Source: an uncultured Bacteroides sp.
GTDB lineage: Bacteria; Bacteroidota; Bacteroidia; Bacteroidales; Bacteroidaceae
Direction of reading: 5' to 3'
Assembly (NCBI GenBank): GCA_949292025.1
Contig: CASEYC010000097.1
Location: forward strand, 24,342-88,341
Length of the DNA stretch: 64,000 bases
Made by a program: the position numbers and the translations under genes
In this document: positions 1 to 64,000 of the stretch, one piece after another
Layout: each line of letters starts with the position of its first letter
Position numbering within the stretch: position 1 is the stretch's first letter
Notes under the pieces: generated by a model
Seen by the model: the letters and a program-made list of their open reading frames with translations, nothing else
What the model was told of the DNA's origin: nothing
Databases searched by the model: none

Positions 1-2
1 TG

Positions 3-599
3 ATGATGCCGGTCATGGACGGCAAGGAACTTTGTCGGCGGTTAAAGTCTGACAAACGGACGGCAAACATCCCCTTTGTCTTGCTCACGGCCCGCCAGTC
101 GGTGGAGATGAATGTGGAGGGACTGTCCGTCGGTGCGGATGATTATGTGACCAAGCCGTTCAATGTGGAAGTCCTGGTGTTGCGCATGCGCAAGTTGATC
201 GACCTGAGCCGGAAGGGCAAGCCCCGTGCACACATCGACCCGGAGCCCAGCGAGATAACCGTCACGTCGGTGGACGAGAAGCTGGTGGCCGACGCCATCG
301 CATACGTGGAGAAGAACATGGCCCGCAGCGATCTCTCGGTGGAGGAACTGAGCCGCGAGCTGGGTATGAGCCGGGCGCATCTGTACAAGAAGATTTCGCA
401 GATAACGGGGAAGACACCGATAGAATTCATCCGCATCATCCGCCTGAAGAGGGCGGCGCAATTGTTGCGCGAGAGCCAGCAGAATGTCTCGGAAATAGCC
501 TACCAGGTGGGCTTCAATAATCCCAAGTATTTCAGCCGCTATTTCAAGGAAGAATTCGGCGTTTTGCCGTCCGTCTACCAGGAAAAAGAGGGAAAATGA
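3..599 (+). CDS. Hybrid two-component system regulator, C-terminal part (receiver-domain tail + AraC-type HTH); 5' end outside window
   Basis: Frame open to the window edge. Receiver C-terminus (MPVMDG...ADDYVTKPF) is followed by an AraC/XylS signature (SEIAYQVGFNNPKYFSRYFKEEFG). Sits directly upstream of glycoside hydrolase genes, as PUL regulators do. Confidence 0.85.
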   Translation: MMPVMDGKELCRRLKSDKRTANIPFVLLTARQSVEMNVEGLSVGADDYVTKPFNVEVLVLRMRKLIDLSRKGKPRAHIDPEPSEITVTSVDEKLVADAIAYVEKNMARSDLSVEELSRELGMSRAHLYKKISQITGKTPIEFIRIIRLKRAAQLLRESQQNVSEIAYQVGFNNPKYFSRYFKEEFGVLPSVYQEKEGK

Positions 600-696
600 C
601 AAATGATACCCTTAAAAAAGACATACGGTCTACCTCTGGCATCAAAACATACCTGTCCTTTAGACAGGGAGGAACCCGGATTCCAGGGGAAATGCC

Positions 697-704
697 TACC
701 TTTA
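697..704 (+). promoter_or_regulatory. Near-consensus Bacteroidota -7 box (TACCTTTA)
   Basis: One mismatch to TAnnTTTG. Its position makes the ATG at 712 nearly leaderless and favours the ATG at 763. Confidence 0.3.
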
Positions 705-762
705 CATCCGGATGAAAGTCCCTTTGCTAAAGGATATAAATACCAATTTAATAATTAGCAAT

Positions 763-3648
763 ATGAATTTGAAAAGCACTTCAGTTTGTTTGTTTACCGG
801 CTTGTTGTTGGCCGCCTGCTCGGGTGCCGGCTATCAGCAGACCGAAAACGGAGTGGTTGTGACTGTCAACCAGGATCAACCGACGGACGCACGTAAGGTA
901 CGTGTGGAAGTAATGGGCGAGAAGCTGTTTCATGTATCAGCCACGCCCGAGAAACAGTTCTCGGAGGCACAGAGCCTCATCATTGTGCCCCAAACTCAGA
1001 AGCCCGATTTCACAGTGGCAGAGGAAGGGGATGACATTGTGGTAAAGACTGCACAAGTCAGCGCCCTCGTGTCCAAGGCGACAGGACAGGTCCGCTTTTT
1101 GGATGCACAAGGCAATCAGGTCTTGGCCGAAGACAGCCGCAGCTTCCAGCCCATTGAGGTGGAAGGGACAAAGGCTTACACCGTGCAACAAGTGTTCCAA
1201 TCCGCCGGCAATGACGAAGGTTGGTACGGACTGGGCCAGCACCAGGCCGATGAGTTCAACTACAAGGGCAAGAACGAGGAACTTTTCCAATATAATACAA
1301 AGGTGTCCGTCCCCTTCATCGTGTCCACCAAGAACTACGGTGTGCTGTGGGACAGCTACTCCCTCTGCCGCTTCGGCGACCCGCGCGATTATTCGCAGCT
1401 GGGCGACGTCTTCAAGCTGTATGACAAGGAGGGCAAGGAAGGTGCCCTGACCGGTACCTACGTGCCCGGCGACAAGGCTGCCCGGACGTTGGTGCGCCGC
1501 GAAGATTCCATTTACTTCGAACATTTGGTGCGCGCCGACTTGGCCAAGCGGAAGGAACGTGTGGTGAATCTGCCCGAAGGCTTCCCCTTCATGGGCTCGC
1601 ACGTGACGTATGAGGGCGAAATCGAGCCGTCCGAGAGCGGCCTCTTCCGCTTCATCCTCTACTATGCAGGCTATACGAAAGTTTACATCGACAACAAACT
1701 GGTGGTGCCCGAACGCTGGCGCACGGCCTGGAACCCCAACAGCTACAAGTTTGCCGTCAACCTGGAGGCCGGCAAGCGCGTGCCCGTCAAGATTGAGTGG
1801 AAGCCCGACGGCGGCGTTTCCTATTGCGGCCTGCGCGTGCTGACGCCCGTGCCCGACGAACAGCAACAGAAGATGTCCTGGTGGGGCGAGATGCAGAACG
1901 AGATAGACTATTACTTCGTGTATGGCGAAGACATGGACGACGTGGTCAGCGGTTACCGTGCCCTGACCGGCAAGGCCCAAGTGATGCCGAAGTGGGCGAT
2001 GGGCTACTGGCAGAGCCGCGAGAAGTATAACACGCAGGAGGAAGTGCTCTCCACACTGAAGGAGTTCCGCCAGCGCCAGATTCCTATTGACAACATCGTC
2101 ATCGACTGGCTGCACTGGCCGCAGGATTCCTGGGGTTGCCACGAGTTCGACCCCGAACGCTTCCCCAATCCCAAGCAGATGGTGGACGACATCCACGGCA
2201 TGAACGGCCGTCTGATGGTATCCGTATGGCCCAAGTTCTACACCAGCACTGAGCACTTCAAGGAATTTGCCGACAAGGGCTGGATGTACATGCAGTCCGT
2301 GGAGGACAGCCTGCACGACTGGGTAGGTCCCGGCTATACCTACGGCTTCTATGATGCTTACCAGCCTGAAGCCCGCAAGCTCTTCTGGAAGCAGATGCAG
2401 GACCACTACTATCCCCTTGGCGTGGATGCCTGGTGGATGGATGCCAGCGAACCGAACGTGCGCGACTGCACCGACATGCAATACCGCAAGGACCTCTGCG
2501 GGCCTACCGCCCTGGGGCCGTCTGCCCAATACTTCAACGCTTACGCCCTGATGAACGCCGAGGCCATCTATGACGGCCAGCGCGGTGTGGAGCCCGACAA
2601 GCGCGTCTTCCTGCTGACCCGTTCCGGCTTCGCAGGCCTGCAACGCTATTCCACGGCTACATGGAGCGGCGACATCGCCACCCGTTGGGAAGACATGAAA
2701 GCCCAGATTTCCGCCGGCCTGAATTTTGCTGTCAGCGGCATTCCTTACTGGACGATGGACATCGGCGGCTTCTGTGTGGAGAACCGCTACGTGGCCGGAC
2801 AGCAAGAGTTCAACAAGACGGGCCGCGAGAACGCCGACTACAAGGAATGGCGTGAGCTGAACACCCGTTGGTACCAGTTCGGCGCGTTCTGTCCGCTGTT
2901 CCGTGCGCACGGCCAGTATCCTTACCGCGAAGTGTGGCACATTGCCCCGAAGGGACACCCCTGCTACAACTCCATCGTCTACTACACGAAGCTGCGCTAC
3001 AACATGATGCCTTACATCTATTCGATGGCCGGCATGACGCACTTCCAGGATTATACCATCATGCGCCCGCTGGTGATGGACTTCACCGCCGACCAGCAGA
3101 CCTACAACATCGGCGACCAGTTCATGTTCGGCCCCGCCCTGATGGTGGCTCCTGTCTACGAGTACGGTGCCCGCAAGCGCGAACTGTACTTCCCCGCCGG
3201 ATGCGGTTGGTATGACTTCTATACCGGCAAGCACATCGACGGTGGCCAGCAGCTGACCGTGGATGCTCCCTACGAGCGCATCCCGCTCTATGTACGCGAG
3301 GGCGCCATCATCCCCTTCGGCCCGGACATGCAGTACAGCGACGAGAAGCCGGCCGAGGTCATCAACCTCTACGTCTACACCGGACAAGACGGCACGTTCA
3401 CCCTCTACGAGGACGAAGGCACCAACTACAACTACGAGAAGGGCCAGTATGCCATGATACCTTTCACCTACAACGAGGCTGAAGGCACACTGACCATCGG
3501 CGACCGCGAGGGCGAGTTCCCCGGAATGCTGAAGGAACGTACCTTCAACGTGGTGAAGGTCGGCAAGGACAAGGCACAGCCTTTCAACCTGAACGCAAAG
3601 GGACAAGTCGTCAAGTATGACGGCAAGGCCCAGACTGTGAAACTCTGA
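763..3648 (+). CDS. GH31 alpha-xylosidase-type glycoside hydrolase with PA14-like insert (lipoprotein)
   Basis: Lipobox MNLKSTSVCLFTGLLLAAC at the 763 start. GH31 motifs GVDAWWMDASEPN and RSGFAGLQRYSTATWSGDI. N-terminal insert (GTYVPG...YAGYTKVYIDNKLV...IEWKPDGG) resembles the PA14 domain known in xyloglucan alpha-xylosidases. Confidence 0.85.
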   Translation: MNLKSTSVCLFTGLLLAACSGAGYQQTENGVVVTVNQDQPTDARKVRVEVMGEKLFHVSATPEKQFSEAQSLIIVPQTQKPDFTVAEEGDDIVVKTAQVSALVSKATGQVRFLDAQGNQVLAEDSRSFQPIEVEGTKAYTVQQVFQSAGNDEGWYGLGQHQADEFNYKGKNEELFQYNTKVSVPFIVSTKNYGVLWDSYSLCRFGDPRDYSQLGDVFKLYDKEGKEGALTGTYVPGDKAARTLVRREDSIYFEHLVRADLAKRKERVVNLPEGFPFMGSHVTYEGEIEPSESGLFRFILYYAGYTKVYIDNKLVVPERWRTAWNPNSYKFAVNLEAGKRVPVKIEWKPDGGVSYCGLRVLTPVPDEQQQKMSWWGEMQNEIDYYFVYGEDMDDVVSGYRALTGKAQVMPKWAMGYWQSREKYNTQEEVLSTLKEFRQRQIPIDNIVIDWLHWPQDSWGCHEFDPERFPNPKQMVDDIHGMNGRLMVSVWPKFYTSTEHFKEFADKGWMYMQSVEDSLHDWVGPGYTYGFYDAYQPEARKLFWKQMQDHYYPLGVDAWWMDASEPNVRDCTDMQYRKDLCGPTALGPSAQYFNAYALMNAEAIYDGQRGVEPDKRVFLLTRSGFAGLQRYSTATWSGDIATRWEDMKAQISAGLNFAVSGIPYWTMDIGGFCVENRYVAGQQEFNKTGRENADYKEWRELNTRWYQFGAFCPLFRAHGQYPYREVWHIAPKGHPCYNSIVYYTKLRYNMMPYIYSMAGMTHFQDYTIMRPLVMDFTADQQTYNIGDQFMFGPALMVAPVYEYGARKRELYFPAGCGWYDFYTGKHIDGGQQLTVDAPYERIPLYVREGAIIPFGPDMQYSDEKPAEVINLYVYTGQDGTFTLYEDEGTNYNYEKGQYAMIPFTYNEAEGTLTIGDREGEFPGMLKERTFNVVKVGKDKAQPFNLNAKGQVVKYDGKAQTVKL

Positions 3649-3666
3649 TGAAAACAGCTTGAGTTT

Positions 3667-3739
3667 AGGCGCGGATTGCGCGGATTCCACGGATAGATGA
3701 ACTAACCTGCGTAAATCCGCGAAATCCGCGCCTTTTTTA
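3667..3739 (+). terminator. Long GC-rich inverted repeat plus T6 tract; member of the AGGCGCGGATT repeat family
   Basis: aggcgcggattgcgcggatt (3667-) pairs with aatccgcgaaatccgcgcct (-3733), followed by tttttt. Lies 19 nt after the GH31 stop. Confidence 0.6.
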
Positions 3740-3759
3740 ATTAAGAACATTCTCCAATT

Positions 3760-6282
3760 ATGAAATCTCTCCTCACTTTATCTCTCTCCTGCCTGCTGTT
3801 GGCCGGAATGGCGGCTTGCACCCCGTCTCCCGACAAGGCGGCCCACACACGCAGCCAGGACTTCACCGCCGACTGGACATTCCGCCTGGCGGACGACACC
3901 GCTGCCGCGCAGCCCGCTTACGATGATTCCGGCTGGCGACGCTTGAACCTTCCTCATGACTGGGCCATCGAAGGCGACTTCAGCCAGGACAATCCCTCCG
4001 GCACGGGAGGCGGCGCCCTGCCCGGCGGCATCGGCTGGTATCGCAAGACTTTCACCGTGGACAAGGCCGACGAGGGCAAACGATTCTACATCGACTTCGA
4101 CGGCGTCTACATGAACTCCACCGTCTACATCAACGGCCACAAGCTGGGCACGCGCCCCTACGGCTACATCTCCTTCCGCTACGACCTGACGCCCTACCTC
4201 AACTGGGGCGGCGAGAACGTGGTGGCCGTCCGCGTGGACAATGCCGAACAGCCCAATTCCCGCTGGTATTCCGGCTGTGGCATCTACCGCAACGTCTGGC
4301 TCACCAAACTTAATCCCGTACATGTGGCCCAATGGGGTACCTACGTCACAGCAGACAATGTGTCCGAAGAAGGTGCCCGCCTGACGGTGCGCACCACCGT
4401 GGAGAACACGCAGGACGCGCCCGCCACGTTGGAACTCCGCACCGAACTGCTGGATGCCCAGGGCAAGACGGTGGTTGCTGCCGACCCTGTTCCCGTGACT
4501 GCCGCTGCCGACACCCTGACCGAGACCGCCCAGCAGATGGATGTCCCCTCGCCCGAACTGTGGAGCGTGGAGCACCCTTATCTCTATGACGTCCGGACCA
4601 CCCTGTTGGCCGATGGTCAAGTGGTGGATACCTACGTCACTCCTTTCGGCTTCCGCTACTTCAGTTTCGATGCGCAGAAAGGCTTCAGCCTGAACGGGCA
4701 GCCGATGAAAATCAACGGCGTCTGCATGCATCACGACCTGGGTTGCCTGGGTGCCGCCGTCAATGTCCGTGCTTTGGAGCGTCAGCTGGAAATTCTGAAG
4801 GAGATGGGTTGCAACGGCATCCGTTGCTCGCACAATCCGCCCGCACCGGAATTGCTGGACCTCTGCGACCGCATGGGTTTCATCGTGATGGACGAGACCT
4901 TCGACATGTGGCGCAAGAAGAAGACCGCGCACGATTATTCCCGCTACTTCAACGAGTGGCACGAGCGCGACCTGACCGATCTCGTGATGCGCGACCGCAA
5001 CCATCCCTCCATCTTTATGTGGAGCATCGGCAACGAGGTGCTGGAACAGTGGAGCGACGCCAAAGCCGACACCCTCAGCCTGGCCGAAGCCAACCTCATC
5101 CTGAACTTCGGCCACAGCGCCGACATGCTGGCCAAGGAAGGCGGGGAAATGTCCGTCAACTCCCTGCTGACCCAGAAACTGGCCGACATGACCCGTGCCC
5201 TCGACCCCACGCGCCCCGTCACCGCCGGGTGCAACGAGCCGAATCCCGGCAACCACCTGTTCCGTTCGGGAGCCTTGGACCTCATCGGCTTCAACTACCA
5301 CGACGACTGGTTTGCCGGTGTGCCGAAGAACTTCCCTGGCAAGCCTTTCATCATCACGGAGAGCATTTCCGCCCTGATGACGCGCGGATATTACCGGATG
5401 CCCAGCGATTCGATGTATGTCTGGCCTTCGCGCTGGGACGTGCCTTTCTATGATGAATCCTTCTCGTGCTCGTCCTATGACAACTGCCATGTGCCTTGGG
5501 GCAATACCCATGAAGGCACGTTGCGCCACGTGAAGAACAACGACTTCATTTCCGGACAGTACATTTGGACCGGCTTCGACTACATCGGCGAACCTACACC
5601 TTACGGTTGGCCCGCCCGCAGCTCCTACTTCGGTGTCATTGACTTGGCCGGATTCCCCAAAGACGTATATTACCTGTACCAGAGCGAGTGGCGTCCCGAC
5701 AAGACCGTGTTGCACCTCTTCCCCCACTGGAACTGGAAGGACGGGCAGGAGATAGACCTTTGGGCCTACTACAACAACGCCGACGAGGTAGAGCTCTTCA
5801 TCAATGGGCAGTCCCAGGGTGTGCGCAGCAAGGGGGAGGACGACTTCCACGTCTGCTGGCGCGTCATCTTCCAGCCCGGCACGGTGAAGGCTGTGTCGCG
5901 CCGGGATGGCCAAGTGGTGGCCGAGCAGGAAATCCATACTGCCGGCGAACCCGCCCAAATCCGCCTGACGCCGGACCGCACGTCCATCCAGGCCGATGGC
6001 CGCGACCTGAGCTTCGTCACCGTTGAAATCCTCGACAAGGACGGCAATCTCTGTCCGTGGGCCGAGAACGACGTGACCTTTGACGTGCAGGGCGCAGGCT
6101 TCATTGCCGGCGTGGACAACGGCAGTCCCGTCTCGATGGAACGCTTCAAGGCCAATCACCGCAAAGCCTTCTACGGCAAGTGCCTCGTGGTGATACAGAA
6201 CAACGGCGAGGACGGCGCCATCAGCCTGAAGGCCACCGCCGACGGGTTGCAAGAAGCCGCCGCCACATTGAACGCTGATTGA
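3760..6282 (+). CDS. GH2 beta-galactosidase-type glycoside hydrolase (lipoprotein)
   Basis: Lipobox LLLAGMAAC. GH2 motifs DFDGVYMNSTVYINGH, RCSHNPP and NHPSIFMWSIGNEV. 840 aa with Ig-like C-terminal domains. Confidence 0.85.
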   Translation: MKSLLTLSLSCLLLAGMAACTPSPDKAAHTRSQDFTADWTFRLADDTAAAQPAYDDSGWRRLNLPHDWAIEGDFSQDNPSGTGGGALPGGIGWYRKTFTVDKADEGKRFYIDFDGVYMNSTVYINGHKLGTRPYGYISFRYDLTPYLNWGGENVVAVRVDNAEQPNSRWYSGCGIYRNVWLTKLNPVHVAQWGTYVTADNVSEEGARLTVRTTVENTQDAPATLELRTELLDAQGKTVVAADPVPVTAAADTLTETAQQMDVPSPELWSVEHPYLYDVRTTLLADGQVVDTYVTPFGFRYFSFDAQKGFSLNGQPMKINGVCMHHDLGCLGAAVNVRALERQLEILKEMGCNGIRCSHNPPAPELLDLCDRMGFIVMDETFDMWRKKKTAHDYSRYFNEWHERDLTDLVMRDRNHPSIFMWSIGNEVLEQWSDAKADTLSLAEANLILNFGHSADMLAKEGGEMSVNSLLTQKLADMTRALDPTRPVTAGCNEPNPGNHLFRSGALDLIGFNYHDDWFAGVPKNFPGKPFIITESISALMTRGYYRMPSDSMYVWPSRWDVPFYDESFSCSSYDNCHVPWGNTHEGTLRHVKNNDFISGQYIWTGFDYIGEPTPYGWPARSSYFGVIDLAGFPKDVYYLYQSEWRPDKTVLHLFPHWNWKDGQEIDLWAYYNNADEVELFINGQSQGVRSKGEDDFHVCWRVIFQPGTVKAVSRRDGQVVAEQEIHTAGEPAQIRLTPDRTSIQADGRDLSFVTVEILDKDGNLCPWAENDVTFDVQGAGFIAGVDNGSPVSMERFKANHRKAFYGKCLVVIQNNGEDGAISLKATADGLQEAAATLNAD

Positions 6283-6304
6283 ACGCCTGTATCCGGCGTT
6301 TGGG

Positions 6305-6395
6305 ACAGGTATACCTGCGTCCGCACTTACCCGTACCTGCGCCCGTGCTTACCCGTACCTGCGCCCGCGCTTACCCGTACCTGCGCCTGAACGCT
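6305..6395. repeat. Tandem array, 22-bp period, about 4 units (GTACCTGCGCCCGTGCTTACCC family)
   Basis: tacctgcg recurs at 6312, 6334, 6356 and 6378. Lies in the GH2-GH3 intergenic region. Confidence 0.9.
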
Positions 6396-6443
6396 GGATA
6401 TGAGCTGATTAGAAGAACATATTAATCGTAACATAAAATCAAT

Positions 6444-8663
6444 ATGAGAAACAAACTCTTTACCACCGTTGCCTGCGCCGCGTTGTTGGCCACAGGCAGC
6501 CTGTCGGCTCAGACGCCGATTTATTTGGATGATACGAAACCCATCGAAGAGCGTGTGCAGGATGCCCTGGGCCGCATGACGTTGGAGGAGAAAGTGGCCC
6601 TTTGCCATGCTTACGGCAAGTTTGCCAGTGCCGGCGTGCCCCGCCTCGGCATTCCCGAGCTGTGGTGGAGCGACGGCCCCCACGGCGTGCGTGCCGAAAT
6701 CAATTGGAACGACTGGGGGTATTCTTACCAGACCAACGATAGTATCACGGCTTTCCCCGCCCTGACCTGCCTGGCCGCCACGTGGAATCCCGAAATGTCC
6801 GCCAAGTATGGCAAGGCCATCGGCGAGGAAGCCGTCTACCGCGAGAAGGACGTGCTGCTCGGTCCCGGTGTCAACATCTACCGTACCCCGCTGAACGGCC
6901 GCAACTTTGAGTACATGGGCGAAGACCCCTACCTGGCCAGCGTGATGTGCGTGCCCTACATCCAGGAAGTGCAGAAGAACGGCGTGGCCGTCAGCGTGAA
7001 GCACTATGCCCTGAACAACCAGGAGTTGTGGCGCGGACATATCGATGTGCAGGCCAGCGACCGTGCCCTCTACGAACTTTACCTGCCCGCCTTCAAGGCC
7101 GCTGTGCAGCAGGGTGGCGCTTGGACCATCATGGGTGCTTACAACCAGTTCCGCGGACAGCACTGCTGCCACCACGAACTGCTGTTGAAGAAAATCCTGA
7201 AGGGCGACTGGGGCTTTGATGGCGTGGTTGTCACCGACTGGGGTGGCGCGCACGACACCTACGAGGCCGCCGTCAACGGGCTGGATGTGGAGATGGGTTC
7301 GTACACCAACGGCCTGACCTCGGAAAGCGCCTTCGGCTACAATGATTACTACCTGGCCGACCCCTACCTGAAGATGCTGAAGGAAGGCAAGGTGCCCCTG
7401 TCCACCGTCGATGACAAGGCCACGCGCATCCTGCGCCTCATCTTCCGCACGGCCATGAACCGCCACAAGCCTTACGGCTCCATCTGCACCGACGAGCACT
7501 ATGCCGCTGCCCGCGAGATTGGCAACGAAGGCATTGTCCTGCTGAAGAATGCCCCGGTGGCGAAGAAAGGCAATCCCCTGTTGCCCATCGACGCTTCCCG
7601 GTATGAAAGCATCCTCGTGGTGGGCGACAACGCCGTGCGTCTGCTGAACGAAGGCGGCGGCTCTTCCGAACTGAAGGTGAAGGACATGGTGTCCCCGCTG
7701 GATGGCCTGCGCGAGCTTTACGGCGACAAGGTGCGCTATGCCCACGGTTATACGGCCGGACGCCCCATGTATGGACGTGTTGATGAGATTCCGCAGGCTG
7801 TGGTCGATTCCCTCCGTGCCGAGGCCGTGGCCATGGCCCGCGAGTCCGACCTGGTCATCGTGGTAGGCGGCTTGAACAAGAACCACCAGCAAGACTGCGA
7901 GGGTGGCGACCGCTTGGAGTATGGCCTGCCTTTCGGCCAAGACGAGCTGATAGAAGAGATACAGGCTGTCAATCCCAACGTGGTGTTGGTGCTCCTCACC
8001 GGCAATGCCGTGGAGATGCCTTGGCTTGACAGGGTGCCTGCCATCGTGCAGGGTTGGTATCTTGGTTCCATGGGTGGCAAGTCCCTAGCCGACGTGATGA
8101 GCGGTGCGGTTTGCCCCAGTGGCAAGTTGCCCTTCTCCTTCCCCGCCAAGCTGACGGACTGTGCCGCACACGCCTTTGACCGCATGGCCTATCCCGGTGA
8201 CAGCATCAAGGAGGAATACAAGGAAGACATCCTCGTGGGCTATCGTTGGCACGACACGAAGAAGATTCCCGCCCTCTTCCCCTTCGGTCACGGCTTGAGC
8301 TACACCACCTTCGAGTATGGCAAGCCCGTCCTCTCTGCTAAGAAGATGGAGCCTGACGGCAAGCTGACCCTTACCGTTTCCGTGAAGAACACGGGCAGCG
8401 TGGCCGGCAAGGAAATCGTGCAGCTCTACGTAGGCGACGAGAAGTGCAGCGTGCTCCGTCCGCAGAAGGAGTTGAAGCACTTCGACAAGATCCTGCTCCA
8501 GCCGGGCGAGGAGAAGACCGTTTCCTTCACCATCACGCCCGAAGACCTCCAGTTCTATGACGACAAGGCCGGGCAGTGGACCGCCGAGCCGGGCAAGTTC
8601 AAACTCTATGTCGGCTCGTCGTCCACGGACATCCGCGGCACGGCGGCGTTCGAGCTGATGTAA
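6444..8663 (+). CDS. GH3 beta-glucosidase-type glycoside hydrolase (secreted)
   Basis: Signal peptide ends ...GSLSAQ. GH3 motifs KHYALNNQE and GFDGVVVTDWGG. C-terminal fibronectin-like domain (KELKHFDKILLQPGEEKTVSF). Confidence 0.9.
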   Translation: MRNKLFTTVACAALLATGSLSAQTPIYLDDTKPIEERVQDALGRMTLEEKVALCHAYGKFASAGVPRLGIPELWWSDGPHGVRAEINWNDWGYSYQTNDSITAFPALTCLAATWNPEMSAKYGKAIGEEAVYREKDVLLGPGVNIYRTPLNGRNFEYMGEDPYLASVMCVPYIQEVQKNGVAVSVKHYALNNQELWRGHIDVQASDRALYELYLPAFKAAVQQGGAWTIMGAYNQFRGQHCCHHELLLKKILKGDWGFDGVVVTDWGGAHDTYEAAVNGLDVEMGSYTNGLTSESAFGYNDYYLADPYLKMLKEGKVPLSTVDDKATRILRLIFRTAMNRHKPYGSICTDEHYAAAREIGNEGIVLLKNAPVAKKGNPLLPIDASRYESILVVGDNAVRLLNEGGGSSELKVKDMVSPLDGLRELYGDKVRYAHGYTAGRPMYGRVDEIPQAVVDSLRAEAVAMARESDLVIVVGGLNKNHQQDCEGGDRLEYGLPFGQDELIEEIQAVNPNVVLVLLTGNAVEMPWLDRVPAIVQGWYLGSMGGKSLADVMSGAVCPSGKLPFSFPAKLTDCAAHAFDRMAYPGDSIKEEYKEDILVGYRWHDTKKIPALFPFGHGLSYTTFEYGKPVLSAKKMEPDGKLTLTVSVKNTGSVAGKEIVQLYVGDEKCSVLRPQKELKHFDKILLQPGEEKTVSFTITPEDLQFYDDKAGQWTAEPGKFKLYVGSSSTDIRGTAAFELM

Positions 8664-8697
8664 TACATCTGTTTTATTTCAATACTCTCTCTTGTTG

Positions 8698-8720
8698 GGG
8701 GCGACCGCAAGGGTCGCCCC
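8698..8720 (+). terminator. GC-rich hairpin after the GH3 gene
   Basis: ggggcgacc / ggtcgcccc 9-bp stem with 5-nt loop, followed by a T-rich stretch (tacctgttttcc). Confidence 0.5.
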
Positions 8721-8735
8721 TACCTGTTTTCCCTT

Positions 8736-8743
8736 TAATTTTG
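8736..8743 (+). promoter_or_regulatory. Bacteroidota -7 box TAATTTTG
   Basis: Exact TAnnTTTG match 12 nt upstream of the ATG at 8755. Confidence 0.4.
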
Positions 8744-8754
8744 TACACCTGTTT

Positions 8755-11190
8755 ATGAAATTCCTTGTAACCTTTCTTTGTGCGTTGTTCCCGTTTTCCT
8801 TGATGGCGGCTTCCGCTCCGGCGGACACCTGCAACCACCGCCTATGGTACACCGCCCCCGCTTCCATTTGGGAGGAAACCCTTCCCTTGGGCAACGGTCG
8901 CCTGGGCATGATGCCCGACGGTGGCATCGACCGTGAGCATATCGTCCTGAATGAAATCTCCCTGTGGAGCGGCTCGGAGTCCGACTACCGTAACCCCGAG
9001 GCTTCCAAGAGCCTGCCCGCCATCCGTCAACTGCTTTTCGAGGGCAAGAATCTCGAAGCGCAGGAGCTGATGTACGACAGTTTTGTCCCCAAGAAGCAGG
9101 AGACTGACGGCCGCTACGGGGCTTACCAAGTCCTGGGCGACCTGGATATCGATTTCTCTTATCCTGAAGAATTGGGAATGAAGAATTACATCCGTTCTCT
9201 CTCTTTGCGCGACGGTGTGGCCCATACTTCCTTCTCTTTGGGCGGCGTGGACTACGGACGGACGTACTTCGTCTCGCGCCACCGCGACGTGATGCTCATC
9301 CGCCTGACGGCCAGCCGTCCGGGCACCTTGTCCTTCTCGGCCCGATTGAGCCGTGCTGCGCAGGCCACGGTTTCGGCTGATGGCGATGTGTTGCTGATGG
9401 ACGGTCAGCTCTCCAGCGGCAATCCCGACAAGGAGGGCATGAAGTTCCGTGTGGCCATGCGCCTGGTCTCCGGGGGCGGGACAGCCAGCGTTTCCCCGGA
9501 TGGGGGCATCACCTTGAGGGACGGGCAGGAGGCGTGGCTGGTGCTCTCCGCGGCCACTTCCTTTGCGGCGGCTGGCACGGATTTTCCCGGCGGACGCTAT
9601 GCGGAAGTGTGTGACAGCTTGCTGAATGGAGTTGGGGGAATGTCGGGGTTGGAAGCCTCTCACGTCGCTGCCCACCGCGCCCTCTACGACCGTGTATCCC
9701 TCACCCTTCCCGCCTCGCCGGACGACGCTCTGCCCACCAACGAACGCCTCTTGCGCTTTGCGGACCATCCCGTTCCCGGCCTGGCTGCCCTGTACTACAA
9801 CTATGGCCGCTACCTCCTCATTAGCAGTACGCGCCCCGGCTCGCTACCTCCCAACCTGCAGGGCCTGTGGGCCAACGGCGTGCTTACCCCGTGGAACGGC
9901 GACTACCACACCAACATCAACGTCCAGATGAACCACTGGCCGCTGGAGCAGGCGGGTCTGTCCGAGCTCTACGGGCCGCTCACCACGCTGGTGGAACGCC
10001 TGGTTCCTTCGGGCGAGGAGACCGCCCGTGCCTTCTATGGCACCGAAGCCGAGGGCTGGGTGCTGCACATGATGACCAACGTCTGGAACTATACCGCTCC
10101 CGGCGAACATCCCTCCTGGGGTGCCACCAATACAGGCGGGGCATGGCTCTGCGCCCACCTGTGGGAGCACTGGCAGTATTCGCAGGACCGGGCCTATCTG
10201 GAGCGCATCTATCCCGTCCTGAAGGGGGCGGCCCTGTTCTTCGCTTCCACCACGGTGCGCGAGCCACGGCACGGCTGGCTGGTCACGGCGCCCACCTCGT
10301 CGCCGGAGAATGCGTTCTACCTGCCGGGCGACACCCTGCATCCTGTCAGCATCTGCATGGGCCCCACGATGGACGTGCAACTGCTGACCGAACTGTACAC
10401 CCATGTCATTTCTGCTGCCCGCATCTTGGGTCGCGATGGGGATTTGGTTGCCCGCTTGGAGGCGGATTTGAAGCAGTTCCCGCCGATGCAGGTCAGCAAG
10501 GAAGGCTATTTGCAGGAGTGGCTGGAAGATTACCGCGAGGCCGATGTGCATCATCGCCACGTCTCCCACCTCTACGGCCTGCATCCCGCCAACCTTATCT
10601 CGCCCCTCCGCACGCCCGATTTGGCCGAAGCCTGCCGCGTCACGCTGAACCGCCGTGGCGATGAGGCTACCGGCTGGAGCCGCGCGTGGAAGATGAATTT
10701 CTGGGCGCGCCTGGGCGATGGCAACCGGGCATGGAAACTGTTCCGCAGCCTTCTGCAGCCCGCCGTAGATGCCCGGACCGGGGCGCACGGCAGCGGCACC
10801 TTCCCCAACCTGTTTTGCTCGCATCCGCCTTTCCAGATAGACGGCAACTTCGGTGGCACGGCGGGCATCGGCGAGATGCTGTTGCAGAGCCATGAGGGCT
10901 TCATCCACCTCTTGCCTGCCTTGCCAGACTGTTGGAGAGAGGGCAGTTTCCGCAATATGCGGGTGCGTGGCGGCGCGTCGGTCGATTTGGACTGGCAGGA
11001 CGGACACGCCGTGCATGCCACGGTGCATGCCGCTTGCTCGGGTATCTTCCGGGTAAGGATGCCCGCCGGGGCCACGGGGGCTGTGGTGATTGTCGGGGGG
11101 GAGGCTGTAACGCTGTCGGATGAGGTGATGGATCTGGAGTTGTCCGAAGGCGAGGCGGCGGAAATCCGTTTCCTGTTTTCTTCGCGGTAG
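8755..11190 (+). CDS. GH95 alpha-L-fucosidase-type glycoside hydrolase (secreted)
   Basis: Signal peptide MKFLVTFLCALFPFSLMAA. GH95-typical LWYTAPASIWEETLPLGNGRLGMM and NLQGLWANGVLTPWNGDYHTNINVQMNHWP. Confidence 0.85.
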   Translation: MKFLVTFLCALFPFSLMAASAPADTCNHRLWYTAPASIWEETLPLGNGRLGMMPDGGIDREHIVLNEISLWSGSESDYRNPEASKSLPAIRQLLFEGKNLEAQELMYDSFVPKKQETDGRYGAYQVLGDLDIDFSYPEELGMKNYIRSLSLRDGVAHTSFSLGGVDYGRTYFVSRHRDVMLIRLTASRPGTLSFSARLSRAAQATVSADGDVLLMDGQLSSGNPDKEGMKFRVAMRLVSGGGTASVSPDGGITLRDGQEAWLVLSAATSFAAAGTDFPGGRYAEVCDSLLNGVGGMSGLEASHVAAHRALYDRVSLTLPASPDDALPTNERLLRFADHPVPGLAALYYNYGRYLLISSTRPGSLPPNLQGLWANGVLTPWNGDYHTNINVQMNHWPLEQAGLSELYGPLTTLVERLVPSGEETARAFYGTEAEGWVLHMMTNVWNYTAPGEHPSWGATNTGGAWLCAHLWEHWQYSQDRAYLERIYPVLKGAALFFASTTVREPRHGWLVTAPTSSPENAFYLPGDTLHPVSICMGPTMDVQLLTELYTHVISAARILGRDGDLVARLEADLKQFPPMQVSKEGYLQEWLEDYREADVHHRHVSHLYGLHPANLISPLRTPDLAEACRVTLNRRGDEATGWSRAWKMNFWARLGDGNRAWKLFRSLLQPAVDARTGAHGSGTFPNLFCSHPPFQIDGNFGGTAGIGEMLLQSHEGFIHLLPALPDCWREGSFRNMRVRGGASVDLDWQDGHAVHATVHAACSGIFRVRMPAGATGAVVIVGGEAVTLSDEVMDLELSEGEAAEIRFLFSSR

Positions 11191-11216
11191 TTTTTGAAAA
11201 TCCGTTTCTTTTTTCA

Positions 11217-11224
11217 TACCTTTG
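11217..11224 (+). promoter_or_regulatory. Bacteroidota -7 box TACCTTTG
   Basis: Exact TAnnTTTG match upstream of the 11316 gene. Confidence 0.4.
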
Positions 11225-11315
11225 CGGACGTAGCATCCAGGGGAATCTATGAGTCAGGCCAATCCCTGCACGCATGGATTCCCTTATTTATTATACATTT
11301 ATATCCATAAAAGTT

Positions 11316-11765
11316 ATGAAGAAGAAAGTGATTTGGGGCACGCTGATAGTCGTGCTGGTATTGGTGGCGGTCATCAAGGGCAGAAGCTTGTCGGCCTATG
11401 TGGCGGGGGCATGGTTGGAATCGGCAAAAGAGCGCGCGGCAGAGGCCGATGTGCTTAGCTTCCGGTATGCCGGGATTGACTCCCTGTATGAGCGGGAGCG
11501 GTATGCTTATTTCCTGTTTGCCGAAGACCATTCGGCTGGGCAAAGCGACGGTCTGTCCGCCCGCATGGATTCGCTGTTGGTCATCACCTGCGGCGCAGGG
11601 CCGGCTTGGCTGAAGGAAACGGAGGCGGACACCGTGCGTCTGCCCCTCTCGGCATTTGATTTCTGCTTGAAAGAGAATCAATCCATGCAGTTATACCGGG
11701 TGGCCGGCGTGTCGGCAGGCACGGACGGAAACTTGTACCGGTTGAGTAAGATGGTTGTGGAATGA
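11316..11765 (+). CDS. Hypothetical membrane-anchored protein
   Basis: MKKKVIWGTLIVVLVLVAVIKG N-terminal anchor. No recognisable domain. Ends 6 nt before the next gene. Confidence 0.55.
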   Translation: MKKKVIWGTLIVVLVLVAVIKGRSLSAYVAGAWLESAKERAAEADVLSFRYAGIDSLYERERYAYFLFAEDHSAGQSDGLSARMDSLLVITCGAGPAWLKETEADTVRLPLSAFDFCLKENQSMQLYRVAGVSAGTDGNLYRLSKMVVE

Positions 11766-11771
11766 TGGCTT

Positions 11772-12818
11772 ATGTTTAGACAACTCCTTTGTTTTGCCAG
11801 TGTGTGCGCTGCCCTTTGGCTGGCCTCTTGTTCAGTACCATCTTCTTCTGACAATTGGACGGTGGATTTGCTTCATGCGAATGTTGATACCATAGATTAT
11901 TCGACATTTGTCGATTCTGTCAGCTATATACCCTTGGAGGTCTCCGACGAGTGTTTGGTCGGTAAAGTGACTGATGTCATCCTGGCTGATGGGCGTTTGT
12001 TCGTGTTCGATGACAAGCAGCAGGAAATATGGATGTTCAACAGTTCGGGCAAGTACTTGGGCAAACTGGGCCGCAGGGGGGAGGGTCCCGGCGAATACTT
12101 CCATATCGCGCAGGTGGAATATGACCGGCGGGAAAAATTGCTTGCCGTCCTGACGTTCAAGGAAGCTCCCTGTGTGCTGTATTATGCCTTGGACGGCACC
12201 TATGTCAAGTCTGTGGAGTTGGGTATCCAGGCCGATGATTTCAAGATTTGCCCGGACGGCGGTTTCATCCTGTCGTGCGCAGGCCAGGATACCCCGTCCG
12301 CCGGTGTGTATGTGGCCGATGCTGCCGGGGGAAACGTGCGTCCTTTGGTGAAGCGTGCGCCCAATCACTTGGTCTATACGACTTTCGAGTGGGAGTTGTG
12401 TTCCTATAACGATGTCATTTGTTTCCAAGCACCTGTCTTTGCCAATGAAGTGTACCATTGGCAAGGCGATTCTTTGCAGTTGGCATACCCTTTCCGCATG
12501 ATTCCCGAGTTGGGCCAGGACTACGAAGCGACTGTATCCTTGCAGCACATGACGGATTACATCCGCACGAATTACGTGGAGGGAGAAAGATGGATTTACG
12601 CCACCTATTGGTCTGCGGATCCGGACAGGGATTTGCGTGTATGGCTGTATTCGAAGTCGGATGGTAAATCCTGGGTGGGCAAAGGGCTGCGTAACGACAT
12701 GGATGCACGTGGCTCGGCAGCCTGGACCTCGTTCACGGACGGGAATGTGTTTGTCTTGAGCGAAGAGCCGGAAAATCCGGATGACAATCCGGTGATTCGG
12801 ATTCTCCATTTGAAGTGA
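11772..12818 (+). CDS. 6-bladed beta-propeller lipoprotein (BF3164-like family), paralog 1
   Basis: Lipobox ALWLASC. GRRGEGPGEY motif is shared with the 19365 paralog (GGGPGELY). C-terminal DDNPVIRILHLK tail is shared with paralog 3. Confidence 0.7.
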   Translation: MFRQLLCFASVCAALWLASCSVPSSSDNWTVDLLHANVDTIDYSTFVDSVSYIPLEVSDECLVGKVTDVILADGRLFVFDDKQQEIWMFNSSGKYLGKLGRRGEGPGEYFHIAQVEYDRREKLLAVLTFKEAPCVLYYALDGTYVKSVELGIQADDFKICPDGGFILSCAGQDTPSAGVYVADAAGGNVRPLVKRAPNHLVYTTFEWELCSYNDVICFQAPVFANEVYHWQGDSLQLAYPFRMIPELGQDYEATVSLQHMTDYIRTNYVEGERWIYATYWSADPDRDLRVWLYSKSDGKSWVGKGLRNDMDARGSAAWTSFTDGNVFVLSEEPENPDDNPVIRILHLK

Positions 12819-12899
12819 GAAACTATAAGGATCCCTCCTTTTCGCGTAAGCCTGGATGACAATCCCGTCCTGGTGGAAGTGTTTATGAAACCCGGTTGA
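12819..12899 (+). pseudogene. Orphan 3' tail of a beta-propeller-lipoprotein paralog
   Basis: Short frame ...RVSLDDNPVLVEVFMKPG* resembles the C-terminal tails ...PDDNPVIRILHLK* (12818) and ...ADDNPVLALFQLK... (20606). No start codon and no N-terminal body. Confidence 0.4.
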
Positions 12900-13028
12900 T
12901 ATATCCTACGTGTTTTTTGTCCGGGAGGACGGGTTGTATATCAGTCGTGATTGCCAGATGCTTTATGGCAACCAGTCGGATGATTATATGACGTTTGAAC
13001 GGATGGAGCTGGTCAGGAAGGTCGACTG
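12889..13028 (+). pseudogene. Orphan 3' fragment duplicating the end of the 15919..17073 gene
   Basis: 12907..13007 matches 16951..17051 with 4 mismatches in 101 nt (by eye). Encodes YVFFVREDGLYISRDCQMLYGNQSDDYMTFERME. Frame is blocked upstream by TGA at 12886..12888. Confidence 0.75.
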
Positions 13029-13036
13029 ATGGATTG

Positions 13037-13124
13037 GGTTCCGGGTATCTGGAACTGAGTGTTCCGGGCATCTGAAACATTAGGTTCCAGGTATCTGGAA
13101 CCGAGTGTTCCAAGCCCTTGGAAC
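13037..13124. repeat. Tandem array of 4 hairpin-type units, 23-bp period (GTTCC-N-GGAAC family)
   Basis: gttcc at 13038, 13061, 13084 and 13107, each followed by ggaac/gaaac 8-13 nt later. Confidence 0.85.
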
Positions 13125-13200
13125 GGAAGGCGCACGCCCGCGTGTCCGGCTACAGTTGTATAAACTCTTCCTGCGCATTTCATGGTCTGTGTTTTATTTG

Positions 13201-13208
13201 TACCTTTG
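13201..13208 (+). promoter_or_regulatory. Bacteroidota -7 box TACCTTTG
   Basis: Exact TAnnTTTG match 27 nt upstream of the ATG at 13235. Confidence 0.5.
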
Positions 13209-13234
13209 TGCCGTGAACTTAAATTGGTATACCT

Positions 13235-14860
13235 ATGAGAAATTTATGTGGCCTTCTGCTCCTTTTCTGTCTGTTTTCAGCTTGCTCAGGCGGGGGAAGC
13301 CATTCGCGGACGTTGCTTGCGCGTGCCGATTCGTTGTTGGATGTGCAGGCGGACAGCGCATTGCGCCTGTTGCGGCAGGTCTCGCCCCGTCGGTTGGCGG
13401 ACAGGGACGAGCGGATGTATTATGCCCTGCTGTTGTTGCAAGCCAAGTACAAGAACTTCCTCCCGATGACAGGGAGCGATTCGTTGCTGCGCGAGGTGGC
13501 TTCCTACTATGCCCGTACGGGCGATGCCGCCATGCAGGCGCGTGCCTGCTACCTCTTGGGCGGGGTGTACGCCGAACGGCAGGAGGCAGACCGCGCCTTC
13601 AGGGCCTATCACGAAGCGGAACAGTTGGCCCGGCGGGCGGAGGACGGGCGGATTTTGTGCCTGGTGCTCAACCAGTTGGCGCACCTTTGCCTGAACCATG
13701 GCATGGCGGCGCGGGGCGACTCCTTGTATGTGGAGTCCGGACGGCTGGCGCGGCAGGTGGGGGACAGCGTGCGCTGGGCGGAAGCATTGTTGCGCCGGGG
13801 AGTGTATGCCTTGTCACTGGGGGATAGTGCCCACTCCCGGGCAGAACGGCTGATAGAAGAGGGGTACGGACTGGCGCGGCGGTTGCGGTCTGCACGGCTG
13901 TTGCAAATGGCGTATCTCACCCGAAGCGTGTTCTATGGTAATTCCGGGCGAGCTACGCAAGCGTTGGCCGAGGCTAAGGGGTATTTAGAGAATATGCGGG
14001 CAGATTCTGTCGGTTTGGCACGTGCTTATTGCTTGTTGGGAGGCACTTATTTTCAAATGCAGTGGTATGATTCAGCAGAGGTTTATTTGCGTCGGGGCTT
14101 GCTTGCTGGTGATTATGACACAAAGGAAATAGCCTGTGCCTTGTTGGCACGCATTGCCACTTCTCAAGGAGATCAGGAACAGGCTACAGAATGGGAAAAG
14201 CAAAGTTTGGAAAACAAAGTCAAACGGCAAGCTTTGGTGCAGGAGACTAATATGGCTGTGGTTGCCAAGGTGGTTGAACTGGAATCGGTTTTGAGGACCC
14301 GTGATGCCAAGATATATAGGTTGTCTTGGGGCACTGTGATCCTTGTCCTGTTGTTGGGCGGTTGCAGTGTGGTCCTGTGGCTTGTTTGGCGGAAGAAGCG
14401 GAATGTACAACTGCCTGTCAGGCCAATTCCTTCCGAAACGGAAAGGCTGGAAGTTGAGCCAAGTGGGTGGGATTATTTGGCGTTCGGGCAACGAATGAAA
14501 GAGACCGGTTCGTATCGGTTGTTGGTATCCATTTTGGATTATTATAAGAAGCATGCCGACTATGAGCGGCATTGGGACATGAACAAACAGTATGATTTTT
14601 TCAAGCAGGTGGATGTCTTGCTTCCCGGGCATCGGACAGCATTACAGATGCGTTTCCCCGGATTGGAGGAGGGGGAGGTTTTCTGTTGTTACCTGTATAT
14701 GTTGGGACTTTCGGACGAACAAGTTGGCATATTGCTCGAAAGGAACAGAAGTACGACCTACCGAAGACGCAAGTCTATGATGCAGAATGAAATGGGGCTG
14801 GCTACCACAAAGTTGGAGCATTTGGTGCAGGCTTGCCAAATAGTTCCAGAGGTGCACTGA
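13235..14860 (+). CDS. Membrane-tethered regulator: lipoprotein signal + TPR region + single TM + C-terminal HTH
   Basis: Lipobox LFCLFSAC. TPR-like repeats. TM LSWGTVILVLLLGGCSVVLWLVW (about 14324..14389) followed by RKKR. C-terminal LGLSDEQVGILLERNRSTTYRRRKSMMQ looks like an HTH. Same architecture as the 39049 gene. Confidence 0.65.
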   Translation: MRNLCGLLLLFCLFSACSGGGSHSRTLLARADSLLDVQADSALRLLRQVSPRRLADRDERMYYALLLLQAKYKNFLPMTGSDSLLREVASYYARTGDAAMQARACYLLGGVYAERQEADRAFRAYHEAEQLARRAEDGRILCLVLNQLAHLCLNHGMAARGDSLYVESGRLARQVGDSVRWAEALLRRGVYALSLGDSAHSRAERLIEEGYGLARRLRSARLLQMAYLTRSVFYGNSGRATQALAEAKGYLENMRADSVGLARAYCLLGGTYFQMQWYDSAEVYLRRGLLAGDYDTKEIACALLARIATSQGDQEQATEWEKQSLENKVKRQALVQETNMAVVAKVVELESVLRTRDAKIYRLSWGTVILVLLLGGCSVVLWLVWRKKRNVQLPVRPIPSETERLEVEPSGWDYLAFGQRMKETGSYRLLVSILDYYKKHADYERHWDMNKQYDFFKQVDVLLPGHRTALQMRFPGLEEGEVFCCYLYMLGLSDEQVGILLERNRSTTYRRRKSMMQNEMGLATTKLEHLVQACQIVPEVH

Positions 14861-14868
14861 ACGTGCGA

Positions 14869-14938
14869 ATGCAACAAATGCAACACCGGAAAATGGCTCG
14901 CTTGGTGAAAATGCAACAAAGATGCAACAAATGCAAAG
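14869..14938 (+). promoter_or_regulatory. Five direct copies of ATGCAA(C/A)A just upstream of a -7 box
   Basis: Copies at 14869, 14878, 14911, 14922 and 14931. They lie between the regulator stop (14860) and the TAACTTTG box (14952). Confidence 0.5.
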
Positions 14939-14951
14939 CCTGAAATTGCAC

Positions 14952-14959
14952 TAACTTTG
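14952..14959 (+). promoter_or_regulatory. Bacteroidota -7 box TAACTTTG
   Basis: Exact TAnnTTTG match 46 nt upstream of the ATG at 15006. Confidence 0.45.
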
Positions 14960-15005
14960 CGCCAAATTCAAGAAGGATGATTGTTTCACTTAAAAATACA
15001 ATAAG

Positions 15006-15386
15006 ATGAAAAATTTAGTAATTGCTTTTTTAGTATGCTTGAGTCTCCCGTTGGGCATTTGTCATGCGGAAGAGAAGGAGTCTGAAACGGAACAGGAGCC
15101 CATACACCTTGAAAGATTAATTTGGGGTGAGCCTCCTACACGTTCTTTGCAACCGGCAGTGCCGGAGGCTTATGTGTGCGGTAGCGAAGTGAACGTCACG
15201 TTTGACGAACCGGTGTCGTATGTCAACGTCAGCATCTGCAAGGCAATCAGTGACGAGCCGGTCTATGAGACGGCATATACCTATGCTGCCGATGTATGCA
15301 TTGATTTGTCCGCTTGGGGCAAAGGCAATTATGTGATTTATCTGGAGACGGAAACCGCTGTCTATAAGGGCAGCTTTTCGTTGTGA
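15006..15386 (+). CDS. Small secreted protein (DUF3244-like, from memory)
   Basis: Signal peptide MKNLVIAFLVCLSLPLGICHA. About 100-aa beta-rich body ending ...YLETETAVYKGSFSL. Confidence 0.5.
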   Translation: MKNLVIAFLVCLSLPLGICHAEEKESETEQEPIHLERLIWGEPPTRSLQPAVPEAYVCGSEVNVTFDEPVSYVNVSICKAISDEPVYETAYTYAADVCIDLSAWGKGNYVIYLETETAVYKGSFSL

Positions 15387-15409
15387 GTGTGCTATGTAAA
15401 GTGTAAAAA

Positions 15410-15461
15410 GGAGGCACCCGGCACCGTTTATTTGTTGGCGCAAATGAAGGCCGGGTGCTCC
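15410..15461 (+). terminator. Inverted repeat (12 bp + 1 bulge, 27-nt loop) after the 15006 gene
   Basis: ggaggcacccggc pairs with gccgggtgctcc. No adjacent T-tract, so terminator function is uncertain. Confidence 0.3.
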
Positions 15462-15504
15462 GTAACCACCTAAAAAAGAAAGGAGGTGCGCCAAAGGTAC
15501 GAAT

Positions 15505-15512
15505 TAAGTTTG
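15505..15512 (+). promoter_or_regulatory. Bacteroidota -7 box TAAGTTTG
   Basis: Exact TAnnTTTG match 84 nt upstream of peptide gene 1. Confidence 0.4.
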
Positions 15513-15595
15513 AAAGGGCAATGCGGTTGTCCTGTCCGTTGAAAGGATATATACGGAGAAAAAATCGAAATTTTAAAACTTAAAATGAAGAAAAA

Positions 15596-15823
15596 ATGAA
15601 AAAGAAAGCAGTAAGAATAGCCCTGCTTGCCGTGGTTGCAGCGGTGGCAGGATATGGAGCTTATCAGGCTCAAATGGAAGATGAAATGGTGTCGGATTTG
15701 GCGTTGGCTAATGTGGAGGCGTTAGCTGCTGGAGAAGACGGTTGGAATTGTCGCATAGATTTAGATTACACACATTATTGCAATTATTATGATTATGGTT
15801 CTTTGTGTCCTTGCGGATTTTAA
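15596..15823 (+). CDS. NVEALA-family small precursor peptide 1 (75 aa, 4-Cys C-terminal core)
   Basis: MKKK + hydrophobic helix, then the literal motif VSDLALANVEALA. Followed by AGEDGWNCRIDLDYTHYCNYYDYGSLCPCGF. Confidence 0.8.
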   Translation: MKKKAVRIALLAVVAAVAGYGAYQAQMEDEMVSDLALANVEALAAGEDGWNCRIDLDYTHYCNYYDYGSLCPCGF

Positions 15824-15918
15824 TGGATAGATATAACGTGGATGGATGTGCCAAGATTGGGATTCAATATCATATAAGATTTTGGTACATTCATCTTTCA
15901 TCTTAGTTGTAAATTCGT

Positions 15919-17073
15919 ATGATTAGAGTCATTCTTTTAGTATTTTTGTTGTGTGCGTGTATTTCTTGCAATAAGCGTTCAGAAACAGGGCGTTTGGACA
16001 CGCACGAATTGAGGGCCACTGGCGAAGTAAAGAAATTCGAGTTGGATACGGATGTCCGTTACAATTGCAATTATCTTTATCTGTTCCGGGACAAGGCCGG
16101 GCGTGAATACCTGTCTTTCCTGAACTATCGCACGAATCAAATATACTTTTACGACTGGAGCACGGCGCAGTGTGTGCGCAAGCTGGAACTGAATGCTGAG
16201 GGACCGGACGGGGTGGTCTTGTGTTCCGGCTATTATGTGAAGGACTTTGACAATATCTATGTGACGACTTATGCCTATAAGGGACTGATACGTGTGGACA
16301 CGACCGCTCATATTGTGCAGAAGATTCCTTATGGTGTGACGCAGGACGGTTATGAGGTGGTGCCTGCTTATGCGCCTTCATCGGTGCACTACAATGCCCC
16401 TGTGATTGTGGGGGACAGCATTTATATTGTGCAACCCCCTTCCCGCTTTTGTCCTGTGGAGCAGACTCCCCTGTCGGTCGTGATAGACACGGCGCGGCAT
16501 CAGTGCACGTCGTTCCCGCTCACGTACGAAGTATTGACAGACAAGGAGATGTCGACCAATTATTATTCTGTTTTCAGCCGCATATTCGACGGGGAGAATT
16601 TTATCTACTCTTTTGCGGTGAAGGAGGACATCCTTGTCGTCTCGCCGGACCACCGGCGTGTGGAGCCGATAAGGGTCAAGAGCCGTTACTTGGACGATGT
16701 GACGGACGTGCAGGAGAACTCGTCTGCCGGTCCCAAACTGAATCTGGAGTATCCCCGCTATGGCGATTTGATCTATGACCCCTACCGGGAGGTCTATTAC
16801 CGTTTTGCCTATCCTCGGGTGGAGTTGGAGAATGATATGAACTGGTGGGGAAAAGCCTTGTTCGGACGTAAAAAATTCTCGGTAATTATCCTGGATAAGG
16901 ACTTCCGGACTATCGGCGAGACCTTGTTTCCTGAATCCGTCTACAATTCCTACGTGTTTTTTGTCAGGGAGGACGGTTTGTATATCAGTCGTGATTACCA
17001 GATGCTTTATGGCAATCAGTCGGATGATTATATGACGTTTGAACGGATGGAATTGATTGGGAAAGACAACTGA
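15919..17073 (+). CDS. Beta-propeller-type lipoprotein, paralog 2 (BF3164/DUF4221-like, family assignment tentative)
   Basis: Lipobox LLCACISC. 384 aa and beta-rich. Its 3' end is duplicated at 12907..13007. Confidence 0.6.
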   Translation: MIRVILLVFLLCACISCNKRSETGRLDTHELRATGEVKKFELDTDVRYNCNYLYLFRDKAGREYLSFLNYRTNQIYFYDWSTAQCVRKLELNAEGPDGVVLCSGYYVKDFDNIYVTTYAYKGLIRVDTTAHIVQKIPYGVTQDGYEVVPAYAPSSVHYNAPVIVGDSIYIVQPPSRFCPVEQTPLSVVIDTARHQCTSFPLTYEVLTDKEMSTNYYSVFSRIFDGENFIYSFAVKEDILVVSPDHRRVEPIRVKSRYLDDVTDVQENSSAGPKLNLEYPRYGDLIYDPYREVYYRFAYPRVELENDMNWWGKALFGRKKFSVIILDKDFRTIGETLFPESVYNSYVFFVREDGLYISRDYQMLYGNQSDDYMTFERMELIGKDN

Positions 17074-17104
17074 TATATTTAATTTTTGGAAAGCGTTTTT
17101 TTGT

Positions 17105-17992
17105 ATGGTGAAAAAAGTGTGTATAGTTCTATCGTTATTCTTATTGTTATTGAGTTGTTCATACGTGGATGAACGTGGACAACAAATTGAAAAGATTGTG
17201 AGAGAATGGGAAGGCAAGACGATTATTTTCCCTTCCAACCTGAAATTCATATCCCAAGGGCAAGAAATTCCCTCCTTGCTGGATGGAAATTGGGACTATG
17301 CGATAGTTTCTTACACAGATTCTACTGGGTGTACTAGTTGCAAGTTACAATTAGATAGATGGAAAGATCTGATTGACAGAAGTGATTCTATTTTTGGTAG
17401 GAATATAATTTTCTTGTTTGTTATACATCCATTGGAGCGAGAAGATTTGTTGCGTATGCTGAGAGAGTATAAGTTTGATTACCCAATATGTATAGATGAA
17501 GATAATCTTTTTGATAGACAAAATGATTTACCCGATGATGATTTGTTTCGGACTTTCTTATTAAATAAAAAGAGGAAAGTTGTGGCAATAGGTAATCCTG
17601 TTTATAATCCTAAAATACGTGATTTATATGGGGATGTCATTCAAAATAGGAAACAGAGTAAAATACAATCAGGTAAAGAAGAATTATTTACTAAGGTTTC
17701 AATCTCATCTTTTAGTTTGTCGTTGGGTGGTTTCCCTTGGCAAGAGCCGCAATCCGCCACCCTCACCCTGACGAACACGGGCACCCGCCCCTTGGTCGTC
17801 CAGGACGTGGTCACCTCGTGCGGATGCCTGACGGTGGATTATCCCCGTGAGCCGGTGCGACCGGGCGGCGAGGCCGCGTTGCGCCTGACCTACAAGGCGG
17901 ACAACCCGGGCTACTTCCGCAAGACGGTGACGGTGTATGCCAATGCGGAAGAGGCACCGCTCAGGGTGCAGGTGTCCGGGAATGCGGAATAA
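17105..17992 (+). CDS. Thioredoxin-fold (TlpA-like, CxxC) lipoprotein fused to a C-terminal DUF1573 domain
   Basis: Lipobox LLLLSC at the 17105 start. CTSC motif in YTDSTGCTSCKLQL. C-terminal LTNTGTRPLVVQDVVTSCGCLTVDYP is DUF1573-like. A sharp AT-rich to GC-rich switch near 17745 coincides with the domain boundary. Confidence 0.7.
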   Translation: MVKKVCIVLSLFLLLLSCSYVDERGQQIEKIVREWEGKTIIFPSNLKFISQGQEIPSLLDGNWDYAIVSYTDSTGCTSCKLQLDRWKDLIDRSDSIFGRNIIFLFVIHPLEREDLLRMLREYKFDYPICIDEDNLFDRQNDLPDDDLFRTFLLNKKRKVVAIGNPVYNPKIRDLYGDVIQNRKQSKIQSGKEELFTKVSISSFSLSLGGFPWQEPQSATLTLTNTGTRPLVVQDVVTSCGCLTVDYPREPVRPGGEAALRLTYKADNPGYFRKTVTVYANAEEAPLRVQVSGNAE

Positions 17993-18015
17993 CCCTTTAT
18001 ATGCTCTGAGGCCCT

Positions 18016-18885
18016 ATGTTCCGTTTGCTGTTAAACCGTCTGTTGGACATCTGCTTCTGGCTCTGCGTGGCCTTGGCGGCCTACGTGGTGCTGCAGGTGT
18101 TCGTCATCACGTCGTTCCGCATTCCGTCAGACTCCATGCAGCCCGCCCTGTTGCCGGGTGACCGCATCTGGGTGGACAAGTTGTCCGGCGGCGCCCGCCT
18201 GTTCGACCTGTTGGGCGCGGCGGAGGGCGAGGACGTGCGCATCCGGCGCGTGCCGGGCTGGCGGAAGTTCCGGCGGGGCGACGTGCTGGTGTTCAACTTC
18301 CCCTACGGCGAGGGCCGGTGGGACAGCATCGCGCTGGACGTGATGAAGTACTACGTGAAGCGTTGCATCGCCGTGCCGGGCGACACGCTGGAGATTCGCG
18401 GCGGGTGGTACCGCATCCGCGGGGTGGACGCCCCCCTGGGCAACCCGGCGGCGCAGCGGGAGATAGCCCAACTGCCGGACAGCGGGGCGCCGGGCGTGGT
18501 GATGGAGACCTATCCTTGGAACAAGCGCCTGGGCTGGACAATCAAGGAGTTCGGCCCGCTGGTGGTGCCCCGCCGGGGGCAGACGGTGCGGATGGACAGC
18601 ACGGCGTGCCGCCTCTACCGCAACTTGGTGAACTGGGAGCAGAAACGCCCCCTGCATATCGACCGGGACGGGCGCACGTGGTTGGGCGACAGCCTGATAA
18701 CGCACTACACCTTCCGCGAGGACTACTACTTCGTGGGCGGCGACAAGGCCCTGAACTCGCAGGATTCCCGCTACTGGGGGCTGCTGCCCGGGCCGTACAT
18801 CGTGGGCCGCGCCTGGCGCGTGTGGTGGTCGGAAGACGCGGACGGACGGGTGAGGTGGGACCGGGTTATGAATAAGATAATGTAG
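18016..18885 (+). CDS. lepB: Signal peptidase I (S26 family)
   Basis: N-terminal TM. Catalytic Ser box IPSDSMQPALLPGD. Lys box YVKRCIAVPGD. GDKALNSQDSRYWG. Confidence 0.85.
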   Translation: MFRLLLNRLLDICFWLCVALAAYVVLQVFVITSFRIPSDSMQPALLPGDRIWVDKLSGGARLFDLLGAAEGEDVRIRRVPGWRKFRRGDVLVFNFPYGEGRWDSIALDVMKYYVKRCIAVPGDTLEIRGGWYRIRGVDAPLGNPAAQREIAQLPDSGAPGVVMETYPWNKRLGWTIKEFGPLVVPRRGQTVRMDSTACRLYRNLVNWEQKRPLHIDRDGRTWLGDSLITHYTFREDYYFVGGDKALNSQDSRYWGLLPGPYIVGRAWRVWWSEDADGRVRWDRVMNKIM

Positions 18886-18895
18886 AAAACGATAT

Positions 18896-18912
18896 AAGCA
18901 TTTTGAGATTTG
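18896..18912. repeat. Left arm of a perfect 17-bp inverted repeat bracketing peptide gene 2
   Basis: aagcattttgagatttg is the exact reverse complement of 19338..19354. Confidence 0.95.
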
Positions 18913-18953
18913 GTGAAGTTGATAATGATTAATTTAATATTTAAGTGAAGAAA

Positions 18954-19325
18954 ATGAAAAGAAAATTTGTTTATGTAGTATTTATTGCTGCTGTAGCGGC
19001 AATGGCGGTTTTTAACGTCAATTTATTAGTAAAAAATAATGTGAGTGATTTGCCTTCTTCCTTATTGGAATTGGAAGCTTTGGCTGAAGAGGAAAAGCAT
19101 GAGTGGAACGATTGGCCTTTATTTGGATCGCAAGGTTTTACTAAAGATGAGCGGGAAGAAAAAAGGCCCTGTCCCATAATAGAATCGGGAAGCGGAAATG
19201 TAAATGGTTCGTATGGTGGAGGTTCCGTAGGAGGCGGAGGCTCTCATTCACAAGTAAATCCCAACGAGAGATATGAAATAATATGTCCTTATGGTTATTC
19301 CAATTGCACATCCATAGGTTGTTAA
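18954..19325 (+). CDS. NVEALA-like small precursor peptide 2 (123 aa from ATG; Gly-rich, 4-Cys core)
   Basis: MKRKFVYVVFIAAVAAMAV anchor. VSDLPSSLLELEALA leader motif. Core contains PCP...GGGSVGGGGS...ICPYGYSNCTSIGC. Confidence 0.7.
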   Translation: MKRKFVYVVFIAAVAAMAVFNVNLLVKNNVSDLPSSLLELEALAEEEKHEWNDWPLFGSQGFTKDEREEKRPCPIIESGSGNVNGSYGGGSVGGGGSHSQVNPNERYEIICPYGYSNCTSIGC

Positions 19326-19337
19326 AATGAAGGAACG

Positions 19338-19354
19338 CAAATCTCAAAATGCTT
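19338..19354. repeat. Right arm of the 17-bp inverted repeat
   Basis: caaatctcaaaatgctt, 10 nt before the ATG at 19365. Confidence 0.95.
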
Positions 19355-19364
19355 TTAGAAGATA

Positions 19365-20606
19365 ATGGTTATGATTAGATTGTTAGTAGTATTTGCAGCC
19401 CTTGTGCTGTGCTTGTCTGGATGTGGCGGAGGCTCCCGGCAAGGATTCAACTTTACTGCCTCCGAGATAGCATCCCTTTGTTTGGATTCCACGGAACTTC
19501 TGCCGGCGGATGTGTCTTCCGCTGTGCGCGTGGATTTGAACCCGTTCCTGGGGGACAAGGAGTTTGAGTTTGGAAACTTGGTCCGTTCTTTGCGTTTCAT
19601 CCCGCTGGAAACAACTGATGCCAGCCTGTTGGCCAACATCTACAAGGTGGTGCTGACGGACCGTCATGTCTACGTGCATGACGACTTCAAGGGTGGAGGC
19701 CTTGTGATCTTTACTTCCAAGGGCAAGTTTGTCCGTCGCATTTCCCATGGCGGCGGGCCGGGCGAGTTGTACCAGTTGTCGGACATGGCGTATGACCCGT
19801 CCACGGACCGCCTGTTGGTTTACCAGCACCCGTTCTTGCTTTTTTATACAGCAGATGGGGAATACCTGGAGCAGAAGAAGTTGCCGTTTGGCTTCTACAA
19901 TTTCCAGCCTATCCCCGGCGGCTATGTGTTCAAGACGATAGACGGCGTGGGCAACCATCATTTGGGTGCAAAGCAGGACTATACGCTCCTGGTGACCGAC
20001 ACGACTTTCAGGCTGAGGCAGGCGGCACTTCCCGTCGCGCCGGACAAAACGCATTTTGGGGGATACCGTTATTTGTATGATGCCGAGGACGGTATCCGTG
20101 TGACCGGCAAATTCAACGATACCATCTATTGTTACGACCCCCTGCGCCATGACTTGGCGGCTGCGTGCGTGCTCGATTATTCCGACAAGAAACTGCCGGA
20201 CTCCCAAGTGAAGGACCCGCGGGGCGAGTTCACGGACATTTTGATGGGCAATGACTATTATTATTTCCTGGGTGAATGTTTGGAGACTCCTTCCCACCAG
20301 GTCTTTTTCTTGCGCAACGACTGGCGGAGACACAGGTTGGTGGTGTATCGGGACAAGCAGACGGGTGGAATGACCGGTGGCGCGACCTATCATTTTGACT
20401 TCCATGTGCTCCCTCCTGTGGGGTTCCCCAGGGCGACATACGGTGACAACTTCGTTTCTTTGCATTATCCCAATCCTCAGGATTCGTGCCTGCAATCCAG
20501 TCCTTTGATTTCGCCGGAGGATAAGCGGATGATAGCCGGGTTGAAGGCGGATGATAATCCTGTTTTGGCGTTGTTCCAGCTGAAAAGTATAGACGGGCAT
20601 GAATAA
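19365..20606 (+). CDS. 6-bladed beta-propeller lipoprotein, paralog 3
   Basis: Lipobox LVLCLSGC. GGGPGELY motif. C-terminal ADDNPVLALFQLK tail. Confidence 0.7.
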   Translation: MVMIRLLVVFAALVLCLSGCGGGSRQGFNFTASEIASLCLDSTELLPADVSSAVRVDLNPFLGDKEFEFGNLVRSLRFIPLETTDASLLANIYKVVLTDRHVYVHDDFKGGGLVIFTSKGKFVRRISHGGGPGELYQLSDMAYDPSTDRLLVYQHPFLLFYTADGEYLEQKKLPFGFYNFQPIPGGYVFKTIDGVGNHHLGAKQDYTLLVTDTTFRLRQAALPVAPDKTHFGGYRYLYDAEDGIRVTGKFNDTIYCYDPLRHDLAAACVLDYSDKKLPDSQVKDPRGEFTDILMGNDYYYFLGECLETPSHQVFFLRNDWRRHRLVVYRDKQTGGMTGGATYHFDFHVLPPVGFPRATYGDNFVSLHYPNPQDSCLQSSPLISPEDKRMIAGLKADDNPVLALFQLKSIDGHE

Positions 20607-21210
20607 ATTCCTGTGGATAGTGGCAGTAGTACTGCTGGTGATGAATGCCGTACTGGGTATCAATTACTGGCAGTATAAAAGGCAGGCTTCATTCCGATTG
20701 CAAGTGTTGCAGGGGGATATGAAGAGTTTGATACCCTTGCAAGAGAACTGGGAAAGTGCGATGGGTAATGATGGATATAGGCTTGATGGCATTCAAGGTA
20801 AGGATACGAATCATAACCTTGTGGGTTTGAATGAAATGTTTCTCAATCATGAGGATAAGATTCTGGTCTGCCGTTTTTCTGAATTGGATTGCGAAAGTTG
20901 TATAGACTATGCCATTAAGAGTATGAAAGAGTATAGTGCCCGGATGGGCATAGAGAACATTCTTTATTTAGGGAATTATCGGAATAACCGGATTTTTAAT
21001 CGTCAAAGAGCAATGTGTGGCATTGATTCATGCAGGTCTTTGAATGTTGCGAAGTTGGGACTTCCCATAGAGGATTTGAATCAGCCTTATTATTTCGTAC
21101 TGGACAGTTCTTTGCTCGTATCCAATGTTTTTATTCCAAATAAAACCACTCAAAGGATGTTGAATACATATTTTGATGTATTGTGTGACAAGTATTTTGC
21201 AGAGGAATAA
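20599..21210 (+). CDS. Membrane-anchored thioredoxin-fold protein (CxxC)
   Basis: N-terminal TM FLWIVAVVLLVMNAVLGI. CESC motif in CRFSELDCESCIDYAI. AT-rich. Overlaps the previous gene by 8 nt. Confidence 0.6.
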   Translation: MNKFLWIVAVVLLVMNAVLGINYWQYKRQASFRLQVLQGDMKSLIPLQENWESAMGNDGYRLDGIQGKDTNHNLVGLNEMFLNHEDKILVCRFSELDCESCIDYAIKSMKEYSARMGIENILYLGNYRNNRIFNRQRAMCGIDSCRSLNVAKLGLPIEDLNQPYYFVLDSSLLVSNVFIPNKTTQRMLNTYFDVLCDKYFAEE

Positions 21211-21222
21211 AAATTAAGTGAG

Positions 21223-23139
21223 ATGAACATACGGATGAGCTTATACGGATGTGTTTTGCTTACTCTGCTGGCCGCCTGCTCCTCCCCCTTGGACAGCCGC
21301 GTGTCCTCCGTCTTGGACTTTGCCGGCGACAACCGCGGCGAGCTGGAGGCCGTCCTGGACCACTACCGGGACGACCCGGAGAAGCAGCACGCCGCCCGCC
21401 TGCTGATAGCGGAGATGGAAGGGGCGTACTATTATGACGCGCCGGAGGTGGACAGCCTGAGGGCTGTGGTGAGGGACACCCGCTGGGCGGCCACCACGCC
21501 GGACCCGGAGCGGGCGGCGCGGTGGAAGGCGTTCGACTACCGGACGCTGCCCAAGCAGTATGACGCGCGGACACTGACGGCGGACTACCTGACGGAACAC
21601 ATCGACCGCGCGTTCGAGGCGTGGCGCAAGTGGCCTTGGGGCAGGCATTACACCTATGGGGACTTCTGCCGCTATATCCTGCCCTACCGCATCGGCGACG
21701 AGACGCCCGACCGCTGGATGGGGAGGTATGCCGATTACTTCGGCCACCTGCTGGACTCGCTCCACGTGGGCAACGACCCGGTGGTGGCGGCGGACACGGC
21801 GATGCGCCACATCGCGAAGCTGAGGTACTTCTATATGGCGGAATATGACACGCCCCACCTGGGGGCATCGCACCTGCTGGAAGTGCGGTCCGGTGGTTGC
21901 CGCGAGCATACGGACCTGCTGGTGTATGTGTTCCGTTCGCTGGGCATCCCGGCGACGAAAGATATGTTCCTCTGTGCGCCCGACTTCCGGCAATCGCACA
22001 CCTGGGCCGTGCTGAAGGACACCACGGGCCGCTTCATCCCCGTGGAGCTGACGGAGAACAAGGCGCCCAGGAACCTGCGCGGCTGGCAGAACCGCCGCAA
22101 CAAAGGCAAGGTCTACCGCCTGCACAACCTGCGGCTGGAGACGCCGGACTTCGCGGGCGACTATCATCGTGAAGACGTGACAGCCGAGTATTATTCTGCC
22201 AACCGGGTGGAAGTGCCCGGCGTGGAGACCGGCGGCGACGGCGTGCTGGCCGTGTTTGCATCGGAGGGCTGGAGACCGGTGGGCGGCTACCGCAAGCGGT
22301 GGGGCAAGGCCGTGGTGGAGAATGTGCAGGAAGGGATGGTTTTCCAGCCCCTGGCCGTGCGGGACGGGCAACTGCGCGAGAGTGGTTGGTCCTTCTTCGT
22401 GCGCGAAGGCCGGGCCGTGGTGCTAAGGCCGGACACGGCGCGGCGCGTCAGGGTGAGGCTGACGCGGAAATACCCCATTGGGTGGCGGCTGAAGGAGCGG
22501 CTGGACCAGGTGGCGGGCAACTGGCTGGAGGGCAGCAACGACCCGGCTTTCCGGACGGCGGACAGCCTGGACCGGGTGGACGGCAGCCGCATGGACGTGC
22601 TGGGGCGTTGTCTGTCCGTGCCTGCGGGCAGGGTTTACCGCTATCTGCGCTTATGGCCCGCCCCGGGGCGCGTGGTACACCTGGCCGAGCTGGAGTGTTT
22701 TGCCGACACGCTGGGACGGGAGCCGTTGCCCTATCGCATCGTGTCGTGCGGCACGCCCAATTATCTGGTGTCGGGCACGCAGTGGCCGGAGCATTTGCAC
22801 GATGGCGATGTCCTGAGCGTGTATCGGACCCAAGAGCGGGACGTGCCCGTGGTGGTGGACTTCGGATGTCCCGTGCCTTTGCGTGCCGTCGTGCTGACAC
22901 CGCACAACGATGACAACTTTGTGCGCCGGGGCGAGACCTACGAGCTGTTCTACCAAGACGGCGTGAACGGGTGGACTTCGCTGGGGCGGCAGGTGGCGGC
23001 GACTGGCTATTTGGAGTATGACAATGTGCCGGACAACGCCCTGCTGTGGCTGCGTGACCTGACGAAGGGGCGCGAGGAACAGGTGTTCCGCTGGGTGGAC
23101 GGACAGCAAGTATTCTTGGGGACGATGAAGGGAGGATGA
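21223..23139 (+). CDS. Transglutaminase-like (Cys-protease fold) lipoprotein with large C-terminal extension
   Basis: Lipobox LLTLLAAC. Core motif RSGGCREHTDLLVYVFRSLGIPA with downstream QSHTWAV. The C-terminal half may be discoidin-like (not verified). Confidence 0.7.
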   Translation: MNIRMSLYGCVLLTLLAACSSPLDSRVSSVLDFAGDNRGELEAVLDHYRDDPEKQHAARLLIAEMEGAYYYDAPEVDSLRAVVRDTRWAATTPDPERAARWKAFDYRTLPKQYDARTLTADYLTEHIDRAFEAWRKWPWGRHYTYGDFCRYILPYRIGDETPDRWMGRYADYFGHLLDSLHVGNDPVVAADTAMRHIAKLRYFYMAEYDTPHLGASHLLEVRSGGCREHTDLLVYVFRSLGIPATKDMFLCAPDFRQSHTWAVLKDTTGRFIPVELTENKAPRNLRGWQNRRNKGKVYRLHNLRLETPDFAGDYHREDVTAEYYSANRVEVPGVETGGDGVLAVFASEGWRPVGGYRKRWGKAVVENVQEGMVFQPLAVRDGQLRESGWSFFVREGRAVVLRPDTARRVRVRLTRKYPIGWRLKERLDQVAGNWLEGSNDPAFRTADSLDRVDGSRMDVLGRCLSVPAGRVYRYLRLWPAPGRVVHLAELECFADTLGREPLPYRIVSCGTPNYLVSGTQWPEHLHDGDVLSVYRTQERDVPVVVDFGCPVPLRAVVLTPHNDDNFVRRGETYELFYQDGVNGWTSLGRQVAATGYLEYDNVPDNALLWLRDLTKGREEQVFRWVDGQQVFLGTMKGG

Positions 23140-23146
23140 GGCCGGA

Positions 23147-24748
23147 ATGAAGAAAGGAATGACGATAGCAGGGTGGGGACTGGCGGCAGGTTTGCTGCTC
23201 TCGCTGGTCTGTGCCGATGACCCGACGCTGCCTTCCGGCGAGACTGTGGGGCAGTGGCTGTGGTTCGACCGGGCGGCGTTGTGTGCGGCGGCCTGCATCG
23301 GGCTGGGGTGCTGCTTCTGGCGGTGGGCGAAAGGCCCGGCGTTGGCGGCGGCAGTCTCGTGGGCCTTGGTGGGCTGGGCGGCGGTGCAGGCGGTCGTCGG
23401 GTTGGGCCAGTTGTATGGCTTTTCTGTTTCCGGCCATGCGCTCTATGCGTTGACGGGCAGCTTTTTCAATCCCGGACCCTATTCCGGCTATCTGGCGATG
23501 GCCCTGCCCGTGTGTTTGCACGAATACCTGTGCTGCCGGGACCGGTCGTCGGTGGGACGCTATGCGGCGGGGCTGTCCGGTCTGCTTATCCTCAGCGTGT
23601 TACCGGCGGGCATGAGCCGTTCGGCCTGGCTGGCGGCGGCTGTGTCGTGCCTGTGGGTGTACGGGTGCCATGCCGGTTGGGGCAGGCGGCTGCGGGCGTT
23701 CCGGCTGCGGAGGCCGGCTGTCTTCTGGGGCGCGGTGGGCGGCGTGCTGGCCTTGGCCTGTCTGTCCAGCCTGCTGCTGTACCAGTTGAAGCCCGATTCG
23801 GCTTTGGGGCGCCTCTTTATGTGGCGGATGTCCCTCCGTGCCGTGGCGGAACAGCCATGGACGGGGCACGGGACCGATGGATTTGCCGCTGCATACGGCG
23901 AAGCGCAGGAGGCTTATTTTGCCGCTGGCGGCTATGCCTCGTGGGAAGAGCGCGTGGCAGGCAGTCCGGAATATGCTTTCAACGAGTACTTGCAGGCGGT
24001 GGTGGAGCTGGGCGTGCCGTTGACCCTGTTGCTGCTGGCGGTGTTGTCTTGGGGCTGGTTCCGGGGGCTGCGGGCGGGGCGGCTGGGCTGTTGCGGGGCT
24101 TTGCTGTCGTTGGGTGTTTTCGCCTGTTCGTCCTATCCGCTGCAGTTGCCCGTGTTCGTCGTGACGGGGGCTTGCCTGTGGGCGGCTTGCGTGTGCAGCG
24201 GCAGTTGGCGTGGCTGGTTGGCGGTGGCCGTGGTGGCCGGGGGCATGGGCGCGTGGCGCCTGTCCAATGACCGGGCGGGGGTGGCGGCTTGCCGGGAATG
24301 GATGAATGCGCGGGTGTTGTATCAGGCGGGGGCGTATGCCTCGGCTGAAAAGGAATATGCGCGGCTGTATCCGGTGCTGAAGGACCGGGCGGCGTTCCTC
24401 TTCGAATACGGGCACGGGCTGCACCGGCAGGAGAAACATGCGGCCTCCAACCGGATTCTGGCCGAGGCCCTGCAACGCAGTTGCGACCCGATGATCCTGA
24501 ACGTGATGGGGAAGAACTTCCAGGCCTTGGGCGACGGGCGGCAGGCGGAGCACTGCTTCCTGCGGGCAGTCCACCGCTTGCCGGGGCGGATTTATCCGTA
24601 CTACCTGCTGGCCCGGTTGTATGCTTCGCCGATGTACCGCAATCCGGAGAAGCTGGCGAGGATGAAGCGGGTGGTGCTGACTAAGACGCCGAAAGTGGAG
24701 TCTGCGGCCATCCGGGAAATGCGGGAGGAAGTGGAGAAACTGGAGTGA
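23147..24748 (+). CDS. O-antigen-ligase (Wzy_C)-like polytopic membrane protein with C-terminal TPR domain
   Basis: About 10 hydrophobic segments. Loop motif PEYAFNEYLQAVVELGVP resembles the Wzy_C signature. C-terminal TPR-like repeats (YQAGAYASAEKEYARLY...). Confidence 0.65.
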   Translation: MKKGMTIAGWGLAAGLLLSLVCADDPTLPSGETVGQWLWFDRAALCAAACIGLGCCFWRWAKGPALAAAVSWALVGWAAVQAVVGLGQLYGFSVSGHALYALTGSFFNPGPYSGYLAMALPVCLHEYLCCRDRSSVGRYAAGLSGLLILSVLPAGMSRSAWLAAAVSCLWVYGCHAGWGRRLRAFRLRRPAVFWGAVGGVLALACLSSLLLYQLKPDSALGRLFMWRMSLRAVAEQPWTGHGTDGFAAAYGEAQEAYFAAGGYASWEERVAGSPEYAFNEYLQAVVELGVPLTLLLLAVLSWGWFRGLRAGRLGCCGALLSLGVFACSSYPLQLPVFVVTGACLWAACVCSGSWRGWLAVAVVAGGMGAWRLSNDRAGVAACREWMNARVLYQAGAYASAEKEYARLYPVLKDRAAFLFEYGHGLHRQEKHAASNRILAEALQRSCDPMILNVMGKNFQALGDGRQAEHCFLRAVHRLPGRIYPYYLLARLYASPMYRNPEKLARMKRVVLTKTPKVESAAIREMREEVEKLE

Positions 24749-24864
24749 AATGAGGAGGCTGTAAATTTTTCTACGGGAAATGGATGGTAAGTTGGAAATA
24801 AATGTTTTCCTTTGCAGAAAGATTGAAATAAACAAATTTACGAATAAATAGAAAGAATAACGAT

Positions 24865-25962
24865 ATGGGTTCATCTTGTAGGAAAATGTGTTTTGGATGC
24901 TGCGTGGCGGCACTGGTGGTACTGGCTGTGGCTTGTGCCGGCAACCGGGAAGACAATCCCGCGGACGAAGGCGGTGTGAGTGCCGTGTTGCCGGACGAAG
25001 AAAACCGGGTGACGGTGCAGGTGTTGCAGTTGCAGGACTTTGAACATGAGCTGGTGAGCAATGGGAAGCTACAGGCGGGACAACAGGCCGACCTGAAGTT
25101 CGAGACCCAGGGCGTGTTGTCGGCAGTCTATGTGAAGAACGGCGAGACCGTGCGCAAGGGCCAGAAGTTGGCCGAACTGGACAAGTTCGTGTTGGCACGC
25201 AAGACGGCGCAGGCGCGGGATGCTATGGAGCAGTCCCGTCTGGAGATGCAGGACGTGCTGATAGGCCAAGGCTACACGGCGGAAGATTCGGCCCAAGTGC
25301 CGGCAGAAGTAATGCGCCTGGCCCGGGTGAAAAGCGGCTACGACCGCAGCATTGCGGACTATGAACTGGCCCGGCGTGAGGAGGAGAACGCTACGCTGAC
25401 TGCCCCCTTCGACGGCGTGGTGGCCAACCTCTTTGCCAAGCCTTTCAATGAACCGGATGCCTCGGAACCGTTCTGTACGGTGGTGGGCACGCGCGGCATG
25501 GAGGTGGACTTCACCGTGCTGGAGAACGAGTTGCCTCTGCTGAAGGCTGGCGATCGCGTGGAGGTATCCCCGTATGCGGATGCGTCGTCGGCGTATGCCG
25601 GGCGTGTCACGGAAATCAATCCGTTGGTGGACGAGAAAGGTATGGTGCGCGTCCGGGCCGTGGTGGACGGGCGTGGGGGACGGCTGTTCAGCGGTATGAA
25701 CGTGCGGGTCAGCGTGCGCCGCTCGCTGGGCAAGCAACTGGTAATCCCGAAGAGTGCCGTGGTGCTTCGCTCGGGCAAGCAGGTGGTGTTCACGCTGGTG
25801 GACGGTAAAGCTTTCTGGCACTATGTGCAGACCGGACTGGAGAACTCGGACAGCTATGTCGTGTCGGGCGAGACCCTGAAAGAAGGAGATACCGTGATTG
25901 TGAGCGGTAACGTGAATTTGGCGCACGAGACGCCGGTGACGGTGACAGAGAATGAAGAATGA
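24865..25962 (+). CDS. RND efflux periplasmic adaptor (MFP) lipoprotein
   Basis: Lipobox VLAVAC. Lipoyl/hairpin/beta-barrel pattern (LTAPFDGVVANL, YAGRVTEINPLVD). Confidence 0.8.
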   Translation: MGSSCRKMCFGCCVAALVVLAVACAGNREDNPADEGGVSAVLPDEENRVTVQVLQLQDFEHELVSNGKLQAGQQADLKFETQGVLSAVYVKNGETVRKGQKLAELDKFVLARKTAQARDAMEQSRLEMQDVLIGQGYTAEDSAQVPAEVMRLARVKSGYDRSIADYELARREEENATLTAPFDGVVANLFAKPFNEPDASEPFCTVVGTRGMEVDFTVLENELPLLKAGDRVEVSPYADASSAYAGRVTEINPLVDEKGMVRVRAVVDGRGGRLFSGMNVRVSVRRSLGKQLVIPKSAVVLRSGKQVVFTLVDGKAFWHYVQTGLENSDSYVVSGETLKEGDTVIVSGNVNLAHETPVTVTENEE

Positions 25963-26011
25963 GGAATGAAGAATACCATTAACCATTGATCATTAGCCAT
26001 TAACCATTATT
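25950..26011. repeat. Two abutting heptad tracts: GAATGAR x3-4, then CATTRRY x5, ending 2 nt before the RND ATG
   Basis: gaatgaa/gaatgag/gaatgaa/gaatacc, then cattaac/cattgat/cattagc/cattaac/cattatt. Confidence 0.85.
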
Positions 26012-26013
26012 AT

Positions 26014-29000
26014 ATGATCCGTTTCCTGATACAACGTCCCATTGCCGTGCTGATGGCGTTCACGGCCTGTTTCATCGTGGGGATAGTGACGTATTTCACG
26101 TTGCCCGTCTCGCTCTTGCCGGATATTGCCATCCCTGAAATCACGGTGCAGGTGACGGCCGAGAATACTTCCGCGCGCGAGCTGGAGAACACCGTGGTCA
26201 AGCCTTTGCGCCAACAGCTCATCCAGGTGGCGAAGCTGGAAGATATGCGGAGCGAGACCCGCGACGGGGCAGGACTGATCCGCCTGAGTTTTGACTATGG
26301 CACCAATACGGACCTGGCTTTCATCGAGGTGAACGAGAAAATTGATGCCGCCATGAATTACCTGCCGAAGGACATCGACCGTCCCCAAGTGGTGAAGGCC
26401 AGCGCGACGGACATCCCCGTGTTCTACCTGAACCTGACGCTTAAGAATGACAGTGCTTACGGCGGCACGGACGAAAAGGCTTTCCTGGATTTATGCGAGT
26501 TTGCCGAGAACGTCATCCGGCGGCGTATTGAACAATTGCCTGAAGTAGCCATGGTGGACGTGACAGGCTTGCTGGAGAGCGAACTCCAAGTGGTGCCCGA
26601 CCCGGACAAGTTGGCTGTGCTGGGACTTTCCATTGAAGATATAGAAACGGCCTTGGCACAGAACAATGTGGAGCCGGGCAGCATGACCGTGCGTGACGGC
26701 TATTACGAATACAACATCAAGTTTTCCACCCTGTTGCGCACGGAGGACGACGTCCGCGACATCTTGCTGAGCAAGGAAGGGCGCATCATCCGTTTGGGCG
26801 ATTTCTGCGACATCAGGGTGGTGCCTGCCGAGGAGCACGGCCTGGTGCTGAGCAACGGGAAGCGGGCGGTGACCCTCGCTGTCATCAAGCAGGCGGACGA
26901 GACCATGGCCGACATGAAGGAAGCTGTAGCCGGGACGATGGACCATTTCCGCCGTATGTATCCGGACATCGAGTTCAGCGTCAGCCGCAACCAGACGGAA
27001 CTGCTGGATTATACCATCACCAACTTGCAGGACAACCTGCTGCAGGGTTTTCTCTTCATCTGCATCGTGGCCATGCTGTTCCTGGGCGACCTGAAGTCCC
27101 CCTTCATCATTGGGCTGAGTATGTTGGCATCGTTGGTGATGGGGTTCGTCTTTTTCTACCTCTTCCGCCTGTCCCTGAATATCATATCCCTGTCCGGGCT
27201 GATTATGGCTTTGGGCATGATGATAGACAACAGTATTATCGTGACCGAGAACATCTCGCAGTACCGCGAAAGGGGCTACTCGTTGCGGCGGGCTTGCGTG
27301 GCAGGCACCAACGAGGTGGTAACCCCCATGATCAGTTCCTCGCTGACCACGGTGGCTGTTTTCGTGCCCCTCATTTTCATGAGCGGCATCGGCGGGGCCT
27401 TGTTCTATGACCAGGCTTTCTCGGTGACGGTGGGGCAGGTGACTTCCTATTTTACGGGCATCATGCTTTTGCCGGTGCTCTATTACCTGGTTTATCGGGC
27501 GGGGATGAGTCGACGGAAGTCCTGGATTGCCCGCATACGCATCAACAATCCCCTCAAGGCCCATACGTTGGACCGCTTCTATGATGCCGGTGTGGATTGG
27601 GTCTTCGCCCATAAGCGGGTGAGCGTCCTCTTCTGCATCGTGTCCGTTCCCCTCTGCGTCTTCATGTTCTACTTTATAGACAAGGAGCGGATGCCACAGA
27701 TTGACCAGAACGAGCTGATGATGCGCGTGGAGTGGAACGAGAATATCCATGTGGACGAGAACCGCCGCCGCGTGGAGGAACTGATGGACCGCCTGCGTGC
27801 CGATGTCGTGGAGCAAACCGCCGACGTGGCCCGGCAGGATTATTTGCTGAACCGGGAGCAGCCTCTGACCTCATCCGAGGCGGAACTGTATTTCAAGACT
27901 GAACACCCCGAGGAAATCTTCCCCTTGCAGAAGAAGGTCTACGGCTTGGTGAAAGCCGAATACCCCTTGGCCGTGCTTTCTTTCTCTCCGCCCGAGACGG
28001 TTTTCGAGAAACTATTCGACACCGGCGAGGCGGATGTGGTGGCCGAACTTTATGCCCGCAACAAGCAGATGGCTCCTGCTCCCGGGGAGTTGCGCGGTTT
28101 GGAGCAACAACTGGCCGGAGCTGTTGCCACGCTTCCCGTGGGTCTGGCCTTTGAGGACCAACTGAACATTGCCATCTGGCAAGAGCGGCTCTTGCTCTAC
28201 AATGTCAGTTACGATGAGGTCTTCCGCACGCTGCGCACCGCTTTCAAAGAAAACAAAGTAGCCATGCTGCATTCCTACCAGCAGTATTTGCCCATCAGCA
28301 TCGTGGGGCATGAGCAGACGGTGAACAAGGTGTTGCAGACAACGCTGGTGCGCACCCTCCCCGATGCCCGCGGCCAGGTGGAGCAAATTCCCTTGAATCA
28401 GCTTGTCCGGGTGTCGTATGGTGAGGACCTGAAGACCGTCACGGCCGGGCGCAACGGCGAGTATATTCCCTTCAGTTTCTACGATGTGGAAGACGCCCCC
28501 GCCTTGATGCAGGACGTCAAGCGGGTGACTGATGCGGACGGGCATTGGGACACCTCTTTCAGTGGCAGCTTCTTCTCCAACCGGGAGATGCTGGACTCGT
28601 TGGTGGTCATTCTGCTCATCTCCATCCTGCTGATGTACTTCATCTTGGCCGCCCAGTTCGAGAGTTTTCTCCAGCCGCTCATCGTCCTGCTGGAGATACC
28701 GATAGACATAGCTTTTGCCCTTGTCCTGTTGTGGGTATGCGGGCATACGTTGAACCTGATGTCTGCCATCGGCCTCATCGTCACGTGCGGCGTCATCATC
28801 AACGACTCCATCCTGAAGCTGGATGCCATCAATGAACTGCGTAAGGCAGGCTGGGCACTCATTCCTGCCATCCACGAGGCGGGACGCCGCCGTCTCCGTC
28901 CCATCATCATGACGGCCTTGACGTCCATCTGCGGTATGGTGCCTCTGCTCTTCACCTTCGACATGGGCTCAGAGTTGCAGCATCCTTTTGTCATTGGCAT

Positions 29001-29130
29001 GATAGGTGCCATGGTCATCGGCACGGCTGTCAGTCTGTTCATCATCCCGCTCATATATTGGTACATTTACCGTAAGGAGGACGGAAAACGGAGAGCCGTG
29101 TCGCCAGAGATTGTTCCCCAAGACTACTAA
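26014..29130 (+). CDS. RND efflux permease 1 (AcrB/HAE family)
   Basis: 1038 aa with 12-TM / two-large-loop pattern. MIRFLIQRPIAVLMAF start. Conserved TM4-like GLIMALGMMIDNSIIV. Confidence 0.9.
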   Translation: MIRFLIQRPIAVLMAFTACFIVGIVTYFTLPVSLLPDIAIPEITVQVTAENTSARELENTVVKPLRQQLIQVAKLEDMRSETRDGAGLIRLSFDYGTNTDLAFIEVNEKIDAAMNYLPKDIDRPQVVKASATDIPVFYLNLTLKNDSAYGGTDEKAFLDLCEFAENVIRRRIEQLPEVAMVDVTGLLESELQVVPDPDKLAVLGLSIEDIETALAQNNVEPGSMTVRDGYYEYNIKFSTLLRTEDDVRDILLSKEGRIIRLGDFCDIRVVPAEEHGLVLSNGKRAVTLAVIKQADETMADMKEAVAGTMDHFRRMYPDIEFSVSRNQTELLDYTITNLQDNLLQGFLFICIVAMLFLGDLKSPFIIGLSMLASLVMGFVFFYLFRLSLNIISLSGLIMALGMMIDNSIIVTENISQYRERGYSLRRACVAGTNEVVTPMISSSLTTVAVFVPLIFMSGIGGALFYDQAFSVTVGQVTSYFTGIMLLPVLYYLVYRAGMSRRKSWIARIRINNPLKAHTLDRFYDAGVDWVFAHKRVSVLFCIVSVPLCVFMFYFIDKERMPQIDQNELMMRVEWNENIHVDENRRRVEELMDRLRADVVEQTADVARQDYLLNREQPLTSSEAELYFKTEHPEEIFPLQKKVYGLVKAEYPLAVLSFSPPETVFEKLFDTGEADVVAELYARNKQMAPAPGELRGLEQQLAGAVATLPVGLAFEDQLNIAIWQERLLLYNVSYDEVFRTLRTAFKENKVAMLHSYQQYLPISIVGHEQTVNKVLQTTLVRTLPDARGQVEQIPLNQLVRVSYGEDLKTVTAGRNGEYIPFSFYDVEDAPALMQDVKRVTDADGHWDTSFSGSFFSNREMLDSLVVILLISILLMYFILAAQFESFLQPLIVLLEIPIDIAFALVLLWVCGHTLNLMSAIGLIVTCGVIINDSILKLDAINELRKAGWALIPAIHEAGRRRLRPIIMTALTSICGMVPLLFTFDMGSELQHPFVIGMIGAMVIGTAVSLFIIPLIYWYIYRKEDGKRRAVSPEIVPQDY

Positions 29131-29144
29131 AGAATTATACGTTT

Positions 29145-30623
29145 ATGATGAAGAAGATATTCATGTTTATCCTTTGGGCTTGTGCCGTGCCAGCCGCGGC
29201 GCAGCAGACGTTTACGCTGGACCTGGCCCAAACCATCCGCCTGGCCAATGACAGTTCGCTGGAGGCTTTCCGGGCTCAGAATATGTATCTCAGCGGCTTT
29301 TGGGAGTACCGCACCTACCGGGCCAACCGTCTGCCGTCGCTGACGCTGGACTTGACCCCGGCGCAGTACTACCGCGACATTACCCGCCGTTACGACTCGC
29401 AGGAGGACATCGACGTTTATCGCACCCAGCAGTCTTTCTACGCCTATGGCAACCTGTCCGTCAACCAAAATGTGGACCTGACGGGTGGCACGCTCTACGC
29501 CAGTACTTCGTTAGGCTATATGCGCAACTTCGGTGCCGGCAAATATTCCCAGTACACCAGCGTGCCTTTTCAGATCGGTTATACGCAAGACCTCATCGGT
29601 TACAACGCTTTCCGTTGGGAGCGCAAGATTGAGCCGCTGAAGTACGAGAAGGTCAAGAAGCAATACCTCTACAACGCCGAGCAGGTCAGCGAGCAGGCCA
29701 CTACTTACTTTTTCCAGTTGGCCATGGCACAGACCGAATATGACTTGGCGCGGGACAATGCCGCCAGCACTGATACCCTCTACCGCATCGGGCGCGAGCG
29801 TTTCAAGATTGCCGCCATCAGCCGGGCAGACCTGCTGACGCTGGAGTTGGATCACGTCAATGCCGGAAACACCTTGCAGACGGCTGCCAGCAGTCTGAAA
29901 CGGGCAATGTTTGCCTTGGCCTCTTTCCTCGACCTGCCCAAGGACACGCAACTGCGTCTGGTGCTTCCCGGCCCACCCCGGGGCTACACGGTCCCTGTGG
30001 ACAAAGCCTTGGCCATGGCCCGCGAGAACAACCCGGATTTTCTCCAACTGCGCCAGGACGTGCTCGAGGCCGAGCAGGAAGTCAACCGGACCAAGGTGGA
30101 GTCGCGGTTCAACGCCAGCATCAATGCCAGCATCGGTTTCAACCAGGTGGCCGAAGACCTTGGGGGCGCTTATCGCCGCCCGTTGCAGCAGGACATGGTG
30201 TCTGTCTCCATTTCCATTCCGTTGGTGGACTGGGGCGTGCGCAAAGGCAAGTACAACATGGCCCGCAACAACCTGAACGTGGTGCGCATCTCCTCGCGTC
30301 AGCAAGAAATCAGCGTGGAGGAGGAGGTCATCATGACGGTGAACGACTTCAACCTCCAGCAGTCGTTGGTGCAGAGCGCCTCGCGTGCTCTCGACCTGGC
30401 CGACATGGCTTATGAGGAGACCCGCCAGCGTTTCATCATCGGGCAGGCGGACATCAACAGCCTCACCTTATCGCTCAACCGGCAGCAGGAGGCCCAGCGC
30501 AACTACATCTCCGCTTTGCAGGCGTATTGGGAGAACTATTATAAAATCCGGCGCCTGACTTTGTTTGACTTTGCCGGGGGCTTCTCGCTGTCCGACAAGT
30601 TTGACTGGGGACTTCTAAACTAA
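29145..30623 (+). CDS. TolC-family outer-membrane efflux protein
   Basis: Signal peptide ...AVPAAAQQ. Two-repeat coiled/beta architecture. 492 aa. Embedded in the RND operon. Confidence 0.8.
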   Translation: MMKKIFMFILWACAVPAAAQQTFTLDLAQTIRLANDSSLEAFRAQNMYLSGFWEYRTYRANRLPSLTLDLTPAQYYRDITRRYDSQEDIDVYRTQQSFYAYGNLSVNQNVDLTGGTLYASTSLGYMRNFGAGKYSQYTSVPFQIGYTQDLIGYNAFRWERKIEPLKYEKVKKQYLYNAEQVSEQATTYFFQLAMAQTEYDLARDNAASTDTLYRIGRERFKIAAISRADLLTLELDHVNAGNTLQTAASSLKRAMFALASFLDLPKDTQLRLVLPGPPRGYTVPVDKALAMARENNPDFLQLRQDVLEAEQEVNRTKVESRFNASINASIGFNQVAEDLGGAYRRPLQQDMVSVSISIPLVDWGVRKGKYNMARNNLNVVRISSRQQEISVEEEVIMTVNDFNLQQSLVQSASRALDLADMAYEETRQRFIIGQADINSLTLSLNRQQEAQRNYISALQAYWENYYKIRRLTLFDFAGGFSLSDKFDWGLLN

Positions 30624-30629
30624 GCGGAT

Positions 30630-33600
30630 ATGGATATAGGTCGCACACGTTTGTCGCCGTTCACCCTCATCGTCAGCTTTGTCTGCTTGGCTTTGGTGGG
30701 GCTGTCCTTGGTGCCCCAGTTGCCTGTCAAGCTCAATCCTTCGCGCAGTCTTCCGGGATTCACGGTCAGCTATACGTTGCCGGACGCTTCGTCGCGTGTG
30801 GTGGAGATGGAGGTGACCAGCAAGCTGGAAGCCATGCTGGCCCGCATCCGTGGGGTGGAGAAGATTCGTTCGACGTCCGGTAACGGTTGGGGCCGTATAA
30901 CCATCGACCTGGACAAATATGCCGATATGGATGCGGTGCGTTTCGAAGCATCAACTATTGTGCGCCAGACTTGGTCCGAACTGCCCGAAGGGGTTTCTTA
31001 TCCTGTGATCCAGATGAAGGTGCCTGACGAGGAGGCACAGCGGCCTTTCCTGTCTTTTACCCTCAATGCGCCGTCTGCCCCCATTCTTATCCAGCGTTAT
31101 GCCGAAGAGAACATCAAGCCCCGCCTGGCCCGCCTGGACGGCGTGTACAAAGTGGAGGTGACCGGCGCCACGCCCATGGAGTGGCAATTGGAGTATGACA
31201 GCGAGCAACTGCGCCGTCTGGGCGTCACGGTGGACGACATTGCCCGGGCCGTGCAAAACCACTATCGCCGCGAATTTCTGGGGACAAACGATGTGGGCGA
31301 TGACCAGACAGGGCGCCGGTGGATTCGTCTGGCTTTGGTGCCCGAAGGCAGTGCCTCGCGCTTTGATGCTACGGCTATTCCCGTGGCCGCTGCCGGCGGC
31401 AAACTGTTCCGGTTGGACGAGTTGGTCAGCGTGGCTCATGTGGAGGCTGCCCCACAGAGTTATTACCGCATCAACGGGCTTAATTCCATTTACCTCTCTG
31501 TTACAGCCGAGGAAAGTGCCAACCAGTTGCGCCTGGCCACGGAGGTGATGGACGAGATGGAGAATCTGGAGCAAGTGTTGCCCGTCGGCTATGAGATACA
31601 TCCCAGTTACGACGCCACGGAATATATCCGCGAGGAACTGCAAAAGATTTATTGGCGTTCAGGACTGACGGTTCTTATCCTGTTGGCGTTCGTCTGGCTC
31701 ATCACGCGCAGGCTACGTTACCTTTTCCTCATCGTATCCAGCTTGGCGGTGAACATCTGTGTAGCCGTCATTTTCTACTATCTTTTCAGGTTGGAGATGC
31801 AGCTTTATTCGTTGGCGGGCATCACTGTGTCGCTCAATTTGGTGATAGACGCTACCATCGTCATGGCCGACCATATCCTGCACCGGCGCAACCTGAAGGC
31901 TTACCTGTCCGTGCTGGCCGCGACGCTCACCACGATGGGCGCGCTGGTCATCATCTTCTTCCTGAAAGAGGAGATACGCCTCAATCTGCAGGACTTTGCC
32001 GCCGTGGTCATTATCAATCTGGGGGTGTCGTTGCTTGTTTCCCTGTTTTTCGTGCCCTCGTTGATTGAAAAAATAGGATTGGTGGAGAACAAACCGTTCC
32101 GCCTGTCCGGCCGTTTCAGGCTGCGGTTGCCCCGTTGTTTGTCCGGCCGTCGTCCTGCGGTCTATTTCACCCGCTTCTACGAACGCATGATATGCGTGTT
32201 GCGCCGTCGTCGTTGGGCGATGTGGGTGGTGTTGGTCTTGGCTTTCGGCTTGCCTGTCTTCCTGTTGCCCAAGGAGGTGGAGGGCGACAGCCGTTGGGCG
32301 GAATGGTACAACAAGACTTTGGGCTCGTCCACCTACAAGGAAGACATCAAGCCCATTGTGGACAAAGCCTTGGGCGGCACCCTACGCCTCTTTGTGGAGA
32401 AAGTATATAACGGCAGCTACTTCACCCGCAACGAGGAGATGGTTCTCCATGCCTACGCCACCCTGCCCAACGGCAGCACGCTGGAACAGATGAATACCTT
32501 GATAAGGCGCATGGAGGTTTATTTGAGCCGGTTCAAGGAAATCCGCCAGTTCCAGACCTCGGTGTATAATGCCCGCCGCGCTTCCATCAGCGTTTATTTC
32601 AAGAAAGAATACCAGCATAGCGGTTTCCCCTACACGCTGAAGGCCAATATGATCAGCAAAGCCCTGCAATTGGGGGGCGGCAGTTGGAGCATCTATGGCC
32701 TGCAAGACCAAGGGTTTAGCAACGATGTGCGCGAGAGTGCCGGTGCTTTCCGGGTGGCTATGTATGGTTACAATTATGACGAATTGTATGCCTGGGCCGA
32801 ACGCCTCAGGGACAAGTTGTTGACCCATCGCCGCATCAAGGAGGTGCTCGTCAACTCGGAATTTTCCTATTGGAAAGACGATTATCAGGAGTATTATTTC
32901 AATTTGGACAAAGGACGTATGGCTCGGGAGGGGATTGACGCTTCCTCGCTTTTTGCTTTTATGCGTCCTATCTTTGGCCGTGACATGCAGGTCGGTTCCG
33001 TCATTACGGAGGAGGGAACGGAGGATATTACCCTTTCTTCGCGGCAGTCCCGGACGTATGACATCTGGGCCATGCGGTTCTATCCATACGGCGCAAGCGG
33101 GGACAAGCATTACAAATTGTCCGAGTTGGCTGCGGTGGAGAAGGGGCAGATGCCTCAACAGATAGCCAAGGAAGACCAGCAATACCGCTTGTGCCTGCAA
33201 TATGAATACATCGGTTCGGGCGAGATGGGCCGCCGCCTGTTGGAGCAGGATTTGGAGGAGTTCAACGAAAAGTTGCCGATGGGCTATGTGGCCGAAGCGG
33301 AAGGGGGGTACTGGCATTGGGGCAAGGACGAGGGACGTCAATACTTGCTGTTGGGCGTGGTCATCGCCATCATCTTCCTGCTCACGGGCATCCTGTTCAA
33401 TTCGTTGAAGCAGCCGTTGGCCATCATCTCCGTCATACCGGTGTCTTACATCGGCGTGTTCCTGACGTTCTATGCGTTCCGTCTGAACTTCGACCAAGGG
33501 GGCTTTGCCTCGTTTGTCCTGTTGTGCGGCATCACGGTGAATGCCAGCATCTACATCCTGAACGAGTACAACAACCTGCGGCGGTGCTTCCCCCACCTGC

Positions 33601-33827
33601 GGCCGCTTCATGCGTACGTCAAGGCGTGGAACGCCAAGATTGTGCCCATTTTCCTGACGGTGGTTTCCACCATCTTGGGATTTATTCCTTTCATGGTGGG
33701 CACGGACAAGGAAGCCTTTTGGTTCCCGCTGGCGGCGGGAACCATTGGCGGCTTGGTGCTTTCGATGGTGGGGATATTCTTCTTCCTGCCGTTGTTGGTG
33801 CTCAAGCGGCGTGAAGCGGTTCAGTGA
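30630..33827 (+). CDS. RND efflux permease 2 (divergent AcrB-like)
   Basis: 1065 aa with the same topology pattern. GITVSLNLVIDATIVMADH and GITVNASIYILNEY TM motifs. Confidence 0.85.
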   Translation: MDIGRTRLSPFTLIVSFVCLALVGLSLVPQLPVKLNPSRSLPGFTVSYTLPDASSRVVEMEVTSKLEAMLARIRGVEKIRSTSGNGWGRITIDLDKYADMDAVRFEASTIVRQTWSELPEGVSYPVIQMKVPDEEAQRPFLSFTLNAPSAPILIQRYAEENIKPRLARLDGVYKVEVTGATPMEWQLEYDSEQLRRLGVTVDDIARAVQNHYRREFLGTNDVGDDQTGRRWIRLALVPEGSASRFDATAIPVAAAGGKLFRLDELVSVAHVEAAPQSYYRINGLNSIYLSVTAEESANQLRLATEVMDEMENLEQVLPVGYEIHPSYDATEYIREELQKIYWRSGLTVLILLAFVWLITRRLRYLFLIVSSLAVNICVAVIFYYLFRLEMQLYSLAGITVSLNLVIDATIVMADHILHRRNLKAYLSVLAATLTTMGALVIIFFLKEEIRLNLQDFAAVVIINLGVSLLVSLFFVPSLIEKIGLVENKPFRLSGRFRLRLPRCLSGRRPAVYFTRFYERMICVLRRRRWAMWVVLVLAFGLPVFLLPKEVEGDSRWAEWYNKTLGSSTYKEDIKPIVDKALGGTLRLFVEKVYNGSYFTRNEEMVLHAYATLPNGSTLEQMNTLIRRMEVYLSRFKEIRQFQTSVYNARRASISVYFKKEYQHSGFPYTLKANMISKALQLGGGSWSIYGLQDQGFSNDVRESAGAFRVAMYGYNYDELYAWAERLRDKLLTHRRIKEVLVNSEFSYWKDDYQEYYFNLDKGRMAREGIDASSLFAFMRPIFGRDMQVGSVITEEGTEDITLSSRQSRTYDIWAMRFYPYGASGDKHYKLSELAAVEKGQMPQQIAKEDQQYRLCLQYEYIGSGEMGRRLLEQDLEEFNEKLPMGYVAEAEGGYWHWGKDEGRQYLLLGVVIAIIFLLTGILFNSLKQPLAIISVIPVSYIGVFLTFYAFRLNFDQGGFASFVLLCGITVNASIYILNEYNNLRRCFPHLRPLHAYVKAWNAKIVPIFLTVVSTILGFIPFMVGTDKEAFWFPLAAGTIGGLVLSMVGIFFFLPLLVLKRREAVQ

Positions 33828-34903
33828 ATCATCTTTATGGGTTGTTCTTTCCGCTTGTCCATAGGCACGGCCTGGTATTTGGCCTTGCCGAAGTCGATGC
33901 CGTCCAGGTCGATGCAACGGATGCGGCTGTCATACATCGTGCGGAAGTAGATGCGCCGTCCCGCCATGTCCGTGGCCGAGGTCCATTGCGTGGCGCTGGG
34001 GATGTCGGCCGGCACCTTGCCGCCGGCAAACTCGATGCCCACGGGGATGTCGAAGTTGTTCAGTATCTGGAAGCCTTGCAGCACGGCTTTCTCCGATGTG
34101 GCTTGTTGCGGGGCGGTGGCCTGGTAGAAGGCGGCGCGCACGAAGCGCGACGGGGGCGTCACGTCGCCCGGCAGGCCGAGGAAGCCGCTGCCTGCGCCGA
34201 ATTGCCTCAGTTCCACGCTGCCCAGCTTTTGGGCGGGGGCGGAGCCGGGGAACAGGTTGACGTAGTTGTTCAGGTTGGTCAGGTGCCAGGGCAGGTCGGG
34301 CGAGTTGGTCAGCACGCCCAGGGTGTTCTCGTAGAAGCGTAGTTGGCCGCCCTCCACGATCTCCAGCACCACTTGGCGGCCCGACGGGTCGGTGAACCGC
34401 CAATGTACCGTCGAGGCGCGTGGGTCAATCTGCACCACGTGGACGCGCTGCACGGCGGCTTTCACTTCGTCTATCGTGGCACATTCACCCAGCACGTAGG
34501 CCACCAGTTGCAGGTCGGCGATGGTGGTTGCCTTCTCCGCGGGATTGTATGTCTCGTATTGGCCGTAGGCGGGGAAGTAGAACAGTCCGGCGGACAGGCC
34601 AGCCTCGTTCAGGCCTTCGGCCACGAATTGTTCCTGCTCCACGGAGAGGCCCACGTAGCCATGCCGGGCGGTGAAGCTCATGCCGTCCGTCGCGCCGCCG
34701 GGCAGGAAGGACTGTTGCCGGTAGCCGCGCGGCACGATGACGTATTGGCTCTCCAGGTCGCTGCCGCCCCATTCGATGGTGCGGGCCACGACGGTCCGGC
34801 CGTCCTGGCTCTTCAGGGTGATGCCGGTGCAGGCATCGGCGGGGATAGGAGCCGTGCCTGTCAGGGCGGCGGCCAGTAAAATGAGGGATAGTTTCTTTTT
34901 CAT
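33821..34903 (-). CDS. Secreted Ntn hydrolase, choloylglycine (bile-salt) hydrolase / penicillin V acylase family
   Basis: Signal peptide ...APIPADA, then CTGITLKSQDG, so the nucleophile Cys becomes N-terminal after cleavage. The stop overlaps the RND2 stop convergently (TCAGTGA). Confidence 0.8.
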   Translation of the reverse strand: MKKKLSLILLAAALTGTAPIPADACTGITLKSQDGRTVVARTIEWGGSDLESQYVIVPRGYRQQSFLPGGATDGMSFTARHGYVGLSVEQEQFVAEGLNEAGLSAGLFYFPAYGQYETYNPAEKATTIADLQLVAYVLGECATIDEVKAAVQRVHVVQIDPRASTVHWRFTDPSGRQVVLEIVEGGQLRFYENTLGVLTNSPDLPWHLTNLNNYVNLFPGSAPAQKLGSVELRQFGAGSGFLGLPGDVTPPSRFVRAAFYQATAPQQATSEKAVLQGFQILNNFDIPVGIEFAGGKVPADIPSATQWTSATDMAGRRIYFRTMYDSRIRCIDLDGIDFGKAKYQAVPMDKRKEQPIKMIH

Positions 34904-34970
34904 ATACGTGTGGGTTTTAAGAGTGATACATATATGCCTATATAACCCCGGTCAACCGGAATTGTTCACC

Positions 34971-35582
34971 CTATTCCAGCAATTCCCCCGCTCCTTGCCG
35001 CACGATGAGCGGCTCGTCGCCCGTGCAGTCCACTACCGTCGAACCGTCCAGTCCGCCGATGCCGCCGTCTATCACCAGGTCCACCAGGTCGCCGTATTTC
35101 TCGTCGATGAGCTCCGGGTCGGTGGTGTATTCCGGGTCGTCGTCCTCGTCGTGGGGCAAGGTGGTGGTCATGATGGGGGCGTCCAGCAGGCGGGCAATCT
35201 CGCGGATGATGGGGTTGTCCGGCATGCGGATGCCCACCTCCTTGCGGTTGCGGAAGATTTTGGGCAGGCGCGTCGTGCCGTTCAGGATGAAGGTGAAGGG
35301 GCCGGGCAGGTTGCGCTTCATCAGCTTGAAGGTATTGTTGTCTACCTTGGCATACTCGCTGATGGCGGCCAGGTCATAGCAGATGATGGAGAGGTTGTTC
35401 TTCTTCGGGTCGATGCCCTTCAGGCGGCAGATGCGCTCGATGGCGCGTTCCTTCAGGCCGTGGCAGCCGATGGCATACTTGCCGTCGGTGGGATAGATGA
35501 GGAGACCGCCGTCGTTCAGCAGGTCGATGACGCGTTGCAGGTCGGCGGGGTCGTTGTTCTTGTTGTAGAGTTTCAGCAGCAT
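34971..35582 (-). CDS. tsaC: L-threonylcarbamoyladenylate synthase (TsaC/YrdC family)
   Basis: MLLKLYNKNN...LIYPTDGKYAIGC...RICRLKG...PGPFTFIL are typical YrdC motifs. The ATG at 35582 is chosen over the longer ORF. Confidence 0.8.
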   Translation of the reverse strand: MLLKLYNKNNDPADLQRVIDLLNDGGLLIYPTDGKYAIGCHGLKERAIERICRLKGIDPKKNNLSIICYDLAAISEYAKVDNNTFKLMKRNLPGPFTFILNGTTRLPKIFRNRKEVGIRMPDNPIIREIARLLDAPIMTTTLPHDEDDDPEYTTDPELIDEKYGDLVDLVIDGGIGGLDGSTVVDCTGDEPLIVRQGAGELLE

Positions 35583-35610
35583 AAGTCGGGAAGATTTAAG
35601 TATTCTCCTG

Positions 35611-35618
35611 CAAATGTA
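35611..35618 (-). promoter_or_regulatory. Bacteroidota -7 box (TACATTTG on minus strand)
   Basis: Plus-strand caaatgta, 29 nt upstream of the tsaC ATG. Confidence 0.4.
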
Positions 35619-35652
35619 CGCACAATCCTTTGGGTAGCAAAGGAAATAGCCG

Positions 35653-35660
35653 TATCTTTG
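35653..35660 (+). promoter_or_regulatory. Bacteroidota -7 box TATCTTTG
   Basis: Exact match 36 nt upstream of the ATG at 35696. Confidence 0.45.
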
Positions 35661-35695
35661 CCCTTGCAAACCATAGAATTATAGGAGGAACGACA

Positions 35696-35926
35696 ATGAA
35701 AACAACGGTTGCCCTGGAAAACCTTTGGCTCTACCTGCAGTCACTGCCCAAAAGCAACAAGCAGTGGCTGTCCGAGAAGTTGCAGGAAGACCTGCATCAG
35801 GAAGAAACAGCGTATATCAGCAAGGAGGAAGTGCTGGCGGGGATTGATGCGGGGCTGAAAGATGTTGTGGCCGGACGTACACGCCCGGCGGAAGAATTAT
35901 TGGAGGAATTGCGCAATGGATTATAA
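35696..35926 (+). CDS. Putative type II antitoxin (76 aa)
   Basis: Small acidic protein whose 3' end overlaps the toxin start by 11 nt. Family not recognised. Confidence 0.5.
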   Translation: MKTTVALENLWLYLQSLPKSNKQWLSEKLQEDLHQEETAYISKEEVLAGIDAGLKDVVAGRTRPAEELLEELRNGL

Positions 35927-36260
35927 AGTGAAAACGGCAAGGTCTTTTGAGAAAGAGCTTAAAAGACTGGGAAAACGCTATGTCTCCATTGTGGACGATT
36001 ATGCCAATCTGTTGGAAGAACTCTATGCCAATCCGCAGCTCGGCACCGACTTGGGCGGTGGCCTGCGCAAAATCCGTATGGCCATCACCTCCAAGGGGCG
36101 GGGCAAGAGCGGCGGTGCCCGTGTCATAACCTTTACGGTGGTTGTGGCTGTGGAGGAAACGGAAATCAACCTGCTGTATATCTACGATAAGGCGGAACGC
36201 GCTTCTATCAGCCGGAAGGAGATAGAGGAATTGTTGAGGAAGAACGGGCTGAAAGGTTAA
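35916..36260 (+). CDS. RelE/ParE-superfamily toxin
   Basis: MDYKVKTARSFEKELKRL...KGRGKSGGARVITF...LLYIYDKAE is a pattern typical of RelE/HigB-like toxins. Confidence 0.65.
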   Translation: MDYKVKTARSFEKELKRLGKRYVSIVDDYANLLEELYANPQLGTDLGGGLRKIRMAITSKGRGKSGGARVITFTVVVAVEETEINLLYIYDKAERASISRKEIEELLRKNGLKG

Positions 36261-38005
36261 TCTTCTTTCCTCATCTCCTTCTCCAGCTTCCTGATCTTCG
36301 TCCAAGCCTCCTTGAACTTCGGGCACAACGCCACGGCCTTCTCATAATTCCGCATCGCCGCGTCCTTCATCCCCACGCGGAGGCATTCGTCGCCCATCTG
36401 AATGTACTCGCGGGCATATTTCACCAGGCTTTTCTCTTTCTCCACGGCCTCTTGCCGGAGGCGCATGTTGTCCTCGCGCAGGCGGTTGATGACGCTCAGC
36501 TTGCGGCGGATGAGGCGTTGGGCGGCGGGCCGCTCGATGTCGTAGCGCGAGTGGATGGCACGGAAGAACTCCGCCAGGAAGGTGTCGAAATCCCCCTTGT
36601 CGAATGCGCGGGACGCCGCGGCGTAACGGATGTCCGCCTCTGCCTCCTTCAGAGCGCGGTCGATGGCCTGCGGGTTATTGAAGCGGCGGGCGAACTGCGT
36701 GATTTCCGGACGCACGAAGACATCGCTCCGCCGGATGGGCTGGCGCAGTTGCAGGCCTTCCAAGGAAGTGCAGCGGCTCAGGGCCACGTAGGTCTGCCCG
36801 CCCGCGAAGGCCCCGCCCGTCAGGTCCACCACGGCGCGGCTGAAGGTCAGGCCCTGGCTCTTGTGGATGGTGATGGCCCACGCCAGCCGCACGGGGAACT
36901 GGGTGAACGTGCCCAGCACCTCCTCTTCAATCTCCTTTTTCTCTTCGTTGTACTTGTAGCGGATGTTGCGCCACGACTCCGGGCGCACGTCGCACTCGTG
37001 GCCGTCGTCGGTGATGACGTAGAGCGCGTCCTCGCCCTCGTCGAAGCCGCCGACCACGCCGATGGTGCCGTTCACCCAGCGGCGTTCCGGGTCGTTCTTG
37101 ACGAAGATGACCTGTGCACCGGGCTTCAGTTCGAGGTCGCGCGTGGTGGGCAGGCTGCTTTCGGGGAAGTCGCCCTCCACCTTGCCCCGGAAGACCACCG
37201 GGTCGCCTGGCAGTTCGTCCAGCTTGCGCTCGTTGATGTAGTCCACGGTGTCGCGCCGCGTGGCCAGGGTGATGTACATGTCCGCCTCCGAGTCCTCTAT
37301 CTGTGTGCCGCAGCGGGCGTTGAGCACTTGCAGGTCGGCATCGCCCAAGGTGGCGTTGCGGATGTGGTCCAGCACGGAGACAAACGCCGGGTCGCTCTGG
37401 CGGTAGACCTTCTGCAACTCGATGGACACCAGGTCAATCTGGCTGAACACCCGCGCCGAGAAGAAGAACGGGCTGGGGTAGAAGCGGTTCAGAATCTCCC
37501 GCTCGTCGCCCTTCACCACCGGCTCCAGCTGGTAGACGTCGCCCACCAGCAGCAGTTGCTTGCCGCCGAAGGGCTGGCGCAGGTTGTGCGAGTAGACCCG
37601 CAAGATGCGGTCCACGGCGTCGATGATGTCCGCCCGCACCATCGAAATCTCGTCGATGATAATCAGCTCCAGTTCCTCCAGCAGCTTGCGGTGCTGCTTG
37701 GTGTAGCGCAGGAACTGGTGGATGCGCCCGCGTTGCAGGCTCAGGTTGGGGTCGTCCGGCAGCAGCGGGTGGAAGGGCAGGCGGAAGAAGCTGTGCAGCG
37801 TGCTGCCCCCGGCGTTGATGGCGGCGATGCCCGTGGGCGCCAGGACCACGTGCTTCTTCCGGACGTTGTCGCAGATGTAGCGCAGGAAGGTCGATTTGCC
37901 CGTGCCCGCCTTGCCCGTCAGGAAGAGCGACTGGCGGGTATATTTGATGAGCTCCAACGCCTTGCGGAACTCCCGGTTGCTGGTGTCGGGCTGGAAGGAG
38001 GTCAT
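36257..38005 (-). CDS. PIF1/RecD-like SF1 DNA helicase with C-terminal TPR-like tail
   Basis: Walker A LTGKAGTGKST. Walker B LIIIDEISMV. ITIHKSQGLTF. The ATG at 38005 overlaps the upstream stop as ATGA. Confidence 0.8.
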   Translation of the reverse strand: MTSFQPDTSNREFRKALELIKYTRQSLFLTGKAGTGKSTFLRYICDNVRKKHVVLAPTGIAAINAGGSTLHSFFRLPFHPLLPDDPNLSLQRGRIHQFLRYTKQHRKLLEELELIIIDEISMVRADIIDAVDRILRVYSHNLRQPFGGKQLLLVGDVYQLEPVVKGDEREILNRFYPSPFFFSARVFSQIDLVSIELQKVYRQSDPAFVSVLDHIRNATLGDADLQVLNARCGTQIEDSEADMYITLATRRDTVDYINERKLDELPGDPVVFRGKVEGDFPESSLPTTRDLELKPGAQVIFVKNDPERRWVNGTIGVVGGFDEGEDALYVITDDGHECDVRPESWRNIRYKYNEEKKEIEEEVLGTFTQFPVRLAWAITIHKSQGLTFSRAVVDLTGGAFAGGQTYVALSRCTSLEGLQLRQPIRRSDVFVRPEITQFARRFNNPQAIDRALKEAEADIRYAAASRAFDKGDFDTFLAEFFRAIHSRYDIERPAAQRLIRRKLSVINRLREDNMRLRQEAVEKEKSLVKYAREYIQMGDECLRVGMKDAAMRNYEKAVALCPKFKEAWTKIRKLEKEMRKED

Positions 38006-38793
38006 ACGAGGCCGAAGTGTTGCAGGGCCTTGGCGATGCCGTCCCGGTCCACTGTGTCCGTCACATAGTCCGCCGCCGCCTTCACCGTGTCGTTGGCGTT
38101 GCCCATGGCGATGCCGATGCCCGCGTGGCGCAGCATGGGGATATCGTTGCCCCCGTCTCCGATGGCCATCGTGTCCGTCACGTCGATGCCGAAGTGGCGG
38201 CACATCAGGTCGATACCCAACTGCTTGTTGCAGCCTAGGGCGCTGACATCCACGAAGGCGGGATGCCAGCGGCCGATTTCGCAGCCGGGCAGCAGCGGGC
38301 GGATTTCCCGTTCCTGCTCCTCGTCGAAGAAGGGGGACAGTTGGCACACGTCCGGGATGCGCCGCAGGGCTTCGGCCGGGGTCACGGCGGGCACCTCCTT
38401 GGCATGCAGGTATTCCACGAATATCCGTTTCAGGGCCTCGCTGGGGTAGCAGGCGCAAATGTGATGCTCGTCTACCACGGTGCAGGTGATATGCTTCGCC
38501 TCGCAGTAGTCCAGGATGGCCTTTACCTCCGCGGCGGGAATCACCTGTTTATGGATGACCTCGCTGCCCACGTAGCAGTAGCCGCCATTCATCGTGACAT
38601 AGCCGTCTATCAGCCCGCGGCTTTGCAGGTCGCCCAGGTTGTTGATGAAGCCGGGGGCGCGTCCCGTGGCGATGAACATCTTGATGCCCCGGGCGTGTGC
38701 GGCGGCAATGGCCTCGACGGTGGAGGCGGGAATCCCGTGCGTCTCGAAACTGACCAAGGTGCCGTCTATGTCAAAGAAAATTGCTTTTGTCAT
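38002..38793 (-). CDS. Cof-type HAD-IIB phosphatase
   Basis: FFDIDGTLV motif I. ...GDGGNDIPMLRHAGIGIAMGNA motif IV. Confidence 0.85.
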   Translation of the reverse strand: MTKAIFFDIDGTLVSFETHGIPASTVEAIAAAHARGIKMFIATGRAPGFINNLGDLQSRGLIDGYVTMNGGYCYVGSEVIHKQVIPAAEVKAILDYCEAKHITCTVVDEHHICACYPSEALKRIFVEYLHAKEVPAVTPAEALRRIPDVCQLSPFFDEEQEREIRPLLPGCEIGRWHPAFVDVSALGCNKQLGIDLMCRHFGIDVTDTMAIGDGGNDIPMLRHAGIGIAMGNANDTVKAAADYVTDTVDRDGIAKALQHFGLV

Positions 38794-38863
38794 AATTTAT
38801 ATAGTTAAGTCTGAGGGGTTGAGATAGTCTTGTAAATGGTTGAATTGCAAAGGATTGTTTTGT

Positions 38864-38932
38864 GGTACCTGCGAGCGTGCTCCGCAGTACCGCCGAGCAT
38901 GCTCGCAGGTACCGCCGAACGCGCTTCGTGCA
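38864..38932. repeat. Tandem array, 22-bp period, 3 units (GTACC...GAGCRTGCTC family)
   Basis: gtacc at 38865, 38887 and 38909. Internal palindromes gagcgtgctc / gagcatgctc. Confidence 0.85.
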
Positions 38933-39004
38933 TCCACGGAGCAAAACCGCCGATGCCAGGCACGGTTTCCGCCTGCAAAAGTAAGAAAATCGGAGGAGAT
39001 TTCG

Positions 39005-39012
39005 TACTTTTG
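39005..39012 (+). promoter_or_regulatory. Bacteroidota -7 box TACTTTTG
   Basis: Exact match 37 nt upstream of the ATG at 39049. Confidence 0.45.
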
Positions 39013-39048
39013 CCGCCGTTATTGAATGATATGCTTGCAGTTTTTGAT

Positions 39049-40692
39049 ATGAAACAATGGCTTCTCTTGCTCTCCTTGTTTATGGTGGCCGCCTGTCGTC
39101 CCGGAGCGGACGACCTTGACTTGGTGCGCCGTGCCGATGCCCTGTGGCAGACCGACATGGACAGTGCCGTCGCCCTGCTGGCCCGGGTGGAGCGGCCCGA
39201 ACTGCTGCCCCGCCGTGAGTTGCTGCATTATGGCTGGCTGACGGCTTGCCGGCATTATGAGGACAATGCCTCCCTGTCCGAGGACTCCCTGGTCCTCCCC
39301 GCCTTCGACTATTTCACGGCGCAAGGCGACACCGCCCGCCTCCTGACTTCCTACCTGCTGAAGGCCGCCTATCTGCACGCCCACGGCCGCCACGATGAGG
39401 AACAGGCCGTGCTGGACAGCGGCAATGTCCGTGCCCTGTCGGTGGGCGACCGCCGATGGGCAGGCGATTTCCTGGCGGAGAAGGGCGAGTGCTACGTCTA
39501 TGCCTACAAGGATTACCGCCGTGCCGCCGATGCTTATCGCCGTGCCCTGTCCCTGCGGGAGACGGCCGACAATCACTTCTCGTTGGGTATCACGTTGGGA
39601 TTGCTGAAGGAAGATTCTGCCACGTGGCACACCAACCGCAGCGTCACCTTGGCCCTGCAACGCGGCGATTCCGCCCGCGCCCTCCACTACTTGCGCAACC
39701 ACGCCCAGTTGCTGGTTTACGTCGCGCCCGACTATCGTGCGGCCATCGCCCTGTTTCACCGTCTGATGCGCCTGACGGACAATCCGGAGGTGTTGGACAT
39801 TTCCTGTACCACGATGAGCGAATGCTTCCTCAAGCTGGGGCAACTGGACTCGGCCCAATACTATTTGGATAAAGGCCGGGAATATCTTCGCCGCCGCCGT
39901 GACAAATTTGTTACCGCCGAGAACCAAGTTGGCTACCTGCAAGGCGTGCTGGACTATACCCGTACGGGCACCTTCGACTACCTCGACCTGATGCGCTACA
40001 ACGACTCGGTGGGCAACGCCCTCTATGCCCACCGCAGTGCCGTCCGCCAGAAGGACCGCGCCCGCAACGAATTGTCCGAAGCCAACCTGCGCCTCTTGGT
40101 GGACCGCCAGCGGATGCAGCTCTGGCTGCTGGGCGCGTTGCTGTTGCTGTTGCTCGCCGGGGGAGGGGGAGTCTGGCTTTTCCGCCGCCGCCGCAACCGC
40201 CTGATTGAGGCCGAGGAGCGCATCGAGACCCTCGACCGCCTGCTGGCCGAAGCCACCGTCGCCACGCCGTCCGCCCCTGCCGCGCCCGAGGGGGACGACC
40301 GCCTGTTCCGCCGCATCCTCTTGCAGCAGTTGGGGCTGATACGCCTCGTGGCCGGACAGCCCACGGCGCAAAACCAGGAACTGCTGCGCCGCGTCTCCAC
40401 CCTGCCGCATCCGAACGAGGCAGTGGAGGGGCTACTGGTGTGGGACGACCTCTATCCCGTCATCGACCGTGTGTACGACGGCTTCTACTCCCATCTGCAC
40501 GCCCGCTTCGGCTCCCTGCTGACGGACAAGGAGGAGCAACTCTGCTGCCTGCTCCGCGCCGACTTCACGACCAAGGAAATCAGCGTCCTCACCGGGCAGA
40601 GCATCCCCACCATCTACCAGCGAAAGACCACCATCCGCAAGAAGCTGGGAATGGACGAGAAGGGGGACATCGTGGCGTTTGTGCGGGAGTGA
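39049..40692 (+). CDS. Membrane-tethered regulator: lipoprotein signal + TPR + single TM + C-terminal LuxR-type HTH
   Basis: Lipobox LSLFMVAAC. TPR-like region. TM LWLLGALLLLLLAGGGGVWLF followed by RRRRNR. C-terminal FTTKEISVLTGQSIPTIYQRKTTIRKKLG. Confidence 0.7.
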   Translation: MKQWLLLLSLFMVAACRPGADDLDLVRRADALWQTDMDSAVALLARVERPELLPRRELLHYGWLTACRHYEDNASLSEDSLVLPAFDYFTAQGDTARLLTSYLLKAAYLHAHGRHDEEQAVLDSGNVRALSVGDRRWAGDFLAEKGECYVYAYKDYRRAADAYRRALSLRETADNHFSLGITLGLLKEDSATWHTNRSVTLALQRGDSARALHYLRNHAQLLVYVAPDYRAAIALFHRLMRLTDNPEVLDISCTTMSECFLKLGQLDSAQYYLDKGREYLRRRRDKFVTAENQVGYLQGVLDYTRTGTFDYLDLMRYNDSVGNALYAHRSAVRQKDRARNELSEANLRLLVDRQRMQLWLLGALLLLLLAGGGGVWLFRRRRNRLIEAEERIETLDRLLAEATVATPSAPAAPEGDDRLFRRILLQQLGLIRLVAGQPTAQNQELLRRVSTLPHPNEAVEGLLVWDDLYPVIDRVYDGFYSHLHARFGSLLTDKEEQLCCLLRADFTTKEISVLTGQSIPTIYQRKTTIRKKLGMDEKGDIVAFVRE

Positions 40693-40717
40693 TATGGGGG
40701 ACTGGAAACGGGATTTA

Positions 40718-40836
40718 TATTTAGGCGCGGATTACGCGGATTTCACGGATATATATTTATGATTGGTAAGAACAATGGCATTCCTGATTCAATGGTAAGA
40801 TTAATCCGTGAAATCCGCGTAATCCGCGCCTAAATA
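40718..40836. repeat. 119-bp element with 33-bp perfect terminal inverted repeats (AGGCGCGGATTACGCGGATTTCACGGAT family)
   Basis: 40721..40750 is the exact reverse complement of 40804..40833, and the match extends 3 more bp on each side. 53-bp unrelated spacer. Begins 26 nt after a stop codon. Confidence 0.95.
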
Positions 40837-40987
40837 ATCCGAAAAACTCCTTTGAGGCCGGATATAACCCCGGAAACACGCAATATAGAGTCCGAAACCA
40901 CTACCGCGCTGATTATCAGCAACCCCTCCTCTCCTACTATAGACTTTTTAGTTCCCGATATAGAGCGTTTGAGACGCTTCCTGCCCG

Positions 40988-40995
40988 TAACTTTG
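40988..40995 (+). promoter_or_regulatory. Bacteroidota -7 box TAACTTTG
   Basis: Exact match 26 nt upstream of the ATG at 41021. Confidence 0.45.
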
Positions 40996-41020
40996 CAGCA
41001 GAAAATCAAACTGAAAAGCT

Positions 41021-43354
41021 ATGGATATGAAACGAACCCTCTGCCTCCTGGCGGCTCTCTTCCTGCTGACGGGCGCCTTTGCACAAACCGCCCTCACGGG
41101 CCGGATTGTGGACGAGAACCAACAACCCTTGCCGTACGCCAACATCGTGCTGCTCTCCCTGCCGGACTCCTCCTTTGTGACGGGCAGCGTCAGCGCGGAT
41201 GACGGTACGTTTCGGCTGAACGCCGTATGTGATAACCGCCTTATCCGTGTTTCCTCCATCGGTTATGGGACATTATATAAAAGGTGTGCGGGGCAAGACC
41301 TCGGCACACTGCAACTGCAGCCCGACGCGCAACTGCTGGGCGAAGTGGTGGTGAAGGCCGACCTGCCCAAGATGCGGGTGAAGGGCGATGCCATCGTCAC
41401 CACCGTGCAAGGCAGCATCCTGGAGCAGGCCGGCACGGGCAACGACCTGCTGGACAAAATCCCCGGTCTCTCCGCCGAAGAGGGCAGCGTGAACGTCTTC
41501 GGCAGCGGGCAGGCCGAGGTCTACATCAACGGGCGCAAGATGCGCAACGCCTCGGAGCTGGACCAATTGTCCTCGGACAACGTGAAGAGCGTGGAGGTGG
41601 TGCGCAATCCCGGTGCACGGTATGATGCCGCCGTGCAGGCCGTGGTGCGCATCTACACCAAGAAGCCGCAGGGCGAGGGCTTCGGCGTCAATGAGCGTTT
41701 CAGCACCAACTACCGCTACGGCTGGAGCGTGCTGAACCAACTGAACTTGAACTACCGCAAGGGTGGCTTCGACCTCAACGCGATGCTCTACGCCTCGGAC
41801 AGCCACGGCGAAGACAACAAGGGCGTGGTGCAGGAGACTTTCCTCGACAAGACTTGGCGGCAGGAAAGTTATATCCGCAGCCGCAGCCACTCGCAAAACC
41901 TGGAGACCACCCTGATGCTGAACTACCAGTTCAACGACCGCCACTCCCTGGGCGCCTACTACGACTATGACCGCACGCCCAAGAACCTTTGGGACATCCC
42001 GCCCCTGCCCACGTCCGTCTATCTGGACAATGAACTCCACGAGACCAGCACGAGCAGCGGTTGGGAAGACCGCACCAGCTACACCCACTCCGCCAACCTC
42101 TATTACAATGGCCGCCTGGGCGACTGGACCCTCGACTTCAATGCCGACGGCCTGTGGTCGGCCTCCAAGACCCCGCAGGATATGGTGGAGCAGGTGACGC
42201 CCGCCGGCGAATCTGTCCCGCAGGAGCAGACCGTCACCAACCGCACGCTGATGGAGAGCCGCCTCTATGCCGCTAAGCTCGTGGCGGAGCATCCCTTGTG
42301 GGGCGGCAATCTTTCATTGGGCGGCGAATACACCTACACCAGCCGCCTGAACCGCTACACCAACGCCGAGGGCATCCTGGAGGACGATGACAGCGACATC
42401 AAGGAAAATGCCTGGTCCGCTTTCCTGGAGTACGGGCACAGCCTGGGCAACCTGCAGGCTCGGGTGGGCGTGCGCTACGAGCACCTGGTGTCCGACTACT
42501 ACGAGCAAGGCCGCCGGGTGGACGAACAGAGCCGCACGTATGACAACGTCTTCCCCTCCCTGTCCCTCTCTATGCCCGTGGGCGACGTGCAGTTGCAGCT
42601 GACTTACGCCGGCAGCATCAACCGCCCCGGCTACTGGATGCTGCGCAACAGCGTCACCTACATAAACCGCTATACCTACGAGAGCGGCAATCCCGCCCTG
42701 AAGCCCTCGCTGATGAACCGCCTCTCGCTGGACGCCGCCTGGAAATGGCTCTACCTGAACCTGGGCTACCGCCACGTGCGCGACGGCTTCCTCTACCACG
42801 GCGGCACGTACACGGACGAGAACCCCGCCATCAGCCTCCTGCAGTATGTCAACACCACCGATGCCGACTACCTCAACGCTTCGCTCACCCTGGCCCCCAC
42901 CATCGGCCCGTGGTCACCCCAGTTCACGGCGATGCTCTCCAAGCAGTGGTTCTATGTGGACACGCCCGACGGGCACAGGAACTTCGGCAACCCCGTCGCC
43001 TCCTTCGTGTGGGACAACCACTTCCGCCTGCCCCTCGGCTTCCGGCTGGACATCGACCTCAGTGCCACGACGCGCGGCCACCAGGAGAGCTTCCGCGTCC
43101 TCCGTCCCTCCTGGGGTATGGATGCCTCGCTCCACAAGGGCTTCCTGGACGACCGCCTCACCCTTCAGCTGCAGGCCACCGACCTCTTCAACTCCACCCA
43201 GGCGCCCCTGACCCTCTACAGCGGCAACCGCCTGATGACCGTCGACCAAGAGTCGCGCCGACGCATCCGCTTCACCCTGCGCTACAAGTTCAATGCCGCC
43301 AAGAGCAAGTACAAAGGTACGGGAGCGGGACAGGAGCAGCGCAGCCGAATGTAG
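41021..43354 (+). CDS. TonB-dependent-receptor-like outer-membrane beta-barrel protein
   Basis: Signal peptide ...LTGAFAQ. CarboxypepD_reg-like N-terminus (TGRIVDENQQPLPYANIVLL). Plug-like region and a long alternating beta-barrel. Confidence 0.75.
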   Translation: MDMKRTLCLLAALFLLTGAFAQTALTGRIVDENQQPLPYANIVLLSLPDSSFVTGSVSADDGTFRLNAVCDNRLIRVSSIGYGTLYKRCAGQDLGTLQLQPDAQLLGEVVVKADLPKMRVKGDAIVTTVQGSILEQAGTGNDLLDKIPGLSAEEGSVNVFGSGQAEVYINGRKMRNASELDQLSSDNVKSVEVVRNPGARYDAAVQAVVRIYTKKPQGEGFGVNERFSTNYRYGWSVLNQLNLNYRKGGFDLNAMLYASDSHGEDNKGVVQETFLDKTWRQESYIRSRSHSQNLETTLMLNYQFNDRHSLGAYYDYDRTPKNLWDIPPLPTSVYLDNELHETSTSSGWEDRTSYTHSANLYYNGRLGDWTLDFNADGLWSASKTPQDMVEQVTPAGESVPQEQTVTNRTLMESRLYAAKLVAEHPLWGGNLSLGGEYTYTSRLNRYTNAEGILEDDDSDIKENAWSAFLEYGHSLGNLQARVGVRYEHLVSDYYEQGRRVDEQSRTYDNVFPSLSLSMPVGDVQLQLTYAGSINRPGYWMLRNSVTYINRYTYESGNPALKPSLMNRLSLDAAWKWLYLNLGYRHVRDGFLYHGGTYTDENPAISLLQYVNTTDADYLNASLTLAPTIGPWSPQFTAMLSKQWFYVDTPDGHRNFGNPVASFVWDNHFRLPLGFRLDIDLSATTRGHQESFRVLRPSWGMDASLHKGFLDDRLTLQLQATDLFNSTQAPLTLYSGNRLMTVDQESRRRIRFTLRYKFNAAKSKYKGTGAGQEQRSRM

Positions 43355-43420
43355 GCCCCCAAGCCACCTTGACCGTGTCTCCTGCGTATGGAGGGACAGC
43401 CTTCCTTGGGACTTGAATAT

Positions 43421-43506
43421 AAAAAGGTGCCACCTTTTTCACAAAGAGGTGCCACCTTTTCCATAAAGAGGTGCCACCTTTTTTATAAAGGGGTGCCATC
43501 TTTTTA
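43421..43506. repeat. Four tandem palindromic units AAAGGTGCCACCTTT at exact 22-bp spacing
   Basis: ggtgcc at 43426, 43448, 43470 and 43492. Each unit is A-run + GGTG C CACC + T-run. Confidence 0.95.
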
Positions 43507-43650
43507 TGTCCGAGGTGCGGACGAGGCATCCTCTTGGTATCGGGAAGAACTGCCCTTCCCGCCGGGAAGGCTTGCCCTTGTCCGTATGTTGTGCAACATA
43601 TCCCTGCAAATTTGTCCCCTCTTCCCCTTGCGGATGTCCGTCCTTTGCCA

Positions 43651-43658
43651 TATCTTTG
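43651..43658 (+). promoter_or_regulatory. Bacteroidota -7 box TATCTTTG
   Basis: Exact match 36 nt upstream of the ATG at 43694. Confidence 0.45.
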
Positions 43659-43693
43659 TGCTATCAAAATGATATTACTCTAAACACTCGATT

Positions 43694-44659
43694 ATGGATA
43701 CAAAGGAATTTATTTTCAAGGGTTTCAAGATGAACGGCTTTCTGATGCTGTTCCTTCATCTGATTGTGTTCACGGCGGCCATCGTGGGCTGCTTCGTGCT
43801 GGGCGGCGTGCCCCTCTATGTGGCGGGCGGCGTGCTGATTCTTGTCTGGCTCATCCTCTGCGCGGGCTATATGGAGTTGGAGCCCAACGAGGCGCGGGCG
43901 ATGGTGTTCTTCGGCCAATACAAGGGCACGTTCAAGGAGACGGGCTTCTATTGGGTCAATCCTTTCTATGACAAGAAGAAACTCTCCCTCCGCGCCCGCA
44001 ACCTCGACGTGGAGCCCATCAAGGTGAACGACAAGGTGGGCAACCCCATCCTCATCGGCCTGGTGCTGGTGTGGAAGCTGCGGGACACGTACAAGGCGAT
44101 GTTCGAGATTGACGCGCAGACGATGGCTTCCGCCGCCGCCTCGACCCCGGGCAGCAAAGAGGCCACCATCTCCGTGGGCAATGCCGTGGCCAACCGTATG
44201 ACCGCCTTCGAGAACTTCGTGAAAATCCAGAGCGACGCCGCCCTGCGCCAAGTGGCCGGCCAATACGCCTACGATGACAACGAGGGCGAGGCGGGCGAAC
44301 TGACCCTCCGCTCGGGCGGCGAGGAAATCAACGAACAGCTGGAGCAGAAGCTGAACGAACGCCTCCTGATGGCCGGCCTGGAAGTGGTGGAGGCCCGCAT
44401 CAATTACCTGGCCTACGCGCCGGAGATTGCCGCCGTGATGTTGCGTCGCCAGCAGGCATCGGCCATCATCGGCGCCCGCGAGAAGATTGTGGAAGGCGCC
44501 GTGTCGATGGTACACATGGCGTTGGACAAGCTGAAGAAGGACAACGTCGTGGACCTGGACGAGGACAAGAAGGCGGCGATGGTGAGCAACCTCCTCGTGG
44601 TGCTCTGTGCCGACGAATCCGCCCAGCCCGTGTTGAATGCCGGAACCCTGAATCATTGA
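43694..44659 (+). CDS. SPFH/Band-7 domain membrane protein
   Basis: Two N-terminal hydrophobic helices, then an SPFH-like core and a C-terminal coiled region. The start could instead be the ATG at 43730. Confidence 0.6.
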   Translation: MDTKEFIFKGFKMNGFLMLFLHLIVFTAAIVGCFVLGGVPLYVAGGVLILVWLILCAGYMELEPNEARAMVFFGQYKGTFKETGFYWVNPFYDKKKLSLRARNLDVEPIKVNDKVGNPILIGLVLVWKLRDTYKAMFEIDAQTMASAAASTPGSKEATISVGNAVANRMTAFENFVKIQSDAALRQVAGQYAYDDNEGEAGELTLRSGGEEINEQLEQKLNERLLMAGLEVVEARINYLAYAPEIAAVMLRRQQASAIIGAREKIVEGAVSMVHMALDKLKKDNVVDLDEDKKAAMVSNLLVVLCADESAQPVLNAGTLNH

Positions 44660-45996
44660 TGCGTATGAGGAAGCTGACGTTTACCCTCTGCTTGTGCCTG
44701 CTCTGCCTCGGGCTTCGGGCACAGACTGCCGACCGCCTGCCGCTGGCCAAGTGTGCCTACCTTTATTTCGTGTCGGGGCAGGGCGAAAGCCTCCGTGCGA
44801 TGTTGAGCGACGAGATGCAGGCCGCCTTGCCCGCCGAGGCATTGGGCGGGATGTACCAGCAGTTGGTGATGCAGTTCGGCCCCTTGCAATCCACGGGCGA
44901 TTGGCACCAGGTGGAGGCCGAGGGGCTGGCCGTCTGCTTTTGCGACCTGGCTTTCGAGAAATATACCCTCCGCTTCCAGGCGGCTTTCGATGGGGACGGG
45001 CGCATCGCCGGCCTCTTTGTGAAACCCGCCCCGAAGCCTGCCGTGCAGAAGCCCGCCGTCTTCGACAGCCTGAAGATGGAGGAGCGCGACACGGTGGTCG
45101 TGTGCGACGGCTTCCGCCTGCCTGCCACGCTGACCTTGCCCCGCCGTGCGGTGGAGGAGGGTCGCCGGGTGCCCTGCGTGGTGCTGGTACACGGCTCCGG
45201 CCCGCAAGACCGCGACGAGACCATCGGCCCCAACCATCCCTTCCGCGACCTGGCTTGGGGACTGGCCGGGCGGGGCATCGCCACCCTCCGCTACGACAAG
45301 CGCACCTATGTATATAAAGGCAACAGCGTCCCCGAAGGCCGTCGGCTTGACCTCGACGTGGAGACCGCGGACGATGCCGTGGCCGCCGTGGCTTTGGCGC
45401 AATCCTTGCCCGGGGTGGATGCGGACAGCGTCTACCTGCTGGGGCACAGCCAAGGCGGAATGTTGGCACCGCGCATCGCCGCACGGGCATCCCGCTTGGC
45501 AGGCGTCATCCTGCTGGCCGCGCCCGCCCGTCCGCTGGAAGACCTGCTGCTGGAGCAAGTGACTTACCTGAACAGCCTCGCCCCCTCGGAGAAAGGCCGC
45601 CGGCAAGTGGCCGACCTGCAACGGCGCGTGGAGAATGTGAAGCGGCTGGGCACGTCCGCCTTCTGCGACACCATCCCCTTCCCGTTCGACGCGCCGCGCT
45701 CCTATTGGGCCGACATCATCGCCTGCCGCCCCGTGGAGGACGCCGCCCGCCTGACGCTTCCCCTGCTGGTGCTCCAGGCCGAACGCGATTACCAGGTGAC
45801 GATGCAGGATTTCGCCCTGTGGCGCGCGGCCCTCTTGAAGCGTCGCAACGCCTCGTTCAAGTCCTATCCCAAGCTGAACCACCTCTTGCAGGAAGGCACG
45901 GGCAAGGCCACGCCCGACGAATACCAGCAACCTTCGTCCGTCCCCGCCTACGTGCTGGACGACCTGGCCCGCTTTGTCCGCACCGGCCAACTATAG
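44659..45996 (+). CDS. Secreted alpha/beta hydrolase (N-terminal DUF3887-like domain)
   Basis: Signal peptide ...LCLGLRAQ. Nucleophile elbow LLGHSQGG. TGATG overlap with the previous gene. Confidence 0.7.
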   Translation: MRMRKLTFTLCLCLLCLGLRAQTADRLPLAKCAYLYFVSGQGESLRAMLSDEMQAALPAEALGGMYQQLVMQFGPLQSTGDWHQVEAEGLAVCFCDLAFEKYTLRFQAAFDGDGRIAGLFVKPAPKPAVQKPAVFDSLKMEERDTVVVCDGFRLPATLTLPRRAVEEGRRVPCVVLVHGSGPQDRDETIGPNHPFRDLAWGLAGRGIATLRYDKRTYVYKGNSVPEGRRLDLDVETADDAVAAVALAQSLPGVDADSVYLLGHSQGGMLAPRIAARASRLAGVILLAAPARPLEDLLLEQVTYLNSLAPSEKGRRQVADLQRRVENVKRLGTSAFCDTIPFPFDAPRSYWADIIACRPVEDAARLTLPLLVLQAERDYQVTMQDFALWRAALLKRRNASFKSYPKLNHLLQEGTGKATPDEYQQPSSVPAYVLDDLARFVRTGQL

Positions 45997-45998
45997 TG

Positions 45999-46026
45999 GT
46001 GAATGATTAATGGTTAATGTGCAATG
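45999..46026. repeat. Four heptads NNNAATG running into the start codon (opposite orientation to the CATTAAY tracts)
   Basis: gtgaatg/attaatg/gttaatg/tgcaatg. The last ATG is the start of the 46024 gene. Confidence 0.8.
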
Positions 46027-46224
46027 GCAACGAAGAAAGAATCGACAACCAAGACCTTTGTCCTGCGTGTGGATGCCGCGACGATGGATGCCCTTGAGAA
46101 GTGGGCAGCCGACGAGTTCCGCAGCATCAACGGCCAGCTTCAGTGGATTATCACCGAGGCCCTGCGCAAGAATGGCCGGCTGAAGAAGTCGCGCCCAACC
46201 CCGTCTGAACCTCCTAAAGAATAA
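46024..46224 (+). CDS. Arc/MetJ-type ribbon-helix-helix DNA-binding protein
   Basis: 66 aa. KTFVLRVDAATMDALEKWAADEFRSINGQLQWIITEAL fits beta-strand + two helices. Confidence 0.6.
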   Translation: MATKKESTTKTFVLRVDAATMDALEKWAADEFRSINGQLQWIITEALRKNGRLKKSRPTPSEPPKE

Positions 46225-46232
46225 TATCGCTT

Positions 46233-46697
46233 ATGAAACTCATCAACCTCGGTTCCCGCGTCCCGCAGGACGTGCCCAATGTCCGCTTCCGTCCTGTCCT
46301 TGTCGACCATCTGCTGGAGTTGGCCGCCTTCCTGCCCGTGCTGGCCAACTGGATATACATATTATATAAGTACCGCCAGACCGGTGGCGACATCCCGTCC
46401 GATTTGTATGAGGCGGGCGGGACAGCCTTGTTCCTCTTCCTGCTGTTGGGGGCTTGCGGCTATTGTCCCCTGCGCTGCATCAACTTCCCCTTCCGGGTGA
46501 AGCCGCACAATGTGGTCTACCAATACGTGCTGGCCCTGCGCCTGGTGCGGGTGACGAACATCATCTTCTGCCTGCAATTCCTCTTTGTCACGCTCTCCTT
46601 GTATCATCCTCGGGCAACCATCGGCTGTGCGCTGTGCATCGGGCTGTTCATCCTTGCCTTCATCGGCTATATGGTGCTGGCGTGGCGGCATAAGTGA
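46233..46697 (+). CDS. Hypothetical 4-TM membrane protein
   Basis: Four hydrophobic segments. No recognised family. Confidence 0.5.
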   Translation: MKLINLGSRVPQDVPNVRFRPVLVDHLLELAAFLPVLANWIYILYKYRQTGGDIPSDLYEAGGTALFLFLLLGACGYCPLRCINFPFRVKPHNVVYQYVLALRLVRVTNIIFCLQFLFVTLSLYHPRATIGCALCIGLFILAFIGYMVLAWRHK

Positions 46698-46785
46698 AAC
46701 GCCGTTCTTTATTCTTACCTACCTGTTACCAATCCCTTCCCGATTATACTCTTTTTTAGGTATTGCCCCACTTTTTAACTCGCCC

Positions 46786-46793
46786 TACCTTTG
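46786..46793 (+). promoter_or_regulatory. Bacteroidota -7 box TACCTTTG
   Basis: Exact match 35 nt upstream of the ATG at 46828. Confidence 0.45.
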
Positions 46794-46827
46794 CTGCCGA
46801 TAAAAGCAACCAATAGTAAGGCAAGAA

Positions 46828-48210
46828 ATGAAAAGATTAACAGGTTTATGTATGTTGTGCTTCCTCCTCTCCGTCAGCGGAGTACGGGCGGAAGAACCGG
46901 AAAAGGGAGATGCCGGGGAAGCCAAGGAAACCACGCTGGTGCAACGCGCCAAGCAGAAGATTGCGGCCACGGCCGGGGACGATTACGAGAAATTCCGCGT
47001 GGGCGGCTATGGTGAAGTGGTGGCCGCCTTCAAGGACTACGGCATCAACCGCTTCTACGGCGGCGACAACGGCAACCGCAGGACGCATCGCAACACCATC
47101 TCCATCCCCCGCTTCGTGCTGGCCTTTGACTACAAGTTCACGTCCAAATGGATATTGGGCGCGGAGATAGAGTTCGAGTCCGGCGGCACGGGCACAGCCC
47201 TCGAACTGGAGAACGCGGAGAACGGCGAATACGAGACCGAGCTGGAGAAGGGCGGCGAAGTGGCCTTGGAGCAGTTCCACATCACGCGCCTCATCCATCC
47301 CGCCTTCAATGTCCGCGTCGGTCACATGGTGTTGCCCGTCGGCCTGACCAACGCTCATCACGAACCCATCAACTTCTTCGGCACCGTGCGTCCCGAGGGC
47401 GAAACGACCATCCTGCCTTCCACGTGGCACGAGACGGGCATCGAGTTCTTCGGCACCGTGGGGCGCGGCTATGCCACCTTCGATTACCAAGCCTTCATCA
47501 CGGCGGGCCTGAACGCCAACGGCTTCGACCGCAACACGTGGGTGGGCAGCGGCAAGCAGGGATTCTTCGAGGAAGACAACTTCACCTCGCCTGCCTACGT
47601 CGTTCGCCTGGACTACCGTGGCGTGCCGGGCCTGCGCCTGGGCTCCTCCTTCTACTATTGCGCCAACACGGCCGCCAATTCGGACAAGCTGCAGACCTAC
47701 TCCAACATCAAGCGGGCACCCCTCCGCATCTACACCGTGGACGGCGAGTATAAGAACAAGTACGTGACCGCCCGCACCAACTTTGTCTTTGGCAACCTGA
47801 CCCACTCCAAGGCCATCAGCAGCACCAACGCCGGACAGTCCGGCAACTCGCCTTACAGCCGCGTGGTGCCCGTGGCCAAGCGTGCCGTCAGCTATGCCGG
47901 CGAGGTGGGCCTGAACCTGCGTTCCCTTTGCGGCAGCAGCCCGAAGGTGCCCGTCATCTATCCCTTTGCCCGTTATGAGTACTATAATCCGCAGGAAGAA
48001 GGCGAGGCTGGCCAGATTATGGACCCGCGCAACCAAGTCAGCCTATGGACCTTCGGCCTCAACTGGTTCGCCCTGCCCAACCTGGTGGTGAAGGCGGACT
48101 ATATGACGCGCCAGATAGGCACGAGCAAGGTCTTCGGCACGGGCAAGTATAACAGCGAGAACGAGTTCTCCATCGGCATAGCCTACGTGGGCTGGTTCTT
48201 CAAGAAATAA
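46828..48210 (+). CDS. Outer-membrane beta-barrel (porin-like) protein
   Basis: Signal peptide ...SVSGVRAEE. Alternating amphipathic strands. C-terminal ...GIAYVGWFFKK. Confidence 0.55.
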   Translation: MKRLTGLCMLCFLLSVSGVRAEEPEKGDAGEAKETTLVQRAKQKIAATAGDDYEKFRVGGYGEVVAAFKDYGINRFYGGDNGNRRTHRNTISIPRFVLAFDYKFTSKWILGAEIEFESGGTGTALELENAENGEYETELEKGGEVALEQFHITRLIHPAFNVRVGHMVLPVGLTNAHHEPINFFGTVRPEGETTILPSTWHETGIEFFGTVGRGYATFDYQAFITAGLNANGFDRNTWVGSGKQGFFEEDNFTSPAYVVRLDYRGVPGLRLGSSFYYCANTAANSDKLQTYSNIKRAPLRIYTVDGEYKNKYVTARTNFVFGNLTHSKAISSTNAGQSGNSPYSRVVPVAKRAVSYAGEVGLNLRSLCGSSPKVPVIYPFARYEYYNPQEEGEAGQIMDPRNQVSLWTFGLNWFALPNLVVKADYMTRQIGTSKVFGTGKYNSENEFSIGIAYVGWFFKK

Positions 48211-48238
48211 TCACTTAACATTATAATAAGCAAAGAAC

Positions 48239-49462
48239 ATGAAGAAGACTTTCCTTTATGCAGCAGCCATGACGCTCTGCTTGGGTTTCGCTGCCACGGC
48301 TTGCAGCGATGATGACAACACAGGTAACGGTGGCAACACCGGCGGTTCCACGGTGGAAGAGATAGACATCACCGCAGAGAATGCCTCCAACTGGTATGCC
48401 TACATGGGCGAGGTGGCCCGCCTGCTGGACCGCGACGCCTCCGACCTCTACAGTTACTGGAGCGAGGAGTACAACAACAGCGGCCACAGCTATGCCGAGA
48501 TTTTCAAGAACCACAACGTGTCCGGCTACTTCCAGACAGCCGCCCTGTGCGTGCAGCAGATCATTGACGGTTGCTATGACATTGCCAACGAGGTGGGCGA
48601 CGCCAAAATCGGCGACCCGTATGACATGTACGTCAGCGGCGACACGCAAGGTGCCCTCTATGCCGTGGAATCCTGGTTCAGCTGGCACTCCCGCGAGGAC
48701 TACTCCAACAACATCATCTCCATCTACAGTGCCATTGCCGGGTCGAGGGACGTGACGGTGACCAGTGACCAACTGATGCTGGAAGGTTCGACCGTGGCTC
48801 CCAACTCCGTGTACAACGTGCTGAAGGACAACGGCTATGCCGACCTGGCCGATGAGACGATGCAGGCCATCAAGAAGGCGCACGATGCCATCCTGGCCAT
48901 CCCGGCTCCCTTCCGCAGCCACATCAACAGCCAGGAGGCGTTGGATGCCCAGGAGGCTTGCCTGGAACTGGCCACGCTGTTGCAGAACCAATTGCGCGGC
49001 GTCTTCGATGCCGGGCAACCCTTGGCCAGCGATGAACTGCTGAACGGCGTGGTCAACACCTACGTGGACGACGTGGTATTGCCCACCTACCTCGACCTGA
49101 AAAACGCCGCCGCCGAGCTGTATGCCGATGTCAAGGCCCTGGCCGAGAACCCCACGAACGCCGCCTTTGAGTCCGTGGCCGAGCAATGGATAGTCTCCCG
49201 CGCCCCGTGGGAGAAGAGCGAAGCCTTCCTCTTCGGTCCCGTGGCCGACAAGGGCCTCGACCCCAACATGGACAGCTGGCCGCTCGACGCCACCGCCATT
49301 GTGAACATCCTGAACACGGGCGACCTGGACCAGCTCATCTGGAACGGCGATTACGACGAGAACTCTTCGTCCATTGCCGACGCGCAGAACGTCCGTGGCT
49401 TCCACACGCTGGAGTTCCTCCTCTTCAAGGACGGCAAGGCCCGCACGGTACCGGCCAACTGA
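48239..49462 (+). CDS. Imelysin-family (peptidase M75-like) lipoprotein
   Basis: Lipobox LGFAATAC. Two helical-bundle halves with VESWFSWHSREDYSNNI and MDSWPLDA motifs, as recalled for imelysin-like proteins. Confidence 0.65.
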   Translation: MKKTFLYAAAMTLCLGFAATACSDDDNTGNGGNTGGSTVEEIDITAENASNWYAYMGEVARLLDRDASDLYSYWSEEYNNSGHSYAEIFKNHNVSGYFQTAALCVQQIIDGCYDIANEVGDAKIGDPYDMYVSGDTQGALYAVESWFSWHSREDYSNNIISIYSAIAGSRDVTVTSDQLMLEGSTVAPNSVYNVLKDNGYADLADETMQAIKKAHDAILAIPAPFRSHINSQEALDAQEACLELATLLQNQLRGVFDAGQPLASDELLNGVVNTYVDDVVLPTYLDLKNAAAELYADVKALAENPTNAAFESVAEQWIVSRAPWEKSEAFLFGPVADKGLDPNMDSWPLDATAIVNILNTGDLDQLIWNGDYDENSSSIADAQNVRGFHTLEFLLFKDGKARTVPAN

Positions 49463-49564
49463 CAATAAATTCTCTTTTAGCAACCTGGAAAGTAGGGGAG
49501 AGCCTCGCCGCCTCCTCTGCTTTCTTGCCACGTACAGACGTTGGTAAGATAAAGCTTATTGAAT

Positions 49565-51001
49565 ATGAGATACTTGAGTAAAATAGGACTGATATTGCTG
49601 GGCAGTGCCTCCCTGCTGGCCGCCTGCGACACCGGGGACACGTACGACGTGCTGGACATCGAGGTGTCGGACGGCTACGAGCTGTCGGCGGGCACGTCCA
49701 CCCTCTTCGTGCGTTCGTCCAAGGCGTATGACATGCCGGCCTCGTGGGTGACGGGTGCCTACAACTCGCGCTTCAACAGCGGCGACGGCCTCTATGACGA
49801 CGTGCGCACCAGCGGCAACACCGAGGGCGGCGGACTGGGACCCGTCTATGCCGGCTACTCCTGCGGCAGTTGTCACCGCAATGCGGGCCGCACCACTCCC
49901 ACGCTGTGGACCGAGGGCGGCACGGGCAGCACGGGCTTCTCGTCGATGCTGGTCTACGTCAGCCGGAAGAACGGCGCCTTCTTCCGCGACTATGGCCGCG
50001 TCTTGCACGACCAGGCCATCTACGGCGTCCGGCCCGAAGGCAAGCTGCACGTCGATTGGCGGTACGAGAAGTTCCGGTTCCCCGACGGCGAGGAGTATGA
50101 GCTGGCCGCGCCCACCTACACCATCACCGAGTGGTATGCCGACAGCATCGCGCCCGAAGACCTGTTCTGCACCGTCCGCATCCCCTTGCGGCACGTGGGC
50201 ATGGGGCAGATGATGGCCATCGACACCAAGGAGATTGAAGCCCTGGCCGCCCGGAGCAACTACCCGGAATACGGCATCAGCGGCCGCTGCAACTACATCA
50301 CCGAGAAGGGCGTGCGCGGCGTCGGCCTCTCCGGCAACAAGGCGCAACACCTGGACCTGACCGTCGAGCTGGGCTTCTCCAGCGACATGGGCGTCACCAA
50401 CAGCCGCTATCCCGAGGAAATCTGCGAGGGGCAGGCGCAAATCAGCCAGGGCAGCATGATGGGCCTCAGCTATGACCAACTGGACATCTCCGCCGAGGAC
50501 ATGGAAGACGTGGACCTCTACATGCAGACCCTCGGCGTGCCCGCCCGGCGCGACGTCAACGACCCGCAGGTGCAGCTGGGCGAACAGATGTTCTACGAAG
50601 CCAAGTGCCACCTGTGCCACGTCACCACCCTGCACACTAAGACGCGCGGCTCCACCCTGCTGATGGGCACACACCTGCCCTGGCTGGGCGGGCAGACCAT
50701 CCACCCGTATTCCGACTTCCTGCTGCACGACATGGGCAGCGAAATCATGGGCATCGGTCTGAACGACAACTACGTCAGCGGCCTGGCCCGAGGCAACGAG
50801 TGGCGCACCACCCCGTTGTGGGGCATCGGCCTGCAGGAGATAGTGAACGGACATACCTACTTCCTGCACGACGGCCGGGCGCGCAACTTCGTCGAGGCCA
50901 TCATGTGGCACGGTGGCGAGGGCGAGGCGTCCAAGAACCTCTTCAAGAACATGACGAAGACGGAGCGCGACGCACTGGTGCGCTTCCTGCAATCGCTGTA
51001 G
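49565..51001 (+). CDS. Di-haem cytochrome c peroxidase-like protein (DUF1111 / thiol oxidoreductase family) lipoprotein
   Basis: Lipobox SLLAAC. Two CxxCH motifs (CGSCH, CHLCH). The ATG at 49565 is preferred to the TTG at 49559. Confidence 0.7.
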   Translation: MRYLSKIGLILLGSASLLAACDTGDTYDVLDIEVSDGYELSAGTSTLFVRSSKAYDMPASWVTGAYNSRFNSGDGLYDDVRTSGNTEGGGLGPVYAGYSCGSCHRNAGRTTPTLWTEGGTGSTGFSSMLVYVSRKNGAFFRDYGRVLHDQAIYGVRPEGKLHVDWRYEKFRFPDGEEYELAAPTYTITEWYADSIAPEDLFCTVRIPLRHVGMGQMMAIDTKEIEALAARSNYPEYGISGRCNYITEKGVRGVGLSGNKAQHLDLTVELGFSSDMGVTNSRYPEEICEGQAQISQGSMMGLSYDQLDISAEDMEDVDLYMQTLGVPARRDVNDPQVQLGEQMFYEAKCHLCHVTTLHTKTRGSTLLMGTHLPWLGGQTIHPYSDFLLHDMGSEIMGIGLNDNYVSGLARGNEWRTTPLWGIGLQEIVNGHTYFLHDGRARNFVEAIMWHGGEGEASKNLFKNMTKTERDALVRFLQSL

Positions 51002-51034
51002 CCGATGGGCGGAAGCGTGTGTATAAGGAAGGAA

Positions 51035-51121
51035 AGTTCCATCAGTCATGGAACTTGGTTCCACCGGCGTTGGAACTCGGTTCCATCAGTACTGGAACTC
51101 GGTTCCATCGGTGCTGGAACC
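51035..51121. repeat. Four tandem hairpin units GTTCCA-N7-TGGAAC at exact 22-bp spacing
   Basis: gttcc at 51036, 51058, 51080 and 51102. Arms are conserved and the 7-nt centres vary. Confidence 0.95.
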
Positions 51122-51167
51122 CGATTGGTTCAATACATAAGACAACAACTCTTAAAACGATAAACAG

Positions 51168-52391
51168 ATGCATTTACTGAAAAGAATACTGATTCTCGCC
51201 CTCCTGGCCTTGCTCTTGCCGACGGCCCTGTGGGCGCAATACGAAGAAGAGACAGCCAACGGCGTCGTGTCGTTGGCAGGCCGCGAAGGCTTCTCCATTG
51301 AGACGAAGAAAGGCGATTTCGTCTTCAAGCCTTACCTGCTGGTGCAGGCCAGCGCCAACTACAACTGGTATGACGACGAGGGCCTGGACCCCGCCTATAA
51401 CCAGGACAACGTGGCCAACAGCGGCTTCGCCATCCCCTACGCCGTGCTGGGCTTCACGGGCAAGGCGTTCGACCGGGTGACGTTCAACCTCAGCCTCAAT
51501 GCCGCGGCCAGTGGCGGCGCCCTGCTGCAGCAGGCATGGTTCGACGTGGCCTTCAAGCCGCAATTGGCCTTGCGCGTGGGCAAGTTCAAGACACCCTTCT
51601 CGCACGCCTACCTCACTACGCTGGGCGAGGCTTTGCTGCCGCAGATGCCCCTGTCGCTCACTACGGCGGTCATCATGCCCTATTCGCTCAACGCCGTGAT
51701 GCCCAACATCGGCACGGGCTTCGACCTGGGCGTGGAGCTGCACGGCCTGGTGCAGGATAGATTCGGCTACGAGGTGGGCATCTTCAACGGCACGGGCGCC
51801 TCGGTCAACACGGCGGGCAAGACCTTCAGCGACGACTGGCACATCCCCTCCCTGCTCTATGCCGGACGCTTGACCTACATGCCGCACGGCGTGATGCCCG
51901 CCACGCAGGGCAATCCCAACCGGCTGCGCGAGAACAAGCTCCTCATCGGCCTCTCCGCCTCCCTCAATGTGGAGAGCGAGTATGAGAGCACCAACGACAC
52001 CCGCGTCGGCGTGGAGTTTGCTTGGCTCTACCACAAGCTCTACCTGGCCGCCGAGGCCTATTGGATGCACGTGGGCTTCACGGAGCGGCAGAAGATTGAC
52101 GAGACCTACAACTTCCTGGGCGGATACGTGCAGGGAGGCTACTTCGTGGCGCCGCGCCTCCAGGTGGCTGCGCGGTATGACTTCTTCAACCGCAACGGCA
52201 TGGACACCAACGGCTTCCTCAACATGCCCGCCGTGGGGCTGAACTACTTCTTCAAGGGGTGCAACCTCAAGCTGCAGGCCATGTACCAGTACGTGGGCCG
52301 TGCCGGGCACGACGACCAGTTGGACCGCGACAACGACAACCTGGGCCTGGCCACGCACAGTGCCACCGTACAGCTGCAATATTCCTTCTGA
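51168..52391 (+). CDS. Porin (phosphate-selective porin O/P-like)
   Basis: Signal peptide ...PTALWAQ. FKPYLLVQA...RVGKFKTPFS is typical of Porin_O_P. Ends ...VQLQYSF. Confidence 0.65.
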   Translation: MHLLKRILILALLALLLPTALWAQYEEETANGVVSLAGREGFSIETKKGDFVFKPYLLVQASANYNWYDDEGLDPAYNQDNVANSGFAIPYAVLGFTGKAFDRVTFNLSLNAAASGGALLQQAWFDVAFKPQLALRVGKFKTPFSHAYLTTLGEALLPQMPLSLTTAVIMPYSLNAVMPNIGTGFDLGVELHGLVQDRFGYEVGIFNGTGASVNTAGKTFSDDWHIPSLLYAGRLTYMPHGVMPATQGNPNRLRENKLLIGLSASLNVESEYESTNDTRVGVEFAWLYHKLYLAAEAYWMHVGFTERQKIDETYNFLGGYVQGGYFVAPRLQVAARYDFFNRNGMDTNGFLNMPAVGLNYFFKGCNLKLQAMYQYVGRAGHDDQLDRDNDNLGLATHSATVQLQYSF

Positions 52392-52406
52392 CCTAATCCG
52401 GAGCGT

Positions 52407-53114
52407 ATGAAGAACTTTGCAAGCAAGTTGATAGGCTGGGCGGCAGGAGCGTTGATGCTCGCTGCGTGCGACGACGGCCGCCTCTATGCCGACCGCCTGA
52501 TTATCCCCGAAGAGGGGCGCGTGGTGAAGCTCACCGCCACGCTCAGCGGACTGGACACGTGGACGGACGGATACAGCATCGTCCTGGCCGGCTTCGAGGC
52601 GGGCAGCGACTATGCGGTCATTGCCAAGTCCGTCCAGGCTGCGGAGGACGGCACGGTGGACCTCACCATGTCCGGCGTGCCGGCAGAGGTCACCACCCTC
52701 GAAGTCTGCGTGGTCAACCGCATCCGCAAGCGGGTGGCCACCTACCATGCCCTGGATTGCTCCATGCTGGACGAGGACACCCTCCGCATTGACGCGGGCA
52801 CGCAGGACGTGGGGATGTTCGCCACCATCCAGCGGGACATCTTCGACCGCACCTGCACCGGATGCCACGGCCAGGGGCGTTGGCTCGACCTCAGTCCCGG
52901 TGCCAGTCACCGGACGCTGGTGAACCAGCCTTCCACCGTGTTCGAGGGGCGGACGCGCGTCCTGCCCGGCGATGCCGCCGCGAGCGTGCTCTACACCATC
53001 CTCACCACCGGCGAGAGCGCGGACCTGGGCACGGACCATCAGACGCAGTTCACCCTGAGCGAAGAGCAGTTCTCCCTGATTGGGGACTGGATAGACGGCG
53101 GGGCCGGGGAATAG
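52407..53114 (+). CDS. Lipoprotein with single c-type haem motif (CTGCH)
   Basis: Lipobox LMLAAC. IQRDIFDRTCTGCHG. Confidence 0.55.
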   Translation: MKNFASKLIGWAAGALMLAACDDGRLYADRLIIPEEGRVVKLTATLSGLDTWTDGYSIVLAGFEAGSDYAVIAKSVQAAEDGTVDLTMSGVPAEVTTLEVCVVNRIRKRVATYHALDCSMLDEDTLRIDAGTQDVGMFATIQRDIFDRTCTGCHGQGRWLDLSPGASHRTLVNQPSTVFEGRTRVLPGDAAASVLYTILTTGESADLGTDHQTQFTLSEEQFSLIGDWIDGGAGE

Positions 53115-53163
53115 CCTGGTGCTTTTTCCGGCGTTGCCTGTGGGTTTAATGCCCTTTAATGAC

Positions 53164-53171
53164 TAATTTTG
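53164..53171 (+). promoter_or_regulatory. Bacteroidota -7 box TAATTTTG
   Basis: Exact match 27 nt upstream of the ATG at 53198. Confidence 0.45.
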
Positions 53172-53197
53172 CACAATGAATCTAAGGATATATCGAT

Positions 53198-54358
53198 ATG
53201 AACGATAACTACAATACTTTCAACTCCATGGAAACGGCTTCTGCGCTGGCCGAGGTGTTCACGTTCCAACCTCCCGGCGGTGTGGCCGAATACCATGTCA
53301 CCGTCCGCGTGACGGACACCCGGCTTCCCTTCGCCGAACAGGCGCAGGCCGTGCTGTCCGCCTTCTACACGCTGCTGGACGGCAGGCTGAAGGGCGCGGT
53401 GCCCGTCTTTGCCCGCTGTTTCCTGAGCGATGCCGCCAACCAGGCCGACCCCTTGCTGGGCCTGATGCCCGATGCCATCGACTTCCCCCTCTCCATCGTG
53501 GAGCAAGCCCCGCTGAACGGGACCAAGATAGCCCTGTGGGTCTGGCTGCAGACCGATGTGCAGAGCCGGGTGTTGCACAACGGCCTCGTCGAGGTGAAGC
53601 ACGGCGCCTATCGTCACCTGTGGGGAGCGAGCGCCTGCAACCGTGCCGCCAATTCGGAGTACCAGACCCGCCTGTTGCTCAACGACTACGTGATGCAACT
53701 GATGGAGCAAGGCTGCAAATTGGCCGACAACTGCGTGCGCACGTGGTTCTTCGTGCAGAATGTGGACGTCAACTACGGCGGCGTGGTGAAGGCGCGCAAC
53801 GAGGTCTTCGTCACGCAGAACCTGACGGAACGGACGCACTACATCGCCAGCACGGGCATCGGTGGCCGTCATGCCGACCCCAAGGTGCTGGTGCAGATGG
53901 ACACCTACGCCGTGGACGGCCTCCGTCCCGGCCAGATGGGCTACCTCTACGCCCGTACCCACCTGAACCCCACCTACGAGTACGGCGTCAGCTTCGAGCG
54001 CGGCGCGTATGTGGACTACGGCGACCGTCGCCACGTCTTCATATCCGGGACAGCCAGCATCAACAACAAGGGCGAAATCATGTACCCGCGCGACATCCGC
54101 CGGCAGACCGCCCGCATGTGGGAGAATGTGGAGGCCCTCCTGACCGAGGCGGGATGCACCTACGACGACGTGGGCCAGATGATTGTCTACCTGCGCGACG
54201 GGGCGGACCATGACGTGGTGAAGGAGCTGTATGACGCCCGCTTCCCCTGTGTGCCGAAGGTCTTTGTACACGCTCCTGTCTGCCGGCCGGGTTGGCTCAT
54301 CGAGATGGAGTGCATGGCCGTGAAGGCGCAGGAGAACCAGGACTACGCCCCGTTCTGA
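53198..54358 (+). CDS. RidA/YjgF-fold protein, possibly chorismatase (FkbO/Hyg5)-like
   Basis: C-terminal HVFISGTASINNKGEIM...QTARMWENVEALL resembles the Rid/FkbO family. The specific activity is not inferable. Confidence 0.45.
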   Translation: MNDNYNTFNSMETASALAEVFTFQPPGGVAEYHVTVRVTDTRLPFAEQAQAVLSAFYTLLDGRLKGAVPVFARCFLSDAANQADPLLGLMPDAIDFPLSIVEQAPLNGTKIALWVWLQTDVQSRVLHNGLVEVKHGAYRHLWGASACNRAANSEYQTRLLLNDYVMQLMEQGCKLADNCVRTWFFVQNVDVNYGGVVKARNEVFVTQNLTERTHYIASTGIGGRHADPKVLVQMDTYAVDGLRPGQMGYLYARTHLNPTYEYGVSFERGAYVDYGDRRHVFISGTASINNKGEIMYPRDIRRQTARMWENVEALLTEAGCTYDDVGQMIVYLRDGADHDVVKELYDARFPCVPKVFVHAPVCRPGWLIEMECMAVKAQENQDYAPF

Positions 54359-56406
54359 TGAAGCGTTTCATTCTTTTCATATATGGTGCCCTGGTGGTCG
54401 TGCTGGCGGTGGCGACGTTTGTCGAACAGGCCCGCGGCACGGCCTTCGTCGGGGAACATGTCTACCACACGGCTTGGTTCTGCACGTTGTGGGGCGTGCT
54501 GGCCGCGTTGACGTTGGTGGCTTGCCTCCGGTTGCGCCTGTGGCGGCGCGTGCCGTTGCTGCTTTTGCATGGCTCCTTCCTGGTCATCCTGGGGGGAGCC
54601 TTCCTCACGTTTATGGGCGGGCAGCAGGGCGTGGTCCATTTGGAGGAGGGACAGGCGACCGACCGCTTTATGCTCCGGGACAGTGGCGAGTTGTTTCCGC
54701 TGCCTTTCACCCTGCGGCTGGACAGCTTCCGCGTGCAGTGCTATCCCGGTACGGACGCGCCGGAGGATTACATCAGCTACGTTCGCCTGTCCGTGCCTTC
54801 CGGCGGGGAGCGGGCGACCACCGTCTCGATGAACCGCATCCTCACGTGCGAGGGTTATCGTTTCTACCAGTCTTCCTACGATCCCGACGGGCGGGGCAGT
54901 TGGCTGTCCGTCAACCACGACCCGTGGGGCATCGGGGTGACTTATGCGGGCTATGCCTTGTTGGGACTTTCGATGTTGTGGGTTTTGCTTGGCAGGGGCG
55001 GGGAGTTCCGCCGATTGTTGCGGCATCCGTTGTTGCGCAAGGGCGGTTTCCTGGCCGTGTTCCTCCTGTTGGGGACAGCGGTGGCCGTGCAGGCACAGGG
55101 ACGGAAGTTGCCCGTGCTGAAGCAGCGGCAGGCGGACAGCCTGGCGGCGGTGCAGGTCATCTATCACGACCGCGTGACACCCTTCAACACCTTGGCGCGC
55201 GACTTCGTGCTGAAGCTGACAGGCCGTCCGACGTACAAGGGCCTGACTCCCGAACAGGTGGTGGGCGGCTGGCTGCTGCATCCCGAGGTGTGGAAGGACG
55301 AGCCGATGATTCGCATCAAGAGCGCCGCCCTGCGCCGCCGCTTGGGATTAGAAGGTGACTTTGCCCGCCTGTCGGACCTGTTCGACGGGCAGACGTACCG
55401 CTTGCAGGCGTATTGGGATGCCTCGGCGGGGCAGGCGGGCGACAAGCTCTCCCCCCTGGAGAAAGCCATCGTGGAGACGGACGAGAAGGTGGGACTCATC
55501 CTGATGTTGCAGAACGGCACGCTGATCCGCCCTTTGCCCGCCAATGGCAGCGTCGCGCCGCTGTCCGACGTGAAAGTCCGCGCCGAGCTGCTCTACAACC
55601 GCATCCCGTTCAGCCAGGTGCTGTTCATGTTCAACCTGACGATGGGCCTGCTGGCTTTCGGTCTGTTGCTCTACAAGGGTACGAGGCGCATCCCACCTGC
55701 CGGCCGGGCTTTCCGGGCGATGGAGCGGGTGTTCACGTGTGCCTTGTGGGTGGCCTTGCTGTTTCAGGCTGCAGGCTACGCTTTGCGGTGGTACATCGGC
55801 GGGCGCATCCCGCTGGGCAACGGCTATGAGACGATGCAGTTCCTGGCCTTGGCCACGTTGTTGCTGTCGGGGCTTTTCCGGCGGCGGTTCCCCTTCACCT
55901 TGCCGTTCGGCTTCCTGCTTTCGGGCTTCGCCCTGCTGGTTTCCTGGTTGGGACAGATGAATCCGCAGATCACGGCGCTGATGCCGGTGCTGGTGTCGCC
56001 GTGGCTCAGTTCGCACGTGTCATTGATCATGATGTCCTACGCCCTCTTCGCCTTTATGATGCTCAATGGCGTGCTGGCTCTCTGCCTGCGGCGCGAGGCG
56101 TTACGCCTGATGCTGCTCAGCCGCCTGCTGCTCTATCCGGCGGCGTTCTTCCTGGGTGCGGGTATCTTCCTGGGCGCCATCTGGGCCAATGTGTCTTGGG
56201 GGCATTATTGGGCGTGGGACCCCAAGGAGGTTTGGGCGCTCGTCACGTTCATGGTCTATGGCGTGGCCTTCCATGCGCGGAGCCTGCGGTGTTTCCGCCG
56301 TCCCGTCTTCTTCCATGTTTATATGATTGCCGCCTTCCTGACGGTGCTGATGACGTATTTCGGGGTGAATTACGTGTTGGGCGGGATGCACAGTTATGCG
56401 GGATGA
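54358..56406 (+). CDS. ccsBA: Cytochrome c biogenesis system II protein, fused ResB/CcsB-CcsA (CcsBA)
   Basis: Tryptophan-rich haem-handling motif WANVSWGHYWAWDPKEVWA. Polytopic. TGATG overlap with the previous gene. Confidence 0.8.
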   Translation: MKRFILFIYGALVVVLAVATFVEQARGTAFVGEHVYHTAWFCTLWGVLAALTLVACLRLRLWRRVPLLLLHGSFLVILGGAFLTFMGGQQGVVHLEEGQATDRFMLRDSGELFPLPFTLRLDSFRVQCYPGTDAPEDYISYVRLSVPSGGERATTVSMNRILTCEGYRFYQSSYDPDGRGSWLSVNHDPWGIGVTYAGYALLGLSMLWVLLGRGGEFRRLLRHPLLRKGGFLAVFLLLGTAVAVQAQGRKLPVLKQRQADSLAAVQVIYHDRVTPFNTLARDFVLKLTGRPTYKGLTPEQVVGGWLLHPEVWKDEPMIRIKSAALRRRLGLEGDFARLSDLFDGQTYRLQAYWDASAGQAGDKLSPLEKAIVETDEKVGLILMLQNGTLIRPLPANGSVAPLSDVKVRAELLYNRIPFSQVLFMFNLTMGLLAFGLLLYKGTRRIPPAGRAFRAMERVFTCALWVALLFQAAGYALRWYIGGRIPLGNGYETMQFLALATLLLSGLFRRRFPFTLPFGFLLSGFALLVSWLGQMNPQITALMPVLVSPWLSSHVSLIMMSYALFAFMMLNGVLALCLRREALRLMLLSRLLLYPAAFFLGAGIFLGAIWANVSWGHYWAWDPKEVWALVTFMVYGVAFHARSLRCFRRPVFFHVYMIAAFLTVLMTYFGVNYVLGGMHSYAG

Positions 56407-56409
56407 TAT

Positions 56410-56525
56410 TTTAGGCGCGGATTACGCGGATTGCACGGATTTATCATTATACCCGGCAATGAAGGACGCTTCATTGATTGCCTGCCAATTAAATATCCGT
56501 GAAATCCGTGTAATCCGCGCCTAAA
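56410..56525. repeat. Second full copy of the AGGCGCGGATT inverted-repeat element (30-bp arms, 2 mismatches, 54-bp unrelated spacer)
   Basis: 56411..56440 versus 56495..56524. Begins 4 nt after the ccsBA stop. Confidence 0.9.
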
Positions 56526-56615
56526 TTAATACATATAGGGTTTTACCTATTAATAATGAACGACCTTCCTGTAATATACCTATTTTTGGTGATTGCGCGT
56601 CTCCTTGAAACACCG

Positions 56616-56623
56616 TATCTTTG
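56616..56623 (+). promoter_or_regulatory. Orphan Bacteroidota -7 box TATCTTTG (no downstream plus-strand CDS)
   Basis: Exact TAnnTTTG match. The next credible plus-strand gene is 1.8 kb away. Confidence 0.35.
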
Positions 56624-56627
56624 CAGT

Positions 56628-56733
56628 GTCAGATTTGAATGAATTAGTTAGTCATAATTACGTAACCACTTTTATGAAGATAAAAGGAATCCCCGCTTCC
56701 CGATGTGACATCGCGAGGCGGGGATGTTTTTTA
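56628..56733 (+). ncRNA. Candidate small RNA (about 105 nt) between the orphan -7 box and the hairpin + U-tract
   Basis: Promoter box at 56616, then a 17-bp stem (56689..56725), then gtttttt. No plausible ORF inside. Confidence 0.25.
56689..56733. terminator. Bidirectional Rho-independent-type terminator
   Basis: atccccgcttcccgatg / catcgcgaggcggggat (17 positions: 15 Watson-Crick pairs, one G-U, one mismatch; 3-nt loop). T-run on the plus strand, A-run upstream. Directly abuts the stop of the minus-strand LuxR gene. Confidence 0.7.
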
Positions 56734-57339
56734 CAGTTGTTCCTTGATGTCCTCCAGCGCCACCAGCTTGTTGACGATGGCGTAGATGGTCAGTCCGGCG
56801 GGCGAGTGGATTTGCAGCTTGCGGGCGATGTTGCGCCGGTGGGTGATGATGGTGTGCACGGAGAGGTAGAGCTTGTCGGCGATGGCCTTGTTGGTCATGC
56901 CCTTCACTACGCAGGTGATGATTTCCTTCTCGCGCTGGCTCAGCAGGTCCTGCCCGTTGTCCTCTTCTTCCTCGTCGGTGTGGAGGAGGTGGCTGATTTG
57001 CGCGGCGATGGTGTCCGTGTCGTCGCAGATGGAGAAGTGGCCGTCGTAGGTCTTCAGCACGTTGGGGTCGATGACGGTGCTCACCAGGGCCATGTACCTG
57101 ATGTGGGGCTTGTTGTGCGCGGTCTTGACCGAGCGCAGGTCGAACCAGCCGCCGAAGGTGGGGTTGGCGATGACGATGTCCGGCGTGTGCAGTTGCAGGT
57201 AGTGCGTCAGCGACTCCGGCGTGGCAATCTCCACGGGTTGCACGTTCAGGTTGGGCAGGCGTTTCAGCACGGCGGCCAGCCCGCTGCGGATGATGACCGA
57301 AGTCTCGGCTACGGCTATTTTCAGTGAATTATTGTTCAT
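56731..57339 (-). CDS. LuxR/NarL-type regulator with degenerate (pseudo-)receiver domain
   Basis: C-terminal LSQREKEIITCVVKGMTNKAIADKLYLSVHTIITHRRNI. The N-terminal receiver-like fold has AVAETS where the acidic pair is expected, and DIVIANPTF where the phospho-Asp is expected. Confidence 0.7.
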   Translation of the reverse strand: MNNNSLKIAVAETSVIIRSGLAAVLKRLPNLNVQPVEIATPESLTHYLQLHTPDIVIANPTFGGWFDLRSVKTAHNKPHIRYMALVSTVIDPNVLKTYDGHFSICDDTDTIAAQISHLLHTDEEEEDNGQDLLSQREKEIITCVVKGMTNKAIADKLYLSVHTIITHRRNIARKLQIHSPAGLTIYAIVNKLVALEDIKEQL

Positions 57340-58033
57340 CTTTCAGTTTCCTTTCCATTTGCGTCACGGCGGGGACAAAGAGGTAGTCCTCCACCTGGCA
57401 GTGTGAAGCAAGGTCCTGTTCGCAGTTGAAGATGTCGAACAAGACGGCGTTGAGCAGGTTGTTGTTGCCTTTCTCCGGATAATATTTGATGATGATGTTC
57501 TTCAGTTCCGTCAGCTTCGTGTCGATGCTGTTGTGCTTGCTCACGAAGGTGGCGATGTTGAAGCGGTCGGAGAGGTGGCCCGCCAGCAGCCCGTCCACGT
57601 AGGTGAAGACGGCCTCGTTCTCGTACTCCATGTGGCGGCGCACCTCCTTGGCGTATTCGTCGAAGTAGCGCAGGATGAGGAAGGCCACGCCGTTCGCCTC
57701 CGAGCAGTCGATGGCCTCGATGAGCTTGCGGCGGATGGCAGGCAGGTTGAAGTCCAGGAAGTAGGTGTGCGCCTGCTTCAGGTAGTCCATCAGGGCGGGC
57801 AGCGAGAAGTCGGTGTCGCCCTCGTCGTAGGTGCATTGTCCCTCGGTGATAAAATTTGCCACGGCCAGGAAGGTGTTGCAATCCACGCCCTGCGCCTCGC
57901 AGACGTCTCGGACGGTCTTGTCGCCGAAGCCCAGCGAGAGGCCGAAGCGGCTCATCACCATCAGCAGGGAGTAGTTGTCGCAGATGAGGTCGCTCATCTT
58001 GTCCGTCGCGCGGTATTTATGGGTTTCGTTCAT
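57329..58033 (-). CDS. Hemerythrin-like / ScdA-RIC-like di-iron domain protein
   Basis: N-terminal LLMVMSRFGLSLGFGDKTV (ScdA_N-like). Later H/E-rich helices (AHTYFLD, RRHMEYENE, ASHCQVEDYL). Overlaps the regulator start by 11 nt. Confidence 0.55.
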   Translation of the reverse strand: MNETHKYRATDKMSDLICDNYSLLMVMSRFGLSLGFGDKTVRDVCEAQGVDCNTFLAVANFITEGQCTYDEGDTDFSLPALMDYLKQAHTYFLDFNLPAIRRKLIEAIDCSEANGVAFLILRYFDEYAKEVRRHMEYENEAVFTYVDGLLAGHLSDRFNIATFVSKHNSIDTKLTELKNIIIKYYPEKGNNNLLNAVLFDIFNCEQDLASHCQVEDYLFVPAVTQMERKLKDEQ

Positions 58034-58140
58034 TGTCAGTCAGTCATTAAAAAGGTCCTTTTCAACCTGCAAAGTAAGGACTTTTCGCCCGCATTTCCAA
58101 TCCCCATTTGTAGGTATTTTGCCCGCAGGATTACCTACGT

Positions 58141-58236
58141 TTGCTTAGGCGTGCTTCCGAGCGTGCTTACCCGTACCTCCGCCCGTGCTTGGGCGTACCC
58201 CCGCCCGCGCTTACCCGTGCCTCCGCCCGTACCCGG
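58141..58236. repeat. Tandem array, 22-bp period, about 4 units (same GTACC...CCGTGCTT family as 6305 and 38864)
   Basis: g(t/c)gctt at 58163, 58185 and 58207, with a related ttgctt at 58141. Units such as tacccgtacctccgcccgtgct. Confidence 0.85.
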
Positions 58237-58295
58237 AGATACACTTGTCCGGGGTTCTCTGCAACTTCTTGTTTATCAGGCTTAATGAAAAGATA

Positions 58296-58353
58296 TAGTT
58301 ATATAACTAAGCTCTTTAGTTATTATTAACGCCGCAGGTTTGGCGCGTAACTA
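58296..58353. promoter_or_regulatory. Candidate operator: perfect 14-bp palindrome TAGTTATATAACTA plus two extra half-sites
   Basis: 58296..58309 is the palindrome. TAGTTAT repeats at 58317..58323, and GTAACTA occurs at 58347..58353. Lies 40-95 nt upstream of the BlaI-like gene. Confidence 0.45.
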
Positions 58354-58390
58354 AAAAATCCCGTTATTTGTCCCCTGAAAGGAGATTTGT

Positions 58391-58750
58391 ATGAAAAGAT
58401 TAACTGCCAAAGAAGAAGAGGTAATGGGCTGGTTCTGGGAGAAAGGCCCGTTGTTCGTGCGCGAGCTGCTGTCGTTCTACGACGAGCCGAAGCCGCATTT
58501 CAATACCCTGTCCACCGTCGTGCGGGGCTTGGAAGAGAAGGGTTTCGTGGGTCACAAGGCTTACGGCAACACCTATCAGTATTATGCCACGGTGTCGCGC
58601 GACGACTACCGCCGGGGTACATTGCGCGGTGTTATCAGCAAGTATTTCGACAATTCCTACCTGGGCGTGGTCTCCACGCTGGTGCAGGAGGAGAAGATTT
58701 CGGTGGAAGAATTGAAAGCACTCATCAAGCAGGTGGAGGAAGGGCGATGA
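58391..58750 (+). CDS. BlaI/MecI/CopY-family transcriptional repressor
   Basis: MKRLTAKEEEVMGWFWEKGPLFVRELL...PHFNTLSTVVRGLEEKGFV winged-helix pattern. 119 aa. Confidence 0.8.
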   Translation: MKRLTAKEEEVMGWFWEKGPLFVRELLSFYDEPKPHFNTLSTVVRGLEEKGFVGHKAYGNTYQYYATVSRDDYRRGTLRGVISKYFDNSYLGVVSTLVQEEKISVEELKALIKQVEEGR

Positions 58751-58789
58751 AACGGATAGCATTGGTGATAGGGCTGCTGTGCGTGAAGT

Positions 58790-58850
58790 CATTAACCATT
58801 GACCATTAATCATTAATCATTAACCATTAATCATTAACCATCATCATCAT
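58790..58850. repeat. Seven CATTRAY heptads followed by (CAT)4, running into the start codon
   Basis: cattaac/cattgac/cattaat/cattaat/cattaac/cattaat/cattaac, then catcatcatcATG. Confidence 0.95.
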
Positions 58851-61707
58851 GGGCACCTTCTTAGTCTACATCCTCAAGTCCTCCCTTTGCTTGGCGGCCT
58901 TTTACTTGTTCTACCGCCTGCTGCTAAGCCGCGAGACCCTGCACCGCTTCAACCGCATGGCCTTGTTGGGTGTGCTGTTGCTCTCCGCTGTGGTACCCCT
59001 GATAGAGGTCAGCACGGAGCAACCCACGGGTGTGGGGCAGGGGATGCTGACGCTGGAAGAGTGGCTGGTCCTGTCCGAAGCGATGCCCGAGGTGCCGTCC
59101 ACTCCCGTGGAGGAGGCGAGAGCTGTGTGGCCGCTGGTGTTGCTGGCGGTGTATGGTGTGGGCGTGCTGTTCTTTCTGGGGCGCAATCTGTTGTCGCTCA
59201 TTCGCTTGGGGCAATTATTGCGGGGGACGCGGCGCGAAGACATCCACCGGTACGTGGCAGACGCGCCGCGGATACTGCTCTTCGTACACGAGCGGGGCAT
59301 CGCGCCCTTCAGTTGGATGCGGTACATCGTTATTGCCCGGAAGGATTTGGAGGAAGATGGACGGCCCATCCTGCTGCACGAACTGGCACACATCCGCCTG
59401 GGGCATTCGTGGGACATTCTGCTGGCCGACCTCTGTTGCTTCGTGCAGTGGTTCAATCCCGCGGCGTGGCTCTTGAAGCAGGAGTTGCAGGCGGTGCACG
59501 AGTATGAGGCGGACGAGGCGGTGCTCTGCGCGGGCGTCAATGCAAGGGAATATCAGTTGTTATTAATAAAAAAGGCCGTTGGCACAAGGCTCTACTCTAT
59601 GGCCAACAGCCTGAATCACAGTAAACTTAAAAAACGTATCACTATGATGCAAAGAAGAAAATCCAATCCGTGGGCACGCGCGAAGCTTCTCTATGTGCTT
59701 CCGCTGGCAGCCGTGGCGGTTGCCGCTTTTGCCCGGCCCGAAGTATCGGGAGTAAGTAATCAGCTTTCAGCCGCCAAAGTTACGGATTTGGCGGAGATTA
59801 TGAAAGCGGAAAGTGTGAAATCTGCGCTTGTGCCGCAAGACACGGCGCGAAAAGTGAATCAATTCTACCAGGTACATAGTGGCGCATCGGGCGAGACTCG
59901 TGCCGGTTTGGAGGCCTTGGTAACGTACTTTAATAAACACGTCAGCCAATCAGTGGCAACAGAGGAGGGTGTCCCAGACAAGATGCTCATGCGGCTTGTG
60001 TTTAATCAAGGCGGGGAGCTTGCAGAGGTCAAAGTGCTGGAGGGTGTAGATCCGGCCACCGATGCTGAGGCCGTTCGTGTGATGAGGAACATACCGCGCT
60101 CGGTTTCAGAAAAGCTGAAGGGAGATACTATAGCCTTTGCTTTCACAGTACCCGTCAAATTTTCCGTAGCTCCCCTGAAAGAGGGAATGGGGCAGTCTGG
60201 CTCGGTGGTGACCATTGGCGATAAATCTTCGCTTGCGCCACAGGACATGGCGAAATCTTCCCGCTCTCAACGTGGTGCGACTAATGTGCCGCGGTTGGAG
60301 GATTTCCGTGTTCCGGAGTTTCCGGGTGGCCGCGAGGCTCAGATGAGATTCTTGGCAGACAACATGCGCTATCCGCAGGAAGCCCGGGAAAAGGGCATTG
60401 AAGGAAAGGTCATCGTGAAGTTCTCCGTGGCCGATGATACGGGGGAAATCCTGAACCCGCGGGTCATCCGCAGCGTGCATCCGGCCTTGGATGCAGAGGC
60501 TCTCCGACTGGTGAAAGCTATGCCGCGTTGGACGTGGATAGGAGATCTGGAGAAGAAAAAACTTAAGTCCGTGGAAATAGAGCAGCCCATCGAGTTCAGA
60601 CTGGATGGCAAGAATACGTCCGAGGTGTATGACATGGTGGCGGAGGCTCCCCAGTTCCCCGGCGGCTCCAAGGCGATGAGGGAATATCTGAAGACGAACA
60701 TGCGCTATCCGCAGATAGCCAAGGAGAACGGGATACAAGGACGTGTCATCCTGCAATTCGTGGTGGACGAGACGGGAAAGGTGCGTGACCCCAAAATCCT
60801 GCGCAGCGTAGACCCGGCTTTGGATGCCGAGGCTATCCGCTTGGTGGAGGCGATGCCGCTGTGGACGCCCGGCAAGCAGGATGGCAAGGCGGTGGCAGTA
60901 CGGTTCACGGTGCCGGTTGCATTTTCGCTGCAGGAAGATGGTAAACTTCCCCAAAAATCCAAGTCTGTTTGGGCTATAGACGGGAAGATTGTGCCCTACG
61001 AGCAAGTCAAGGCGATGGATTCTTCGGAGATAGCCACCATACATATATGGAAAGGCCAGGATGCCATTGACAGATATGGCGAACAGGTCACGGGAAATGT
61101 CATTGAGGTAATCACCAAGAAGGCATCAGATGGAGAAGAAGTCTTGTCCGTGAGTGGTGGGAAAATGAGTGAGTTGTACAAGCATACGGGCATCTTGGGC
61201 ATCGGCAACCGCAAGACGGGGACTTCCGTGAATCCCGATTCCGTGCTCATCCTTATTGATGGTGTGCCCGCTACCGAAGAAACTTTCCGTGCGCTTTCGC
61301 CCGAGAAGATAGCTTCTGTGTCTGTCATGAAAGACGATATGGCGGAAACTTTATCCATCAAGTATGGCAAGAAAGCTCTGAACGGGGTAATGGCGATAAG
61401 AACGAAAGATGCGGCTGCCCATTTTTTCTCCCAGAAGGATAACGTGATGATAGCCGTGTCGCCGTCCGACAAGAACGCCGAACAGATAACCGTGGATGGC
61501 ATCGTGACGGACGAGAAGGGGAAGCCCATCTTGGGAGCCATCGTGCGCCAGGTCAATGCGCCGGAGAAAGGTGTGGTGACCGATGGACAGGGATGCTTCA
61601 AGCTGTCCGCGCCCAAGGGGGCAATGTTGGAGGTCGTGTTTGTCGGCTTTCAGTCCGCACGTGTCTTGGCACAACCTAAGATGACGATTAAACTGAAGGC
61701 AGAATGA
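58849..61707 (+). CDS. BlaR1-type M56 peptidase sensor fused to three TonB-C-like modules and a CarboxypepD_reg-like domain
   Basis: HELAHIRLGHSWD zinc motif. Tandem modules PEFPGGREAQMRFLADNMRYPQEAREKGIEGKV... and PQFPGGSKAMREYLKTNMRYPQIAKENGIQGRV..., plus a degenerate earlier copy. C-terminal VDGIVTDEKGKPILGAIV. Confidence 0.8.
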   Translation: MGTFLVYILKSSLCLAAFYLFYRLLLSRETLHRFNRMALLGVLLLSAVVPLIEVSTEQPTGVGQGMLTLEEWLVLSEAMPEVPSTPVEEARAVWPLVLLAVYGVGVLFFLGRNLLSLIRLGQLLRGTRREDIHRYVADAPRILLFVHERGIAPFSWMRYIVIARKDLEEDGRPILLHELAHIRLGHSWDILLADLCCFVQWFNPAAWLLKQELQAVHEYEADEAVLCAGVNAREYQLLLIKKAVGTRLYSMANSLNHSKLKKRITMMQRRKSNPWARAKLLYVLPLAAVAVAAFARPEVSGVSNQLSAAKVTDLAEIMKAESVKSALVPQDTARKVNQFYQVHSGASGETRAGLEALVTYFNKHVSQSVATEEGVPDKMLMRLVFNQGGELAEVKVLEGVDPATDAEAVRVMRNIPRSVSEKLKGDTIAFAFTVPVKFSVAPLKEGMGQSGSVVTIGDKSSLAPQDMAKSSRSQRGATNVPRLEDFRVPEFPGGREAQMRFLADNMRYPQEAREKGIEGKVIVKFSVADDTGEILNPRVIRSVHPALDAEALRLVKAMPRWTWIGDLEKKKLKSVEIEQPIEFRLDGKNTSEVYDMVAEAPQFPGGSKAMREYLKTNMRYPQIAKENGIQGRVILQFVVDETGKVRDPKILRSVDPALDAEAIRLVEAMPLWTPGKQDGKAVAVRFTVPVAFSLQEDGKLPQKSKSVWAIDGKIVPYEQVKAMDSSEIATIHIWKGQDAIDRYGEQVTGNVIEVITKKASDGEEVLSVSGGKMSELYKHTGILGIGNRKTGTSVNPDSVLILIDGVPATEETFRALSPEKIASVSVMKDDMAETLSIKYGKKALNGVMAIRTKDAAAHFFSQKDNVMIAVSPSDKNAEQITVDGIVTDEKGKPILGAIVRQVNAPEKGVVTDGQGCFKLSAPKGAMLEVVFVGFQSARVLAQPKMTIKLKAE

Positions 61708-61716
61708 GCCGGTTCT

Positions 61717-62634
61717 TTACTCTGACACGCGTTCGCGCAGGTAGGCCAGTATTTCCGCTTCCTGGTCGGGATGAAACCAGCGGATGCTGGCATCGCGCTT
61801 GAACCACGTCATCTGCTTGCGCGAATAGATGCGCGAGTTCTGCTTGATTTTCTCGACGGCGAAGGGCAGTGTCCATTCGCCGTCGAAGTATTTGAAGAGT
61901 TCCTTGTAGCCCACGGTGTTGAGCGAGTTGCACGCCCGTTGCGGGTAGACCCTCCTTGCCTCGTCCAGGAGTCCGTCCGCCATCATCTGGTCCACGCGGC
62001 GGTTGATGCGGTCGTAGAGTTCGGCGCGGTCGCGCGTCAGGCCCACCTTGACGATGCGGAAGGGACGTTGCTTGTGCGTCTGCGTGCGGAAGGAGGTGTA
62101 GGTGCGCCCCGTCATGTAGCAGATTTCCAAGGCGTGGATGACGCGCTTGGGGTTCTTCAAGTCCACGATGCGGTAGTATTCGGGGTCCATCAGGCGAAGC
62201 TCGGCGCAGAGATGCTCCAAGCCTTCGGTCTCGTATTTGTGCAGGAGGAGTTGGCGCGTGTCGGCGTCCACGGTGGGGATGTCGTCAATGCCCCGGCATA
62301 CGGCATCGACATACATCATTGAGCCGCCCGTCAGCACCACGACGGGGTGGGTGGTGAACAGTTCGCCCAGCAGCCGGAGGGCATCCGCCTCGTATTGCGC
62401 CGCGCTGTAGTAATCCGTCAAGGCCAGGGCGCCCACGAAGTAGTGCTTCACGCGCGCCAGTTGTTCGGGGGTGGGAGCCGCCGTGCCGATGGGCAGGTCG
62501 GCATAGAGTTGCCGCGAGTCGGCGGAGAGGATGCAGGTGTGGAAAGCCTCGGCCAGGCGCAGGCTAAGTTCTGTCTTGCCTACGCCTGTGGGGCCTATCA
62601 GTACAATGAGGGTATCAGTATCTGTCTTCGTCAT
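61717..62634 (-). CDS. miaA: tRNA dimethylallyltransferase
   Basis: [22 protein letters not shown]-loop. 305 aa from the ATG at 62634. Typical MiaA length and motifs. Confidence 0.85.
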
Positions 62635-63181
62635 AGGGGTTTCCGCCTCCGCCTTCGTCGAAGCCGCCGAAGCCGTCCTTGTCAAAGTCCTCCATGTCGA
62701 AGTCTTGGTCGCCGTAGAAGTTCTCGTCCAGGTCGAGGGCGGCGGCGTTGGTCTTGGCTTCGAACTCGTTGAAGTCCATCAGTTGCTTGGGCGCATCGCC
62801 CTGCTTCTTGGTGCATTTGGCGCCCTTGATATGCTTGCCCGTGATGATTTCGGACAGCTCGATGAAGAAGCAACGCTCCGTCATGATGTCGAAGACGTAG
62901 ACCAGCTTCTGCTTCTCGTCCTCCACCAGTTCGTTGATGTGCGTGTCGCGCATTACCCAACTGTCCACTTCGGGGTTGTCGTCCATCTCTTCGAGGGTGA
63001 TTTCCTTCTCCTTCTCCCAGTCTTCGTCGCAGATGAAGAAGGAGGTCATCTGGTCGTCCGTATAACCCACGGACTGGATGATGGCTTCGTGGAAGTCGTA
63101 AAATGTGGCGTCCGGGTCAATCTGAATTTCCCGCAGGAAGTTTTCCGCTTCGTCGGATATGAGGGTGAATCTGTAAATCAT
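62615..63181 (-). CDS. Conserved acidic hypothetical protein
   Basis: [34 protein letters not shown]... with a highly acidic C-terminus. Possible pRiA4b-ORF3-like fold (weak recollection). Confidence 0.5.
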
Positions 63182-63191
63182 AGTGGTTTCT

Positions 63192-63245
63192 CCTTAATTT
63201 CTTAACTTCTTTAACTTCTCTAACTCCTTTAACTCCTTAACCTCA
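63192..63245. repeat. Six tandem 8-9-bp units (TTAACTYC on plus; GRAGTTAAR on the coding minus strand)
   Basis: ttaa/ctaa at 63194, 63202, 63211, 63220, 63229 and 63237. Fills the gap between the lpxA stop and the next start codon. Confidence 0.85.
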
Positions 63246-64000
63246 TTTCCCGCCAGGGATGATGCCGCGTGCCGATTCGCGGATGAAGGTCACGATGTAG
63301 TTGATTTCCGGCGTCATTTCCATCTCGTCCTCAATCTTCTTCAGGGCGTCGGTGGTGTTCAGCCCGCTCTGGTAGATGAGACGGTAGGCGTTGTGGATTT
63401 GCTCGATGGTCTCGTTGGAGAAGCCCCGCCGGCGCAGGCCCACGATGTTGATGCCCGCGTAGCAGATGGGGTCGCGCCCGGCGATGATGTAGGGGGGCAC
63501 GTCCTTGCTGAAGCGGCATCCGCCCTGTATCATGCCATATCCGCCCACGCGGCAGAACTGGTGCATCAGCACGCTGGCACTGATGATGGAGTAGTCATCA
63601 ATGACAATCTCGCCCGCCATCTTCGTGGAGTTGCCGATGATGCAGCCGTTGCCAATCTTTGCGTCGTGCGCCACGTGCACGCCTTCCATCAGCAGGTTGT
63701 TGCTGCCCACCACCGTCTTGCCCTTGGCGGCCGTGCCCCGGTTGATGGTCACGTTCTCGCGGATGAGGTTGTTGTCGCCCACCTCGGCCGTGGTCTCCTC
63801 GCCCTTGAATTTCAAGTCCTGGGGCACGGCGCCGATGACGGCACCCGGGAAGATGGTATTGCCGTTGCCGATGCGTGCGCCATACAGGATGCTGGCGTTG
63901 GGCATAATCTTGTTGTTGTCGCCGATGACCACATTCTTGTCAATGTAGACAAAGGGGGCGATTTCCACGTTTTCTCCGATTTGGGCTTCGGGATGGATAT
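63243..64000 (-). CDS. lpxA: Acyl-ACP--UDP-N-acetylglucosamine O-acyltransferase, N-terminus outside window
   Basis: Hexapeptide repeats. Frame stays open to the window end (…IHPEAQIGENVEIAPFVYIDKNVVIGDNNKI…). The apparent M at 63968 is an internal GTG. Confidence 0.85.
   Translation of the reverse strand, partial: IHPEAQIGENVEIAPFVYIDKNVVIGDNNKIMPNASILYGARIGNGNTIFPGAVIGAVPQDLKFKGEETTAEVGDNNLIRENVTINRGTAAKGKTVVGSNNLLMEGVHVAHDAKIGNGCIIGNSTKMAGEIVIDDYSIISASVLMHQFCRVGGYGMIQGGCRFSKDVPPYIIAGRDPICYAGINIVGLRRRGFSNETIEQIHNAYRLIYQSGLNTTDALKKIEDEMEMTPEINYIVTFIRESARGIIPGGK

Follow-up and report, generated by a model that had tools for sequence, protein, structure and literature searches.

A conserved Bacteroidales gene cluster possibly built around a library of small disulfide-bonded peptides with one common leader

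Results

The gene cluster described here is conserved across gut Bacteroidales and has never been characterised: our literature searches found no published account of this locus type, in keeping with a sequence-only reading of the window (the whole 64,000-nt stretch of DNA analysed), which knew of no function demonstrated for this combination of genes. Judged from sequence comparisons, the explanation that we favour, tentatively and with somewhat less than an even chance when taken whole, is that a conserved Bacteroidales system, present in the window as a single copy, encodes a library of small disulfide-bonded peptides with one common leader. The locus may represent a widespread, unstudied peptide-weapon or peptide-signal system in gut bacteria. 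Its ORFs, read earlier as a co-directional string, all lie on the plus strand at the positions then given (Table 1), and each of the earlier gene calls is now backed by a profile HMM or a structure model, that for the 203-aa CxxC protein being the weakest.

Table 1. Features of the NVEALA locus in the window.
Feature	Position	Strand	Characteristics
Small signal-anchored protein	11316..11765	+	149–163 aa, 2 Cys, no NVEALA motif; directly 5' of propeller gene
'Orphan' six-bladed beta-propeller lipoprotein (DUF5128/DUF4934)	11772..12818	+	No NVEALA gene upstream; PF17170 at 5e-37; lipobox ...LASC; NHL-type GxGPGE motif
DUF4221 propeller gene 3'-end remnant	12904..13035	+	132-nt direct repeat, 89% identical to 16948–17079
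Membrane-spanning regulator	13235..14860	+	Lipoprotein signal, periplasmic TPR domain, one TM segment (360–378), cytoplasmic C-terminal domain (SusR/DUF6377-like)
Secreted DUF3244 protein	15006..15386	+	PF11589 at 2e-9
NVEALA precursor peptide 1	15596..15823	+	Signal anchor, SDLALANVEALA motif, 31-aa core with 4 Cys
Beta-propeller lipoprotein (DUF4221), cognate to peptide 1	15919..17073	+	PF13970 at 2e-42; relative in PDB, 3s9j, at 6e-23
Lipoprotein, TlpA/ResA-like thioredoxin domain (CTSC) plus DUF1573 Ig-like domain with CGC motif	17105..17992	+	DUF1573 PF07610 at 1e-27
Cluster-specific signal peptidase I (S26)	18016..18885	+	PF10502 at 1e-28; TIGR02227 95.7 bits (cut-off 47)
Perfect 17-nt inverted repeat around peptide-2 gene	18896..19354	.	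Arms 18896–18912 and 19338–19354
Divergent NVEALA-type precursor peptide 2	18954..19325	+	Motif ELEALA; 79-aa Gly/Ser-rich core, 4 Cys
Beta-propeller lipoprotein (DUF5128), cognate to peptide 2	19365..20606	+	PF17170 at 2e-28
Membrane-anchored CxxC protein (CESC), probably thioredoxin-like	20599..21210	+	203 aa; invariant C98, C101, P163
Transglutaminase-fold Cys-His lipoprotein	21223..23139	+	Beta-sandwich and discoidin-like C-terminal domains
Polytopic Wzy_C protein (O-antigen-ligase/PglL superfamily)	23147..24748	+	PF04932 at 2e-16; weakly TPR-like C-terminal tail
MFP-RND-OEP-RND tripartite efflux operon	24865..33827	+
MFP	24865–25962	+
RND	26014–29130	+
OEP	29145–30623	+
Second RND	30630–33827	+

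The gene set recurs across Bacteroidales

A scan anchored on the S26 gene, with one genome per species and home-made HMMs, gave 54 loci flanked by 6 kb or more on either side. All five partner families (peptide, propeller, Trx-DUF1573, transglutaminase-like and Wzy_C-TPR) occurred together in 44 of them and, taken singly, in 50, 52, 47, 50 and 51 loci respectively. This recurrence in different species means that the neighbourhood is no chance juxtaposition. The S26-anchored loci belonged to Bacteroides, Phocaeicola, Mediterranea, Parabacteroides, Tannerella, Proteiniphilum, Massilibacteroides and Paludibacter, with two to five loci each in several genomes. A metagenome scan anchored on the peptides again found propeller, Trx-DUF1573, transglutaminase-like, S26 and Wzy genes in most long loci; in that scan, 7 of 16 full-flank peptide-array loci (several of them redundant) had no S26 or Wzy gene within 10 kb, which counts against our favoured explanation.

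Directly downstream lies an MFP-RND-OEP-RND operon that the sequence-only reading had overlooked, and which follows the Wzy gene in 27 of the 54 full-flank species loci (Bacteroidaceae, Tannerellaceae and Dysgonomonadaceae). From this co-conservation, it appears to be the likeliest exporter and a candidate for the outer-membrane step. The earlier proposal of a dedicated maturation and secretion pathway for disulfide-rich peptides, free of the usual RiPP or bacteriocin hallmarks, gains strong comparative-genomic support overall; the cluster as then delimited is not self-contained. The operon is missing from about half of the loci, and its linkage could partly reflect inherited synteny.

Precursor peptides share a leader and differ in their cores

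The two small Cys-rich precursors predicted earlier, with cores of 31 and about 80 aa, were recovered with 4 Cys each, and their spacing to the following propeller gene, put at under 100 nt, is 95 and 39 nt. Peptide 1 matches the NVEALA family (PF14055) at 3e-13 (49.7 bits, cut-off 27), whereas peptide 2 does so only at 0.0016, below the cut-off, with the same anatomy; no other Pfam family matched the peptides. A protein identical to peptide 1 is present on contigs from 34 blocks of the collection, and the exact sequence of peptide 2 on one other contig. Peptide 2 belongs to a peptide-propeller-CxxC triple module, and its core type also occurs in loci L055 and L018, there followed by a propeller and Cx203.

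Precursors of this kind have three parts: a signal anchor in N-in orientation, the motif (M/L)SDLALA-N-V/I-E-A-L-A-x-G-E, which hardly varies, and a hypervariable core rich in Gly, Ser, Cys and Tyr, with a median length of 38 aa. Among 240 unique peptides, the motif residues N, E, A, L and A were conserved in 97, 100, 99, 97 and 99%, and the E at +3 in 80%; 201 of them had an even and 36 an odd number of core Cys, and three had none. Within a locus, DNA identity is 83–95% over the leader compared to about 50% over the core, and matches between the 335 clusters formed at 50% identity were mostly confined to the leader. Our peptide HMM overlooks divergent leaders (such as those of an 84-aa ORF in L003 and a 94-aa ORF in L029), so that counts of 'orphans' are upper bounds.

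Core types are coupled to propeller types

A propeller gene follows the peptide gene in 284 of 386 cases. Across 57 core clusters, the median score was 83 bits between propellers behind the same core cluster and 0 between those behind different clusters, so that the type of core predicts the type of downstream propeller. Neither this tie between peptide and propeller types nor the persistence of propellers after loss of the peptide gene had been noticed in the sequence-only reading. Propeller arrays without peptide genes exist in L023 and L026, and such outlasting of the peptide is suggestive of immunity-like binders more than of maturation factors. Among 224 detected propeller lipoprotein signals, 199 have no or one acidic residue in the five positions after the lipid Cys; by prediction, the propeller lipoproteins mostly carry no surface-export signal. 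At 350–410 aa, the propellers are large for immunity proteins of peptide bacteriocins, an objection to immunity on grounds of size.

Predicted maturation enzymes

The sequence-only reading had named two CxxC proteins of thioredoxin fold. For the N-terminal domain of the Trx-DUF1573 protein, the fold is borne out by an AlphaFold2 model (pLDDT 89.8), by Foldseek matches of the model to ResA/TlpA-type proteins at a TM of about 0.7 (PapD/ASH-like folds were also matched) and by a profile match to StoA at 2e-4. With CxxC conserved in 93–95% of its family and CGC in 90–91%, it is predicted to be a disulfide oxidoreductase or isomerase. DUF1573 also includes selenoprotein members with UGC (PMC13188914). 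The 203-aa protein, always encoded by the third gene of the peptide-propeller-CxxC triple, has no Pfam match and only weak thioredoxin/ResA profile matches (0.02–0.06), but its CxxC and Pro are invariant, and in hhalign its CxxC aligns onto that of Trx-DUF1573 (E 0.006); here a thioredoxin-like fold is plausible from sequence rather than confirmed.

The signal peptidase I call is upheld by profiles and by the catalytic Ser40, Lys115 and box E, invariant in 24 orthologues and leaving the Ser/Lys dyad intact, and the protein is a candidate leader peptidase. It may also serve other substrates, since S26 and Wzy remain in L023 with no detectable peptide genes and S26 stands alone in two species (L011 and L083). 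The transglutaminase-core call likewise stands, with PF01841 just over the cut-off (24.3 bits versus 23) and Cys226 and His259 conserved in 99 and 100% of the family. Its model (pLDDT 89.8) was matched by Foldseek to transglutaminases and to the cysteine protease 3isr, and its homologues carry PF00754; it is a candidate second protease or cross-linker. One natural S26-transglutaminase fusion protein, known from a single contig in one sample, is encoded directly upstream of an OEP-MFP-RND-RND operon. The Wzy_C-like protein, also called correctly together with its TPR-like tail, has about 40 positions that are conserved in 97% or more of 81 homologues and is the commonest immediate neighbour of S26 (57 of 86 S26 genes). 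Together, the conservation of the gene set, the leader/core anatomy, the bias towards even Cys numbers, the intact oxidoreductase and S26 sites and the S26-transglutaminase fusion argue for a dedicated pathway.

A proposed pathway and its alternatives

In the pathway that we propose, Sec would insert the precursor with its core in the periplasm, where Trx-DUF1573, joined in some modules by the membrane-anchored CxxC protein, would form or shuffle disulfides. An oxidoreductase of its own would be needed because Bacteroides lacks general Dsb machinery (PMC6671954). The dedicated S26 would then cut at the NVEALA Ala-x-Ala, as that motif and the gene context suggest, with the transglutaminase-fold enzyme as a partner for trimming or a second cut, and the RND pump would expel the free peptide across the outer membrane, by analogy with E. 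coli heat-stable enterotoxins and their TolC-dependent pump. For Wzy_C-TPR, whose family the sequence-only reading had linked to protein O-oligosaccharyltransferases, such a role is a conjecture; it could possibly transfer an undecaprenyl-linked group to the peptide or a partner. The propellers would bind their cognate peptides in the periplasm, most likely for immunity against peptides used in antagonism among Bacteroidales.

The same genes could be read in other ways. An unlikely one is that the peptides, after the same maturation, are secreted as kin or quorum signals and perceived by the locus's own membrane-spanning regulators, while the propellers serve in periplasmic binding, uptake or sequestration. 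Peptides are common ligands of TPR domains, a TPR-type membrane regulator occurs at 23 loci including that of the window, and a membrane-bound regulator that has a periplasmic domain and a weak Trans_reg_C match lies directly 5' of the first peptide gene in 41 of the 83 loci counted at species level. Nonetheless, unrelated core types number in the dozens within a genus, with several in one locus, which exceeds the diversity that known signalling systems need, a single regulator per locus faces many peptide-propeller pairs, and a propeller kept after peptide loss is as compatible with immunity as with eavesdropping. It is also improbable that the NVEALA proteins stay uncleaved, as inner-membrane-anchored subunits holding cognate propellers in an envelope complex while S26, the transglutaminase-like protein and Wzy_C act on other substrates. 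The tight one-to-one co-inheritance of peptide and propeller would fit such anchors, as would the peptide-less S26-Wzy-RND set of L023 and the position of the NVEALA motif, ~20 residues past the hydrophobic segment and so farther than canonical signal-peptidase sites. Against this, the abrupt switch at the motif from near-identical leader to unrelated core is the signature of a removable leader and shared machinery, the invariant Ala-x-Ala is found beside a dedicated, catalytically intact S26, and a mere anchor needs no sequence-specific motif kept across five families.

That the propellers are neither binders nor immunity proteins but core-specific tailoring enzymes with RiPP-like chemistry is a good deal less probable. 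Some six-bladed NHL-type propellers are indeed enzymes (peptidyl-alpha-hydroxyglycine lyase and arylsulfotransferase, for example), Tyr (7.4%) and Gly are abundant in the cores, and each peptide is paired with one propeller. However, across 165 DUF5128/TolB-like propellers the sole conserved motif was the structural, NHL-type GxGPxE, with no conserved set of His, Cys, Ser or Asp, and a dedicated tailoring enzyme would have no reason to outlive its peptide or to form peptide-less arrays. Least credible is that there is no system, the genes being neighbours by chance or by inherited synteny alone: each family by itself is large and frequent in Bacteroides and the RND operon is found in only about half of the loci, but the five partner families recur together in different species of at least five Bacteroidales families, with constant membership despite rearranged gene order and multiple independent copies in several genomes; moreover, the peptide-anchored scan gives a reciprocal result, and S26 and transglutaminase are naturally fused.

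Comparison with known systems

The favoured explanation, a peptide library with cognate binders, invites comparison with class II bacteriocin loci that have an immunity region (streptococcal blp), where unrelated small peptides with one conserved leader are likewise encoded, together with partner genes, in an array that varies between strains and adjoins common processing, export and regulatory genes. Unlike these, the NVEALA locus lacks a double-glycine leader, a C39 peptidase-ABC transporter and small membrane immunity proteins; it has instead a Sec signal anchor with NVEALA leader, S26 and/or the transglutaminase-fold protease and the RND exporter as candidates, and a propeller lipoprotein as partner. 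Bacteroidetocins (class IIf, Bacteroidetes) are also 4-Cys Bacteroidales peptides whose loci bring their own thiol oxidoreductase, as their hosts lack general disulfide machinery, but their leader is of the GG type and 15 aa long, and they are encoded with a C39-ABC transporter and a 5-TM protein but no immunity protein (PMC6671954). Their loci are without S26, propeller, transglutaminase-like and Wzy_C genes, and the peptides show no sequence similarity to NVEALA peptides. Glycocins of the sublancin type share a leader, two dedicated thiol-disulfide oxidoreductases, nested disulfides and, if Wzy_C is a transferase, a glycan-transfer enzyme; they are glycosylated in the cytoplasm by a GT2 enzyme with a nucleotide sugar and exported by C39-ABC, whereas the putative NVEALA transfer would be periplasmic and lipid-linked.

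The E. coli heat-stable enterotoxins STa and STb are Sec-exported pre-pro-peptides that acquire disulfides in the periplasm and are then carried over the outer membrane by a tripartite, TolC-dependent pump, but each is a single peptide served by housekeeping LepB, DsbA and MacAB-TolC, compared to many peptides and a dedicated co-encoded paralogue per step in the NVEALA locus. A second-copy S26 in the operon of its own substrates is known from SipW (Bacillus subtilis tapA-sipW-tasA) and conjugative TraF, which differ in subfamily, substrates and cellular context (the window S26 matches TIGR02771 TraF at 7e-4, below the cut-off). Prochlorosins, conopeptides and other 'one leader, many cores' libraries have the same sharp boundary between conserved leader and hypervariable Cys-rich core and many paralogues per genome; the NVEALA locus differs in having no lanthionine synthetase or other known RiPP enzyme and a leader that is a membrane anchor. 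Orphan immunity arrays of Bacteroidales (acquired interbacterial defence islands) resemble the effector-less propellers of L023, L026 and the window (the 'orphan' of Table 1) in that the partner outlasts the effector, but they neutralise type VI secretion effectors, the putative NVEALA effectors being Sec-dependent peptides.

Cassette turnover and peripheral genes

Strain-level cassette variation was a further feature missed earlier. In six conspecific strains (L001–L006), peptide 2 and its CxxC partner are gone through two separate deletions, a 487-bp segment whose edges are marked by the arms of the 17-nt inverted repeat (2 matches versus 0.01 expected) and a clean 510-bp in-frame deletion in the 203-aa CxxC gene; the propeller between them is kept as an intact 410-aa gene, 98.8% identical. 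The DUF4221 gene remnant is a scar of cassette turnover.

The membrane-tethered TPR regulator noted earlier upstream of the peptides is supported by a TPR_8 match, weak DUF6377, BT3442 and SusR matches and its TM segment, and its family usually adjoins Wzy or precedes the peptide array. The small signal-anchored protein, with one N-terminal TM segment and no match in Pfam or NCBIfam, is peripheral and little conserved, its family being present in 8 loci only. The DUF3244 gene is strain-variable filler outside the conserved set, occurring only in the window species, with other cassettes in its place in strain L003.

The gene string in the window

Every substantial ORF between 11.3 and 33.8 kb of the window lies on the plus strand, with intergenic gaps of at most 116 nt from the first peptide gene (peptide 1) onwards. 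Profile searches bore out most of the family assignments made earlier from sequence alone, namely those of the beta-propeller lipoproteins, peptide 1, the DUF1573 protein, the signal peptidase I (S26), the transglutaminase-core lipoprotein (TG), the Wzy_C protein and the TPR-containing membrane regulator, whereas the second peptide (peptide 2) scored below the Pfam cut-off and the 203-aa CxxC protein had no Pfam match. The extent of the locus had been drawn too narrowly in the sequence-only reading, which left out an adjoining operon encoding MFP, RND, OEP and second RND proteins. NCBIfam and PADLOC gave no specific name for the peptide, the propellers, the 203-aa CxxC protein or the TG protein, and none of ten locus proteins matched the PADLOC anti-phage defence models. 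Terminator-like sites were not above shuffle level, and the sigma-70 promoter/terminator scan is uninformative for Bacteroides.

Upstream of the string is a gene for a glycoside hydrolase of the GH95 fucosidase type, beyond which related contigs carry GH3 and GH2 genes, and downstream, on the opposite strand, a choloylglycine (bile salt) hydrolase family gene. Since these flanks are ordinary chromosomal genes, they suggest that the locus resides on a gut Bacteroidaceae chromosome and not on a mobile element. A PIF1-like helicase with a C-terminal TPR, encoded beyond the downstream flank, bears no relation to the peptide locus.

Features of the peptide locus and its flanks (window positions)
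Feature	Position	Strand	Basis or remark
GH95 fucosidase-type glycoside hydrolase	8692-11190		upstream flank
DUF5128 propeller lipoprotein	11772-12818	+	profile match
Non-coding DUF4221 remnant	12904-13035		132 nt, 89% identical to 16948-17079
Tandem 23-nt repeats	13026-13117		about four copies
TPR-containing membrane regulator	13235-14860	+	profile match
NVEALA peptide 1	15596-15823	+	above Pfam cut-off
DUF4221 propeller	15919-17073	+	profile match; PDB relative 3s9j
DUF1573 protein (Trx-DUF1573)	17105-17992	+	profile match
Signal peptidase I (S26)	18016-18885	+	profile match
17-nt inverted repeat	18896-18912 / 19338-19354		perfect; 20 nt at 95%
Peptide 2, motif ELEALA	18954-19325	+	below Pfam cut-off
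DUF5128 propeller lipoprotein	19365-20606	+	profile match
203-aa CxxC protein	20599-21210	+
Transglutaminase-core lipoprotein (TG)	21223-23139	+	profile match
Wzy_C protein with TPR-like tail	23147-24748	+	profile match
MFP, RND, OEP, second RND operon	24865-33827	+	directly 3' of Wzy_C-TPR
Choloylglycine (bile salt) hydrolase family	33821-34903	-	downstream flank
PIF1-like helicase with C-terminal TPR	36257-38458	-

Conservation of the gene set and its candidate regulators

The genes of the window locus, RND operon included, also surround S26 orthologues (55-68% identity) in two further cases, a Bacteroides helcogenes-like genome and an abundant lineage of the human gut. Scanning one genome per species with S26 yielded 80 loci with S26 identities of 41-74%, distributed over Bacteroides, Phocaeicola, Mediterranea, Parabacteroides, Tannerella, Proteiniphilum, Massilibacteroides, Paludibacter and Dysgonomonadaceae, the closest species representative (74%) being Candidatus Bacteroides avicola. 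Partner genes were sought with HMMs built from the window proteins and iterated on six-frame ORFs of the related loci, and were counted in the 54 loci with at least 6 kb either side of the S26 gene. These home-made models, of which that for the peptide misses divergent leaders, found within loci covering up to 10 kb of flank an NVEALA peptide in 50 of the 54, a propeller in 52, Trx/DUF1573 in 47, a transglutaminase-like protein in 50, Wzy_C in 51 and MFP/RND in 27. All five partner families were present in 44, and this co-occurrence upholds the view of the gene set as a conserved unit. Gene order was variable, TG-S26-Wzy being the most frequent core, and several loci can occupy one genome (four or five in B. 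timonensis, three in B. intestinalis); a solitary S26 gene without the cluster was found in two species (L011 and L083, from Candidatus Bacteroides avicola and a Parabacteroides distasonis strain). A reciprocal metagenome scan anchored on the peptide leader again recovered arrays with propellers, Trx-DUF1573, TG, S26 and Wzy. Because some peptide arrays had no S26 or Wzy gene inside 10 kb, these processing genes may act in trans on satellite arrays.

In 41 of 83 species-level loci, the gene directly 5' of the first peptide gene, either co-directional with this NVEALA gene or divergent from it (e.g. L003 7343-8353 and L007 5538-6620), encodes a membrane protein with two TM segments, which matches Trans_reg_C (winged helix) weakly at its C-terminus and is probably the locus regulator. 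The window has the TPR regulator in its place; the conspecific strain L003 carries the two-TM gene. About 120 nt 5' of the TPR regulator gene, the tandem repeats comprise about four copies of the 23-nt unit CTGGAACTGAGTGTTCCGGGCAT, each with a GGAAC...GTTCC palindrome, and may constitute an operator array.

Precursor peptides share one leader and differ in their cores

Peptide 1 matched PF14055 with 49.7 bits (gathering cut-off, 27) and carries the motif NVEALA, and nine other core types from related loci scored 37-58 bits through the leader alone. Alignment of 240 unique peptides revealed a Lys-rich, N-in signal anchor followed by the consensus (M/L)SDLALA-N(97%)-V/I-E(100%)-A(99%)-L(97%)-A(99%)-x-G-E(80%), in which there is no GG cleavage site, then a Gly/Ser linker and a core with a median length of 38 aa. 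Gly, Ser, Cys and Tyr are abundant in the cores, and the number of Cys residues per peptide was even in 201, odd in 36 and zero in 3. Among paralogues within one locus, leader-coding DNA was 83-95% identical as against about 50% for core DNA, and when peptide 1 was compared with 1.8 billion cluster representatives, most of the 335 matching clusters aligned to residues 1-50 (the leader) only; a polyketide synthase and a repeat protein among the matches were spurious. Cores searched against Pfam matched no family other than NVEALA. The peptides thus follow a 'one leader, many cores' pattern, as in bacteriocin arrays and RiPP libraries.

Peptide 2 scored only 18.5 bits against the same cut-off, yet has the anatomy and context of the other precursors. 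It represents a subclass with divergent leaders that is always followed by a propeller and then the CxxC protein. Small signal-anchored ORFs with degenerate motifs (NVEALS in L003 5592-5846; ANIEAFSA in L029 4348-4635) were caught neither by Pfam nor by our HMM. The peptide family is wider than the range of PF14055 and counts of 'orphan' propellers are overestimates, because peptides with divergent leaders escape both models.

Propellers pair with peptides by core type

A propeller gene came next after the peptide gene in 284 of 386 cases, and Trx-DUF1573 in 37, nearly all of one core type. When 238 non-redundant peptide-propeller pairs were grouped into 57 core clusters, propellers behind cores of the same cluster but in different loci had a median mutual score of 83 bits, compared to 0 for those of different clusters, and peptide and propeller are accordingly scored here as predicted cognate pairs. 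The propeller family conserves a single NHL-type GxGPxE motif, and its alignment contained no conserved set of candidate catalytic residues. Of the 224 propeller lipoprotein signals detected, 199 have at most one acidic residue in the five positions after the lipid Cys. Under the published lipoprotein export signal rule, so few acidic residues suggest that the propellers face the periplasm. In L023 (1909-9880) and L026 (3148-7833), four to six propeller genes stand in a row next to S26-Wzy and no peptide gene was detected among them, an arrangement that resembles orphan immunity arrays.

Candidate maturation enzymes

The S26 protein (TIGR02227, 95.7 bits versus 47) has a single TM segment (residues 12-30), and S40 (SDSM), K115 (VKRC) and the GDxxxNSxDSRYWG motif are invariant in 24 orthologues, as predicted for a signal peptidase I (MEROPS S26A) with an intact Ser/Lys dyad and box E. 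Its apparent status as a second-copy gene derives from its context-specific clade and not from counting. The NVEALA motif contains an Ala-x-Ala site, and together with gene context this makes the dedicated signal peptidase encoded nearby the candidate leader peptidase of the NVEALA peptides. That site lies about 20 residues past the hydrophobic segment, an unusual distance for signal peptidase I, and we rate the chances of S26 cutting at NVEALA as about even.

The TG protein just exceeded the PF01841 threshold (24.3 bits versus 23), with C226 (99%) and H259 (100%) conserved in 119 homologues. In its structural model (pLDDT 89.8), beta-sandwich domains come after a core of the transglutaminase/cysteine-protease type, and a discoidin domain is present in homologues. 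Foldseek gave a local match to the cysteine protease 3isr (probability 1.00); its global matches, to factor XIII and TG2, were weak. The protein is assigned to the transglutaminase-like superfamily as a putative protease or cross-linking enzyme, Foldseek bearing out only the transglutaminase/cysteine-protease core. Neither TG nor Wzy sequences had a significant match in the PDB. A 938-aa ORF in L171 (143-2959, protein P0307) fuses S26 to TG directly before OEP, MFP and two RND genes, though, with a single contig from one sample as its source, it may be an assembly artefact.

Pfam had no match in the N-terminal half of Trx-DUF1573. Its AlphaFold2 model (28 homologues, pLDDT 89.8) resembled ResA/TlpA-type oxidoreductases in Foldseek (ResA TM 0.69-0.73), as well as Bacteroides thiol:disulfide interchange proteins, and the family profile matched StoA in the PDB (2e-4), in agreement with the thioredoxin fold first proposed for this protein. 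The CxxC motif is 93-95% and the lipobox Cys 91% conserved. By fold, CxxC and anchor, it is a predicted TlpA/ResA-type extracytoplasmic thiol-disulfide oxidoreductase. The DUF1573 domain (PF07610, 96.3 bits versus 26.1), of PapD/ASH-like fold, has a C-G-C motif whose C240 and C242 are conserved at 90-91%; in selenoprotein members this CGC is replaced by UGC (PMC13188914). The 203-aa CxxC protein, with C98, C101 and P163 invariant in 12 homologues, had no match in Pfam, matched thioredoxin (0.022) and ResA (0.059) weakly in profile searches of the PDB, and aligned with Trx-DUF1573 in hhalign at E 0.006 but with a probability of 6%; it is probably thioredoxin-like. It is always the third gene of a peptide-propeller-CxxC triple, and the leaders of these triples are divergent.

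Wzy_C-TPR matched PF04932 (60.5 bits versus 31.7), which places it in the Wzy_C/O-antigen ligase superfamily, and has many invariant residues, including R158 and R222; its crude hydropathy topology has too few segments to locate the TPR tail. The cores showed no enrichment of the Bacteroidetes O-glycosylation sequon, D-(S/T)-(A/I/L/V/M/T), which occurred 11 times against 17.6 expected. Sequon enrichment proved an uninformative probe of what Wzy_C does: the apparent enrichment in propellers recurred in S26, TG and Trx, where the pattern is matched by conserved motifs such as the catalytic SDSM.

Cassette variation among strains

The differences between the window and six metagenome contigs of conspecific strains, which share about 99% identity with it, lie at the boundaries of cassettes. 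A 487-bp segment with peptide 2 is missing from all six, the CxxC gene has a clean 510-bp in-frame deletion in every one of them, and the propeller gene between the two deletions is intact in each. Toxin-immunity systems typically keep the partner while the peptide is lost, and a dedicated tailoring enzyme is not expected to persist after peptide loss. In one strain the DUF3244 gene is replaced by two further peptide-propeller pairs and the upstream regulator, and another has one additional propeller. Contigs carrying peptide 1 came from 34 blocks of the collection, and peptide 2 turned up on one other contig.

The perfect inverted repeat flanking the peptide-2 gene falls at the two ends of the 487-bp segment. 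Neither the rest of the window nor 169 other loci contain it, apart from L170, the one other contig with this cassette. It could mark the edges of a cassette that is mobile or can invert, or form a long-range RNA stem. The non-coding remnant matching the 3' end of the DUF4221 gene attests to past cassette deletion or recombination. The GC content of the variable genes was 0.43 (peptide 1), 0.49 (DUF4221), 0.42 (Trx-DUF1573), 0.39 (peptide 2) and 0.39 (CxxC), and that of S26, TG and Wzy 0.65-0.67, the background being about 0.58-0.60. That this mosaic stems from recent horizontal transfer is unsupported: locus DNA had no match above 75% to loci of other species in the sampled genomes, and no recent donor was identified.

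A proposed pathway and its relation to known systems

The pathway that we propose builds on the observed anatomy, conservation, intact active sites and peptide-propeller pairing. Sec would insert the precursor with its core on the periplasmic side, and the Trx-DUF1573 lipoprotein, with its two redox motifs, would make or isomerise the core disulfides; a dedicated oxidoreductase would be needed because Bacteroides lack general disulfide machinery, as argued for the oxidoreductase of bacteroidetocin loci (PMC6671954). S26 would free the core together with the TG-fold enzyme, a cooperation suggested because both are fused in one natural protein directly before OEP-MFP-RND-RND. The RND pump would expel the freed peptide, and the propeller would bind its own peptide, most likely as immunity. 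That the products are leader-guided, periplasmically matured, disulfide-bonded peptides is, taken alone, fairly probable. The composite of Sec insertion, disulfide formation, S26/TG release, RND export and propeller immunity falls just short of an even chance, and antagonism with propeller immunity is a tentative proposal, somewhat less secure again.

In its logic the locus is akin to class II bacteriocin loci, bacteroidetocins, glycocins and the secretion route of heat-stable enterotoxins, but lacks the GG leader, C39-ABC transporter, GT2 glycosyltransferase and housekeeping LepB/DsbA that feature in those systems. A double-glycine-leader bacteriocin (class II or bacteroidetocin) was rejected, there being no GG site in the leaders and no C39/ABC gene among the recurrent families of the 80 loci. 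So were the known RiPP classes (radical SAM, LanM/LanB, YcaO, lasso B/C), for which no class-defining enzyme appeared in the Pfam matches of the window genes or in recurrent unannotated families of the related loci. The absence of the usual RiPP and bacteriocin hallmarks claimed in the sequence-only reading therefore holds over both gene sets. The locus would then be one for leader-guided secreted peptides made of an unprecedented set of parts, and could represent a new class if the mechanism is confirmed.

The fullest form of this idea, a new class of Gram-negative ribosomal peptides confined to Bacteroidales, present in most gut Bacteroides and often multi-copy, seems to us less likely than not. 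NVEALA-leader precursors would be matured wholly in the periplasm by S26, the TG-fold enzyme, the two-motif oxidoreductase and the Wzy_C-TPR transferase and exported by the RND pump, and each peptide would be neutralised or recognised by its cognate six-bladed propeller lipoprotein. Such a class, if true, would be a diversifying peptide-immunity or kin-recognition arsenal of dozens of core families that shapes gut strain competition.

Gut Bacteroidales have been studied as closely as almost any group in the human microbiota, and to our knowledge few secreted weapons are known in them, namely BSAPs, bacteroidetocins, a ubiquitin homologue and type VI secretion effectors. The cluster occurs in most species sampled, often in multiple copies and with several peptide-propeller pairs per locus, and its parts are all still 'domains of unknown function'. 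The proposed pathway, if true, would give at least six uncharacterised families a role (NVEALA, DUF4221, DUF5128/TolB_like/DUF4934, DUF1573, the 203-aa CxxC family and this Wzy_C-TPR clade) and reveal a Sec/signal-peptidase route to leader-guided peptides that lies outside the scope of RiPP/bacteriocin genome-mining tools. The disulfide-rich peptides and their matched binding proteins would then also amount to a large natural library, and strain-level cassette variation in Bacteroides populations would have a testable explanation.

Literature searches on NVEALA, DUF4221, DUF5128, DUF4934, BF3164 and BT0663-BT0668 found no paper describing this system, which is not mentioned in a 2025 review of Bacteroidales antagonism. 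In the literature found, the B. thetaiotaomicron counterpart, BT0662-BT0669, appears only in a transcriptome table. It includes an O-antigen ligase family protein (BT0662), a propeller (BT0664), lepB (BT0667) and an RND adaptor (BT0669), in a species for which genetic tools are available.

Follow-up and report, generated by a model that had tools for sequence, protein, structure and literature searches.

A putative long-range RNA helix around a precursor-peptide cistron in a variable Bacteroides gene module

Pairing between 5' and 3' flanks, as well as structures at the 3' side of precursor genes, are already known in bacteria, and the long-range form that we describe here is a variant of them. 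In rRNA operons, the processing stems around 16S and 23S rRNA are RNase III substrates. Bacteriocin/RiPP-type operons carry a stem-loop directly after the precursor-peptide gene, where it serves as an attenuator, terminator or stabiliser, and in hbs of Bacillus subtilis the 5'-UTR pairs with the 3'-UTR. The same kind of 5'-UTR/3'-UTR pairing is found in the icaR mRNA of Staphylococcus aureus, in which the duplex is a substrate for RNase III and affects both translation and stability (PMC3868564). Inverted repeats can also act at the DNA level: invertible promoters and intragenic invertons have been described in Bacteroidales (PMC11892184, PMC10028968). Bacteroidota invertons form groups with common inverted repeat (IR) motifs that are tied to particular invertases, they usually carry the promoter motif TAnnTTTG, and invertases are enriched within 5 kb of them (PMC11892184).

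A first-pass annotation of the DNA analysed here had offered an explanation of each kind for a perfect 17-bp inverted repeat around a small peptide gene: an invertible cassette that would switch the gene ON or OFF relative to its operon, or arms that pair in the polycistronic mRNA. On balance, comparison among related loci and predicted RNA folds lead us to think that the repeat probably represents the two strands of a long-range 5'/3' RNA helix, which would set the precursor-peptide cistron apart.

The repeat lies in a 64-kb stretch of DNA, which we refer to as the window, from a Bacteroides of high GC content (58%); a neighbouring peptidase has its best genome matches in uncultured Bacteroides, at 81–82% identity. 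Table 1 lists the features of the locus.

Table 1. Coordinates of the inverted repeat arms and of the surrounding genes in the window.
Feature	Position	Strand	Remark
TPR/DUF6377-like protein, putative regulator	13235-14860	+	
DUF3244	15006-15386	+	
Classical NVEALA peptide	15596-15823	+	
DUF4221	15919-17073	+	
DUF1573 protein	17057-17992	+	N-terminal half without family match
S26 signal peptidase I gene	18016-18885	+	Directly upstream of 5' arm
Variable three-gene module (peptide, DUF5128, 203-aa protein)	18886-21222	+	Lower GC
5' arm	18893-18912 (perfect core 18896-18912)	+	42-61 nt before peptide ATG; 7-10 nt past S26 stop (18885)
Peptide-2 gene, 123 aa	18954-19325	+	NVEALA-like leader
3' arm	19338-19357 (perfect core 19338-19354)	+	Begins 13 nt past peptide stop; 8-11 nt before DUF5128 ATG (19365)
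DUF5128 six-bladed beta-propeller gene	19365-20606	+	After peptide gene, same strand
203-aa protein, no family match	20599-21210	+	Third gene of the module
Transglutaminase-like protein	21223-23139	+	
Homologue of Wzy_C (PF04932)-bearing proteins from related loci	23147-24748	+	

All 13 lineages examined have a DUF5128 gene downstream of the peptide gene and on its strand. The 203-aa gene comes third in the module in most lineages with a long enough contig; in L070, a TolB_like gene occupies this third position. The GC3 of the peptide gene is 0.29, that of the DUF5128 gene 0.66 and that of the 203-aa gene 0.44, compared to 0.85–0.92 in the flanking genes and about 0.8–0.9 for the genome. L008, the closest relative, has the transglutaminase-like and Wzy-like genes immediately after its S26 gene. 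Given that the three genes are absent from L008 and low in GC3, we treat them as a variable, lower-GC module, of which the inverted repeat encloses the first gene only. The empty site in L008 (654-776) contains no remnant or relative of either arm. In the window, no terminator or promoter consensus separates the S26 gene from the 5' arm, from which we infer that transcripts read through from S26 into the module.

Several other features of the region were observed along the way. Within ORF 17057-17992, whose N-terminal half we take, purely as a guess, to be thioredoxin/TlpA-like, GC content jumps abruptly from about 30–40% to about 64% at about 17650-17700, which suggests a recombination junction inside this ORF; its low-GC part contains a perfect Bacteroides promoter consensus (TTTG-N20-TAnnTTTG) at 17446-17477. 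Another DUF5128 propeller gene (11772-12818) follows a 163-aa ORF and has a perfect promoter consensus ahead of it (11193-11224), and 11193-12818 may be the start of the peptide-cluster region. Further along, two perfect promoter consensuses overlap divergently at 35611-35641 (−) and 35629-35660 (+), adjoining a RelE/ParE-like toxin ORF (35862-36260).

The peptide itself has a hydrophobic N-terminal leader of the NVEALA-like type and a conserved, Cys-containing C-terminal domain. It scores 18.6 bits against the Pfam family NVEALA (PF14055), under the cutoff of 27, and has no match in NCBIfam; because this score falls below the cutoff while some relatives have a precomputed PF14055 match, we regard it as a member of a related, unnamed subfamily. 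A profile search recovered about 69 clusters of full-length relatives (P0001–P0069, 107–164 aa), almost all of them unnamed, and with so many homologous protein clusters ORF 18954-19325 can be taken as real. The C-terminal motif common to the family is QGxTKDERExxRPCP…GSHSQxNPxGRxEIxCPYGxxNCxxxxC. A tblastn search with the peptide against plasmids gave no match, a profile-based locus search of metagenome contigs yielded 5 loci only, and the term 'NVEALA' is absent from the searchable literature. Two loci have a second, 78-aa ORF upstream (L047 753-989 and L048 399-635), whose leader is 81% like that of the peptide over the first 53 residues and whose C-terminal part differs; these ORFs and the peptide look like leader-sharing paralogues. 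In L062 (162-605), an extra Cys-rich insertion (…NGCLYCGGDGVRSGGSTCTYCSAG…) lies between the leader and the conserved domain.

At the repeat, AAGCATTTTGAGATTTG (18896-18912) and the segment 19338-19354 are exact reverse complements of each other over 17 bp. A repeat finder extends the arms to 20 nt at 95% (one mismatch), with 425 nt separating them, and they occupy the two short gaps on either side of ORF 18954-19325, the 3' arm ending in GC-TTTTA. When up to three mismatches were permitted, the 17-mer matched twice in the 64-kb window. Two matches occurred in none of 100 dinucleotide shuffles, and an inverted repeat of at least 17 nt arose in none of 200 shuffles of both 120-nt flanks. The repeat is real and non-random. 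The first-pass annotation was thus right about the perfect repeat, about the position of its arms in the two intergenic gaps and about a chance origin being very unlikely; the search for the 17-mer that it had proposed recovered the two arms within the 64-kb window and no further copies.

Beyond the window, the 17-mer had 54 single-copy matches in IMG/VR, in line with chance and without paired arms, and the two-arm pattern, with the cassette in either orientation, had no match in JGI metagenome contigs. An Rfam scan of 18500-19800 returned a sub-threshold chance match only (STnc560, E = 0.4), and a terminator scan of both gaps, including 19326-19364, found none. A sigma-70 promoter scan uses a model that is not applicable to Bacteroides. 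We also considered a MITE or other terminal-inverted-repeat element and rejected it: the variable insert is 18886-21222 rather than the repeat-bounded segment, 64 kb contain no copies of the 17-mer besides the two arms, and there is no target-site duplication, the outer bases (…CGATAT / TTTAGAAG…) not being direct repeats.

If the repeat were part of a DNA switch, a recombinase encoded elsewhere would flip the 425-bp segment and thereby switch the peptide gene OFF with respect to the operon. As in Bacteroidales invertons, a short inverted repeat surrounds a few-hundred-bp segment in a gut Bacteroides, a genus rich in invertons; the pair (17/20 bp, 425 nt apart) encloses less than about 1 kb, and a perfect 17-bp repeat around 425 bp is within the inverton size range (PMC11892184). 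What sets the locus apart is that it has no alternate orientation, nearby invertase, inner promoter motif or conserved IR motif. After a flip, the expected junction would read …GATATAAGCATTTTGAGATTTG followed by CGTTCCTTCATTTTAACAACC…, and the opposite orientation was not found in the assembled contigs that we fetched (window, L001, L002, L036, L037-L046, L127, L130 and L131), none of which ends at an arm. Both arms are present, in collinear sequence, in the window's own lineage (L001, L002) and in L036, which is 96% identical. In the P0002 lineage (L037-L046), with 67% peptide identity and a different upstream gene, both arms contain a 15–16-nt core of the window's repeat, and the peptide gene runs in the direction of the DUF5128 gene in 10 of 10 contigs among those listed, of 24. 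In every fetched contig that is homologous or bears a repeat, from many samples, the two genes are co-oriented.

The search for the machinery of inversion pointed the same way. A Pfam scan of the sizeable ORFs in 11.3–26 kb and of other candidate ORFs in the window revealed no recombinase (integrase/resolvase) domain, so that there is no invertase within 5 kb or among the other window ORFs scanned. TAnnTTTG is absent from both strands of 18850-19400. For the full consensus TTTG-N19-21-TAnnTTTG, the window has four matches (11193, 17446, 35611 and 35629) against 0.22 expected, none of them near the cassette. The flanking repeats at homologous loci are unrelated in sequence, and some contain G·T mismatches; this is not as expected for the sites of a sequence-specific invertase, and the strand asymmetry described below would be meaningless for a DNA site. 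The ON/OFF flip proposed in the first-pass annotation is therefore not borne out: among the public assemblies fetched, none has an inverted cassette. Since rare flipping is compatible with assembly data, we keep a DNA switch in the list of explanations as a very improbable one.

We compared the flanks of the peptide gene across the 13 lineages with DNA context, using RNAduplex on the 100 nt before the ATG and the 60 nt after the stop codon, with 500 dinucleotide shuffles each. Complementarity exceeds chance in the window (p = 0.004), L037 (0.008), L127 (0.002), L130 (0.002) and L050 (0.02), and is not significant in the other eight. Combined over the 13 lineages, Fisher's p is 2e-5, and p ≤ 0.05 in 5 of 13 corresponds to a binomial p of 3e-4. 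Flanking repeats are thus not universal in the peptide family, and the helix cannot be required for module function given that eight of 13 lineages are without it. As a control, we examined eight classical NVEALA genes from the same type of locus, none of which reaches p ≤ 0.01.

The sequences that pair differ among lineages. The window and L037 share the helix GCATTTTGAGATTTG, L127 has ATAAAGCATCATGGAATT (18 bp with one G·U), L130 has an interrupted helix of about 40 bp, and L050 has a 10-bp repeat, TTACTGAAAC, so that strong independent helix sequences number only three (window/L037, L127 and L130). An apparent repeat in L070, TTTTTATAAAA, was dismissed as a low-complexity palindrome. Position is more constant than sequence: the 3' strand always starts 3–14 nt after the stop codon, with the perfect cores of the window, L037, L050 and L127 beginning at +13/+14, while on the 5' side the ~12 nt closest to the ATG, if not more, are unpaired and the perfect cores end 27–42 nt upstream. 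When every upstream flank was tested against every downstream flank, the cognate pair topped all 22–24 non-cognate pairs in the window, L037, L127 and L130. In L050, it ranked 5th of 25, and we count this lineage as marginal for that reason.

These helices also appear in predicted folds of the entire RNA. The minimum free energy (MFE) structure of the window's 492-nt RNA is predicted to contain 21 long-range pairs with a mean pair probability of 0.875; the corresponding predicted values are 0.90 for L037/L046, 0.90 for L130 and 0.64 for L127, and the 10-bp repeat of L050 is not in that lineage's MFE structure. Long-range pairs are readily predicted in AU-rich RNA. We judged the retention of pairing on whole helices, the flanks of different lineages not being alignable column by column. 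Between the window and L037, the arm sequence is the same, which amounts to conservation rather than true compensatory change, with one outer pair lost in L037. The 2.3-kb module is 76% identical between these two and has 16 perfect runs of at least 14 nt; the arms fall in runs of 14 and 21 nt, the latter (19337-19357) being the second-longest. As perfect runs of such length are no rarity there, conservation of the arms is by itself weak evidence.

In six of six cases, the duplex is 4–9 kcal/mol more stable in the sense RNA than in the antisense RNA, because imperfect positions form G·U in the sense RNA, where the opposite strand would have C·A. At one inner position in the P0002 lineage, L037 has U·G and L046 has C-G, and the helices contain no A·C single mismatches. 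With few independent lineages, this bias is supportive rather than decisive, and it favours RNA in that a DNA site would have no such asymmetry. Another idea is that the arms are two DNA-binding or promoter-like sites, either weak convergent promoters (sense and antisense) or operators for a regulator that would loop the DNA round the peptide gene. Each arm contains GAGATTTG, which matches five of the six fixed positions of the Bacteroides −7 box TAnnTTTG and is the sole relaxed −7-like match near the 5' arm; in L037, TTTG precedes it at a distance of 20 nt. Two lineages with no more than 67% identity between their peptides have the same arm sequence, and the cluster encodes a putative regulator of the TPR/DUF6377-like type (13235-14860). 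In the window, however, the −33 position is not TTTG, and the 17-mer, being found nowhere else in 64 kb (up to three mismatches), lies upstream of no other cluster gene. Other lineages have quite different complementary flanks, which fits pairing and not a common sequence for protein recognition. We therefore consider paired DNA sites an improbable explanation.

Promoter motifs are distributed in a way that fits a structure dependent on read-through from upstream. Lineages with a helix have no TAnnTTTG in the 600 nt that precede the peptide gene, and L060 and L070 have a promoter motif 27–42 nt upstream of the peptide gene and no helix.

The lineages without a helix tend to have something else after the peptide gene. 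L047, L060, L062, L063, L065, L067/L069 and L128 each have a strong local stem-loop of 11–13 or more pairs, often followed by a U-run. The 39-nt gap in the window folds locally with only −0.9 kcal/mol, and neither L037 (−5.2 kcal/mol) nor L130 (−5.7 kcal/mol), which also have short gaps, contains a local hairpin. These three have the strongest long-range helices. L050 and L127 combine a repeat with a local hairpin, and L070, with a gap of 24 nt, has neither. The link between the lack of a local hairpin and the presence of a helix is marginal (about p = 0.05 by hand calculation, for lineages that are not independent). A very long local hairpin (−41 kcal/mol) was seen in L050, in the 157-nt gap after the peptide gene (6364-6520).

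An intrinsic terminator or local attenuator hairpin can be rejected for the window, as its gap folds so weakly and nothing was detected at 19326-19364. The best reading of the distribution among lineages would be that the helix replaces the local 3' stem-loop that is usual in most other family members. The stem-loops of RiPP-type operons and the hairpins of the seven sister lineages occupy the same place after the peptide stop, and a U-run likewise extends past the 3' arm. They differ from the window in that its upstream half is 425 nt away, across the ORF, so that the entire ORF becomes the loop. In the four strong cases, the 3' strand has a G/C-containing core that leads directly into a run of U (GC-UUUUA, G-UUUUAUUU, GCUA-UUUUUAC), and a matching A-rich stretch opens the 5' strand; to judge from these features, the helix looks like an intrinsic terminator with the ORF as its loop.

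The repeat could also be without present function, as a hitch-hiking by-product of mosaic recombination at the locus, such as a template-switch copy or the remnant of a cassette exchange. The locus is indeed a GC mosaic with recombination junctions, the module is absent from the closest relative, the left arm begins within ~10 nt of the start of homology with L037, and the module contains other conserved runs that are about as long. Yet both arms are unchanged between lineages that differ in about 40–50% of the codons for identical amino acids. Different flanking helices have evolved at the same position in independent lineages, the strongest helices belong to lineages without a local 3' hairpin, and the empty site in L008 holds nothing related. 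A by-product is in our view unlikely, if less so than either DNA-level explanation.

We return to the long-range RNA helix, which the comparative evidence and the predicted energies support as the first-pass annotation's alternative of arms pairing in the polycistronic mRNA. The arms would be the two strands of a helix in the sense transcript that runs from S26 through the peptide gene to DUF5128, with both arms presumably co-transcribed; the later steps are likewise conditional on this. The window helix has 17–20 bp and a predicted duplex energy of about −24 kcal/mol. It would close off the whole peptide cistron, leaving ~40 nt before the peptide ATG unpaired, and would sit 8–27 nt upstream of the DUF5128 start codon. 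Its role could be to set the level of the peptide message relative to the downstream genes, and it probably acts through attenuation, processing or stabilisation.

Three routes, which we do not rank, can be envisaged. The helix may cause attenuation or 3'-end formation, as the 3' arm with its GC and U-run is like the descending half of an intrinsic terminator. Oligonucleotides annealed in trans can stand in for the upstream half of a terminator hairpin, and so a distant partner is physically plausible. Alternatively, the double-stranded stem of 17–20 bp may be cut, for example by RNase III. Finally, the helix may protect both ends of the peptide mRNA and occlude the initiation region of DUF5128, which we propose because 8 nt separate the end of the 3' arm from the ATG of DUF5128.

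Several features of an icaR-like arrangement appear here as well: complementarity beyond chance, a predicted fold of the whole RNA that includes it, and pairing that seems to be kept with changed sequence. In both, complementary segments on either side of a single cistron pair, here by prediction, across the entire ORF. The icaR 3' UTR, however, pairs with the Shine-Dalgarno region and blocks translation of its own gene, whereas the initiation region of the peptide gene would stay free; the cistron here is also internal to an operon, with the 3' arm adjoining the start of the next gene. The helix resembles the processing stems of rRNA operons in being long-range and formed from the flanks of a functional unit within a longer transcript, where such a helix marks excision. 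It differs from them in that the unit is a translated cistron, the helix is shorter (17–20 bp) and a role for RNase III would be by analogy.

It is tempting to speculate further that a 'split terminator', or closed loop, has arisen repeatedly in the peptide operons of Bacteroidales. The entire precursor-peptide ORF would lie in the loop, and 3'-end formation, processing by RNase III and the translation of the gene that follows would all hinge on whether the 5' arm is free. The A-rich 5' strand would stand before the ORF and the 3' strand with its U-run right after the stop codon, and a ribosome that terminates on the S26 gene, 7 nt away, may cover the 5' arm. We regard this broader proposal as doubtful. 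If true, it would provide a new way of coupling the ratio of peptide to enzyme to upstream translation.

For the prediction of invertons from sequence, the locus is a caution: a suitably spaced, perfect 17-bp repeat in a Bacteroides is not necessarily a DNA switch. If the long-range helix works as proposed, it would be a clear case, backed by comparison among lineages, of distant 5' and 3' flanks pairing across a cistron inside an operon in Bacteroidota, where post-transcriptional control is poorly charted and classical Shine-Dalgarno rules are inapplicable. It would also provide an entry point to a widespread but unstudied family of peptides secreted by gut bacteria, and to their propeller-protein partners.
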